Source of the DNA: Monocercomonoides exilis PA203
Taxonomy: Eukaryota > Protista > Preaxostyla
DNA: 64,000 bases
Direction: 5' to 3'
NCBI GenBank assembly: GCA_001643675.2
Contig: LSRY02000036.1
Coordinates: 434,001-498,000, forward strand
Of this stretch, positions 1-64,000 are shown in pieces. The notes beneath the pieces were generated by a model that was not told the DNA's origin, made no database searches, and saw nothing but the letters and a program-made list of their open reading frames with translations. Within the stretch, counting starts at the first letter, position 1, and each line of letters starts with the position of its first letter. The position numbers and the translations under genes were made by a program.

Positions 1-1908
1 CTTGAACGGCGCATCCGGCAAAACGTTGCTCATGTCCCCTGTCCCCTCCACATACACACGCGGCTGCTCGCTCATCGAGTACGACCGGTAGAACACCTTC
101 TCTGTGATGATCGTGCTCCACCCTTCTTCTGCCTCGATGTCCTTCCCCCCGCTCTGCGCCTCGTTCCCCGAAAACATCATGTAGTTCATGATCATCTGCG
201 GCCGCTCGCTCGCTTCATACACCTCCTGCTTCTGCCCTGCCGAAAAGAAGATCCCTCCCCCTCTCCCTTTCTTCGCCTCTCCCCCATTCACATCCGACGA
301 CTTCATCGTGAACTTCCCCTGCCCACCCACCGACTCCACAAACAGGCACCCTCCATTTGTCCCTGTCACCCCATCCTTAATCGTTGTCGATTCGCAAACA
401 AACGACCCCCTCTTCAGCACTTTCCCCAAATGCACACACCCTCCTTCTTCCTCTGCCCTCCCTCTCTTCACATCCGACGACCTCATCTCCAGCCGCGCCC
501 CTTCGCTCACCTCCCCAACATACACACACCCGCCCCGCCCGCTGCTGTTCGCGTCCTTGATCGTCGACGACACAATCTCCGATACCCCGCTCGCCACCTC
601 AATGTGCACCCCTCCTCCACACCCCGCCGACGCTTCCTTCACCTCGCTCGACTTCAGCACAAGCGTCCCGTTCATGCACACCCCACCCCCGCGCCCTCCC
701 GCACTGCACTTCTGCATCGATGACGACTTCACCACCACCGACCCTGCCCCGCTCCCGCCCACAAACAGCACCCCGCCATCCAACGACGCCGAGCACGTCT
801 TGAACGACGACGATGCAATCTCCACGCTCCCCGCTGACCCGTCAAGCGGCTCCACCGCAACCGCTCCCCCGCTCTGCTCTGCCGAGCACTCTTCAAACCG
901 GCACGACGAAATCGTCAGTGTCCCGCTGCTGACAAAATAGATCGCCCCTCCGCTTCCTGTGCTGTGCAGGTTTTTGAATGTGTTCGACCGGTACGTCGCC
1001 GATGCTCGCCCAAACACCCCCTCCGCCGACGCTGCTGCTGCAATTCCTGCTGCTCTCGCCTCCACCCCGCTCGTCTTGCAGCTGTCGAACGTGCACTCTT
1101 CCACCTCCACAGCCCCGCCCCCAAGCATCCCCATCACAACACATCCATACAGCCCGTTTTCCACTTCCTCAAACCTGCACCCATGCACCCTGCACGCTTG
1201 CGCCCCTCCCAGCGCCTTCTTTTCTTCTTCTTCTTCTTCTTCTTCTGCTGCTGCTGCTGCTGCCCATGCCCCCTCACGAATGCCCCGGAAGACACACCCC
1301 TCCAGCACCACTGCCTCTGCACAGCTGTCTGTCACAAGCGCCTCTCCTCTCGCTGTGCTCAGCCCCTCAAACTCCATCCCAAACATCCGCACCTCGCCCC
1401 CACGCCCCATCCCTTTCACCAGCGTCAGCACCCGCTCTGCCCCGCCCACTGGCACAAGCTGCACCTCCGACAGCTCAACAAACCCGCCACGGTTCACCAC
1501 TGCATGCACACGCCCAAAGTCCAGCGCCATCTCGCACTTCCGCATCCCCAGCCTGCTCTCCTCCCCCACCTCTGCAACGCTCGCCCACACGCTCCTCAGC
1601 CCCACCCAGCGAAGCGAAAGGCTCGACTTCTCCAGTTTGAACAGCTCTCCTTTCTCCCCGGCCTCTGCCGCCACCACTGCCCCGACGGACGCCTTTTCGC
1701 TTCCCTTCACCACCAGCTTGCGCATTGCTATCATGTTCGACCCCGTCTCGTACTCCCCGTCGGCCAGACGCACAACTTGCTCCAGCCCATTTGCTCCTTG
1801 CTCTGCCCGGCCCACACGCGCTGCCAGCGCCAGCGGCTGTGCTGGCCCTGCCCTCGCATCTGCTAGCACCATCAACGCTGCCATTGCACAGAATATCACA
1901 CAATTCAT
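1..1908 (-). CDS. Pmp-like/pectin-lyase-fold beta-helix surface protein, mirror copy (3' part beyond window edge)
   Basis: Reverse complement of the 5' ~1.9 kb of the 865-aa ORF 25690..28287; ATG at 1908; frame open to base 1. Confidence 0.85.
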   Translation of the reverse strand, partial: MNCVIFCAMAALMVLADARAGPAQPLALAARVGRAEQGANGLEQVVRLADGEYETGSNMIAMRKLVVKGSEKASVGAVVAAEAGEKGELFKLEKSSLSLRWVGLRSVWASVAEVGEESRLGMRKCEMALDFGRVHAVVNRGGFVELSEVQLVPVGGAERVLTLVKGMGRGGEVRMFGMEFEGLSTARGEALVTDSCAEAVVLEGCVFRGIREGAWAAAAAAEEEEEEEEKKALGGAQACRVHGCRFEEVENGLYGCVVMGMLGGGAVEVEECTFDSCKTSGVEARAAGIAAAASAEGVFGRASATYRSNTFKNLHSTGSGGAIYFVSSGTLTISSCRFEECSAEQSGGAVAVEPLDGSAGSVEIASSSFKTCSASLDGGVLFVGGSGAGSVVVKSSSMQKCSAGGRGGGVCMNGTLVLKSSEVKEASAGCGGGVHIEVASGVSEIVSSTIKDANSSGRGGCVYVGEVSEGARLEMRSSDVKRGRAEEEGGCVHLGKVLKRGSFVCESTTIKDGVTGTNGGCLFVESVGGQGKFTMKSSDVNGGEAKKGRGGGIFFSAGQKQEVYEASERPQMIMNYMMFSGNEAQSGGKDIEAEEGWSTIITEKVFYRSYSMSEQPRVYVEGTGDMSNVLPDAPFK

Positions 1909-2039
1909 TTGCTTTTATCAAAGATATTTCGAACTTGTTGGCCCATAAGCACTTGGATGAGAACAAATTCATTTCAATATTTGTTAAGGGAAATTGTGAA
2001 AAATCTTTCATCTCGATTATTTTGTTGGTGCATCCACTG

Positions 2040-2900
2040 ACAACGATTATTTTGTGTAGAAAGCGATGCATTAGAGAGATTGTACAATTTATGAAAAATG
2101 GATGATGTGCCAGTTGATATGAGAAACAGAACAATTTATAACAATAGAAAATGGCATTCAGCATGGATGGTGCACTCATTATTCAGAAAGCATAGGCAGA
2201 TGCGCCCCTCTTATCAATGCTTACCGTTAACCAAACTTTAATAAAAAAAACCAATATGGTCTTTGTTCAACAAACTCAGCATGAAGAGATGATTTCTGGA
2301 AAAGAAATGCGCGAGTTCAGTCGAAGAAAGGAGCGCTTCTGGTTTGCCATTTGGGATATCATCACTTTTCTGGCCACTTTTGTTGGAAGAGGTTGCATCA
2401 GATTCGGAATGCTTGAAGGAAAGCGACGAAGCTGAGAAAGATGAGGAAACGGCATTGCCAGCCATGAGGAGCATGCATTCATAGGAAGTGTGCTCGCTTC
2501 CTTTTCTTTTTCTTTCCTTTTATTTTTTTGTGTTTATTGTTGCGATAATAGTTGTTCTGAGCAGCCTGAGAGATCGAAATGAAGGCGAATCAGAAGCAAA
2601 ACAGAGCCAAATGCAGACTGAATCTTTTGCAACCAAACCAGACTCGCCTTTCGGCCTGCACATGCATTGGAGGCACGCAGAGTTGCGCAACGGAAGAAGC
2701 GCGAAGAGACTGAGACGTATTTTTCGAAGGAGTCAAAACAGGAAGGCAAAGAAAATTGAAAAGGAGAGAGCGCAGGACTGAAAAGGGACGAGGAAACACT
2801 CCAAGAGAATGGATTTGAAGATGGTAGAGCGAGAAGAAAAGAGGAGGATTGGGGCGTGTTGGCTGGACTTGTGATTGAGGAGTGGGAGACAGCAACTGCT
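2040..2900 (+). pseudogene. Decayed copy of the lineage-specific helical family (see 23013..24314); boundaries approximate
   Basis: Manual translation gives family-like fragments across frames: SMDGALIIQK/SIGRCAPLIN; LLLEEVASDSECLKESDEAEKDEETALPAMRSMHS*E followed by gtgtgc...ctgagcag (2488-2564) at the family's conserved intron position; then QTRLAFRPAH and ETYFSKESKQE (cf. LTQLAYQSAW, ELHFVRESRRE). Stops and frameshifts present. Confidence 0.55.
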
Positions 2901-3283
2901 AATTGGGAAGAGGAATTGCGAACAGCACATTCATCTGATGAGGATGCTTTTCAGCAGAGGAACAGGTGATGCGATGGGGTTTGTAGGAAATGGAACAGCT
3001 GGCTGGAATGGGAAGGAAGGGTGCGATTTCGCAATTTGTGAAAAACTGGCAAAGCACTCTGTTCATCTCTTTTCATTTTTCTTTCTTTTTTTTCACTTTG
3101 TTTCAAAGAATAGAAAATAAAAAATAAAAATAAAAATAATCAATGCTTCCAAAGAAGATTCAAGCAGCTGTTTGCTGAATCGTCAGCCAATCCAAAGAAA
3201 AGAAAAGAAATGAAACGAAAAGAAATGAAAAAAATTAAAAAAACATTATTATCCACCAACAAAATGAAATGCTTCTCGTTTCA

Positions 3284-4584
3284 TCAGACATTCACAAAAT
3301 AGTCTGATATGTTTTCTGATAAATGATTTCCGTATCTGCGATTCAGAAAACATAACACTCCATAAAAGCTTGCGATTGCATCTTCGTGCCCTTCTTCTTC
3401 CATCCTCTCAAACATCTCTCTCCCCATCCCTCTCCTTTTTGCTTCCTCTCTTTCATCCACCCCCCTTTTTCTCAGTTTCAGACAAATATTCAAAGTGATA
3501 TCCAAACAATAAATTGCTGTCTGGTCATCCAACCACAATCGGCGCATTTCAGAGGAAATCAGATCAACAGCTCCCCCTTCGCCAAGTAATCGACGCTGAC
3601 TGCTTCAAGGCATGCAACATTCGCCAGACGAGCAATGCCCTTCATGAATATTGCGCTCCCATCCCCTCTCGTTCCTTTGCACAATCCAACAACTGCACCA
3701 ATCAGCTCGCTGTATTCCTCGTTCTTCAGTCGGAAATATCCGAAAAAGTCACCAATAACTTTAATCCATCTCTCAATAACTTCTTCTTCATTTGTTTTCT
3801 TCAGCCTGTCTCCCGCTTTCTCCATGTGCATCCGCTTTCTCAGCTCTTCCAGTTCTCTCCTCGATTCTCTCACAAAATGAAGCTCCTCCACAATCACCTT
3901 TTCCATCTTTTCGTTTTTTCTCAGTCTGCTTATCAAAAACCCCCACGCAAGCTGATATCCATAAGATGACATGTTGCGATGCTCCTGATGATATCTCATC
4001 ATTTCCAATGTTTCATCCAAATACATTTCTTCATCCACCTCCTGTTTTTGTTTTGTTTGCGTGTTCGTCAACAAATATCAAAATCATTCAATATATATAT
4101 ATATAATAAAATTAGAAAGAAATAAAGAAAGAAAGAAAGAAAGGCACGCCTCAAACTCATCAACGTGGCCCAAGGCTGTGAAAGCCATATCCTTTTCCAT
4201 CAATGCTTCACAACTGCTATCTTTGTCTGAAGCAACTTTCAAAACGCAACGCAAACAAATTGAAAGCAATTCCTTTGGATATGCATAGCATAGCAAAAGA
4301 TAACACTCGCAAAGATGAATCAACAGCTTTTCGTTCTTTTCTTCCTTTCTCCCATCTTCTTTCACAATCATCTTCTCAAATCGTTTGCACAGCAAAGAAT
4401 CTTTAAAGTTAATCCACCACAAACCACACAATGCAGTGCGACGCCCAATGCCCATCAGCCAACGCACACAATCCTCCATCTTCATTTTCTCTTCTTCAAT
4501 CATTCTGTGCATTTCCTCGAACCGCTCTTCCTTGAAAACATCAAAAATATCGTCCGTGCTCATGTCTTTCAGCACTCTGTCCAT
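3284..4584 (-). CDS. Lineage-specific helical family protein, mirror copy with 1-nt frameshift near 3575; 5' end unresolved
   Basis: Mirror of 23013..24314; intron 4042-4149; G5 instead of G6 splits the last exon into ORFs 3559..4074 and 3284..3547. Confidence 0.75.
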
Positions 4585-6480
4585 TTCTTCTGTCTTCTGT
4601 TTTTGCTCCGCCTCTGAGCATTGCCCCAGCTCATTATACAGCTCTTCGCAGAATTGTGCAAATCACCAAAAGACGTGGCCCGAAAAAAACACAGCAAAAA
4701 TAAACAAACCCCCAAACCTATTCTTTGGAGAAATCTCCTCGATTCCATCTGCATTCGCTCTGTTGACGCGCTCATCCATTCTGATTGCGAAAAACACGTT
4801 CCATCAGCAGGGCAAAGCATTGCGTCGGCAGAACAATCAGAAAACACAAACATTGTTGATGGGGAGCAAAACGAAAGAAAAACAGAGCAAACACAAGTGT
4901 TTTTTGATTTTTTTGATCAAACAAATAATAATTCAAACAGAAACAGAAACAATGATGGTTTTCTTTTGATTTTTTTTGTTGTTTTTCTGAACTCTTTGCA
5001 GTTTGTGTATTTGTGCCTTATCTACATTTCAGCACACGAGAATGGAACTTGGAGGAGGAGGAAAGGATGACAAACAACCAGATTGGTTCAGCTGAAAGAA
5101 ATAAATGTCTGAAAACCAGTATTCCTCTTTCAAACACGAGGTCTGCGATATGACTTTCACGCTTTTTTCCCCTTCTTCTTCATTTCATTCCTTTTTATTT
5201 GCAAACGCATCATCAGGCTTGTTCCCTTTTTATATATTGAAGAAAACACACCAAGAGCATTTGCAGCTTGATGGCTGTTGTGTTTGGCGCATGGGAAGTG
5301 GATTTCCTTGACGATGAAATGGGCATAGGAGCTGCTCCCAAATGATGCAGAAATGTTTTTTGTGTTCATTGGGGAAAGGAAGCAGTGGAGAAGGAGAAGG
5401 ATTGGGGCAGAAAAGGAGAACTCTCTCAGTTCGTCTTGAATTCGTTTTGAATTCGTTTTGCAGAAAGATCCTCAGCCATGTTTTCTGTCTCTCCTTCTGT
5501 GTGTGCTGTCTTATAAATCATGAAAGACAGCAATCTGCAAAGAGACAACAAAAGAGGAATTGAATAACAACGCCAAAGGCAGAAAGAGGCATTTGAAGAC
5601 GATTGGCAGATCAGAGAGCAGCAGCCACGGGGTTGTGAAAGGTATGTGCCAGCTGGACAGAACGGGGAAGACATGTGCTTTTTTGTGGGGGTTGGTTGGG
5701 AAGCAATGTTGAAGATGAAGAAGCAGGTGTTGTTTGGGCTGGGTGGAATTGGCGTGGCGGGCAGGCAAGGCAGACGGAGACAGAAGAGGTGTTTTTGAGA
5801 GAAGGGAAGGAATGAAGAAGCAAAGTCCCTTTGGAAAACACAGAGGCCATTTCATGTTGCACTTTTTTCGTGTTCATTGGCTTCGGTGCCTGTTGAAAGA
5901 CATCTCCACTTCGTTCATCTATTGTTCTCTCAACTGAAATTGGATCGTTCAGGAGCAGCAGATGCCTGTGGAGTGTGTCTGCTTCAAAAGGTTAATCAGA
6001 ATTTGTGCTCGAAGGTTGAGTGAGGAGAACGATGATTTGAAGTGCAATTTGTCTTTTCTGTGCGTTTGATGGCAAATGACGACTTTTTCTTTGCTTTTCA
6101 CCACAATCAATTTGCTTCTATTTTTTCAATTGATACCGATATTAATTTTTTTTGTGATAAAAAAAAAAGGAGAGAAAGATTGTCTTTTTTGAGTGTTTTT
6201 CAATCATATTTCATTTTCTCATCTCAGAATAATTCTCAATAATTAATGTTTTATTGATTTTGTATCATTGTGTGCTTGCTGCAAAAATAAAATTAATAAT
6301 ACTGTATATTTGGATGGTGAATATTCGTTAACTTTTCGAAGAGTGTTTTTATGAGGAAGGAGTTTTGAGCGGCCCATTATATAATTGTTGGGAAAGAAAG
6401 AGGATTGAATATCCGTTCAGGAACTGGACGGAGGGGGCGGAAACACAGGCAAGACGCAGAAAATATCGAAACAGAAAGGA

Positions 6481-9400
6481 ATGGAAACGGACGACGAAAA
6501 GCAGAAAAGAGCGCAGCAGGAAGAAAATACAAATTGTGCTGAACTGGATGGAAGAGGAGGGCACGGAAGCGAGTGTGGAGAGGGTGCAGGAGAAGGCGAG
6601 GAGCAGAGGGTGTTGCGGGGAGCAGCGATGAGGGGAGAGGCAGATGGAGGGGAAGGGCTGGGAGAGAGCAGGGAAAAGGAAAAGAGGAATGTTGAAGGAA
6701 TGGTTGGGGCTGGGGTTGGGATTGGGGTTGGAATTGGGGTTGGAATTGGGGCAGGGGAGGGAGGAAGAGGAGAGGCAGCGGGAGGGGCGGTGCACGGGAA
6801 GCAGTCGCTGATGCTGGACATCTCGAAGATTCTGGCGAGGCGGACGGTGTCAGTGGACGAGGAGGCGGCGCGGGCGGAGAAGCTGCAGTACTTCGAGGGG
6901 CAGTGCTCGGGGGTGCTGCCGTATGTGTATGTGGGGTCTCGGAAGGTGGCGGCGGACCGGGAGCTGCTGCATGGGAAGGGGGTGACGCACATCCTGAACT
7001 GTGCAGCAGGGGTGTGCCCGGCGTATTTCCCTGGGGAGTTCCGGTACATGCAGGTGAATCTGAGCGACGACGCAGAGCAGGATGTGATCTCGCTGCTGCC
7101 GTATGCGATCTTTGCGATCGAGGCAGAGCGGCGGGAGTGGAGGAGGAGGAAGACGAGGAAGATGAGGAGGAAGAGGAGGAAGATTGCAGCATTGGAGGAT
7201 GGGGAGCATGAGAAACGGGGAAGAGAGGGGAGGGAGAAAAAAGAGAGTGGGATGGGGTTGGACAGGCAGAGGAGGAGCAGGGGGACATGGACGGGGAAGA
7301 GACGGGGAAGGGAAGGAGGCGGTGTTTTTTGTGCACTGCCACCAGGGGGTGTCGCGGTCGGCGTCTGTGTGTCTGGGGTATCTGATGTATGCGCTGAATG
7401 CGTCGCTGTCGTGTGTGCTGTCGTGGAGCCGGCGGGAGCGCGGGGTGATCCGGCCGAACGAGGGGTTTGTGCGGCAGCTTCAGCTGGAGTCTCGGCAGCA
7501 GGAGGGGCTGTGGCAGTTGTGGGAGAAGAGGGAGAGGGAGAAGAGCGAAAGAGAGAATGAGAATGAGAATGAGAAGGAGAATGAGAAGGAGAATGAGAAG
7601 GAGAAGGGGGTGATGTGGGGGCTGTGGAGGATGGGAGCACAGAGCAACCCATCAGAGTTTGCGTTGGTAGAGGATGAGGAAGAGGATGAAGAGGAAGGAG
7701 AAGGAAGCAGTTCAGATTATTCTGAGGAAGAAGACGATGAAGAAGATGAAGGAGAAAGAAGGGGGAGAAGAGGGAGAAGAGGGAGAAAAGATAATTGGAG
7801 GAGGAAGGAGGAGAGGAAGGAGAGGAAGGAGAAGATGGAGAGGGTGGCAGCAGTGACACCGCACAGGGTTGGTGTTCCGCTGAGCGAGAAGTCGTTTGAC
7901 CGGCGGTTTGTGTATGTGCTGTTTGGGAGGTGTGGGGTTGGGGTGTGGGTGGGGATGAAGGCGAAGAGGGAGTATGTGGCAGCAGGGGTGGAGTATGGGC
8001 GGTGGCTGGGGGAGCAGCTGCCTTTTGGGAAGAGTGGAAAGGAGAGTGAGAATGAAGAAGAAGAAGAGAGATGGGAGAAGAAAGAGTGTGAGAAGTTTTC
8101 GAGGAGTCTGGGGGAGCTTGAAGCGAAGCTGAAGCGAGTGAAGGAGAGGCATGAAAGAGAGAAAGAGAGGAAGAGGAAGACGAGAAAAGGGGAGTTTTGT
8201 GGGAAAGGAGGGAGAGAAGCAGAAGAGATGAAAGAAGAAGAGGGAAAAGAGCAGAGTGAGCGAAGAGAAAGAAGAGAAGAGGAGGCAGATGAGGATGGGA
8301 AAGAACAATGTGTTTGGGGAAGAGAGAGAAGTGACTCTGTGCTTTGGACAGATAGAGAGAGATTGGGAGGGGATGAGGAAAGTGAGGAAGTGGCAGAGAA
8401 TGAGCAGAGGGAAATGAAAGAGAGAGGGAAGAGAGAAGAAGAAGAAGAGAAGAAAGGGAAGAAAGGGAAGAAGAAGAGGAAGAAGGAAGAGAAGGGGAAG
8501 GAGAAGGAGAGCATCGGGTGCCACTGGTGGCAGAGATGGTGGAGGAGACAGAGTTGGAAGGCGGGGTGAAGATCGACACGAAGACGGTGTTTGAGCGAGA
8601 GGCAGTGCTTTCGCTGCCGGCGGAGGTGTTTTCCGCTGGTGCGGGAGAGGAGGGAGGGGAGAGAGGAAGTGGTGTGTGTGCGGCAGGGGAACAGATGGGA
8701 AAGAGAAGAAGAAGGAAAAGAAGAAGAAGAAGAAGGAAGAGAAGGAAGAGGAAAAAGTGAGGCAGAAAAAGTGTGTGAGTCGATTGAATGGAGAGAAGAA
8801 AGAGAGTTCTGGAAGCTTCTGCAAAGGATGGTGGAAGAGCAGCCGGATTGTTGTCTGAACGAGGTGAGTCAGAGGCGTCAGGTGGAGACACACACAACCT
8901 CATCAACGACTTCATCATCATCATCATCATCATCATCATTCACAACATCCACACAGAACAATCAGTATGAAGAGCTGAAGACATTCCGAAGAGCATCTGA
9001 GGATGAGAAGCCGAATGGAGGAAGAGGAAGAGAAAGAGAAGAAAGAGAAAGAGAAAGAAGTCAGCTGGCGACTGTTGATTTTGGGAGGCTGAGCGACACG
9101 AGCGAAGTGATTGGGGAAGACTCGGCGCTGGATGAAGAGGCGTTGTGGGCAGTTGGGGGGAGGCTATGGATGAAGGGAGGGGGTGAAAGAGAAGAAAGAG
9201 AGAGAAATGATGAATCGTCTTCTCATTCTTCAATTTCTTCTTCAAATTCTTGTTGTGCGTGTGATTCGTCCTTCTCATCGTTCTCATCGTTCTCTTTTCT
9301 TCCCTCGTCTTCTTCGGGGCAGCCAGATGAGCTGGCAGACAGTGTTGTGTCTTGTGAGCATGGGAAGAGCAGTCAGCTGCAGAAGATGGGAGAGAGGGAG

Positions 9401-12107
9401 CGAGAGAGGGCAAAAGAGGAGCGGAGAGGCACAAATACAGACACTGCCAAAGAGATAGAAGAAGAAACAGAAGAAGAAAAAGAAGAGAAGGAGGAAAGAA
9501 GTTCATTGAGTTCATTGAGTTCTGAGTGTTGTGAGTGTTCTGTGCACTCATCTGCAGCAGATTCGCAGGCGTCATCTCAGATTGAGCACTCTCTTCATTC
9601 ATCATCAACATCATCATCATCAACAGCATCAGCAGCAAAGAACACAGAGACACCACTTCAGCAGGAGAGAAAGGGGGGAAGAGAAAAAGGGAATCGCATT
9701 TGCTGCACTTCCGACACTTCACATTCCTCGTTCTGTTCCTCTGCTATCATTCCATTCCACTTCATTGCCATCATCATCGTCTGATTGTTCCACTTCATCA
9801 TCCACCTCGCCATCCACTTCAACCCAAACGCCGAGTGATTCTTGTGTGCCTGCACTTTCCAATCTCCATCTTCATCTTCATTCACAATCACAATCACCTT
9901 CACCTTCACATTTACAATCAACATTATCATCATCATCATCTTTAACTTCATCATCAACATTATCTTCATCATCATCAATTGGGCAGACAGAAAGAGAAAG
10001 AGAAAGAGAAACGACATCTGAGATGGGAAGAGCGACTCAGCTGGGGTGCTTCCACAAACATTCACATTCACATTCACTTCAGACAGGGAGCATCAACAGC
10101 ATCAACAGCATCAACAGCATTGATAGCAGCAGAAGGAGTGAAAGGAGTGAAAAGAGTGAAAGGAGTGAAAAGAGAAGAAGAAGAAGAAAGAGAAGGAGGA
10201 GGAGAAAGAGAAAGAGCGAAAGAAGAGAGATTGGAGAGGGGGAGTTTCTGAGTGAGAGGAGGGCAGAGGGAGAAAGAGGAGGAAGCAGAAGGAGCTCAGG
10301 AGGAAGGGAGGGGGGAGACAGGAAGCAGTCAGAATGGAGAGAGAGAAGAAGCACAGCTGAGCAGCATGAAGAGCTGGCATTCTCATCTCGCTCAACACAC
10401 TCAACTCACACAGAATATGATTCAGTAGAAGACACAGAATCAAAAGCAGGAGGAAGAGAAAGAGAAGAGGAAAGAGAAGAGGAAAGAGGAAAAGCGTTGA
10501 GTGAGGCAGAGTCGCGTTCGTTCCTATCGTCGCTGTTCAGCACAAGCGAGTCGTCTTCTGTGCAGCACTTCCCTTTGGACAGTGCAGGCGAGGCGTCGCC
10601 TTTGCCGTCGGGAGCGCCATCGCCGGGGCAGTTGTCGGTCTGCTCGGGTGCAAGCACGCCGGCGCTGACGAGGCGGATCCGGCGGCTGGGGTCGTTTGGG
10701 ATGGGATTGGGAACAGGAACAGGAGGAGGAGGGGCAGTGTCGCCAGCATGCTCTGGAAGCTTGTCTGGGAGGAGCTGTCTCATTTGCATCATTTGCACCT
10801 TTGCAGCTTTTGGGACGCCTCCTTCATCGTCGCCGAGGCTGCGGAGAGGAGAAGCACAGCGGCAGTTTGAGCAGGAGCGGAATGCACACACAGACAGGGG
10901 GATGTTTGGCGAGGGCGGGTGGGGCAGCAGGAGCAGGAGCGGGGGCGAGGGTGAAGGTGAGGGTGAAGGCGAAGGCGAGGGTGAGGGCAGGGGAGAAAAT
11001 GGGAGTGAGAATGAGAATGAGAATGGGGTTGAAGGTGTGAGGGGAAGAGGTAGCGAGGAGAGCAGGGAAGAGGAGGAGGAAGAGGAAGAGGAGGACGGAA
11101 GGGCAGATGTGTTTCAGACGCCGCCATCGAGATCGGTGTGTCCGTCGCGTCTGGTGCTGTCGTTGGGTGTGCCACCGTCTGCACAGCACGAGGAATGTGT
11201 GGGAAAGCCGATGGGGCTGCGGATGGAAAGCACAACGGCTGCAGTGGCCAGCCAAGATATGCAACATCAACAACAACATAATCTGCCAAGCTCATCATCA
11301 TCATCAGCAGCATCATTGTGCTATTCAGGAGCAGATGAGCAGTCAGTGCGAAGTGTCGCATCTGCCTGGGACATGGAGAGCAGAGGAAGTGGAGGAGGAA
11401 GTGGAGGAGGAGGAGAAAATCCACCGATGGCGCGGATGTTTGAGTATCCGAAGTGGACAGAGATCGACTCGTTTGACAGCGAAGGGCTGTCGTCGTCGCG
11501 GTGTCTTGTTCTGGTGCCGCTGGTTGGGGGTGGAGGGAGCGAGGGGAAGGGAGGGGCAGGCAGCAGCAATAGCAATGGCAATGACCATAGCAACAATAGC
11601 AGCAGCAGTAGTATGGCGATGCGATTGGCAGGGCAGAGGAGCGTGTTTGTGTGGCTGGGGGCAGACTTTGCGATCCCGCGGAAGGAGCGGGAGCAGATCC
11701 AGCGGGAGCTGAAGGGGCGGGGCAGACGGGCGGGCGGGGCAGAGCAGCTGGGGAAGGTTCTGTCGGATGCGACGTTTGACGAGGCGACGCTTGTTTGGGC
11801 GCAGCGGGTTGGGAGCTCGTTTTGGGGGGAGTTTGAGAGGCGGCTGAGGGAAGAGGAGAACAGAGCGCCTGCTGTGCAGACACAGGCACAGGCACAGGCA
11901 CAGATGTTGCTGTCTCTTCAGCCGGCTTCTCTGGATTCGGCATCTCCACACAGCAGCAAGAAGCACGACGACATGGAAGGGATGGAAAGGATGGAGGGAG
12001 AAGCAGAAGAAGCAGCAGCAGAAGAAGAAGAAAGGGCGGGGCGTGTGGAGGTGATTGTGGAGAAAGACGCGCTGGAGTCGGAAGAGTTCTTGTCATATTT
12101 CTTTTGA
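6481..12107 (+). CDS. MKP1: Dual-specificity MAPK phosphatase, plant MKP1-like (DSP domain plus two gelsolin-like segments), ~1876 aa, several homopolymer frameshifts in this copy
   Basis: ORF pieces give KLQYFEGQCSGVLPYVYVGSRKVAADRELLHGKGVTHILNC, the catalytic VHCHQGVSRS (HCxxGxSRS), IRPNEGFVRQL, gelsolin-like SFDRRFVYVL..VWVG and C-terminal MFEYPKW..LSSSRCLVL..VFVWLG..VEKDALESEEFLSYFF. Confidence 0.8.
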
Positions 12108-12420
12108 AGCTGTCGGTGCGCGCCGGGGGAGTAGCAGCATCCGGGTGCGAGTGATTGCTGCTTTGTCTGTTTTGCACTCTTGTGCAGGCTCTTTTGCCTT
12201 GTGTGCTCGTGTGTCCTCCTCAGAGCGTGCCTGTGTGCTCATGCGATGCACGAAAGCAATGCTTCAGATGACTTTGCTCTGATTTGCCTGCCCAACTGGT
12301 TCTTCTTCTTGTTGTGTCTCTTTTTCTTTTTCTTTTTCTTTTCAATTCGTTTCTTTGCTGGCTGGAGTTGCTGCGGTGAGGCACAAATGTGTTATTTTCC
12401 AAAATGTTTGATTTGCCCAA

Positions 12421-12455
12421 ATTTTATTTTATTTTATTTTATTTTATTTTATTTT
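12421..12455 (+). repeat. (ATTTT)n microsatellite (mirror ~15134-15168)
   Basis: Directly visible tandem pentamer. Confidence 0.9.
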
Positions 12456-13337
12456 TACTTATTAAAAGATTAAAGCTATTTTTGATTTTCCGTTTTGTTC
12501 CAAGTTTTGAGTGTTATCACGTCGCAAAAGTCAAAATCAGAATAAGTCATAATTTTGCTTTGAGGCTTTTCCCTGCTTGGAGATAGAACAGAAAAGAGCA
12601 GATGAAAGAAGCCATGCAGATTGAGGGGTTCTGAACTGTGGTGCTTCAGTGCTCTCTTTTTTTGTTATTAATTGCGTGCTGAAATGTGGCACTATCTTGA
12701 AAATGGGCAACAAGGCGGAGCAGCAATATCCATTTGAATGAACAATAAATTATTGAAATGCATGAATGAAATATGGCTTATAAAATGACCATCCAAAACT
12801 GTTCATATTTGAAAAAATTGTTCCAAAAATCGAGCATTTTTGCTTTCAAATTCGAAAATATTTTATTGTTTGAAAATATTGAACATATGAGTGACACTTT
12901 TCGAAGTCAAATTTTTCTTTCAAAAATATCAATTACAACGAGTAAAAAACCCGAACATGGTAAAAAACCCGGACTTTTTATTAAAATTCATATATCTCGA
13001 CAAGTTTAAAAAATTAAATTATAATAATTCACACATTCATACATCAGTATATAACACATCTAGCCATATTGGAATTTTTATTTGTTGTGCTGTATTTATG
13101 AAGAAATAAATAATTTTTATTTTTGAAAATTTGACTTTTAATGAATTTTTCTATTTCAAAAAAACGATTCAGTTCATCTTTTATACATGAAACTTATTTT
13201 TTCTTTGTTGCAAACTGTTCGGGTTATTTTTCATTTTCTGCAATTTGCTCTTTACAACGGAATGAAAATCAATCATTTTTGAAAAATCACACTCAATGGG
13301 ATAACTTCAAAAATATTTTTTTCCAAACTCATAAGCA

Positions 13338-13596
13338 TACTTGTGAATTTAACACATGCATCAATAAATATGATAGTTATATAAAATGACTACATTTTTG
13401 AAATTTAAAATGATTCTATATTCATTTCATTAAATGCAATTTGGAAGAAAATTCAACAATAATGATCATAAAAAATTTTCAGTAATGAAAATAATCTTTG
13501 TTTATGAAATGAATATAGAATCATTTTAAATTTCAAAAATGTAGTCATTTTATATAACTATCATATTTATTGATGCATGTGTTAAATTCACAAGTA
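13338..13596. mobile_element. Foldback/MITE-like element B: 93-bp perfect inverted repeats (13338-13430 / 13504-13596, including terminal TA) around a 73-bp spacer
   Basis: TA-CTTGTGAATTTAACACATGC... and ...GCATGTGTTAAATTCACAAG-TA; non-coding and AT-rich. Confidence 0.7.
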
Positions 13597-13992
13597 CAGA
13601 TATCGCATAAAATACCGGACATCGCACAAAATACCGGACAAGATCGATATCTCAATAACCACAAGAAGAAAAATTCTGCTAAATTTCCTCTTAACATATT
13701 TCATCAATACAAACTCACGTGACATACAAGACTTTCAGGACAGCTTCGCTTGAGCCCAGAAAAAATTATTATTGAAATTTCGGAGAAATAGAATTTTGAG
13801 TTTCTCCGAGATTTCGATAAATATTTTTTCTGGGCTCAAGCGAAGCTGTCCTGAAAGTCTTGTATGTCACGTGAGTTTGTATTGATGAAATATGTTAAGA
13901 GGAAATTTAGCAGAATTTTTCTTCTTGTGGTTATTGAGATATCGATCTTGTCCGGTATTTTGTGCGATGTCCGGTATTTTATGCGATATCTG
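13597..13992. mobile_element. 396-bp foldback MITE (family A), Tc1/mariner-like TA flanks; its centre is the axis of the giant palindrome
   Basis: TA|CAGATATCGC...GCGATATCTG|TA; 170-bp arms; two 19-bp subterminal direct repeats ATCGCA(T/C)AAAATACCGGAC; 56-bp imperfectly symmetric spacer; homologous, same-length copy at 36131-36526. Confidence 0.88.
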
Positions 13993-14251
13993 TACTTGTG
14001 AATTTAACACATGCATCAATAAATATGATAGTTATATAAAATGACTACATTTTTGAAATTTAAAATGATTCTATATTCATTTCATAAACAAAGATTATTT
14101 TCATTACTGAAAATTTTTTATGATCATTATTGTTGAATTTTCTTCCAAATTGCATTTAATGAAATGAATATAGAATCATTTTAAATTTCAAAAATGTAGT
14201 CATTTTATATAACTATCATATTTATTGATGCATGTGTTAAATTCACAAGTA
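13993..14251. mobile_element. Mirror copy of foldback element B
   Basis: Reverse complement of 13338-13596. Confidence 0.7.
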
Positions 14252-15484
14252 TGCTTATGAGTTTGGAAAAAAATATTTTTGAAGTTATCCCATTGAGTGT
14301 GATTTTTCAAAAATGATTGATTTTCATTCCGTTGTAAAGAGCAAATTGCAGAAAATGAAAAATAACCCGAACAGTTTGCAACAAAGAAAAAATAAGTTTC
14401 ATGTATAAAAGATGAACTGAATCGTTTTTTTGAAATAGAAAAATTCATTAAAAGTCAAATTTTCAAAAATAAAAATTATTTATTTCTTCATAAATACAGC
14501 ACAACAAATAAAAATTCCAATATGGCTAGATGTGTTATATACTGATGTATGAATGTGTGAATTATTATAATTTAATTTTTTAAACTTGTCGAGATATATG
14601 AATTTTAATAAAAAGTCCGGGTTTTTTACCATGTTCGGGTTTTTTACTCGTTGTAATTGATATTTTTGAAAGAAAAATTTGACTTCGAAAAGTGTCACTC
14701 ATATGTTCAATATTTTCAAACAATAAAATATTTTCGAATTTGAAAGCAAAAATGCTCGATTTTTGGAACAATTTTTTCAAATATGAACAGTTTTGGATGG
14801 TCATTTTATAAGCCATATTTCATTCATGCATTTCAATAATTTATTGTTCATTCAAATGGATATTGCTGCTCCGCCTTGTTGCCCATTTTCAAGATAGTGC
14901 CACATTTCAGCACGCAATTAATAACAAAAAAAGAGAGCACTGAAGCACCACAGTTCAGAACCCCTCAATCTGCATGGCTTCTTTCATCTGCTCTTTTCTG
15001 TTCTATCTCCAAGCAGGGAAAAGCCTCAAAGCAAAATTATGACTTATTCTGATTTTGACTTTTGCGACGTGATAACACTCAAAACTTGGAACAAAACGGA
15101 AAATCAAAAATAGCTTTAATCTTTTAATAAGTAAAAATAAAATAAAATAAAATAAAATAAAATAAAATTTGGGCAAATCAAACATTTTGGAAAATAACAC
15201 ATTTGTGCCTCACCGCAGCAACTCCAGCCAGCAAAGAAACGAATTGAAAAGAAAAAAGAAAAAAGAAAAAAGAGACACAACAAGAAGAAGAACCAGTTGG
15301 GCAGGCAAATCAGAGCAAAGTCATCTGAAGCATTGCTTTCGTGCATCGCATGAGCACACAGGCACGCTCTGAGGAGGACACACGAGCACACAAGGCAAAA
15401 GAGCCTGCACAAGAGTGCAAAACAGACAAAGCAGCAATCACTCGCACCCGGATGCTGCTACTCCCCCGGCGCGCACCGACAGCT

Positions 15485-18400
15485 TCAAAAGAAATATGAC
15501 AAGAACTCTTCCGACTCCAGCGCGTCTTTCTCCACAATCACCTCCACACGCCCCGCCCTTTCTTCTTCTTCTGCTGCTGCTTCTTCTGCTTCTCCCTCCA
15601 TCCTTTCCATCCCTTCCATGTCGTCGTGCTTCTTGCTGCTGTGTGGAGATGCCGAATCCAGAGAAGCCGGCTGAAGAGACAGCAACATCTGTGCCTGTGC
15701 CTGTGCCTGTGTCTGCACAGCAGGCGCTCTGTTCTCCTCTTCCCTCAGCCGCCTCTCAAACTCCCCCCAAAACGAGCTCCCAACCCGCTGCGCCCAAACA
15801 AGCGTCGCCTCGTCAAACGTCGCATCCGACAGAACCTTCCCCAGCTGCTCTGCCCCGCCCGCCCGTCTGCCCCGCCCCTTCAGCTCCCGCTGGATCTGCT
15901 CCCGCTCCTTCCGCGGGATCGCAAAGTCTGCCCCCAGCCACACAAACACGCTCCTCTGCCCTGCCAATCGCATCGCCATACTACTGCTGCTGCTATTGTT
16001 GCTATGGTCATTGCCATTGCTATTGCTGCTGCCTGCCCCTCCCTTCCCTCGCTCCCTCCACCCCCAACCAGCGGCACCAGAACAAGACACCGCGACGACG
16101 ACAGCCCTTCGCTGTCAAACGAGTCGATCTCTGTCCACTTCGGATACTCAAACATCCGCGCCATCGGTGGATTTTCTCCTCCTCCTCCACTTCCTCCTCC
16201 ACTTCCTCTGCTCTCCATGTCCCAGGCAGATGCGACACTTCGCACTGACTGCTCATCTGCTCCTGAATAGCACAATGATGCTGCTGATGATGATGATGAG
16301 CTTGGCAGATTATGTTGTTGTTGATGTTGCATATCTTGGCTGGCCACTGCAGCCGTTGTGCTTTCCATCCGCAGCCCCATCGGCTTTCCCACACATTCCT
16401 CGTGCTGTGCAGACGGTGGCACACCCAACGACAGCACCAGACGCGACGGACACACCGATCTCGATGGCGGCGTCTGAAACACATCTGCCCTTCCGTCCTC
16501 CTCTTCCTCTTCCTCCTCCTCTTCCCTGCTCTCCTCGCTACCTCTTCCCCTCACACCTTCAACCCCATTCTCATTCTCATTCTCACTCCCATTTTCTCCC
16601 CTGCCCTCACCCTCGCCTTCGCCTTCACCCTCACCTTCACCCTCGCCCCCGCTCCTGCTCCTGCTGCCCCACCCGCCCTCGCCAAACATCCCCCTGTCTG
16701 TGTGTGCATTCCGCTCCTGCTCAAACTGCCGCTGTGCTTCTCCTCTCCGCAGCCTCGGCGACGATGAAGGAGGCGTCCCAAAAGCTGCAAAAGGTGCAAA
16801 TGATGCAAATGAGACAGCTCCCCTCCCAGACAAGCTTCCAGAGCATGCTGGCGACACTGCCCCTCCTCCTCCTGTTCCTGTTCCCAATCCCATCCCAAAC
16901 GACCCCAGCCGCCGGATCCGCCTCGTCAGCGCCGGCGTGCTTGCACCCGAGCAGACCGACAACTGCCCCGGCGATGGCGCTCCCGACGGCAAAGGCGACG
17001 CCTCGCCTGCACTGTCCAAAGGGAAGTGCTGCACAGAAGACGACTCGCTTGTGCTGAACAGCGACGATAGGAACGAACGCGACTCTGCCTCACTCAACGC
17101 TTTTCCTCTTTCCTCTTCTCTTTCCTCTTCTCTTTCTCTTCCTCCTGCTTTTGATTCTGTGTCTTCTACTGAATCATATTCTGTGTGAGTTGAGTGTGTT
17201 GAGCGAGATGAGAATGCCAGCTCTTCATGCTGCTCAGCTGTGCTTCTTCTCTCTCTCCATTCTGACTGCTTCCTGTCTCCCCCCTCCCTTCCTCCTGAGC
17301 TCCTTCTGCTTCCTCCTCTTTCTCCCTCTGCCCTCCTCTCACTCAGAAACTCCCCCTCTCCAATCTCTCTTCTTTCGCTCTTTCTCTTTCTCCTCCTCCT
17401 TCTCTTTCTTCTTCTTCTTCTCTTTTCACTCCTTTCACTCTTTTCACTCCTTTCACTCCTTCTGCTGCTATCAATGCTGTTGATGCTGTTGATGCTGTTG
17501 ATGCTCCCTGTCTGAAGTGAATGTGAATGTGAATGTTTGTGGAAGCACCCCAGCTGAGTCGCTCTTCCCATCTCAGATGTCGTTTCTCTTTCTCTTTCTC
17601 TTTCTGTCTGCCCAATTGATGATGATGAAGATAATGTTGATGATGAAGTTAAAGATGATGATGATGATAATGTTGATTGTAAATGTGAAGGTGAAGGTGA
17701 TTGTGATTGTGAATGAAGATGAAGATGGAGATTGGAAAGTGCAGGCACACAAGAATCACTCGGCGTTTGGGTTGAAGTGGATGGCGAGGTGGATGATGAA
17801 GTGGAACAATCAGACGATGATGATGGCAATGAAGTGGAATGGAATGATAGCAGAGGAACAGAACGAGGAATGTGAAGTGTCGGAAGTGCAGCAAATGCGA
17901 TTCCCTTTTTCTCTTCCCCCTTTCTCTCCTGCTGAAGTGGTGTCTCTGTGTTCTTTGCTGCTGATGCTGTTGATGATGATGATGTTGATGATGAATGAAG
18001 AGAGTGCTCAATCTGAGATGACGCCTGCGAATCTGCTGCAGATGAGTGCACAGAACACTCACAACACTCAGAACTCAATGAACTCAATGAACTTCTTTCC
18101 TCCTTCTCTTCTTTTTCTTCTTCTGTTTCTTCTTCTATCTCTTTGGCAGTGTCTGTATTTGTGCCTCTCCGCTCCTCTTTTGCCCTCTCTCGCTCCCTCT
18201 CTCCCATCTTCTGCAGCTGACTGCTCTTCCCATGCTCACAAGACACAACACTGTCTGCCAGCTCATCTGGCTGCCCCGAAGAAGACGAGGGAAGAAAAGA
18301 GAACGATGAGAACGATGAGAAGGACGAATCACACGCACAACAAGAATTTGAAGAAGAAATTGAAGAATGAGAAGACGATTCATCATTTCTCTCTCTTTCT

Positions 18401-21115
18401 TCTCTTTCACCCCCTCCCTTCATCCATAGCCTCCCCCCAACTGCCCACAACGCCTCTTCATCCAGCGCCGAGTCTTCCCCAATCACTTCGCTCGTGTCGC
18501 TCAGCCTCCCAAAATCAACAGTCGCCAGCTGACTTCTTTCTCTTTCTCTTTCTTCTCTTTCTCTTCCTCTTCCTCCATTCGGCTTCTCATCCTCAGATGC
18601 TCTTCGGAATGTCTTCAGCTCTTCATACTGATTGTTCTGTGTGGATGTTGTGAATGATGATGATGATGATGATGATGATGAAGTCGTTGATGAGGTTGTG
18701 TGTGTCTCCACCTGACGCCTCTGACTCACCTCGTTCAGACAACAATCCGGCTGCTCTTCCACCATCCTTTGCAGAAGCTTCCAGAACTCTCTTTCTTCTC
18801 TCCATTCAATCGACTCACACACTTTTTCTGCCTCACTTTTTCCTCTTCCTTCTCTTCCTTCTTCTTCTTCTTCTTTTCCTTCTTCTTCTCTTTCCCATCT
18901 GTTCCCCTGCCGCACACACACCACTTCCTCTCTCCCCTCCCTCCTCTCCCGCACCAGCGGAAACACCTCCGCCGGCAGCGAAAGCACTGCCTCTCGCTCA
19001 AACACCGTCTTCGTGTCGATCTTCACCCCGCCTTCCAACTCTGTCTCCTCCACCATCTCTGCCACCAGTGGCACCCGATGCTCTCCTTCTCCTTCCCCTT
19101 CTCTTCCTTCTTCCTCTTCTTCTTCCCTTTCTTCCCTTTCTTCTCTTCTTCTTCTTCTCTCTTCCCTCTCTCTTTCATTTCCCCTCTGCTCATTCTCTGC
19201 CACTTCCTCACTTTCCTCATCCCCTCCCAATCTCTCTCTATCTGTCCAAAGCACAGAGTCACTTCTCTCTCTTCCCCAAACACATTGTTCTTTCCCATCC
19301 TCATCTGCCTCCTCTTCTCTTCTTTCTCTTCGCTCACTCTGCTCTTTTCCCTCTTCTTCTTTCATCTCTTCTGCTTCTCTCCCTCCTTTCCCACAAAACT
19401 CCCCTTTTCTCGTCTTCCTCTTCCTCTCTTTCTCTCTTTCATGCCTCTCCTTCACTCGCTTCAGCTTCGCTTCAAGCTCCCCCAGACTCCTCGAAAACTT
19501 CTCACACTCTTTCTTCTCCCATCTCTCTTCTTCTTCTTCATTCTCACTCTCCTTTCCACTCTTCCCAAAAGGCAGCTGCTCCCCCAGCCACCGCCCATAC
19601 TCCACCCCTGCTGCCACATACTCCCTCTTCGCCTTCATCCCCACCCACACCCCAACCCCACACCTCCCAAACAGCACATACACAAACCGCCGGTCAAACG
19701 ACTTCTCGCTCAGCGGAACACCAACCCTGTGCGGTGTCACTGCTGCCACCCTCTCCATCTTCTCCTTCCTCTCCTTCCTCTCCTCCTTCCTCCTCCAATT
19801 ATCTTTTCTCCCTCTTCTCCCTCTTCTCCCCCTTCTTTCTCCTTCATCTTCTTCATCGTCTTCTTCCTCAGAATAATCTGAACTGCTTCCTTCTCCTTCC
19901 TCTTCATCCTCTTCCTCATCCTCTACCAACGCAAACTCTGATGGGTTGCTCTGTGCTCCCATCCTCCACAGCCCCCACATCACCCCCTTCTCCTTCTCAT
20001 TCTCCTTCTCATTCTCCTTCTCATTCTCATTCTCATTCTCTCTTTCGCTCTTCTCCCTCTCCCTCTTCTCCCACAACTGCCACAGCCCCTCCTGCTGCCG
20101 AGACTCCAGCTGAAGCTGCCGCACAAACCCCTCGTTCGGCCGGATCACCCCGCGCTCCCGCCGGCTCCACGACAGCACACACGACAGCGACGCATTCAGC
20201 GCATACATCAGATACCCCAGACACACAGACGCCGACCGCGACACCCCCTGGTGGCAGTGCACAAAAAACACCGCCTCCTTCCCTTCCCCGTCTCTTCCCC
20301 CGTCCATGTCCCCCCTGCTCCTCCTCTGCCTGTCCAACCCCATCCCACTCTCTTTTTTCTCCCTCCCCTCTCTTCCCCGTTTCTCATGCTCCCCATCCTC
20401 CAATGCTGCAATCTTCCTCCTCTTCCTCCTCATCTTCCTCGTCTTCCTCCTCCTCCACTCCCGCCGCTCTGCCTCGATCGCAAAGATCGCATACGGCAGC
20501 AGCGAGATCACATCCTGCTCTGCGTCGTCGCTCAGATTCACCTGCATGTACCGGAACTCCCCAGGGAAATACGCCGGGCACACCCCTGCTGCACAGTTCA
20601 GGATGTGCGTCACCCCCCTTCCCATGCAGCAGCTCCCGGTCCGCCGCCACCTTCCGAGACCCCACATACACATACGGCAGCACCCCCGAGCACTGCCCCT
20701 CGAAGTACTGCAGCTTCTCCGCCCGCGCCGCCTCCTCGTCCACTGACACCGTCCGCCTCGCCAGAATCTTCGAGATGTCCAGCATCAGCGACTGCTTCCC
20801 GTGCACCGCCCCTCCCGCTGCCTCTCCTCTTCCTCCCTCCCCTGCCCCAATTCCAACCCCAATTCCAACCCCAATCCCAACCCCAGCCCCAACCATTCCT
20901 TCAACATTCCTCTTTTCCTTTTCCCTGCTCTCTCCCAGCCCTTCCCCTCCATCTGCCTCTCCCCTCATCGCTGCTCCCCGCAACACCCTCTGCTCCTCGC
21001 CTTCTCCTGCACCCTCTCCACACTCGCTTCCGTGCCCTCCTCTTCCATCCAGTTCAGCACAATTTGTATTTTCTTCCTGCTGCGCTCTTTTCTGCTTTTC
21101 GTCGTCCGTTTCCAT
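15485..21115 (-). CDS. MKP1: MKP1-like dual-specificity phosphatase, second copy (only two frameshifts, ~20615 and ~16045)
   Basis: ORFs 20384..21115, 15880..20673 (1597 aa, contains HCHQGVSRS) and 15485..16090 join into one reading; total span 5631 nt is divisible by 3. Confidence 0.82.
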
Positions 21116-23012
21116 TCCTTTCTGTTTCGATATTTTCTGCGTCTTGCCTGTGTTTCCGCCCCCTCCGTCCAGTTCCTGAACGGATATTCAATCCTCTTTC
21201 TTTCCCAACAATTATATAATGGGCCGCTCAAAACTCCTTCCTCATAAAAACACTCTTCGAAAAGTTAACGAATATTCACCATCCAAATATACAGTATTAT
21301 TAATTTTATTTTTGCAGCAAGCACACAATGATACAAAATCAATAAAACATTAATTATTGAGAATTATTCTGAGATGAGAAAATGAAATATGATTGAAAAA
21401 CACTCAAAAAAGACAATCTTTCTCTCCTTTTTTTTTTATCACAAAAAAAATTAATATCGGTATCAATTGAAAAAATAGAAGCAAATTGATTGTGGTGAAA
21501 AGCAAAGAAAAAGTCGTCATTTGCCATCAAACGCACAGAAAAGACAAATTGCACTTCAAATCATCGTTCTCCTCACTCAACCTTCGAGCACAAATTCTGA
21601 TTAACCTTTTGAAGCAGACACACTCCACAGGCATCTGCTGCTCCTGAACGATCCAATTTCAGTTGAGAGAACAATAGATGAACGAAGTGGAGATGTCTTT
21701 CAACAGGCACCGAAGCCAATGAACACGAAAAAAGTGCAACATGAAATGGCCTCTGTGTTTTCCAAAGGGACTTTGCTTCTTCATTCCTTCCCTTCTCTCA
21801 AAAACACCTCTTCTGTCTCCGTCTGCCTTGCCTGCCCGCCACGCCAATTCCACCCAGCCCAAACAACACCTGCTTCTTCATCTTCAACATTGCTTCCCAA
21901 CCAACCCCCACAAAAAGCACATGTCTTCCCCGTTCTGTCCAGCTGGCACATACCTTTCACAACCCCGTGGCTGCTGCTCTCTGATCTGCCAATCGTCTTC
22001 AAATGCCTCTTTCTGCCTTTGGCGTTGTTATTCAATTCCTCTTTTGTTGTCTCTTTGCAGATTGCTGTCTTTCATGATTTATAAGACAGCACACACAGAA
22101 GGAGAGACAGAAAACATGGCTGAGGATCTTTCTGCAAAACGAATTCAAAACGAATTCAAGACGAACTGAGAGAGTTCTCCTTTTCTGCCCCAATCCTTCT
22201 CCTTCTCCACTGCTTCCTTTCCCCAATGAACACAAAAAACATTTCTGCATCATTTGGGAGCAGCTCCTATGCCCATTTCATCGTCAAGGAAATCCACTTC
22301 CCATGCGCCAAACACAACAGCCATCAAGCTGCAAATGCTCTTGGTGTGTTTTCTTCAATATATAAAAAGGGAACAAGCCTGATGATGCGTTTGCAAATAA
22401 AAAGGAATGAAATGAAGAAGAAGGGGAAAAAAGCGTGAAAGTCATATCGCAGACCTCGTGTTTGAAAGAGGAATACTGGTTTTCAGACATTTATTTCTTT
22501 CAGCTGAACCAATCTGGTTGTTTGTCATCCTTTCCTCCTCCTCCAAGTTCCATTCTCGTGTGCTGAAATGTAGATAAGGCACAAATACACAAACTGCAAA
22601 GAGTTCAGAAAAACAACAAAAAAAATCAAAAGAAAACCATCATTGTTTCTGTTTCTGTTTGAATTATTATTTGTTTGATCAAAAAAAATCAAAAAAACAC
22701 TTGTGTTTGCTCTGTTTTTCTTTCGTTTTGCTCCCCATCAACAATGTTTGTGTTTTCTGATTGTTCTGCCGACGCAATGCTTTGCCCTGCTGATGGAACG
22801 TGTTTTTCGCAATCAGAATGGATGAGCGCGTCAACAGAGCGAATGCAGATGGAATCGAGGAGATTTCTCCAAAGAATAGGTTTGGGGGTTTGTTTATTTT
22901 TGCTGTGTTTTTTTCGGGCCACGTCTTTTGGTGATTTGCACAATTCTGCGAAGAGCTGTATAATGAGCTGGGGCAATGCTCAGAGGCGGAGCAAAAACAG
23001 AAGACAGAAGAA

Positions 23013-24314
23013 ATGGACAGAGTGCTGAAAGACATGAGCACGGACGATATTTTTGATGTTTTCAAGGAAGAGCGGTTCGAGGAAATGCACAGAATGATTG
23101 AAGAAGAGAAAATGAAGATGGAGGATTGTGTGCGTTGGCTGATGGGCATTGGGCGTCGCACTGCATTGTGTGGTTTGTGGTGGATTAACTTTAAAGATTC
23201 TTTGCTGTGCAAACGATTTGAGAAGATGATTGTGAAAGAAGATGGGAGAAAGGAAGAAAAGAACGAAAAGCTGTTGATTCATCTTTGCGAGTGTTATCTT
23301 TTGCTATGCTATGCATATCCAAAGGAATTGCTTTCAATTTGTTTGCGTTGCGTTTTGAAAGTTGCTTCAGACAAAGATAGCAGTTGTGAAGCATTGATGG
23401 AAAAGGATATGGCTTTCACAGCCTTGGGCCACGTTGATGAGTTTGAGGCGTGCCTTTCTTTCTTTCTTTCTTTATTTCTTTCTAATTTTATTATATATAT
23501 ATATATTGAATGATTTTGATATTTGTTGACGAACACGCAAACAAAACAAAAACAGGAGGTGGATGAAGAAATGTATTTGGATGAAACATTGGAAATGATG
23601 AGATATCATCAGGAGCATCGCAACATGTCATCTTATGGATATCAGCTTGCGTGGGGGTTTTTGATAAGCAGACTGAGAAAAAACGAAAAGATGGAAAAGG
23701 TGATTGTGGAGGAGCTTCATTTTGTGAGAGAATCGAGGAGAGAACTGGAAGAGCTGAGAAAGCGGATGCACATGGAGAAAGCGGGAGACAGGCTGAAGAA
23801 AACAAATGAAGAAGAAGTTATTGAGAGATGGATTAAAGTTATTGGTGACTTTTTCGGATATTTCCGACTGAAGAACGAGGAATACAGCGAGCTGATTGGT
23901 GCAGTTGTTGGATTGTGCAAAGGAACGAGAGGGGATGGGAGCGCAATATTCATGAAGGGCATTGCTCGTCTGGCGAATGTTGCATGCCTTGAAGCAGTCA
24001 GCGTCGATTACTTGGCGAAGGGGGGAGCTGTTGATCTGATTTCCTCTGAAATGCGCCGATTGTGGTTGGATGACCAGACAGCAATTTATTGTTTGGATAT
24101 CACTTTGAATATTTGTCTGAAACTGAGAAAAAGGGGGGTGGATGAAAGAGAGGAAGCAAAAAGGAGAGGGATGGGGAGAGAGATGTTTGAGAGGATGGAA
24201 GAAGAAGGGCACGAAGATGCAATCGCAAGCTTTTATGGAGTGTTATGTTTTCTGAATCGCAGATACGGAAATCATTTATCAGAAAACATATCAGACTATT
24301 TTGTGAATGTCTGA
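23013..24314 (+). CDS. Lineage-specific helical family protein (at least two exons; intron 23448-23555); frame open upstream to ~22930, true start unresolved
   Basis: Motifs EKNEKLLIHLCECYLLL, ICLRCVLKVA, YHQEHRN..YQLAW, ELHFVRE, FERMEEEGHED are shared with 33841..35157 and 48902..50194. Confidence 0.8.
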
Positions 24315-24699
24315 TGAAACGAGAAGCATTTCATTTTGTTGGTGGATAATAATGTTTTTTTTATTTTTTTCATTTCTTTTCGTTTCATTTCTTTTCTTTT
24401 CTTTGGATTGGCTGACGATTCAGCAAACAGCTGCTTGAATCTTCTTTGGAAGCATTGATTATTTTTATTTTTATTTTTTATTTTCTATTCTTTGAAACAA
24501 AGTGAAAAAAAAGAAAGAAAAATGAAAAGAGATGAACAGAGTGCTTTGCCAGTTTTTCACAAATTGCGAAATCGCACCCTTCCTTCCCATTCCAGCCAGC
24601 TGTTCCATTTCCTACAAACCCCATCGCATCACCTGTTCCTCTGCTGAAAAGCATCCTCATCAGATGAATGTGCTGTTCGCAATTCCTCTTCCCAATTAG

Positions 24700-25560
24700 C
24701 AGTTGCTGTCTCCCACTCCTCAATCACAAGTCCAGCCAACACGCCCCAATCCTCCTCTTTTCTTCTCGCTCTACCATCTTCAAATCCATTCTCTTGGAGT
24801 GTTTCCTCGTCCCTTTTCAGTCCTGCGCTCTCTCCTTTTCAATTTTCTTTGCCTTCCTGTTTTGACTCCTTCGAAAAATACGTCTCAGTCTCTTCGCGCT
24901 TCTTCCGTTGCGCAACTCTGCGTGCCTCCAATGCATGTGCAGGCCGAAAGGCGAGTCTGGTTTGGTTGCAAAAGATTCAGTCTGCATTTGGCTCTGTTTT
25001 GCTTCTGATTCGCCTTCATTTCGATCTCTCAGGCTGCTCAGAACAACTATTATCGCAACAATAAACACAAAAAAATAAAAGGAAAGAAAAAGAAAAGGAA
25101 GCGAGCACACTTCCTATGAATGCATGCTCCTCATGGCTGGCAATGCCGTTTCCTCATCTTTCTCAGCTTCGTCGCTTTCCTTCAAGCATTCCGAATCTGA
25201 TGCAACCTCTTCCAACAAAAGTGGCCAGAAAAGTGATGATATCCCAAATGGCAAACCAGAAGCGCTCCTTTCTTCGACTGAACTCGCGCATTTCTTTTCC
25301 AGAAATCATCTCTTCATGCTGAGTTTGTTGAACAAAGACCATATTGGTTTTTTTTATTAAAGTTTGGTTAACGGTAAGCATTGATAAGAGGGGCGCATCT
25401 GCCTATGCCTTCTGAATAATGAGTGCACCATCCATGCTGAATGCCATTTTCTATTGTTATAAGTTGTTCTGTTTCTTATATCAACTGGCACATCATCCAT
25501 TTTTCATAAATTGTACAATCTCTCTAGTGCATAACTTCCTGAACAAAATAATCGTTGTCA
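24700..25560 (-). pseudogene. Mirror copy of the decayed family pseudogene (approximate)
   Basis: Reverse complement of ~2040-2900, with several substitutions at 25405-25545. Confidence 0.5.
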
Positions 25561-25689
25561 GTGGATGCACCAACAAAATAATCGAGATGAAAGATTTTTC
25601 ACAATTTCCCTTAACAAATATTGAAATGAATTTGTTCTCATCCAAGTGCTTATGGGCCAACAAGTTCGAAATATCTTTGATAAAAGCAA

Positions 25690-28287
25690 ATGAATTGTGT
25701 GATATTCTGTGCAATGGCAGCGTTGATGGTGCTAGCAGATGCGAGGGCAGGGCCAGCACAGCCGCTGGCGCTGGCAGCGCGTGTGGGCCGGGCAGAGCAA
25801 GGAGCAAATGGGCTGGAGCAAGTTGTGCGTCTGGCCGACGGGGAGTACGAGACGGGGTCGAACATGATAGCAATGCGCAAGCTGGTGGTGAAGGGAAGCG
25901 AAAAGGCGTCCGTCGGGGCAGTGGTGGCGGCAGAGGCCGGGGAGAAAGGAGAGCTGTTCAAACTGGAGAAGTCGAGCCTTTCGCTTCGCTGGGTGGGGCT
26001 GAGGAGCGTGTGGGCGAGCGTTGCAGAGGTGGGGGAGGAGAGCAGGCTGGGGATGCGGAAGTGCGAGATGGCGCTGGACTTTGGGCGTGTGCATGCAGTG
26101 GTGAACCGTGGCGGGTTTGTTGAGCTGTCGGAGGTGCAGCTTGTGCCAGTGGGCGGGGCAGAGCGGGTGCTGACGCTGGTGAAAGGGATGGGGCGTGGGG
26201 GCGAGGTGCGGATGTTTGGGATGGAGTTTGAGGGGCTGAGCACAGCGAGAGGAGAGGCGCTTGTGACAGACAGCTGTGCAGAGGCAGTGGTGCTGGAGGG
26301 GTGTGTCTTCCGGGGCATTCGTGAGGGGGCATGGGCAGCAGCAGCAGAAGAAGAAGAAGAAGAAGAAGAAGAAGAAGAAAAGAAGGCGCTGGGAGGGGCG
26401 CAAGCGTGCAGGGTGCATGGGTGCAGGTTTGAGGAAGTGGAAAACGGGCTGTATGGATGTGTTGTGATGGGGATGCTTGGGGGCGGGGCTGTGGAGGTGG
26501 AAGAGTGCACGTTCGACAGCTGCAAGACGAGCGGGGTGGAGGCGAGAGCAGCAGGAATTGCAGCAGCAGCGTCGGCGGAGGGGGTGTTTGGGCGAGCATC
26601 GGCGACGTACCGGTCGAACACATTCAAAAACCTGCACAGCACAGGAAGCGGAGGGGCGATCTATTTTGTCAGCAGCGGGACACTGACGATTTCGTCGTGC
26701 CGGTTTGAAGAGTGCTCGGCAGAGCAGAGCGGGGGAGCGGTTGCGGTGGAGCCGCTTGACGGGTCAGCGGGGAGCGTGGAGATTGCATCGTCGTCGTTCA
26801 AGACGTGCTCGGCGTCGTTGGATGGCGGGGTGCTGTTTGTGGGCGGGAGCGGGGCAGGGTCGGTGGTGGTGAAGTCGTCATCGATGCAGAAGTGCAGTGC
26901 GGGAGGGCGCGGGGGTGGGGTGTGCATGAACGGGACGCTTGTGCTGAAGTCGAGCGAGGTGAAGGAAGCGTCGGCGGGGTGTGGAGGAGGGGTGCACATT
27001 GAGGTGGCGAGCGGGGTATCGGAGATTGTGTCGTCGACGATCAAGGACGCGAACAGCAGCGGGCGGGGCGGGTGTGTGTATGTTGGGGAGGTGAGCGAAG
27101 GGGCGCGGCTGGAGATGAGGTCGTCGGATGTGAAGAGAGGGAGGGCAGAGGAAGAAGGAGGGTGTGTGCATTTGGGGAAAGTGCTGAAGAGGGGGTCGTT
27201 TGTTTGCGAATCGACAACGATTAAGGATGGGGTGACAGGGACAAATGGAGGGTGCCTGTTTGTGGAGTCGGTGGGTGGGCAGGGGAAGTTCACGATGAAG
27301 TCGTCGGATGTGAATGGGGGAGAGGCGAAGAAAGGGAGAGGGGGAGGGATCTTCTTTTCGGCAGGGCAGAAGCAGGAGGTGTATGAAGCGAGCGAGCGGC
27401 CGCAGATGATCATGAACTACATGATGTTTTCGGGGAACGAGGCGCAGAGCGGGGGGAAGGACATCGAGGCAGAAGAAGGGTGGAGCACGATCATCACAGA
27501 GAAGGTGTTCTACCGGTCGTACTCGATGAGCGAGCAGCCGCGTGTGTATGTGGAGGGGACAGGGGACATGAGCAACGTTTTGCCGGATGCGCCGTTCAAG
27601 AAGGTGATCATAGCGGCAGTTGTGGCATTCGCAGTGGTGGCAGCGGTTGTGGCGGTGGGTGTTGTGCTGTGTGCGTGCTTCTGTCCGTGCTGCGCGTGCT
27701 GTGCGTGCTGCCCGTGCTGCCGGCAATACAAGCTGCGGAAGGAGAAGGAGGAGAAGAGGAGGACGCGGCTGATGGTGAATGGGAGCAGCTTTGCGCTGCC
27801 AGCTGAGCCGCGGTCGACGAGAGACGAGAACGAGAGAGGGATGGGGCAGATGGTTGTTGCAGTGGACACAGCACAGAACGATCAGAAGTTTGGAGCAGAG
27901 CCTAACGGAAGCAGCGTGCAGACAGTTCAGATGGCACAGATGGCACCAGCAGGGATGGCGCCGTATCCGGTGCTGCCGCAGCAAGGGCAGGTGCCAGTGG
28001 CAGTGGGAGTGCAGTTTCAGGCGCCTCCGATGCAGCCGCCACCACAACAAGGGGTGGTGTATGGACCAGTGGGAAATGTGGCAGCTGGGTACATGCCAGT
28101 CTATCAGGGCACACAAGCACAGTATGTGATTGCGCAGCAGCCGTATCCACAGCCACCTCAACCACCTCAACCATCTCAGCCACCTCAGACACCTCAGACA
28201 CCTCAGACACAGCCAGCCATTTCACTGCCGAGCCAGTCGGATGTGCCTCAGAAGGAGATCGACAGCGACTTGCCTGTGAAAGTGTAG
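25690..28287 (+). CDS. Type-I membrane protein: signal peptide, GGA(I/V)/GGC beta-helix repeats (Pmp/pectin-lyase-like), TM helix, Cys string, Pro/Gln-rich tail; 865 aa, intronless
   Basis: MNCVIFCAMAALMVLADA; repeats GSGGAIYF, SGGAVAV, GGGVCM, GGCVYV, GGGIFF, FSGNEA; TM VIIAAVVAFAVVAAVVAVGVVL; CACFCPCCACCACCPCC; strongly GC3-rich codons. Confidence 0.88.
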   Translation: MNCVIFCAMAALMVLADARAGPAQPLALAARVGRAEQGANGLEQVVRLADGEYETGSNMIAMRKLVVKGSEKASVGAVVAAEAGEKGELFKLEKSSLSLRWVGLRSVWASVAEVGEESRLGMRKCEMALDFGRVHAVVNRGGFVELSEVQLVPVGGAERVLTLVKGMGRGGEVRMFGMEFEGLSTARGEALVTDSCAEAVVLEGCVFRGIREGAWAAAAEEEEEEEEEEEKKALGGAQACRVHGCRFEEVENGLYGCVVMGMLGGGAVEVEECTFDSCKTSGVEARAAGIAAAASAEGVFGRASATYRSNTFKNLHSTGSGGAIYFVSSGTLTISSCRFEECSAEQSGGAVAVEPLDGSAGSVEIASSSFKTCSASLDGGVLFVGGSGAGSVVVKSSSMQKCSAGGRGGGVCMNGTLVLKSSEVKEASAGCGGGVHIEVASGVSEIVSSTIKDANSSGRGGCVYVGEVSEGARLEMRSSDVKRGRAEEEGGCVHLGKVLKRGSFVCESTTIKDGVTGTNGGCLFVESVGGQGKFTMKSSDVNGGEAKKGRGGGIFFSAGQKQEVYEASERPQMIMNYMMFSGNEAQSGGKDIEAEEGWSTIITEKVFYRSYSMSEQPRVYVEGTGDMSNVLPDAPFKKVIIAAVVAFAVVAAVVAVGVVLCACFCPCCACCACCPCCRQYKLRKEKEEKRRTRLMVNGSSFALPAEPRSTRDENERGMGQMVVAVDTAQNDQKFGAEPNGSSVQTVQMAQMAPAGMAPYPVLPQQGQVPVAVGVQFQAPPMQPPPQQGVVYGPVGNVAAGYMPVYQGTQAQYVIAQQPYPQPPQPPQPSQPPQTPQTPQTQPAISLPSQSDVPQKEIDSDLPVKV

Positions 28288-29267
28288 AGAGAGAGAGAGA
28301 GAGAGCGCCGAAGATGGTGCTTGGGTAGTTGTTTATCTTGTGTATTCACTTTCTCACTTTCTTTCTTTCTTTCTTTTTCTTTCATTTTCTTTTCATATCT
28401 TATCTTCATTTTCTCTTTCTTCTCCATTCATCATCATCATCATCATTTGCTTTCATTTGCCTTCATTTGTGAAAGCTGTGCCTTCTGTTGGATGGTGAGT
28501 GTGATTGCAAGTGTTTGCAGTCAGCAGCATCATCCATCTTTTATTCAATGCAATTTGTGTGTGCACTTTTTAGAGCTCTTTGTGTGCTGCCCTGCGCCTC
28601 TTATCCATTTTCCATAAGTATTTTTCGCATTTTCGTTTTTTTGTTGAATTTTTATTGTTTTGTCGTCTTTTATGTTTTTTGAGTCTTTGCGTTTTCGATG
28701 AGTTATGAATGGCTTTTCGTGTGTTTTTTTATGGTTTGCTGGGTTTTCGTTGGACTGCAAACGCGTTTTCCACACTCTCATCAGAAGATGAGCGTTTTTT
28801 TCTCCATTAATAGTATTTTCGTGTGCAACAGCTGGCTTTCTTTTTTTTTTCCCTTGTTCTTGTTCTTTCATTTGTGCCTCTTTCCTCTCGGAACAAGTGA
28901 AAAGGAAATTTAAAAAAAAAAATCAAAAAAAGTATTTAAAAAAAAAAAAGGTGAAATGAAGTGAAATGAAATGAAAGCAAAGAAGAAGAAGAAGAAGAAG
29001 GCAGAGCCAGCAGTTGTGGATTACCCCCAAAAAGGAGATGCCAACAGCCCCTTTCCTTTGGCTATTCTCGCTTGAACAGCTCTGCCCCCTTCTTCCTCAT
29101 CCTCTCCTCTTCTCGGTTGTACTTCGCAAAGAACTTCGACTGCTTCTTCTGCTGGCGCTCTTCGTATATCAAAATGGAAGTTACAAAACGTCATTATTGA
29201 GATGAAAGATAATTATCAAGTTATATTCTAATCTCCTCTTTGAATCAATTTCCTGTTGATTGCTTCA

Positions 29268-32200
29268 TCAAAAGGGAGTTAAATATGAATCTCTATCAGT
29301 GTCATAGTCATCGAAGGAATCGTCAGTATCTGCTTTGCTGACTCTTGATGTGCTTTCGTCAAACTGGCCTGTTGTCTTAGCATCTTCTTTCTTCTTCTTG
29401 TTGCTGTTGTGCTCCGACTCAACACTTGAATGATCATCAAAACGAAGATTGCCAAATGGCGTTGTCCTGTCGTCTTCATCAAAATACGCATCGTCGTCAA
29501 AATCGTCTTCCGCATAATTATTGTTTGTGCTAGCTTCTGTTTTGCTCATTTCATTGTGCTCTTCCTCTTTTCCTTCAGCTGGCTTTTCTTCTTTTTTATT
29601 CTCTTCAATTGTTTTATCTTCTTTTCCTTTTTCGTTTTCTTTCATTTCTTCGATTTTCTTGTTCTCATTCTCTTTCTCTTGATTTTTAAGAAATCCTTCG
29701 CCATTGAAATTAAAGCCGCCATTCTCTTCTGATTCAGCATTATCGCTCTTTTCCTCCTCTTCTACGTCTTCGTCTCTCCAATCGCCTTCAACTTCCTCGC
29801 CTTTTTCACTCACTTCACTTTTTGTTGAAGATTTCCGACTTCCGATATCAAAGTTATCTGGACGATCTCTTTGGAAAGCGTCTCCTTCATCCATCACTTC
29901 TGGTTGGAATTCATTCAAATCTTCTATTTCTTCATCCAATTTAAGGTGTTTCTGGCTATTTTCTCTGCTGTTGCTTGCAGATCTCATTTCAAATGCATTC
30001 GTTTTCTCAATCTCTTCCTTCTCTTCCTCTTTTTCTTTTTCTTTTTCTTTTTCTTTTGTTGCTTCTTCTTTAACTTCGTCTTTTCTAGAAGAAATTGTGT
30101 TCGAATGTTTGAATTCATCATTTAACACGTCATCGTCAGGCCAATCATTTTTATTTCTTTGGAATCCTTTAACACTTCCTTTACTGTTAACTGAGCTTTT
30201 TTCTTCTTTTCTTGCTTCATTTTCCTCTTCATCATTGTTATCATCATCATCTTCTTCTTCTTCTTCTTCTTCTTCTTCTTCTTCCTTCTCAAAATTATTT
30301 TCTTTGCTTTTTATTTCTTTTTTCCTTTGTGATTCCTTTTCAATTTCACCAGCACTTCTGCCACTTTCTTTCAAAGAAGTTTTCGAACCTTCGCGCGACA
30401 TTTGATTTCTCTCATTCAAAACAGAATGTTCCTCTTCATCCAAATCTTTTGACTCGGAAAGCAGAGTTTCTGAATACTTCCTCTGCAATTCTTTCAATTC
30501 TTGGTATTTTGAAGAAATATCATCGTATTTCAGTTTGGCTTTAACATCTTTTGATTCTTCTTCTTCTTCTTCTTCTTCTTCATTTTCGTCTGTCTTCTGA
30601 AAATGTTGTTCCTTTTTTGTTTCTCTTCTTCTTTCGTCCTGTTTTTTGTTATCTTTTCTCGTTTTGCATTCAGTCTTTCGAGGTTTGCCTTTAAATTTCT
30701 CAGATTTGGCGCGTTTTTTGTTGGGGACAAATTCGTTTTCCTCTTCTTCTTCCTCATCATCATCTTCTTCTTCCTCTTCTTCTTCCATTTCTTCATCTTC
30801 CTCTTCCTCTGTTTCTTCTTCTTCCTCTTCGTCATCATTATCTTCATCGTGTTCTTCTTCATCGCTTAATTCATCTTCAAAACTTGTTTTCTCATCTTCC
30901 ACAATTTCAGACTCATCTCTTCTTTTCTTTTTATTTCCTGTTTTCTTCTTCTTCTTCTGAGTCTTCTTCTGCTTCATTTTCTCCTTCTCCTTTTTTTCAT
31001 TCAATCCTTTCCTTCTTGTTTTGCCTGTTTCGTTCTCCTTCTCTCCCGATGCTTCTCTTCTCAGCAGAATTCTCCTTCTCTCTGCATCCACCCCATGTAG
31101 CAGCTCAAACTCTCTCTCAGCCTCCTTGTCGTACTCTTCCCACAACAAATCAGATCTGTTTGATTCGGTCTCTGAATAGCTTGCTTTATGCTTTTCTTTG
31201 CCTTTATCCTTATCTTCAGCTGCAATGTGCTGAAGTTGCAAAGGAAGCGATGAATATTTCGAAGGGGGAATTGATTTTGTGTTTGAATTTTGAGAATATG
31301 GCTGTTGAATTGGCGATGCTCCATAACCCTGGTTGGGCAGCCAAATTGATGAAGAGGCAGAAGCAGAGGCAGAGGCAGAGGCAGAGGAAGAAGTGGATGC
31401 AGATGGCTGAAGAGAAGAAGGAGAGCTGAGAAATGACGAAGGAGGACGAGAGTCTCGAAGGAAATCCGAAGAATAAGGAGAAGGAGAAGGAGAAGAAGAT
31501 GTTGTTGTTGATGATGATGAATATAAGCCAGGCTGAAATGAAATATCAGAAGAAGGGAAAGATGAAGAAGAAAATAAACTTGATGAAGGTTGATATGAAG
31601 AAGAAGAGGGAAAACTTGTGTTTTGAATGGATTGTGGTGCAGAATATGAAGTGCTGAAAGGCAAATTGGATGGTTTGCCTGTAAAATTACTTAAGAAATT
31701 GTCATTTGATGTTCGCGCTGATGAAGAATAAGGTAAATCGTATGTTGCAACTTGTGAAGGATATTGCGATGAAGGATCAAACACATTTTTCCCTGCTGTT
31801 GAATGGAAAATGGATGCAACAGGTGAAACTGAGGAGGAGGAGGAAGAAGAAGAAGAAGAATCAAGTCCATAGTTTGAACTGGCTTTTAAGTCTTTTGAAT
31901 AAGGTTCTTCAAGCAAAGTAGCAGCAGCGGAGGGAGGTGAAGGAAGAGAGGGAGGAAGGGTGTTGGGAGAAGCGAAGCGATCAGACGAAGAGAGGGGCAA
32001 CGGAAAATCCTGAGAACTTATGTTTTTCTGATGTGATTGGCGTTTGGCTGGAGAAGAGGAGGAAGAAAGTTCTGTTTGGAAAGGTGATAATCCTGAGGAA
32101 GAAGAAAAGATGTTCGAATAGTCTGTTTTTTGGCTTTCATAAGGAAATGCTGTGGATTCTTTGGATGAAGAAAGCTTCGCGCTTTTATTTATTGGCAACA

Positions 32201-33615
32201 CTTCTTCTTTTTCTTTTCCTTCTTCTTTTCCTTCTTCTTCTTCTTCAAAAAGTGGCTCAACAACAGTCGTCCATTTAGCTTTCTTTGATTCATCGCTTTG
32301 TTGTTGGGCTTTTGACATTTTTGTGTTTTTTGTGCTTTTCTTCTTTTTTGACTTCGTCTGTTGGTCATTCTGTTTGAGTTCTTCTGCTTTAATCAGCTCC
32401 TGCATATGTGCTATCTTTTCATCCAATTCAAGCTCCTCCTTTTCAAGCTTCACAAAGTCGTTGATAGAAAATATTGATTCACAAATAGTTTACATGCACA
32501 CACACACACAAAAAAAAGAAAAGAAAAGAAAAGAAAAGAAAAGAAAAGAAAAGAAAAGAAAAGAAAAGAAAAGAAAAGAAAAGAAAAGAAAAGAAAAAGA
32601 AAAAGAAAAGATAAAACATTTTAAAAAAATAAGTGATGTATTAAAAAGCAAACTTCTTCTCTTTCTTGTTGCAACTGTTTCAGTTTGTCTGAATAACTCT
32701 CTTCGATTTTCCTTTTTATTCGTGTTTCTTCCACTTTCAGTGCTGCTTCGACCTTAAATAAACATTAATATTCAAAAAAATGAAAATTTCCGCAAACTTT
32801 CTGTTTTGCAAGAAGTTCTGCTTGCTGCTTGGATTCGATGCGAATACGGTCCATCTTTTGCTGCGCCTGATTGAAGTAATTTTCAGTTTGTTTTATAAAG
32901 CATTGTTATTCGTAAAATAACTTGTGATTCATACTATTCTCTGTGAATCTTCTCTTTCTCTTCGTAAAGCTTCGAATTCTGATTGAATTTCGTCTTTTGA
33001 AATCAAATCTGCTTTGAATAAAATATTAATTTCGAAGATAAAAAAAAGAACTACTTTTTCTTCCTTCTTTCATAATGGCAACATTTTCTTCACTTAGCAA
33101 CTTTTCTTTCCCAAGTTTTTTCAAGCAACTCATAAAACGAATCAATAACGGTGGATTGCTTTTTGTAAGTTCATCATTTTCAGGATGAATCTGCGATTAT
33201 GAAAATGTGGAATTAAAAGTGTCAAAAAATTTTTCGGCAAACCAATTGTTCAAAAAGATAAGAACTTTCAGGACCTATCTTCAACATATGAAGTATTTCA
33301 ATGTCCGATAATGATATTAAATCTCTCGATATTTCTCCCTCGGTGGAAAAAACGTTTGCAGTTGAATTATATCCTTGCCATTGAAAAAATTGTGCAATCA
33401 TTGCATCAATTGCCTGGCATGTTAGAGTTTTTGGTTTTGTTTCGGAAAAGTCTCGTTTTTTAAGGACAGTTTCCAGCAAAGAGCCACGAACTTCAGTCTA
33501 TTTTAACTATTCTGTAAATTATCAAAATTGCTCAATTACAAACCTGAACTTTTTTTAAAATTCCTTTTTTTCTCAAAAATTGATGAACCAAATCTCTTGT
33601 TTCTTCATCAGCCAT
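29268..33615 (-). CDS. OFD1: OFD1-like centriolar/basal-body protein (N-terminal TOF/LisH region, long Ser-rich and acidic low-complexity C-terminus), multi-exon
   Basis: Spliced N-terminus MADEETRDLVHQFLRKKGILKKVQ|TEVRGSLLETVL...AIDAMIAQFFQWQGYNSTANVFSTEG (LisH)...ILHMLKIGPESSYLFEQL resembles the OFD1/FOP family; small GT-AG introns in ~32460-33543; terminal exon is ORF 29268..32453. Confidence 0.6.
32518..32610 (+). repeat. (GAAAA)n microsatellite in an intron of the OFD1-like gene
   Basis: About 15 perfect GAAAA units followed by degenerate units. Confidence 0.92.
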
Positions 33616-33840
33616 CAATCCAAATGAAGCTAAATAAAATTTTGAAACTGATTGAAAATATTATGGTAATATCAAAAAGGGTTGAAATCTTTGATTATAG
33701 TTAATGAATGAATTTCCTAAAAATCGTTCAATTTGATTGTAGAAAATTGAAGCAGAAAGGTCATATTCTGGATCATTGATGATATGGAAAATACTCAAAA
33801 TCAAAATTTGTATTTCGACTTTTTTCTTCCATGTTGACAA

Positions 33841-35157
33841 CTATCTTCGAATTTTTCTTTTGAAAATAATAGAAGGCAAAGAAAATATTGTGTCTAAACT
33901 AATGATACTGTCCTCGTACCCTTCTTCCTCCAATTTTTCGAAAAGCTCTCTTTTTGCTATTTTTCTTTTTATTTCACAATTTTCTTCAATCATCTTTTCA
34001 TTAATCCGATTTAAGAGCAAAGATAAAAATTCTGTGCATGTATATACTTGGATTCTTACCAAAGTTGGATGATTTAGCACAGCAAAAATAACCTCAATTG
34101 CGCCTTCTCTCATCAATTCATTGATGATTTCCATTTCTGTTGTAATCATCTTTGAAAAATGTTCAACGCAGTTGATAAACAATTCTTTCTGTTCGTCCTT
34201 TGCAATTCTGCACAAATTCACCAAAGATGCAGCCAGCTTTGAGTATTCATCTCCTAGTGATTCAAATCTGCGCATGTTGAAAAAATACCAAAGATTAGTC
34301 AGCCATCTCTTTATTATTGATTCCTCTTTCGTATGTTTTTGTGCCTCCTTTTTCTGCATGTCCATCTTTCCGTCCAATTCTTCCACTTCTCTCGCTGCTT
34401 CTCTCACAAAGTGCAGCTCTTTAACAACGACATCTTCCAGTTCTCTATTCTCATTCAATCTGAACATAAGAAACATCCAAGCAGATTGATATGCAAGTTG
34501 TGAAAGATTATGATACGTCTGATGATATTTTATAATTTCAGTGATTTCATTTTGATACAATTCTTTGTCTATTTTTTCCTTCATATAATTCCAAAATTAA
34601 TAAAAGAAGAAATTGCTTGATAAAATAAAACAAAGCTACAACATCAAAATGCATACGTCACGCACACAAATGGTACTTAAAGCCAATAACGCTATCTCCA
34701 CTTCTTTTCTAACTTTTTCAGATTCCCCTTTTCTCAAAGAAACTGTAAAAAGAACAGGAATGCTAATTGAAAGCAAGACTTTAGATAAATTATTCCTTTT
34801 TCCGAATAGTAAGAAATAGCATTCGCAAAGATCAGTCAATACATTTTCATTCTTTTCTTCTTTTTTTTCCTCTCCTTCAATTATCAAATGCTTCAATCTT
34901 TTGCGTAACGAAGAATTTTGTGATTCATAAATCCATTTGTCATTAGCAATATGATAGAATCCAATATTCTTTAAAAGCAAAATTGCATGTTCCAAAGATA
35001 AATTCTTCTTTTCGATCATTTCATTTATTTCATTAAAAAATTCCTTTGGTAATGCATGATGAAATTCCCTTTCGCTCATCCTGTCCACTAAAGCATTCAT
35101 TTCATTAATTTTTGTTCTTTGTTTTGCGTCACACGCGTTTTCAAGTTCATTAAACAA
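33841..35157 (-). CDS. Lineage-specific helical family protein (intron 34579-34656); 5' end unresolved
   Basis: LFNELENAC..EEKNENVLTDLCECYFLL..KEVEIALLALSTICVRD|EKIDKELYQNEITEIIKYHQTYHNLSQLAYQSAW..ELFEKLEEEGYED. Confidence 0.82.
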
Positions 35158-36130
35158 TTCTTCATCATTTTAAATGAGTCACATTCTGGTGAAATAAGTA
35201 AATTTTGCATACCAAAAAAAAGTTTCGGAACAGGCATCTTTAACAAATATTAATCAAAATATGAGTTTCAAAACCATTTTGAAAATTCAAATTTGTTTAA
35301 AATCTTGATAAAAATTGTTATAATTCCATTTATGTTTTTAATACCTTTTGAATTCTTTTTATAATTCTCATGCTGCACAAGTTATGTTTGCAATATGGGA
35401 CAGAATTCTTGCATTAATGAAAAATTCAATGTTTTGTACCAAACTTTTACCGAAATCACATCATTATAAATCATCCGTAACATTGCAAATAATAACAAAA
35501 AATTCAAAAATTGAAAAATTTAAAAATATAGTATGGAACAAAATTCATAAAGCTAAATATTTAATCCCATTTGCTCGATAAATGGTGTCTCTAATTTGAT
35601 TAGTCACAAATTTATAAAAATTCAGTCTTTCTTCGGAAAAAAAAAGATAGAGAGAGAGAGAGAGAGAGAAATGAAAGAAATTGAATAGAAAGAAAAGAAA
35701 AGCATTCTGACTCTCCAAGCTCCTCAGTTTATTTTGTTTTTCAATAATTTTGAGGTGAATTAGTAGTCTTTGTTGCCATGTTAAACATTTTGCAATGAAA
35801 GCAGAAAAATATGGGGGAAAATTTAGACTTTCAAACTTTTTCTGAACAAAAGGCATTGAAGAATTGATACACTCATAACTTTTCTGAACTTTCTCAGATT
35901 TCAGAATAAATAAGATTCTCATTTCTGCAAACATGCATCATTGAAATAAAGACATTAAGAATTGAGACATTTCATGAATGTCAAAAAATGGACCCATTTT
36001 TATTGAATTTTTGATCACAAAAAGTTCATCAATGATGTATAATTTTTCAATGAAAAAACCTGAAGTCAAGTATTTTGTCGCATTTGGTCCCAAATGACAA
36101 AACAAAACAAAACAAAAAATAATAATAATA

Positions 36131-36526
36131 CAGATATCGCAAAAAATACCGGACATCACTCAAAATACCGGACAAGATCGTTTTCTCAATAACTGCAAGA
36201 GGAATAATTCTGACAATTTTCCTCAAAACACATCTCATCAATACAAACTCACGTGACAAACAAGACTTTCATGACTTCCTCGTTTATGCTCGGAAAATAA
36301 TTATTAAAAATTCTTTGGGAAACTCAAAATCCACTTTCTCCGAAATTTTAAAAATTGATATTTCTGAGCAAAAACGAGGAAGTCATGAAAGTCTTGTTTG
36401 TCACGTGAGTTTGTATTGATGAGATGTATTTTGAGGAAAATTGTCAGAATTATTCCTCTTGCAGTTATTGAGAAAACGATCTTGTCCAATATTTTGTGCG
36501 ATGTCAGGTATTTTATGCGATATCTG
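36131..36526. mobile_element. Second 396-bp foldback MITE (family A), inserted in a (TAA)n tract with TA flanks; core inverted relative to the 13597 copy
   Basis: aataataaTA|CAGATATCGC...GCGATATCTG|TAataataat; ~165-bp arms with few mismatches; core gggaaactcaaaatccactttctccgaaattt matches the reverse complement of the 13767-13822 spacer; flanks are unique and non-palindromic. Confidence 0.9.
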
Positions 36527-36940
36527 TAATAATAATAATAATAAAATCATTGTAGTGACAGATTTAACGTTTGAAAATAAAAAAGATTTTTTTTATCAGT
36601 TCATCTTTTCGAAGATATCATTATTCAGTTTTTTCTGAATGAAAATCACCAAAGATGATCCTTAAGTTCAATTTCTATAAACAAAATTTCATCAAAAATT
36701 CACAAATTATAATTAAACAATGTCAATGTTCAAATTATCAAATCTCTTTAAAAAACGATTTTTTTCAGATAAACGATAATTCACTCACTTTTCTTCTTTT
36801 TTCAATAAAAATTGTTTCGAACACAAGTTTTTTTTGAAAAAAAAACGTGCAATCAGAAGATATCAAAATATGTCACTTTAACCTCGTGATTATGAAAAAA
36901 ATAAATTAATTAGAGAATTAAAAATTTTTTAACATGTTAA

Positions 36941-37399
36941 CTATTCCCCATTCTTAGCTATATGTGGTAATCCAAAACCAGATAGAGAAGAAAGAAATGA
37001 AGTGATCTCTTTCTCAAAGCGAGCTTTTTCTTGCATTAATCGTTCATTTAATTTATTTTGTTCGAACTTTTTTGCATCAACTTCATTTTGAATTTCGTTA
37101 AATTGATCTTCAATTTCTCTGAATCGAAAAAAGTTGTTAAATAAAAAACTCAAGGAAAGACAAAACTGTATGGATTCACTTGCTTCTGTAAGTAAATCTT
37201 GAATTCTTATTGCAAGTTCTATTGAATACAAATCAATGCACAGTTTGATTTTTGAAAAGATCACAAAATTATAATTTCAAAATGAACACGCTATTCAACC
37301 TTTAAAAAGTTCTACAGGGGAAGTAACAGATGCAAAAATATTAACAGTATTCGATACGTCTGACTTTTCTGACGATGCAGCTTCTTCAGGACTTAACAT
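36941..37399 (-). CDS. Small (~110 aa) coiled-coil hypothetical protein, probably 3 exons
   Basis: MLSPEEAASSEKSDVSNTVNIFASVTSPVELFK | ELAIRIQDLLTEASESIQ | EIEDQFNEIQNEVDAKKFEQNKLNERLMQEKARFEKEI..., with GT..AG-bounded AT-rich gaps. Confidence 0.5.
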
Positions 37400-37771
37400 C
37401 TTGCTTATTCATTTTCCGGACATTCATCTTGGAAAGCGGGAGGGATCATCATTTACTGTATTCATGAACACTTTTGACGAAAGATGCTTCAGAACAATAT
37501 TTTTTAAAATTATTTTGCTTTTGTCACATTCATCAAAGAAGATGTTTTGACTCGATGGAATTTACCCATATTAAATTTTTGAACGAGTTTTTAAAAGTTA
37601 TTCAGTGAAAATCATCTTATTAAAAATCGAATACTTTTAAAAATCATACGAAGGTTCATTTATAAAATTTCTTTCAATTTTTTTTATATTATAGAATTTT
37701 TCAAAATCTGTTAATCATTTGAAAATTGATTTCTATGCTTTATCTGAAATATTTTTACAGAAATTCACAGG

Positions 37772-40700
37772 ATGTTGATTGGACATTGCTTTATATTACT
37801 GATTGGGCTGTTTTTCAATTGTTATGCGAGTCATTCTCCAATTGGTTTGTCCCATTTCCAAACAAATGAAATTCAATTCTTTTCATATTTTGCTTTATTT
37901 TGTACAGATATCTTTTCTTTATATACTGTTGGAGTCAATGATATTTCTACGTCTATATTTTACAATGTGGAGAAAAACAAACAATATTTTATCGATAAAT
38001 CTTTTCTGCATGTTCCTGCATTGATTTCAACGAGAAGCGCAGTTTTAAGAAGTCTAACAGTTCATTCCGAATATACAAATACTCGATTTTATGACAATAA
38101 AATTGGAAATAGTTTGTTTTTCTTTTAGTTCGAGAAAAATTGTAAAAAATAATTTACATTTTCATTTTGCAAAGAAAAATTAATTTTTGATTATGCAAAT
38201 TCACTAAATAAAATAACTAATGTTTCATCTTTGCAAGCTGAAAAAGGATATGAACCAGAACGTTTTTACCAGACGTTTTTATCAAATAAATATGAAGAAG
38301 AAAGTTCGAAATTCTCTGAATTTAGCGATTTCTGCGCGACGACTCAGCGATTGTTCAATATAGAAATAGCAAATGTTATAAAAAAGATTCAATATTTTAA
38401 ACCAACAACTCAACTTCTTCAAAGAAAAATGCTTATCTCTCGATTTAATAAACTTTTTAATGAGCGAAAGATAAATTTACAAAGTTGTTTGAATGAATAC
38501 GATTTTCAAAGAGAATCACTTTATCTGCAAATGGATGAAGTTTTAAATCATAGTGCTTCATTTCCCATTGTGTGCAACAGTTTCTAATTTTTTTAAAGTT
38601 CATCATTAATTTTTTTAAAGGGAGAAAATGGGCTTAATTCACAAGAAAAGGCTACATATCTGACGCAAAGAAATGTTCTAGTTAGTGAAATTCATAACCT
38701 TCAAAGGGAATGCAAAATAGGCTCTGATATAATTACGGATAATGTGATAAACAGAAACCAACGAAAACAATGCAGATCCATATTACCAAAAATTGAGAAA
38801 GAATTCAGCAAATGGGTTGAAGAGGCTGTTCTGCTGTTGAAAAAGAATTCTCCGTCTTTGAGTGCATCATCTTCTTTGATGAACGATGGTAGAATGACCA
38901 CAGCAATAATTAGCGACATGCTTGCAGTTCTATCTGTTATTTGTGAGACACTCAAAATTGCTCAGTCAAGCTTTGTTCTCGATGACTATCACAGACTCAG
39001 TTTTATGGACGAGTATGTTCTCAATGAACCAGAATTAACTTTTACTCGCAATTCATTGTCGACTCATCGGCCAAACGAGACGATTGTTTCGCTTAGCAAC
39101 AAGGAACTTTTTTTGGGCTTGTCAGCTGCAAACGAAAGCTTTACACGCTTATTCAATGCGGCAGCCAATCATTTTAATACACTGCAGGATTCTGATACTA
39201 ACGATGGAGAGAAAGAAATAATCCAAAAAGAACTGGAAAATCAGAATGAAGAAGAAGAAGAGGAGGAAGAAGGAGAAGAAGAAGAAGGCGTTCTTTTGAA
39301 CGGATGGATGGTTGAATCCAAAGTTACGTCTGTTTTTGATGTTGCTGTGCGATATGTTCGCTTTATAGGAACAAAATTACGTGAAACAGCTGAAGAGAGA
39401 ATGAATGCTTTCAAAATAGACAGAAATAGCATTGCAAATTTGCATCACAAGAATTCACTCACTAAATCAAAGAACGAAGAACCATCAGTTCATTCTCAAG
39501 TTCAGTCTCACTTTTTGCATCCGTTTTGGAGTTGTGTTCGCGACAGCCTGAATTCGATGCAGAATTTCCTTGCTTCACACGATCCAGCGCAGCCACTCAG
39601 CGTCTCGTCAGCCACAGCATTCCTCCACCCGTCGTCCTGCTTGTCGCACTTCAGAGACATACCCCAGTTCGACTTGGATTCTGCCTTCCCGCTTCTTGAC
39701 ACATCTCTTGAGTCATCGTTCTCTCAGAATGACAGACAGAACTTGCTTGAAGAAGAAAGCCTGGACACATTCACGATCCCTGGAACGACTGTTGCTGTGG
39801 ACAAGATAACTCCAAAGGCAGCAAATCAGTCATTTCTGTTGAACACACAGGCAAACTATTCTCTGATATCGCCTGCAGGAGCCATACGCCTCTCAAGGGA
39901 AAAGAAGCAGAGGAATGGGAAAGAGGAAAATTGGGTTGTGCTCAGATTTGGCTCTACGGTTGCATCCAGCAAATGGAAAACCGCGAAAGCAAAGACACTG
40001 AAGCAGATGAGAATTATTGCTGCTTCAAAAAGGTCAAAGGTAATGCTTGCTAATGCTTCGAATACTGAACAAGAGGGAGAAATAGGCAAAAAAGAAGAAG
40101 AGATAGTCAAAAAAGTGTGCATTTCCAGCGAATTTGAGCATCCTGTAACTGCACCCTGCATCCAAAAAGAAGTGGAACCTGTTCTAGTCGGGATTAGCGG
40201 ACGACGCCGTGATGAAGCAGCGCGAAGTGTCGGTGGGTTGAATTACGATGAGGTGATGAAGTGGAAAAAGCGAGTGTCGCTTGAAGAGTACAGAAGGCGG
40301 ACAGCGCTGAGCATCCGGTCGCATCCGCTGGAGTGGACATACAAAACTGGCAGTAATTATAACACAGTGATGGAGAATAATCCGAGATTGTCGCCATTTG
40401 TGAAAGATGAGAAGCAATTCGGAGATAAGAAGATCCACTACATGCCTTGGGGATACCGCAAGGATCCCTTGTCGGCAGAGATGTACATCTGCACAGAGCC
40501 AGCAGAGATGCTTCTGAGGCGGAACAACTGCACATTCTTAGCCTGCCGCGAAGAAGGATTCTGGCTGAACAAAAGACAAGGGCACCAATGTGAAGAGATG
40601 GTGGGTGAGTATGTTCCAGTGGGATCAAACATTAAACAGCCGTGCAATCCAATCACAAATGACATGGTGTTCATACCAGGAAGACAGTCAGAACCAGACA

Positions 40701-43700
40701 ACTGTGCGGTTCAGTGCATCAACAGGGAGCAGTATCTGAACGAGCGCAGAGAGTGTGTGGATGTGGAAAGAGGGTACCACTTCTCTCGTGGTGAAGGGCC
40801 GTTCCCTGTTTTGTGTGCGCGGAATGTCAGCGGACTGCTTCTGCGCGGAACAGAAAGATGCGGATCGAAAGATGTTCCAGTCAAAATGGATGTGTTGTTC
40901 CAGATGGTCGCAGAAGTCGGCGATGTGCAGCTGAGTGTCAATGAATGGGAAGAGCAGAAGAATGCTGCAATGAACGAAGCGCACATCGAAGAAGACTGGC
41001 CGATGCTGCTTTCACACAGCGGAGGGAGAGGCGGTGCGTGGATCGTTCTACCAAAAGACAATTCATCCATTCGAAGCGAGGGAAATGCAACCATTTTTGG
41101 TGTTTTCCCGACTTGGGCTCTGGCTGTTGAGTGGAAGTGGGTTGAAGGAGCAGTCGATGATGATTCTGTGCTTCCCGATCATTTCAACGTTGCTGTTCGC
41201 TTTTTGTCGCACATCCACTACGTGAACATCACAACACCGTTTGTGTTTGCTCTTCCTTCCACGTCTGTCCATTGCTCGTTCGATGTCTCCCCAATCAACT
41301 CGACACACCACAGAATCCTTCTCTTCATCAACGGCACTCTTCTGCGCACAGCCATTGCACTAAACGGTGCAAATGCACAAAGCAGAGGCAGAAGCGTGTT
41401 CAACAGAACTGCAAAGAATGATGCAACGCTGTTTGTTGGAGGGCTCCTGCAACAAACAGAACAGTTTCCAGATGAATGGATTGGCCCGCTGCAGTTTGGT
41501 GTAAGCGGAATCAAGATTTTCGGTGTGGGAGATGGAGGGAGGCCAACATATGAGAAATTTGAAGGAGAAGGAGAAGGAGAAGGGAGCGAAAGAAGTGAAA
41601 GCAGTGTGATTATTGCAGACGATTCTGAAGAGAACTTGAATATTGGTGAAGGAGAAGGAGATCAAGTGAGCAATGTGGATGATTGGATAACAAAGACTTG
41701 GAAGAAGATATACCATCGATATGAACTTCGATGGAAGCAGGTTGAAGAATTCTATGAAAATATCGACAAATACAGAAGAATGGCTAAAAATGGGAACAAA
41801 CAAAACGAGGAGAAGCAAACAAGCAATGTGAAAAAGAAGTCATGGTTTTCTGTATTCAAATTTAAGAAGCATGTTGGACAATCGAAACACAAAGCAAACA
41901 GTTTGACAGAGAAAAAGAATTACGTTCAAAAACTGAAGCACTTTTTGAATGTACAGAAACAGATCGGGAAATATAAAGAAGAAAAGAAGCAAACAACTCA
42001 AAAATTAGAAAGTCAGCTAATGCTGCAAACAAATATCAATATGAGAAATAATGCAGAGCAAGAACCAGAGAGCTATGAGCGTTTTGAAGCCCAATTTTTG
42101 GATGTGCAAAAGATCAAGAATTCGAACATCGTCAACAAAAATCCCACTTCTCGTCGTTTGTTTGAATCGTATTTGTGCCCACCAGGAATGCCCTTGCGAC
42201 CTCTTTCCTCTTCCTCCTCCTCCTCCTCTTCCTCCTCCTCTTCTTCTTCCGCCAACAGCAACTTGACTGAAAAAGCCACTTCAACCAATTCAGTTTCCAC
42301 TCACATTTGCAGCTGCCCTCCAAATAGCGAATATGTCTCCTATCTTTCCAGATGCCTTCCGTGCTGCCCTTCTTTCTCTGTCCGTGGGCTTGATGGCGTG
42401 TGCATTGTGCCTCCAAACAATTATCTTGGGTGGAAAGGAAGATACATCACTCTGCTTGCTTTTGGCGAACACCCATTAAATGCTTCAACGTCTGCTACTG
42501 AAACAGCTTCTGGAAAGCTTTTCTATTCTTCTCTGGTTCCTTTTATTGCTGGGCTTCATCCGCTCGACAAAAACGGAGACGTTATTCCTGCGACTGCAGC
42601 AACAGAAGGTGTGGAAGATGAAGATTCATATAAGCGCGCTGCAATTTCTGATCGATTTAGAAATTGCTCTGTTTTGCCAGAATTATCAGCAAATGCGAAA
42701 AGAATAACAACTGAATATATTTCTTATTTGGATGAGAATGCCAATTCTATTCAATTGTATCAAAGCTCTTCTCTTCGAAGATTAAGAGTCACTTTGGACT
42801 TGGGTGCTGAAAGGGAAATATCTCAGATTTCTTTTGCAGCCTCACCGCTTCCACGTGCGATATCTCATTTTCTGCTGTTTGTATCAAACGAACCAACTCC
42901 ACATGGAGATTGGACGCCAAGGGACCCAGACTCATTTGTGGGCGCATTGACTGCACTTCCTTCGCTTTCGTCAAAACTCGAATGGCACACTCTTCACTCA
43001 CGCCGTGCTGCGTCTGAACTTTACAAAAAAACTCGATTGGCAGTGGCGAATGATAAGCCTTTCTTCGATTATTTCTCAGAGACATTCACAAACACACAGA
43101 GAGCAAACAGACAAGTTCCTATTGCATCGCAAGCGATTGCACGAATTCCGGAGTTGTTTGTGAGACAATCATCAAATATAGCAAGCAAAACTGTTTCAGA
43201 GTATTTCACTCCATTTAATGTCAAATACTCACTTCTGAAATGCAATCTACATCCAGACATTTCTGACGAGGATGCTCAATACATTGACTCAAATGAGAAC
43301 AAGCGATCTATATTTTCGTCTGCTTTTTCTGTTGCAGACTGCATTTGCCCGTCTGGTTTTATCAGCAACGAGCGCATTTTGGATGTGCAGCTGGGAATGT
43401 CGTACAAGAACTCTGTTGCCACAACTTATCCTCTGACTGCTGCAGGTGACGTGTGCATTCCATTTCTTAAGTCACTTCCAAAACCGAATGTGTTTTCATT
43501 AAGTTCCAATGAAAAATGCCAGATGAAAGTGAAGGCTCAAAACACGATTGTGGAATCGTTTCTTGAAGGAGATACGAGAAAGGAAATTGAGGAGATATTG
43601 GAAAAGAGGGAAAAAGAAGATGCAGAAGAAGAAGATGCAGAACAGAGCAAATCTTCAAGCAATCAACATCTGATCAATGAAAATTCAACCACTTACTCTG

Positions 43701-46700
43701 AATCAGCTGAGAACGAGATTGATGTTGTTGATTTGGACAGATTTGTTGATTCAACACAACTTTGTGTTCTTCCTTCAGACGGAGAGGATATCGAAGATGC
43801 GAAAATACGAAGAATATACAAAAAGCTCATTCCTTTCCTGAAAATATCGTTTGATTATTTTTTTTTCTTTAATAAAAGAAATTATTATTGCATTGATTTT
43901 GACATAATATTTCTTTTCATTTTTGTTAATTTATTTATTTATTTATTGTAGAATGAGCAAGTCATCTGTCAATACATATGATAATCCTCATCTTGTGCAT
44001 TTGCCAATGCTCTGGGATTCACATTTGGAGAATGGAACCAGCAGATCGAATGATTTATCACAAGATCAAGAATTTTCCAGTGAATTTTCTGAGGTCGAAA
44101 ATGCAAACGCTGAAATAAATGGATATTTTGACGTTGATGGTGCTGCTGTTCCACAAAACAGTTGGGACAGCTCGTTGTCGGTTGGAGTTGGAGTGTCATT
44201 CCAGAATCAGCAAAGCAAGCCACTTGCAGCACACTTGACAGGAAATTCACAGCTATCGCAATGTTCCATCTGGGTCGAGGAAGCTGAACTTGTTAAAGAC
44301 GCTGAAAACTCAACGACAAAGCAGAAAGCAGCTTTGAGAAGCAAACGTGCCAATGGCGAGGCACAGTGCGAACGAGTGTTTGGCAACCAAGTGAAAATTG
44401 TTGTTGATTGCCCTCTTCTCAATGATCTTTCGACGTTACATTACTCATTTGAACCTACACCAAGCGAAAAACAAGCATCGAAGAACTCTGCAAAGAACAG
44501 CTTTTCTTCATCGTTTTTTTCAAACAACGGAAAAGAATATGAGACTGAAAATAAAATAGAACGATTTAGAAATGAAAAATTGATTAACAGCTCCAATCAA
44601 GAAGTTGCAGTTTCAAAAAGGAAATCAGCACATCGCCAACACTCTTTTCATCAGTCAAATTCTGATTCATACGAAGAGTCACCAATTGTTTACGATTCTT
44701 GGCTTTCTTATGGAGTGAAAGATGAAGTTGTATCTGTAAGTCATTTGACTTCTTCATCATCAGCATCATCGTCTGAATATTCACAAGACGACGCATCAAG
44801 CGAACTGGAATGGGAAGATTTGGATGATTCTTCTGATATTAACGGTGTATTTGTGCCAGCTACCATTTATAATGGCGTTCCTCATTTGATAACCACTCGA
44901 AGGAAAGGAGACAGAAAGCAAATTGTTTTTACTGTTCGGAATTCTGTAAAGTTGACTGTATCACATCAGCAGCAGCCTTATTATCGATCTTTGTGGCAGC
45001 GATTCTGTGTTGAGCTAAATGGAAGAATTCATCCATTTTCTCTGGTTGCTTTTCAACCAGTGTTTGCCAATGACACACAAACTGTGACTGCAGATGAAAG
45101 CGAAGAGAATGGCGTTTCATTGAATTCATTGCTTTTGCAAATAAACAAGACCAAATCAACCGAATCTGGTAGATGGGAAACCAATGCAACAGAAACGAGA
45201 TACGGCCTCCCTGTTTTAAGTGGCGCTACAGATTTTGCTGTGTTTGTTGCAGATGACCCAAGAATTGCAGCGTGGAACAGGAGAAGCCACTTGGTTAGCA
45301 CTTCATCTTCCGACATTCATCTTGCATCAAACATCGAGCTGGAAGTGATAATATACAGATGGCAAGTGGGCGATGCCTTCTTTTCGATTAGAAATGAATC
45401 TGTTGCTGTGATAAAAGAAGAAGACAATATTGATTCTCAGAAAGTTAATGGCGAGAAAGCGAAATCCCTTATTGAAGAATCAACTTCTGTTGATAGAATT
45501 GAGCTTCCACAAGTTCAGCTACCAAAAGGATGGACATGGCCAAGGAACTTAGATGAATATCACAAAATGCTAACACAACTTCAAAGAGAAAACGATAATT
45601 CTGAAGTGAATTATGATCTTCTTTCCATTTTTATACCGAAAATGCCTCTGTCGATTATTGTGAACCGATCTGTCTCAATCAGCTTCCCGTATGTAGGAGT
45701 TGAGCACAACATAGAGGGAACATTTCTAGTTGCTGTCAGATCCAGAATTGCAGCAAAGGAAGACAATGCTCGGGAAATGAGAAATGAAAATGAGGATTCA
45801 AGTGATGGAGGAAGCGAGTGGACGGAATTTGAAGCATTTGCGTTTTCCCGTTTTGGGAACGCAACACATTCGAAGCCAAGTATTATTTTTGATCTGGACA
45901 TGCAAAGCAATTCGAGGTCAGATTCAAACAGTTCGATCACAAAAGTTGGAAACGATGAGGATTCATCTCTTCCTGCACAAAATGAAGATGGATGGGCAAT
46001 TGTGCTGCCTCCCGAAAGTGATCAAGATGAGGACTCAAAATCTAATTCAGCAACAGAAAACAAAGAATCCTGCCAATTCCTCTACACTTTATCTGATGAT
46101 CAAACTCCTGTGTATCATCCACCCTCTCTGTTACTTGATGGAATTCCTAATGATGAGTCATCTTCACTGAGCTGGTCTGAGAACTCAATCATTCTCCCTT
46201 CTTGTTTGGGGGAAGGACGCAATTGCACCAGCGACTGTCCTTGCTTGTACAAATCGCCAATTCCAGTGAAACGAGGAGACGTTGTCAGAGTGATTGCCTT
46301 CAATGCGAGCCATCGCCCTTCGTCTCCTGCAGAATTCCGCTTTGACGGAAGGAAAACTTACATCTGGCAGGATGCTTTGGAGTGGACTCACTTTTCAGAA
46401 ATGATAATGGGATCATTCATCACGTTTTTCTGCTTCGGAGCTGTTGTTTTGTTTGCAGTAATGTTTTGCTGCTTCATGGAAAGGAGGAAAGGGATGTCTG
46501 GTGAGTGTGTGCTTTGTGGAGCCGAAAGGAAAGCAGTTGTTGTTCCGTGGAAAGTTGTGTTTCGCTGGGAAAGGATGGATGAAGTTCACAAAGAATTTCT
46601 TGACGCACAAAAAAAGCCAACGAACATGACAAGCAGATTTGGAGAAGATCACCTGAAATTGAAAACTTATTTCGGTAAAAGCATTCGCGGATGGATGCGG

Positions 46701-48452
46701 TGGTTGGAGCTGAAAAGCGCAAAACACGAAAACGATTTATCTAAAAAGGAAGATAATCGAACGAAAACAAATGAAAACATAAACAATACGAAAATTGCTG
46801 AAAATATTGAAGATATCCTCGAATGCAGAGGGATTCCTGAAGAAGTGCAAAATGAAGGAGAATCTACATTTCAGTGTCTTTCAGAAGGAACAACGATGGA
46901 AATAACGAACGAATGTTCAAACAATGATCAAAGCACAAAAGAAAATGAACAAAGCGATCAAGCAGAGAAAGAAAACGCTGAATCAGATGATAATAAAAAC
47001 GATAATTTATCCCCCATTGGAACATCTGATCAAAAAGAATCTAATAATACGACAGTCGAAAGCAGTCAACCTGTTAAAAATATATATCAGAACAACAAAA
47101 TGTATAATGCCCGTCTGAATTCTGAAATTCTTTCAAGTGACAATCGGAAGCGTAATGTTTGGGGATTACTTCTTTATTTGGCAGAAAAGATCGGAGTTGG
47201 CAATGTTGTGTGCTGCCGGTCGTGTGCAGAGGAATTGTGGCACGACGACAATCACATGATATCTGCTCCTATTGTTCTTACAACTCAATTGAAGATTATT
47301 CAAAGTGAGGATAACGTAAGTAATTCAGAAGCATCAAATATGCAAAAGGAATCCAGTCTCAATAAATCATGCAATGCGAAACATTTAAACCCCAATTTTC
47401 TTTTGAGTAAACAGCAAGAGGCACTGAAATGGATGTATATGCTGCACAACTTCCCAATTCTTGAATTCGAAGAACCTCAAACACCTTCTCCAATAACAGA
47501 AGGACTATTTCCCGATCCCACAGAGAATTCATTGGATAATGTTGATGAATCAGTGCTAAGTCCTTTTGAGCAAGAGCTATTGCTAAGAGAAAGGAATAGG
47601 ATTAAAAGAGAAGAACAAAAGGCAGAACTTGACAAGATTTGGAAAGAGAAACATCCACAAAAGAATGATGATGATGATGACGACGATGAAGATGATGACG
47701 ATGATGACTCCAGCAGTTCAACAAGCAGTGATAGCAGTGAATCAGAAAGTAGTGAATCTGATGAAAGTGAAGATGAAAGTGAGGACGAAAGCGAAAAGGA
47801 TATTGAAGAGAAAGAGAAAAAGAATGCACAGAAAAATAAAGAAAAAAACGATTCTCTTTCGAATACCAAAGAACAGAGCAGCTTTAAAAAGTCTGATTCA
47901 AGCTCAAGTTCTGAATCGAGTTCCGAATCAAGCTCTGATTCAAGCTCAAATTCAAGTTCGGAGTCAAGCTCAGAATCAACATCTGAAACCAGTTCTGACT
48001 CCGACAGCGATTCAACAAGTGCTGATGATTCAAGTGAATCAGATGAAGATGAAAGTGAAGAAGAGGGCAGAGACGATGAAGAAACAGAAACTTCCTCATC
48101 TGAATCTGGGCAAGAAGACAAAAAGCAATCTCAAACAAACGAAGATGAAAGTGTAGTCTTGCTACTGGACCCTCAGATTCCTTCAAGCAACAACCAAATA
48201 AACTTACGTTCATCACTTATCGAATCAGTGACGAACCCTGTCGGACCACAAGCATTGACCATCGAGAATCAAAGCAGCTCTATTACAATACCATTTGATT
48301 TGCACGAATCAGCAAATGAAGGAAGCCTCACCAAAGATTTCACAATTGAACTTGAAAATATTGAACAAGAAGAAATTCATAATGAAACTGGAGAGAGTGA
48401 ATCAGAATCTAGCGAAGAGAGCGATAGTAATTCAGATCCTGAAATGTGGTAA
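37772..48452 (+). CDS. Very large (~3500 aa) multi-exon type-I membrane protein with a mosaic ectodomain and acidic/Ser-rich tail
   Basis: Signal-peptide-like MLIGHCFILLIGLFFNCYAS; small 5' exons; ORFs 38744..43951 and 43923..48452 join in frame via intron ~43848-43950 (ATA TC|gtttg...tgtag|A ATG); single TM MIMGSFITFFCFGAVVLFAVMFCCFM near 46400-46480. Confidence 0.78.
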
Positions 48453-48901
48453 AGACGTAAACATGTTTTCATTTCACTGTTTTATTTCTAATTATCAGCA
48501 TTTCATCTTTTTTCCCCCCATTTTTTGAGTAATTATTATTTTTGAAATGTTCCTCTTAATTTATTTTTTCAAATCAGGATAAAATGAAGAAAGCAATGAT
48601 AAGAGGTGAAGCCATTGAAAGTTCTTAAATTTTGTCAATGATTTCTTTGATAATAAAGCGAGATTATATTTCGAACGAGACCAAAATTCAACCCTTCGTC
48701 CTTCAAAAAGAAATATGAGTGAAAGGCAAAAAAGAAAGGAGGAAAGCGATATACTATTCATCTGTATTTATTTTTTCCTCCAATTTCAAAAGCGCAATTT
48801 TCGTGTCGAATAAATCTCGAATGGAATTGATAGATTTCACGAAATGTTCATTTAAATTTCAGAAAAAATCTCCATTTTCAATCAACCATCTATTTTTCGA
48901 T

Positions 48902-50194
48902 TTAAAAATAGACAAAAAAATCATCTAGCTTCTTATGCACACTTTTAAACAAATCGTTGCTAAATGATCGAATAAATCCAAAAATGATGTCTTCAAACCC
49001 TTCTTCTTCATACTTTTCGAAGAGCTCTTTTGCTGTTTTCTTCCTTTTGGTTTCTTGTGCTTGAGTTCTCTTTTTTCCTTTTAAATTCTTTGAAATGGCT
49101 CCAAACAATATCAAACGTCGCTGCATTAACTTGTTTGGTAACGCTAACCTGCAGAAATCCTCCAAAAGGAGATTGACAGCTTCACCTCCCAGAAAATCAG
49201 TAACATCTGAAAATCTTTTATCGATCATTTGTTCGAAGATGTCAATGCAATTTCTGAATATCCCTAAGTAACTTTTTCTCGTCACCCTGCACAGTTTTGC
49301 CAGGCATGAAACTAACTCTTCACAGTTATCTGTATTAATCCATCTCCAATTGAAATATCTGCTTATTGTTGTAAGCCATTTCTTGGTGATGAACACCTCT
49401 TTTGAAAACTTTCTACACTTTTCTTTCTTCTTCCAATGCCCACTTTCCATCAGCTCCTGCAATTCTTTTGTTGCTTCTCCAACAAAATGCAGTTCATTCA
49501 CAATAACACCTTCCAACTCTTCATCTTCGTGAAATCTGTCCATTAAAAACATCCAAGCAGATTGATAAGCTAGCTGGGTCAGGTTGTGGTGTTCGTGATG
49601 ATATTTGATGATTTCTCTTATGTCATTCAAATACATTTCTTTTTTTATTTTCTGTTCAAAAAATTTAAGAAACAAACGATTGCGAGAAAAAGGAAACAGA
49701 AGTGTTCACACATAAAATTTGCTGATGTTGCTCAGTGCCAACAAAGCCATTTCCACTTCTTTTTGAGTCTCCTCGCTTTCATCTTTATTCAGTGCAACTT
49801 TCAGAAGGCAAGGTACACATATTGAAACCAATTCAGAAGAAAATCCGTTGTTTAGCAAAAGATAGCATTCGCAAAGATCAGCCAGTAACTTTTCATTCTT
49901 TTCTTCTTTTTTCTTAAGATCTTCCTCAACAATCATCTTCTCAATTCTTTCACCCAAAGAAGTTCTTTCAAAGCAATCAATCCACATTATATTTTGCAGC
50001 TTGCAAAATCCTACGTGTTTTGCCAGCAAAAGAGCGTTCTCTAAAGATAATTTCTTTTTTTCAATCATTTCGTTAATTTTTTTGAACAATTCTTTTGAAA
50101 GAATATGACGCAGATCCATATCATCCATCTCATCGAGCAAGCTGTTTATCTCATCCAATTTTTGTTTCTGTTCATCTGCAGGACAACAAATCAA
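48902..50194 (-). CDS. Lineage-specific helical family protein (intron 49652-49711); 5' end unresolved
   Basis: CPADEQKQKLDEIN..EEKNEKLLADLCECYLLL..KEVEMALLALSNISKFY|KIKKEMYLNDIREIIKYHHEHHNLTQLAYQSAW..ELFEKYEEEGFED. Confidence 0.85.
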
Positions 50195-51042
50195 TTCTGG
50201 AAATAGATCTCCAAAATGTCAAAAAAGTTAAACGGTCATATTTTTATTCATTTAAAATGTTCATTCAAAAACATTAAAAAATGAGATGCCTGAAAATCTT
50301 TTAACACAAGGCGTAATCTGATGTTCGTTGATAGGTTCAAAATCTTCAAAAGTCCTCTTAATCAATAAATCGATTTTTGAGTTCATAACATTTGAAATAT
50401 AATTCAACATTTCCAAAAAGCAATGAACACACAAACTTTCACATTTATCTTTATCATTATAAGAAGAAGAACGATAAAATAAAAAACTAAATAATTATGG
50501 TTATTCAATGCGAAAAAATGTTATGATATTTTTGTTTACGAAAATGTTTTATTCAAAATGTGTCTGCTGTGGACATTTCATTACAGGTGACAGGTCACTT
50601 TAATAAAGATGAAATATGAAAAACCAAAATCTGATTGAGTTATTGCTATCATTATTCAACTCTTATTATCAAATCAGAAAAAATAGTATTTCCCCCCCAA
50701 ATTTTGACCATGTGACAAAAAGAATAGTGATTGCTGCTGTTTATTAATGAAAATAAAATATTTAAATTGCTTTGAAAATAACCACAATGTTAATTTGGAT
50801 AAAAATAATTATGAATGATCTAATAGCCTTTTCTAGAACTGAAAGGATTATAGAAAAGGATCAACAAAAATAATAAACCTTGAAGCAACGGTGAAGTGAA
50901 GCAAATCAGGCAAATCTTTACAATAGTGATAAAACAATAATTGATATGACTAACTCCTTTTCAGAAAGAGAAACAAAACAAACAAAACAAAAAAATAGAA
51001 ATCAAAAATAATTGAAAAAAACAAAAAAAACTCTCAAAGCCT

Positions 51043-54000
51043 TCAAGTGTTAAAACCTGGAAGCGACGCGAACGGGAAGTGGGTGGTCAGAAACTTCGAG
51101 ATTTCTCGTCTGACAGGCAAACTGTCCGTTCGGATGAGAAACAGACACAGCGGGACAAGCTCGCTGAGGTAGTTCTTCAGCATCGCCTGGGGCAGTTGGT
51201 TCAGCTGCGCGAGGACGATGGCAATGGAAGGAGAGTATTGAGAGATGGTGGATGTGGACAGCACGTCCGCTGTGGTGACACTCAACGTCCGCGACAGGCG
51301 GATATGCGACTGCGCTTTCCACACAAGTTCCTCTGAGTCTGAGTCTGAGTCGTCGTCTTCGGCTTCTGATTCTTCTTTTTCTGCTGCTTCTTCTTTTTTC
51401 GCTTCCTGATTTTCTTTTTTATCTTCTCTGCTGTTCTCATTCTGAGAAGCATTGCTCAATTCCGATATCTTTTGATTGCATTCTGAAGGAACATTATTAT
51501 TCGTCTCCTCTTCTTTTGATGTCTTTTCCAGCGGTGGCTGCGTTGGGATGGTCTGAGGCGTGACAGCAACATCAGCTTCTGCCCACACTTCTTTCTGCTG
51601 CTCCTGTGGCGTCTCCACAACAGTCTGCAGCTCAGCACTCATCTCTCTTTTGATAATCTGCTCGCTTTCTGCTTCTTTCCTCTTGCTCATTCGCTTCTGC
51701 TCTTTTTGGCTGTCGAGCTCTGCCCGTTTGATCAGCACCTGCTTCGCTGATGTCTCCAGCGCTGTCCGCAGCGATGAAAGCGACAGAGAAGGAGGAAGCG
51801 CCTCACACACAGCCAGGCGGATGTGATAGACAGCAAGCGTCTCGAAAATAGCAGCGAAAAAGAGAAGCTCAGCCTCTTCGTGTGGAGAAGAGAACAGTGC
51901 AGGGTTCTCCAGACAGTATTCAGAAACAGACTGCTGCTGATGATCTGCATCATCTGCTTCCTCATCATCCCCTGGATGAATCAAAGAAGAGCTTGTCTTT
52001 TGTCGCATTTTGAACACAGAGCCATTCGCAACCATCGTTTTGAGCTGTTCGAGCGAGTAAAAAGTGGACGGCAGAGCAGAGGCTGACATGGAAGGCGGGG
52101 AATCTCTGTCGAAGAAGTCGAAAAGAGAGGGACGAATTGAGACAATTGGAACATCACTATCAGCGTCAGAGGAGCAAGGCATCCACTTCACGATGATTCT
52201 GGATAGCATAGACAAGTATGTTGAGAGAGCATCCTGTTCCAGCTCGATTAGCATCGGCACTTCGTCTCCAAACACAGCCACTTTCAGCAGCAGCTGCTGA
52301 GTTATTTGTGAGTCATACGACCGAGCAAAGGAAAGCACCTGGTTGATTTCTTTGAGAAGGGGAAAGAGAAGCGATGGAGGGATAATGTTGAAGTATGTGC
52401 TCATCACTTTTTCAAGTATCTTGATCAGGGAATGCTGAGCAGAACACTTCCATTTCAGCTTGATGATCCCAAAGGGAGTAAATGGAACAGCCGGAAGATA
52501 GTTCAGAAGAGAATATTCCTTTGAAGATTGTCCATTGTCAGAAGTGCCAGTCTGTTGCAGCTTTTGGCTCTGCCTCGCTGAAGATGTTGTCTGTGAAGAT
52601 TGCTTCGATGATGAAACTGACTGAGAACGAAAAGTATTTCGTGACTGAGTTGAATCAGAAATATACAGTGAAGATGAAAGTGCATGTGGCTGGATGTTCA
52701 GAGTGGATGCAATTGTTGGAGGTGAATCAAGCGGAGAGGCAACCGGTGATGATGTTTCTCCATGAGACCCAGCAAAAGCAGCAGGAACTGGGCTGCTTGG
52801 TGTTCGGGAGACGCTCTTATGTGACTGCGAGGCAGATGAGAATGCTTCATTCACATTTGTCTGACTCACAGAATTTGAAGGAGAGGTGCCTGAAGAAGAG
52901 CAGGAGCGCAGTGGAGAGCTGCTGATGCGCACCATTTTGGGAAACTCGAGCAATTCGCTTGGTTGTGTGTCTGTGAACAGCCTGTGGAATGAATGTGCCA
53001 CGTGCTCCCAGTCAGAAGGGGTGAGGGAAGGCCCCGTCTGAACAAGATACTCTTCTAACACTGGGAAGCCGTGCTGAGCCACTTCGTCGGCGGGCGAAAG
53101 CACAACATCAACGATTGTGTCCAGAAGTTGCTGGAATACAGAAGACGAGGAGGTGTGCTTTGATGCTGTTGATGATGCTGATGATGATGCTGCTGAAGAG
53201 GATGAGGCTGAGGAAGCTGAAGATGGAGGAGGAGAAGATGTTGCTGATGAACTGTCATTCTCACCTTGCTTTTGACTGAAAAACGACACAGAAATAGTGT
53301 TTGACTGGCAAGAAGAGCCAGATTGATCTTTATCATTTTTATTAATGCCAATTGGAGAGTCAGCTGCTGCTGCTGCTGGCAATGACTTCACAGAACGAGA
53401 ATGAGCCAAGCCAGACGAGGTGTGTATCTGCTCTGATGCTCTGTGGGGCATCTCTGACACAAACGCGATGAGAGAGTGAAGAGAAAGCATGAGTGTGTTC
53501 TCAATCCACTCAAACTCCACCTCCTTCTGCTTCCTCTCTGCTGCTGTCGTTGTTTCTGTGGCATGCGACACAATCTGCATTCTCTCAATCGACTGCGACT
53601 GAAGCTCCACAAAGCGCTGTGTGTGATAAACCACCTGTCTCATCAGTGGCAGCTCCAACTGCTGATACGCTGCCTCCCAAAACTCGACTGGGAAGTACTT
53701 GCCATACTCAGTGATAGTAGCATGGAAGATGTTGAAGCCCTTTTCACGCACTTTGGTGTTGCTCACGTTGAGAAGAGAGCGGAGGGCGGTGAGACAAGGC
53801 AGCCACAGATATTGTATGTGGTCAGCGTCAAAGACAGCCATGTGGCAATGCAGCTGAAGGGAACGCTTTTGATGTGCTGTGAGAACATCAGCAGTGGAAG
53901 AAGAGGAGGAAGAGGAGGAAGATGATGAAGATTCTTTGGTTACTGTGATTATGTTCGATTTTATTGGGTTTGGTGGAGGTTGGGTGGGGGATATGCTTCC

Positions 54001-57000
54001 ACTCGCTGAGGCAGATGCAGATGATGATGGAGAATGTGCAGGTGATGATGAAGCAGAAGCAGAAGGCGAAGCAGAAGGCGAAGAAGAAGCCGACGATGCG
54101 AAAAACGACGTGGATGGTACAACTTTAGCAGCCGGGACAACAGTAACGCTACAAGCGCTGACTTCTCCCTTTGGAGCCGCAAACACAGGCGCCGGCTGAG
54201 CCACGCACGCCGCCGGCCTCAGGGCGCCTTCGATATCAGGCATGTGAGGAAGAGGGGTGTTTCCGGCAAAGATCGACGTGACAGACTCAAAAAGAGAGGC
54301 AGAAGAGAGGCGGAGTTGGAGAGGGAGCGTCAGCGAGCGGGAGAAAGCAGCGACGGCGAAGAGGCATTCGTCGAGTGAATACGGCAGCCAGATGGGGAAG
54401 TGCTCGAAGAACAGCGTTTTGAACGAGCGGAAGGCAGATTCGGTGATTTGGGCAGAGGAGTCGTGGGAGAAGTGGGCGAATGTGAGCATAATCATCTGCC
54501 AGCCAGCCTCGATGATGTGGTGGCGGGTGGTGCAGAGGCTGTTGAGGAACTTGAGCAGCTGCTCGCGGATCTTCAGGGGAATGACAGAGAATGAAGAAGA
54601 AGAAGAGGAGGAGGAAGAAGAAGAAGAAATGACAAGAGGAGGGATGTGAGAGTGAGAGAGATGATAAGTGTGGTGTGAAGAGGAGAAGAGGAAAGGGGAC
54701 AAAGATGACAAAGAAGACAAAGACGAAGGAGACATGTCGAAAGCAGAAGAGCGAGAAAGGGCAGACATGAAAGGCGAAGAAGCAAATGACAATGAATGAA
54801 TTGAGGCAGCAGCAGGAGATTGGGTGAGAGAAGGAGAAGGAGAAGGCGTGGGGACAAGAGAAAGGTTTCTTTCGTGTTCAAAAGGAGAATTCACAGTTGG
54901 AACGCTGTGGGAGAAGAGGGCAGGAGACTGATAGCGAGCGAGGGTGATGGGAGAAGAAGGGATGAGCTCTTCTTTGATAGGCAGATCTTCGTCAGCAAGT
55001 TGGTTGGATGCAGAGAAGGAAGAAGAAGCTGAGGAAGAGAAAGAAGAAGAAGAAGAAGCACTTGAAGAAGACATCAGATTTGACAGCTGGACACACAAAC
55101 AAAGTGGGGACAAGATGATTGACTGGAAGAGATGCACATTGCAGACGATGTTTGGATTGTAGCTGAGAAGCAAGAACTGCTCCTGTAGCTGCAGCTGCTT
55201 CTGCTCCTGCTCCTCTTCCTCACTCAAGTTCTGCGTGTCGCTCACAAACAGCCTCAGCAGGCGCTGGATGGATGTGGAGGAGTTGCAGTGCAGCTGGCCG
55301 AAGATCGCCTCTTTCCTCGCCATCAGCTGCGGCGGCAGGGAAAGCGAGCGCATCAGCCTGTACTCGTTCTCTATGTCATCCTCTCTCACTTTCTCGTCTG
55401 TTGCAAAGGGAAGATTCCATCTGTTCTGTTTGTGTCTCTCGTGTGTGGGGATGGTGGCGTTGTGCTTCGAAAGGAGAGAGTTCGTGAAGCTGACAAGACA
55501 CTCCGCCAGAAGCAGAGAGGTGGGCTCGCTGGCAGACGAGGCCAGCAGGCGGATGAGATGGTCAGAGAGAGGCAGCCACAGCGCATCCCAGAGCGGATAC
55601 AGCGGCCGGATGCCGATGTTCATCTCGATCACCTCTTGCAGCTTCTTCAGGCAGAACGTCTGATTGCGCGGAAACACGAAAGAGCTGTCAATTGCGCCAG
55701 TGGCTGGGTTAATCACTACATTTGGGGCAGTCATGTCGACTTCTGATACTTGGCACAGCGCAATCACAAAGTCGAGGAACTCCTGGTCAGGCAGCTTGAC
55801 AGTGTTGGCGAAGATCTGGCTGAAAGCAAGAGGAATGCGCGAGTTGTTGAGGATGGCCAAGTTATGTGCATTCATCTGCTCCCAGTTGGGACACTCACTT
55901 TGAGAAACAGAGCGGATGAAGCAGGGCGAGTACAGTGGGAGAAGAGAAGGTGGGAAGAGAGAAAGAGCAGAAAGAGAAGAAAGCGATGAAGCTAAGTCTG
56001 CTCCTGTGTTGCTATCAGAGATGGATGCCTGCAGTGTGTCTGCTGTCTTTATTGAAGAGGAAGGAATAGCAGCTGAGCCAGAAGAGGTGATGTGAACAGA
56101 ACCAGGCACAAGCGATGGCGAAGAAGCCATCAAATTCAAAGAGGCATCAGCATGTGCCACTGATGATGAAGATGATGAAGATGATGATGCATTCACAGCC
56201 AATCTATTGCACTCTGCATTGTTGTATTCGAGATTCATCGGAATAGCACAGATGGGCTGATCAACCCCCACCACACTCTCTCCCTCTGTCAGCTGCTGTA
56301 TCCTCACTGCACACTGAATAACTGTCGCCCAGCTCATCCCCAGTCTGTACTGAATCTCGTTGTGCGCCGACGCGTTCCCTTTCGCCCCGCTCTTCAGTGC
56401 AGACGTGTCAGCACCTGCACACTCCAGCAGCAGTACCAGCGCCTGCACATGCTTCGGCTCCAGCAGCTGCCGCGAGAAGAGCTGCGACATGGCTGCCAGC
56501 GAGCTCACTAGCTTCACCACTTCGGGGCCCAGGCCGTAATAGCTGGCGAGCTGGATCGAGTTGCGGAACGCTGCCAGACAAAGTGAGTAGTACACTTCCT
56601 GCCGCGTCTGCTGGAACACATTCACAAGCGACTCCACAATCGGCCCACAGATCACTTTCATGATCAGCCGGCCGTGCTCTCTCCGTGCTTGAGTGCTTGC
56701 TTCAGCATACATCGAGTGATCACCTGCATCTTCTTCGTCATTCTCTGATTCGGAGCTTCTGTTATTGCTCACATCAGCACTTGCATTTCCACTCGCATTG
56801 CCTTCGCTATCTGCATCTCCTGTTTTCTTCATTGTTTTGTCTCCTCCTTCTCCACTTCCATTCTGCTTCATTGTCTTTTCTGCTGCTTCTGCAGACTCGT
56901 CAGCTGCATTCTTCTTGATTGCTATTTTCATCGACTGCCGCTGCGTCCGCATCTTCTCAACCATCTGCTTCGTGATCAGCCTTCTCTCCTCCTCTGCCCT

Positions 57001-59882
57001 TTCCTTCCGCACTTTCGCCAGCTCTTTCGGTTTCAGTCTCTTCTTCTCCTCTTCCAGCGCCAGCTGCGTCCGCTCATCGTCATCGCCAATCACTTTGATC
57101 TCGTTCTGGCACATCCTGTCATACATCGCGCTCAGCTCCTCCTCACTCAGCCCAGTTTCTTCATTCTGCGAGAAGAACGTCTCCTTCGTGTAGCCAGCAA
57201 GCATCCCTGTGTGTGCGAAGGAATGGACCATCATCAGTGTGTATGACAGAAGATACACTTTGTCCTCATCCTCCAGCACATTCGGGTTCTGCTCCTGGTA
57301 AACCGACCCAAATACCTCCAAAATACGGTCAATCTTCTGCCCTTCACCAGGAATCCTGAACTGTGACAAGAACAGCCTTAATGCGCCATCTACAGGCAAG
57401 CCTTGCAGATGGAGTGATTGCAGATACGCCCGCAACACTTCCACGTTGAACTTGTCGGACTCTCCAAAGTATTCACCCAATTTTGTGGGAGATATCCCGT
57501 TCGTTCCAGCCACAAACTTCGCTATCCCTGCTGGCGTGTGTTCAAACAGCCCCTTGTTCACCACAAACTCCACACCCTTTTTGGGCTTTTCATTGAACAG
57601 GCGCACACCTTCGTTGATCAGCATCTTTGTGGACTTCACATGTTCTATCTGCAGCAGCGCTATGTCTGACTGTGTCTGAGCAGCCAGCGAAGCCGAGTTG
57701 AGTGTCATTGAGTTGAATGATGGAGACATAAACGGAGACCGCATTGGCGAAGGAGTAATCTTTGGTGTCTCTTCATCTGCTGTACTTTCTTCTTTTTCTT
57801 CTCCTTCTCCTTCTTTCTCGTCCTCTTTTCTGGCTCCTGCTGACAATCCTCTCTCTGCCGCCTCTCTTTCTCCCCCATTCATCATCCCACCACACTCTGA
57901 GTTTTCAATGCTTCCTTGCAATTCCCTCATCTTATCTGCCACAATCACCGCACCCGACTTCAGCACGACCTGCCCATTTGTTCCTTCCCAGTCAGCAACC
58001 TGCGCATCTCCGCCTTTCGACCCGAACTCATACAGCGACTGGGTGATGGCTGCGAGGCTTTTGAGCCCCCACTCCTGCAGCTGCATCTGAAGCTGTGTGA
58101 ACTTCACTGTGCTTGCTGCGCCTAATGCAGAAGAGGCGGTGGCTGATGAGGCTGATGAGCCAGACAGTCCAGAAGAAGACAGCTGTGATGCTTGGAAGGA
58201 CGGAGAGGAGGAAGGAGAGGAAGAGGAAGAAGAAGAAGATGATGATGAGGAAGCAGATGAAGAGGAGATTGAAGCCGAGCTGCTGGTGCTGGCAGCAGAA
58301 GCGCTGAGAGCAGGGTCGATGGGGAAAGGCGTGGCAGTCTGTGCCAGCCTGGCGATAGACAGGACAAGTGTCTCAAAGAGGTTGGTTTCATAGAGGCGGC
58401 AGTCGAAGTTGAGGAAGATGTCTGCGAGCAGCTGGCCATCCTGGAAGATGGGCGTGAATATCTCCAAAAAGGAGATCTTTTCTGGGATTTGTGTCTCGTC
58501 TGACTGCAGCACGCGCAGATAGACAGTCAGCAGGATCTCGAACTCGGTGCGGAACTTGAGGCCGAAGAGCTTCGTGATCTGCGCAATGAGGGCGACGGAG
58601 AAGCGGAAGATGTGTGGATTTGGGTAGCCGGCATTCGACAGTACGGCTGGCACGACCTGCTGTTGGACGATGGCAGCGAGCGCCTCTTCGCCCTTCAGCG
58701 CGTCCCCGCAGCGCATCAGCAGCGACAGCAGCGTCTGCAGCGAGACAATCCGCTGCTTCAGCGCCACTTCTGCTGCGAAGCCCTCGTCAGCCACGGACGG
58801 CGGGGGAACAGGCGCAGACGAATCTGAGGCAGTCTTTGAAGTGGAGGGGGAGGCTGGCGGAACGGAGGGCTGTGATTCGTGGCCTGCCTGCTTCTGCGAA
58901 GAGCCACTACTCGTGCAGGATTCCGTGGCCTTTGTGGACTTGTGGTGGATGAACTGCGCATAAGGATTGGCGCTGTTGTCCAATTTTTAATGAATGTTTA
59001 TAAAATTTGCATGTATTAATAGAATTTTGGTGAAAAATATGTGCAAACCCCCCGAGTTCATGAGTTGACACGACACATAAAATCCTAAGTATTTCAATGC
59101 AATCAGATAGTGCAATCTGTATTTTGTCTGAGTTTTGTAAGTTAATTGGATCATTGCTTCCTCCTTGAAGGGTATTCTTTATTTTAAGAAACTTTTGAAA
59201 ATATATTACGCTTAACTGCTGAAGGGTCAATGTTGAAGAATCTCGAAGTGCAGGAGTTGATGGATCAAGATGAATTCGCATTATATGTCTGAATATCATA
59301 TTAAACTTATCAAAATGAACAGAACATTTTTCTGATTCTACAATTGCAGTATAAGCCTTTAATGTAGCGGATTGAATTGCAGCCTTTGATATTGAACGAG
59401 AAGAATAAATTCCAGATATTAATTTTGATAAAAGTGTTTCAGGATCAGTTTTTTTAATGCAAGTTTCACCTGATAAAATTCTAACTTCTGCCAATTTCTT
59501 TTTTTGTAACACATTTTGTGAAAAAAATTGAAACATAAAGCTGCAAAAAAACAAACTACAACTAAATCAATGCAGGATTCAACGAGGTCGCTTCTTCCAG
59601 AAGTCAATCCTTGTTCAACAAGAGAAAAAAATTCAGGCGTTCTAAAAATTTTAATTTAATTAACGCTTAAACTATTCAAGGAATAAGCATACAAAATTAA
59701 AGTTTTCTCTTTTGTTATTTGTTCTTGACAAAAATGAATAATTTGAAAGATTATTGCTTGTTTGAAAATAACCAGATTTCAATCACACCAAGCTGGGCTT
59801 TAAATGATGTTTTCAATGCGGAATGCTTAGAATCGCATGAACTAATTATTCCTTTGATTAAAAGAATCACTGAATTATCCAT
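51043..59882 (-). CDS. SEC7: Large Arf guanine-nucleotide exchange factor, BIG/Sec7 type (DCB-HUS-Sec7-HDS), multi-exon
   Basis: Sec7 domain GVRLFNEKPKKG..LGEYFGE..FRIPGEGQKIDRILEVF (glutamic finger); HUS box DIFLNFDC..NLFE; HDS-like FCLKKLQEVIEMN..LWDALW; DCB-like 5' exons in ~59050-59882. Start codon approximate. Confidence 0.9.
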
Positions 59883-60753
59883 ACTGATCGGAACCACAAC
59901 AAATGCATTTAGATATTACAGAATTATTTTCTTTTTAAACACAATAATTTGAACTTGCATTTTAATGGATATTTTGTTGAATTATATTCCATGTCCCTGT
60001 GAATAATTTTTATTAACTTTCCAACGTGAAGTTTCAAATCAATTATAAAATTACCTGATCAAAAAAAAACCAGGAGCACATTTAAGGTGAAGTGCAAAAT
60101 GGATGAAGAACTTAAGAGCGTGAAAACAATTACGTTCATTGACATTTTAAAGATCCAATAGACTTGAATTATGTTAGCCATTTCTTTCATTCGAAGATTC
60201 GAGTCAAAATTTTTCTACAAGTCATTTCCTTTCAATGCAATCATTTTGGTTAATATATGTTTAAACTTTTCCTTCGTCCGATATGGAAGAAAACCCGCGA
60301 GTTGCAAAACAATAGAATTATCAACAAATGCTTCGCTCAAATTGATTTAGAGTCTTTTCCGTTAGTTGTGATCTAATTGTGAGTGATTTTCTAGTATTTC
60401 TCTTTTTCCATTAATGATAAAATTGCATCCTTTTAACTGAGAGACAAAGGAAAATGTATGTATTTTTGAAAAATTAAATATGTGAATTATTGCTTTTGAA
60501 AAAGTATTTTATTTTGTCTTAATTTTTTTTTTTTTTGATTTTTATTTTTTGATTATATTTTTTAGTCAATCGATTTTTGTTTCTTATGTTTTTGTAATAC
60601 TCATATTGTATTTCAAGGAAGATACTCAAACTAACTGAGAACGGTGGCTGTGCTTTTTTTTAAAAAATAATAGACTTCCAAGAAAATGAAACAGAAGAAA
60701 AAAATATGGTTGCATTTCCCATAAGAAAAGGAAAGTGTTGAAAAATTTATAAT

Positions 60754-63700
60754 ATGAAAATTGGTGTGAATCGAAGCATTCCTGTGGTGGTGATTTGTGT
60801 GGTTGTGTGCAATATGGAATGCAGAGGTTTATGGGAAGAAGAAGAAGTTTTTTTAAAGGAAGTGAACGAGGATAGAAGAAATGAAAGAAACATTCCTGTT
60901 CCTTCCTTTTCAAAGGAGAAAAACGGACATTGTGTAGGATTTGGAATAAACGGATATTCGATACAGTGTGGTGATGCTGAAATGAATGGTGGTAAAGAAT
61001 TTGGAAAGAGAAAAGCTTTTTCAAGAAAAATGTTAGAAAACGATTATAACGGAATGAATCAAAAACCAGACAAAAAGAAAATGAGAGTTCATCAAAATGG
61101 AGCATCACAAATGAGACAAGAAATTATAAGAAAATCATCAACTGTAGTATCAAGCGTTGTCAAAGGACAGTTGATTTTGATGAATTCCTCATTGATTTTA
61201 AGAAGACTAACAATGATCTCAGATAGGTTTAAAAATGTTGTATTTGCAAGAGATGAAAGCTTTGTATCATTTGCTGTGTGTAAATTTGATCTGAGAGCTG
61301 ATGTTTCCCCAATAATCCTTAGTGGAAGCTGTGCTTCGTTCACAAACATTTCACAAAGTAGTTTGAATTCAAATTCTTGCCCAATTCAAAGACTTTTTTC
61401 TTCCAAACAAGCTGGAGGATCTTCAACGAAATTCTGTCAGGTTTCAGTTTGCTCAACTCACTTTTCTTCATTCCAAACATATGAGCTTCCATTTCTATCT
61501 TCGCAGTTTGTCGAAAGCACATCACTCTCAGATTTATGTATCTCCAACATATCGATAAATGATGCACGCAAACAGTTTTTATATTTATCCCGATGCCGAT
61601 ACTTCACTCTGATGAGTGATTGTTCCTTTTCATCGGTCTGTGATGTCTTTGATGAGGGAATTGTTCCATCTCTTTCAAATCCATTTGCTTCTTTGATGGC
61701 CTCAAACACTTCTTTTGTTGGATGTTATCGGACAAGAAATGTTGAATGCACTGGGACTTCAGATAATAAGAAACAACCAGGGAGGCAAAGCATTACTGAC
61801 AATGGACCGAATACATTCACTTGGTGTGAATGGAATGGTTCGAAAACAACAGGAACGAATGAAACGTGGGAAGATGACGATTCTAACGGTGGAGCGATTC
61901 GTATGTACAATCTAGGAAATGGAGAACTTTCTGTTACTCATTGTTCATTTAATGATTGTTATGCCCATTATCGAGGAGGTGGAATAATGTGCAATGCAAT
62001 AAAATCGGTTGAGATTGAAAACAGTTTTTTTAATTCTTGTAATGCTCAAAGCCATGCTGGAGGGGGATTATACGCTTTCTTGATATCAACTTGTGTTCGG
62101 ATCTGTGGATGCGAATTTCAGAATTGTCAAGCAAAAGAATGTGGAGGAGGGCTTTATCTTGGTGATTTCCAAGTTTCAGGAACAGGATGCATTGAAGACG
62201 AAAACGAAGGAGGTGAAATGGAATGCATCTTTGAGTGTAACTTTATTTCTTGTTTTGTGATAAAGAATTGGGAGGGGGTATGTATTGTGATAATGTTCCC
62301 GCTGCATTTAATATGAGAAGCATTCAATTTGTCTATTGCACAGCAGTAGGGACTGGTGGAGGATTTCATTTTTATATAAATCAAACAGAAGTGTTATATG
62401 GAACAAATATATGTTATTACCTATTCTTTCATGAATGCAAATGCAAAGCTGAACCTCCATATGGTCATGACATTATGTTTTATGATTATCAAAAAATCTA
62501 TTTGAACTCAAGAAATCCGTTCTATGAAAGCTACACAACAAACACAGATGATCAGAGAGTGTGCTATGGATTTTGGTTCAGTGAAGTGGAATATCAGCAC
62601 ACTCAAAAGAAGTGGTGGCTTAAGGACAAGACAGTTTATGTCTCTGTGAATGGAAATGATTTGTATGAGCCGTGTGGGGCGAATGAATCAAATCCGTGCA
62701 AAACAGTGAAGAAGGCGTTTGAAATGTGTGAGGTGCAGATTAGCTTGGCAATCACACTGATGAAAGGGAATCATGTGAGTGAGGCAACAACAGTTGCGAT
62801 TGGAACAAAGAAGATTTCAGTCATTGGGAAAGGGAGGGCGGAGAGTTCGATTGGAACAGGAGCCCTTTCATCAACCGGATCGCTGTTCAGCGTGTCAACA
62901 GGTCATCTTGGAATGAGTCATTTGAAAGTCGATTGTAACTCAAATATAAATCCTTCTTCGCCGAGCGTGGTTGTGGTGTCTGATGGAGGTGGGTCACTCT
63001 CGTTGGAGGATGTTGTGATCACCACGAGCAAAACAGGAAACGATGTGATGTCGTCGTCAGTGTTTGTGGTGGCGCTGTCACAGCTGTCGATGGTTGATGT
63101 GGAGATTAAAGATTTGAATGTATCAAAACCATTGTTCTCTGAGCCGGATCTATCTTCTTCTTCTTCTTCTTCATTGTCTTCATCTGCACTGTATCTGACA
63201 GCCACAGAATCAGGAGACAGCAAGCTGGCAAATGTGAAGGTGATGAATGTGAAGTTGACTGAAGGAGATGGGGTTGTTGTGTCAAGGAATGTGAAGGCTG
63301 GAGAGACATTTGAGGTCAAGAATATGACAATCGAAGATTGTGAGTGTGAGAATGGCAGTGGTGGTGGGATCAAAGTTGATTTGTTATCGCCAACAAGCAA
63401 GCTTCAAGTTGAAATATCAACAACTTTCAACAGATGCGCATGTGGTAAATATGGAGGAGGGATTGATGTATCTGTCTAACAACTCGATTGACTTTTCGAT
63501 TGTGTCAGTTGACTTTTCAGGATGTTCAGCTTTATTGGGAGGGAATTATGTGCTTGTGAATGGGAGCAATTCAGCGAGCTGGGCAATAACAACAGAAAAG
63601 CTGAATGTACAACATGACAATTCAAAATACAATGAGATTGTGGGATTCGATCGGAGTGACTCGACAATGGGGCTGTTCCCACTGAATGTGTATTTGGATG

Positions 63701-64000
63701 AACATGAAGAATCAGCACATGTGGGGAAGGGGAAGGATGGGCTGGGCGGATACGACATGTGGTTCTGTGGGTTTGATTATTATCCGTGTGCCACCATCAC
63801 GCATGCAGCGCAGGTGAGATATGCAGACACAAACAAGAAGATCGAATTGGATTCAGGATTTGAGCTTGTTGAGGCAGTTGGAATGACAGATGGCCAGGAA
63901 TGGGAGATTTCATGTGTCACAAAAGGGACGGCAATCGAGGTGAAAGCACCAGAGCATTTTGAGTCATCTTGTCTGATTGAGGTTCAGAGCAAGTGTTCCA
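60754..64000 (+). CDS. Large beta-helix (GGAI/GGGL repeat) surface protein of an expanded family; two frameshifts (~62270, ~63462); runs off the window; possibly a pseudogene
   Basis: Hydrophobic N-terminal stretch; repeats NGGAIRM, GGGIMC, GGGLY, GGGMYC, GGGIKV; VYVSVNGND..CGANESNPCKTV; the third segment reads MYLSNNSIDF..GYDMWFCGFDYYPCATI to the window end. Confidence 0.75.

Follow-up and report, generated by a model that had tools for sequence, protein, structure and literature searches.

The palindrome and its genes

In the assembly of Monocercomonoides exilis PA203 a block of genes is duplicated in mirror image over 30.7 kb; this locus is referred to here as the C32 palindrome. The window is the whole 64-kb stretch of DNA that was analysed (C32:434001-498000), and coordinates without a contig prefix count from 434001. 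An inverted-repeat scan chained mirror segments over 1-13788 and 13801-27600, interrupted only by small indels. In the window plus 20 kb of left flank, BLAST gave a single alignment of C32:432467-447788 with 463154-447801 (-1533..13788 with 29154..13801 in window coordinates). Identity between the arms is 99.32%; among the 15,373 columns there are 34 mismatches, and gaps open 28 times. The arms measure 15,322 and 15,354 bp; the left one extends 1,533 bp beyond the left edge of the window, and it is because of this edge that 27600 looks like an arm end. A sequence-only reading of this DNA had described a giant mirror palindrome with arms of at least 13.8 kb, which is borne out by BLAST arms of 15.3 kb. 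The arms and their boundaries are as follows.

1..13594, unstranded: left arm, the part within the window; true start at C32:432467, 99.3% mirror identity with the right arm
13789..13800, unstranded: single-copy spacer of 12 nt, the hairpin loop; axis at 13794.5 (inverted-repeat scan)
13995..29154, unstranded: right (derived) arm, by its BLAST mirror match to the left arm
29154..29155, unstranded: outer junction, where the right arm gives way to unique right flank, whose first 446 bp occur only once in the genome

Where does the palindrome sit? It lies inside a contig of 1,065,637 bp, 432 kb from the left end and about 600 kb from the right end. Unique sequence flanks it on both sides, homology drops sharply at each outer end, and each tested part of the arm, inner as well as outer, is present in two copies in the genome. 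Inspection of the sequence to the left of the window, which the earlier reading had called for, found a contig that continues through unique flank with no contig end. This internal position with unique flanks therefore removes the concern that the left arm might simply stop at a contig end. The outer ends carry no target-site duplication. At the outer junction 29154/29155 there is no inverted repeat and no dispersed repeat, no informative microhomology was seen, and the start of the right flank holds no MITE remnant (local alignment score 14 versus a shuffle mean of 14.3). A 57-aa ORF spans the junction at 29154.

Three genes are carried in each arm.

15880..20673, minus strand: 1,597-aa ORF with a dual-specificity phosphatase domain (PF00782, E = 6e-15), right-arm copy
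about 6920-11710, plus strand: phosphatase ORF, left-arm copy
23013..24314, plus strand: two adjacent ORFs of 166 and 263 aa, read as a two-exon gene
about 3283-4584, minus strand: left-arm copy of the two-ORF gene, with a 1-bp C-run difference at 3572
25714..28287, plus strand: P0004, an 857-aa membrane protein with beta-helix/Pmp-like repeats, a transmembrane segment and a Cys-rich tail, right arm
about 1885 to beyond the window start, minus strand: P0001, 850 aa, the left-arm copy of P0004, from the annotation

The left-arm phosphatase copy has no substitutions, but nine homopolymer indels of 1 to 2 bp interrupt its reading frame. P0001 and P0004 are listed in the annotation as two distinct proteins. 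A third member of their cluster is a 634-aa EukProt model, which we take to be from the earlier 454-based gene set; its end lies 5 codons short of the point at which the coding sequences first differ in the arm's outer and more diverged portion, and the protein database holds no separate C-terminal fragments of this membrane protein. The 263-aa ORF belongs to a very large genome-specific family (145 scored paralogues, 1,781 candidates) whose members are dispersed and about 40% identical, and therefore old. As a practical matter, unpolished homopolymer errors in one arm of each palindrome (a second one is described below) break gene models.

The central MITE and its family

The axis of the palindrome falls in a complete foldback MITE, and a second member of the same family lies further right in the window.

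13597-13992 (13595..13994 with the TA on each side), unstranded: complete foldback MITE of 396 bp, ends CAGATATCGCA...TGCGATATCTG, at the palindrome centre
36131..36526, unstranded: independent MITE of this family, in ordinary flanks that are not mirrored

Both the placement of the axis at 13794.5 within a 396-bp TA-flanked element and the existence of an equal-length relative with ordinary flanks, as given in the sequence-only reading, are confirmed. The mirror symmetry of the C32 arms begins immediately outside the MITE ends. A 56-bp asymmetric spacer had been placed at the axis; the axis does fall in the loop, but the spacer is smaller than that, most of it being paired around a loop of 10 nt. 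As single-stranded DNA the element is predicted to fold (dG -227 kcal/mol, z = -45) into a stem of ~190 bp that is closed by the 10-nt loop and interrupted by a single small internal loop, and its own arms, of roughly 170 bp, are nearly perfectly matched.

A motif of the family gave 391 forward and 375 reverse matches against 0 for the control, corresponding to ~390 copies with a modal length of 396 bp, and TA stands on both sides in 17 of the 20 copies with intact ends. Judged by this TA duplication, its terminal inverted repeats, its size and its copy number, the 396-bp element is a Stowaway-like (TA-target) MITE. It shares with Stowaway-like or Tc1-mariner-type MITEs the TA target-site duplication, short terminal inverted repeats, a length of about 400 bp, the lack of coding sequence and the hundreds of copies. 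It differs in being a single long hairpin throughout, not at the ends only, and in the co-variation of its two arms, for which a comparison within copies gave 609 complementary double changes where about 59 were expected. The copies at L017, L022 and C32 lie inside or next to other foldback elements.

How often does such an element sit at the centre of a palindrome? In a flank survey of 50 copies sampled from the ~390, two occupy a palindrome centre and the other 48 have unrelated flanks. Since 48 of 50 copies are without a palindrome, the mirrored event must be rare per MITE copy.

An overwritten foldback element and the polarity of the arms

The MITE at the C32 centre is bordered on both sides by pieces of a second foldback family, FB-1066, recognised by family comparison.

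12934..13594, minus strand: FB-1066 arm plus 250-bp core, adjoining the MITE
13995..14655, plus strand: FB-1066 core plus arm, mirror copy at 100% identity

At more than 20 other loci FB-1066 has the structure arm'-core-arm, with a single core. At the C32 centre a core flanks the MITE on either side, and the far arm of the original element is missing. No remnant of FB-1066 other than this mirror pair occurs in the window or in the 20 kb to its left, and none lies at the outer junction 29154/29155. This arrangement favours a history in which the MITE had inserted into an FB-1066 element and the mirror copy later overwrote the far FB-1066 arm. FB-1066 was also compared with another foldback family, the 1,012-bp one of L017, and the two are unrelated.

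Which arm is the original? The left outer boundary falls within the 111-codon terminal exon of a plus-strand gene that runs into the unique left flank. In the right arm this exon survives only as a cut copy, which lies downstream of an unrelated gene.

29062..29154, minus strand: last 31 codons plus stop of the left-flank gene's terminal exon, ending at the novel junction

Because the last exon of the left-flank gene is whole on the left side only, the left arm is the parental one.

A second MITE-centred palindrome

The other central copy of the MITE (C37:337818-338217) lies on another contig, in the middle of an 8.1-kb palindrome at C37:333969-342081. The two arms of this palindrome share one mosaic, composed of a Harbinger-type transposon, further repeats and a unique segment of 210 bp. 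It is internal to its contig and has repeat-unit differences of its own. About 11 of 170 positions (~6.5%) distinguish the two MITE arms of this copy, against about 10 of 3,849 (~0.26%) for its flanks. With this roughly 25-fold excess of divergence in its arms, the C37 MITE appears to predate the duplication. The same comparison gives no relative age of MITE and arms for C32, since its MITE arms are nearly perfect.

Host genes occur in only one of the two verified palindromes, C32, the other carrying transposon debris. The suggestion that the MITE drives gene-family expansion is not borne out by these data: a single palindrome contains host genes, and the family of the 263-aa ORF is old and dispersed.

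How the palindrome may have arisen

We consider it probable, on the evidence of the assembled sequence, that the C32 palindrome exists in the genome and goes back to a recent, interstitial inverted duplication, in which a block of genes 15.3 kb long was copied with a pre-existing MITE as the turn-around point. Its anatomy, the polarity of its arms, the overwritten flank and the recurrence in C37 can be read in the assembly, and from these we infer the order of events and the enzymology. To the right of what is now the left arm there would have been an older FB-1066 element, and a Stowaway-like 396-bp MITE would have landed in it where core and arm meet. DNA synthesis would then have turned around in the MITE hairpin. 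We prefer a replicative template switch, in which the nascent strand would fold back on the ~190-bp MITE stem and copy itself outward; fill-in of a hairpin-capped or resected break at the MITE would be a less likely alternative. After 15.3 kb, synthesis would have rejoined the chromosome at the new junction 29154/29155, cutting the copy within the 3' exon of the left-flank gene and removing at least the far 405-bp FB-1066 arm. The product would have the order A - L - MITE - L' - B and hold second phosphatase-like, Pmp-like membrane-protein and family genes. How the copy was resolved is a guess, because the second junction shows no informative microhomology. A search for hairpin-processing genes found an Mre11 domain in the genome; the SAE2 Pfam model had zero matches in M. 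exilis and likewise zero in the control genomes. That the MITE nucleates the inverted duplication had been proposed from the sequence alone, and this proposal now gains partial support from the arm polarity, the overwritten FB-1066 element, the older C37 MITE and the central position of 2 of the 50 sampled copies.

Could the MITE have seeded the palindrome by recombination instead? In a U-type exchange between sister chromatids, the left MITE arm would recombine with the right one, and the resulting mirror chromosome would break and be rejoined. Such a route is known from isodicentric Y chromosomes and from the fusion of nearby inverted repeats in yeast. It predicts the same centre, a whole MITE with the loop kept, and fits all the anatomical observations, the roughly 170-bp matched MITE arms being a possible substrate for homologous pairing; sequence cannot separate it from fold-back synthesis. 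Its intermediate, however, would be dicentric or acentric, and because the C32 product is interstitial and keeps both sides of the chromosome, extra breakage, rejoining and distal recapture would be needed, where a replicative event with two switches takes fewer steps. We regard the exchange as unlikely, if marginally more probable than the other alternatives.

Is the palindrome in the genome at all? Fold-back or hairpin-capped ONT reads at the MITE might have been built into a contig while the genome is truly single-copy. The assembly was made from ONT reads with Canu 1.8 at corMinCoverage 0, a very permissive correction, and its authors state that multi-copy parts are less well polished (PMC8767320). 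Both circumstances would favour an artefact, a molecule hairpin-capped at the MITE would read precisely L-MITE-L', most differences in the inner arms are homopolymer indels, and many differences between the arms are homopolymer indels of 1 bp that resemble unpolished errors. However, the right arm passes seamlessly into unique right flank, which fills 34.8 kb of the window and is followed by about 600 kb more of contig, a junction that a fold-back read cannot make because such a read stops at the outer end of L', and there is no dispersed repeat at that junction. The arm differences also include repeat-unit (microsatellite) changes of 3, 6, 12 and 18 bp and clusters of substitutions, which is impossible for two strands of one molecule. 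Sites at which the arms carry different variants are 27631/27632, 27780 and, for the 18-bp indel, near 28210. Furthermore, the putative 454-era EukProt model breaks where the outer, more diverged part of the arm begins, and the C37 palindrome is likewise internal to its contig, with its own repeat-unit differences. An artefact is thus quite improbable. A misjoin of two haplotypes was also considered and is rejected, as the right arm runs into flank B, which is non-homologous to flank A.

The order of events could also be reversed, with a palindrome formed first and the MITE inserted later into its central TA by a transposase that prefers cruciform tips or palindrome centres. The centre alone cannot order the two, because the central TA is itself palindromic: removal of the MITE and one TA leaves a perfect spacer-less palindrome around a TA, a legal target. 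The copies inside or beside foldback elements (L017, L022, FB-1066) might likewise reflect a preference for hairpin DNA. To our knowledge, no targeting of palindrome centres has been described for TA-target elements. Against a late insertion, taking the MITE away would leave an FB-1066 element whose core is doubled, and no such element occurs among the scored copies elsewhere. In C37, moreover, the roughly 25-fold greater divergence of the MITE arms makes the MITE look older than the palindrome. This order would also leave the origin of two spacer-less multi-kilobase palindromes unexplained and would need exact central targeting twice, so we give it a small chance only.

Finally, the entire 30.7 kb might be one very large foldback transposon that has captured genes and whose terminal inverted repeats measure 15 kb, in a genome rich in foldback elements of 0.4-1.5 kb with matched arms; this is very improbable, as there is no outer target-site duplication, the outer ends are not repeated elsewhere, the tested arm parts have two copies each and the left end lies inside a host-gene exon that continues outside.

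Relation to known systems

A fold-back origin seeded by the MITE, the reading that we prefer, belongs to a known class of mechanism; the MITE as seed and the recurrence within M. exilis are new. The rDNA palindrome of Tetrahymena is a hairpin-mediated inverted duplication. In yeast foldback-inversion GCRs, the inversions arise from ssDNA hairpins, and secondary rearrangements stabilise them (PMC7467729), and human inverted duplications retain a single-copy spacer bounded by short inverted sequences (PMC3907307). The likeness of C32 to all three lies in the inverted copies around a short hairpin-loop spacer bounded by pre-existing inverted repeats, in the combination of one parental and one derived arm, and in the stabilising secondary junction. 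The inverted repeat there is a chance sequence of a few to tens of base pairs, whereas in C32 it is a whole MITE. C32 is moreover interstitial, with no terminal deletion or new telomere, represents a natural assembled state in a protist and recurs within the MITE family.

ODIRA is similar in that fork template switching at short inverted repeats gives interstitial inverted copy-number gains. As an explanation of C32 it was rejected: ODIRA produces a direct-inverted-direct triplication with inverted repeats at both junctions, whereas C32 has two copies rather than three and an outer junction without an inverted repeat.

Repeats also drive amplification or rearrangement in other systems, among them inverted Alu pairs in yeast models, the SIDER repeats of Leishmania and the long repeats behind Candida isochromosomes. 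Widely spaced inverted repeats in yeast form a related rearrangement system (PMC10164571). Common to all of these and C32 are TE-derived, fragile, hairpin-forming sites that seed mirror duplications of adjacent genes. The dispersed-repeat systems, however, use two separate inverted copies or yield extrachromosomal or whole-arm products, whereas in C32 a single self-complementary MITE would suffice, and what results is a compact palindrome within the chromosome.

Significance for the M. exilis genome

Hairpin-seeded inverted duplication is well known from engineered yeast, tumours and patients, and natural cases that stand in an assembled genome and have a nameable seed are few. In C32 the seed would be a single mobile element, and the canonical FB-1066 structure allows a partial reconstruction of the state before the event. 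Palindromes, MITEs and inverted repeats are not mentioned in the M. exilis genome paper. If reads confirm the palindromes, they would provide a natural series of such events that differ in age, together with a way for MITEs to duplicate entire genes, and part of the repeat fraction left unclassified in the genome paper would be explained. Are these isolated accidents? A tentative extension, which we hold to be doubtful, is that a genome-wide and ongoing 'snap-back' is at work: DNA synthesis would turn around at hairpin transposons, and this would keep the arms of foldback elements matched, build new composite elements and duplicate genes. If so, this process would be a main builder of the very large and mostly unclassified repeat fraction of M. 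exilis, and a kilobase-scale run-on would occasionally give interstitial palindromes that duplicate host genes.

The palindrome and the element at its axis

An inverted-repeat scan of the window, which covers G000:C32:434001-498000, yields a chain of mirror segments, 1-13788 against 13801-27600, in which the innermost arms stand 12 nt apart. Together with the alignment of the flank, it confirms the sequence-only reading, which had placed the axis (~13794.5) inside a 396-bp TA-flanked element. That reading put the arms at >=13.8 kb; the mirror is real, and the arms are in fact 15.3 kb, the left one extending past the window's left edge. This edge is the source of the apparent stop at 27600, and the 1,554 bp to the right of 27600 match the reverse strand just outside the window on the left. 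With the left flank included, C32:432467-447788 and 463154-447801 form a single alignment of 99.32% identity (15,373 columns, 34 mismatches, 28 gap openings), giving arms of 15,322 and 15,354 bp and a full palindrome of 30,688 bp. Homology is lost abruptly at both outer arm ends. The contig (1,065,637 bp) runs on for ~600 kb to the right; since it also runs 432 kb further left and homology ends sharply, the concern that the left arm might stop at a contig end proves false. The right flank begins with 446 bp that are single copy in the genome searched (82,301,135 bp, 101 contigs).

Features of the palindrome (window coordinates)
6920-11710, + strand, phosphatase-like ORF, left-arm copy, split by nine 1- to 2-bp homopolymer indels
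12934-13594 and 13995-14655, segments of the foldback family FB-1066 around the axis MITE, matches abutting it
15880-20673, - strand, phosphatase-like ORF of the right arm, 1,597 aa, intact
23523-24311, + strand, second ORF of an adjacent pair, 263 aa

The axis element (13597-13992, 396 bp) has the ends CAGATATCGCA...TGCGATATCTG, is flanked by TA on both sides, and is a Stowaway-like MITE. A 15-nt internal motif, searched with at most one mismatch, has 391 forward and 375 reverse genome matches against 0 for the reversed motif as control, and the family therefore numbers about 390 copies. TA stands on both sides in 17 of 20 sampled copies with intact ends, and the modal length is 396 bp. As single-stranded DNA the axis copy is predicted to fold into a ~190-bp stem (dG -227 kcal/mol, z = -45); most bases of what had been described as a 56-bp spacer are paired in this fold, leaving a loop of only 10 nt. 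The equal-length relative at 36131-36526 does have ordinary flanks, without mirror symmetry.

How do the arms of these elements stay alike? Across 51 copies (L009-L027, L032-L062 and 36131-36526) there are 609 complementary double changes, compared with ~59 expected if arms changed independently; subfamily structure contributes to this co-variation. Some copies have 36-40 paired positions off consensus and still near-perfect arms, and one (L032) is 73% identical to the axis copy while its own arms match at 98%. Such symmetric changes must have arisen through one arm being copied onto the other. We infer, rather than demonstrate, that this copying and the proposed origin of the large palindromes involve one kind of strand turn-around.

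Parental arm and history of the locus

Which of the two arms was there first? Each ends, at its outer side, in 93 bp that encode a gene's final 31 codons and stop. At the left end the frame extends 80 codons outward into the unique flank, making a 111-codon terminal exon; on the right it goes on for a few codons only, into DNA that lies 114 bp past the stop codon of an unrelated ORF (1,061 aa, same strand). As the terminal exon is whole only at the left, the left arm is parental and 29154/29155 is the new junction, at which no target-site duplication was found.

The 660 bp on either side of the axis MITE belong to FB-1066, a foldback family of ~1.0-1.07 kb elements with at least 40 scored matches (e.g. 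G000:C31:996193-997258). More than 20 other loci show an overlap of ~250 bp between its forward and reverse matches, which gives arm'-core-arm, with a single core, as the canonical element. At C32 the matches abut the MITE without overlap and are a 100% mirror of each other; each side has the core, and the far arm of the original element (~405 bp) is absent. The right flank holds no FB-1066 or MITE remnant, so at least the far arm has been lost. In the simplest history, the MITE would have inserted where core and arm of an FB-1066 copy meet, and a mirror image of what lies on its left would then have taken the place of all DNA on its right. An FB-1066-like segment is likewise found no more than 60 bp from a further MITE copy (L022), so hairpin-forming elements may be preferred targets for nested insertion.

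Mechanism and alternatives

How could such a structure arise? C32 resembles known fold-back inverted duplications (PMC7467729, PMC3907307) in its single-copy spacer, corresponding to the hairpin loop, in the pre-existing inverted repeats around that spacer, and in its arms, one parental and one derived, together with a secondary junction. Because the product is interstitial and both chromosome sides are kept, our preferred route is replicative, with two template switches: replication would turn around in the MITE hairpin and return to the chromosome 15.3 kb later. Two other routes are less likely: a break that is hairpin-capped, passes through a dicentric and is then rejoined, and U-type sister-chromatid exchange. 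Sequence cannot separate the three.

Is the palindrome a product of the assembly? The assembly was built from ONT reads with Canu 1.8, Nanopolish and ten Pilon rounds (82.3 Mbp, 101 contigs), and the strings 'palindrom', 'MITE' and 'inverted' are absent from the genome paper (PMC8767320). Fold-back reads would imitate the palindrome centre, as would molecules with a hairpin cap at the MITE, but neither could yield the continuous join to unique DNA on the right or the repeat-unit differences between arms, and we regard an artefact as improbable. Most differences between the arms in the inner 13.8 kb are indels of 1-2 bp within homopolymer runs, and the 4.8-kb phosphatase-like ORF has zero substitutions. 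This is as expected of nanopore errors left unpolished in duplicated DNA, which the assembly's authors state was polished less well (PMC8767320), and true arm identity is therefore above 99.3%. Of another kind are repeat-unit changes of 3, 6, 12 and 18 bp and the substitution clusters. Nine substitutions fall within 134 bp (2056-2189 vs 25409-25542) just upstream of the membrane-protein start codon, and may reflect regulatory divergence or else a short tract converted from a third sequence; the outer 1.5 kb of the arms carry ~19.

Public annotation has separate membrane proteins for the arm copies, P0001 (left, 850 aa) and P0004 (right, 857 aa). A third protein of the cluster, P0005 (634 aa), has EukProt as its only listed source; it presumably stems from an earlier 454-based gene set. 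It shows the left-arm variant at the sole earlier coding difference within its span and stops 5 codons short of where coding differences begin in the outer 1.5 kb, the more diverged part. That a short-read assembly could break a collapsed two-copy repeat at this point is only suggestive.

Two further candidates are excluded: ODIRA produces three copies and places inverted repeats at each of the two junctions (PMC10766183), and the C32 block is in two copies only, and a giant foldback transposon is incompatible with the unique ends and missing target-site duplication.

Recurrence among MITE copies

Fifty copies were examined with ~1.5 kb of flank on each side (19 best query matches and 31 in contig order), and two lie at the centre of a multi-kb palindrome: the C32 axis and C37:337818-338217. 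The second palindrome (C37:333969-342081, 8.1 kb, 98.4%) is internal to a 978,991-bp contig. Its arms share a mosaic of a 2.36-kb element, a different repeat and 210 bp of unique sequence adjoining the MITE. The 2.36-kb element holds a DDE_Tnp_4 (PIF/Harbinger-type) transposase ORF (L030:7724-8341), and five or more further copies match it at 93-97%. The shared mosaic rules out two separate insertions and identifies a segmental mirror duplication. Here the MITE arms differ at ~11/170 positions (outside the loop region) compared with ~10/3,849 in the flanks, suggesting that the MITE had aged before the flank was copied. By our own estimate, a 400-bp element would lie exactly on a palindrome axis by chance almost never, on the order of 1e-5 per copy. 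Nearly all 1-bp indels in the C37 palindrome leave the left arm one A short; it seems that one arm per palindrome escaped polishing and that gene models there are unreliable.

Two smaller arrangements were also seen. At L017:1335-2069 (G000:C14:476963-477697) a 396-bp MITE sits exactly between the outer 175-bp ends of another foldback family (copies L063-L066), fully palindromic and 1,012 bp long, with one variant of 1.53 kb; this is either a small-scale snap-back product later mobile as a unit or a hairpin-guided symmetric deletion. L014 (G000:C35:33024-36423) and L015 (G000:C67:3286-6683) have near-identical self-alignment patterns in flanks and MITE alike, and one lies ~5 kb from its own contig's start, suggesting a segmental duplicate or overlapping contig ends.

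Gene content and significance

Each arm carries a phosphatase-like ORF (PF00782), a Pmp/beta-helix-like membrane protein with a Cys-rich tail, and two adjacent ORFs, read here as one two-exon gene. The best outside matches of the membrane protein, at only 26% identity, carry Pmp repeats (PF02415). In P0004, residues about 630-690 (27601-27760) comprise a transmembrane stretch and then a dense Cys cluster (CACFCPCCACCACCPCC) that looks like a candidate multiple-acylation site. The 263-aa ORF has no Pfam match and at least 145 paralogues at ~40% identity (1,781 first-look candidates). Two of its paralogues on C80 (640673-641440, + strand; 649182-649949, - strand) lie 8.5 kb apart in opposite orientation with identical scores, which suggests another inverted duplication.

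As all these ORFs are present in both arms, the event duplicated host genes. This much of the proposal that MITE-seeded duplication drives family expansion holds; the old, dispersed paralogues give no evidence that the mechanism built the family. The C32 palindrome is best read as a probable, well-supported natural case of a fold-back mechanism that was already known, and what is new is the kind of seed, a MITE, and its recurrence within one genome.
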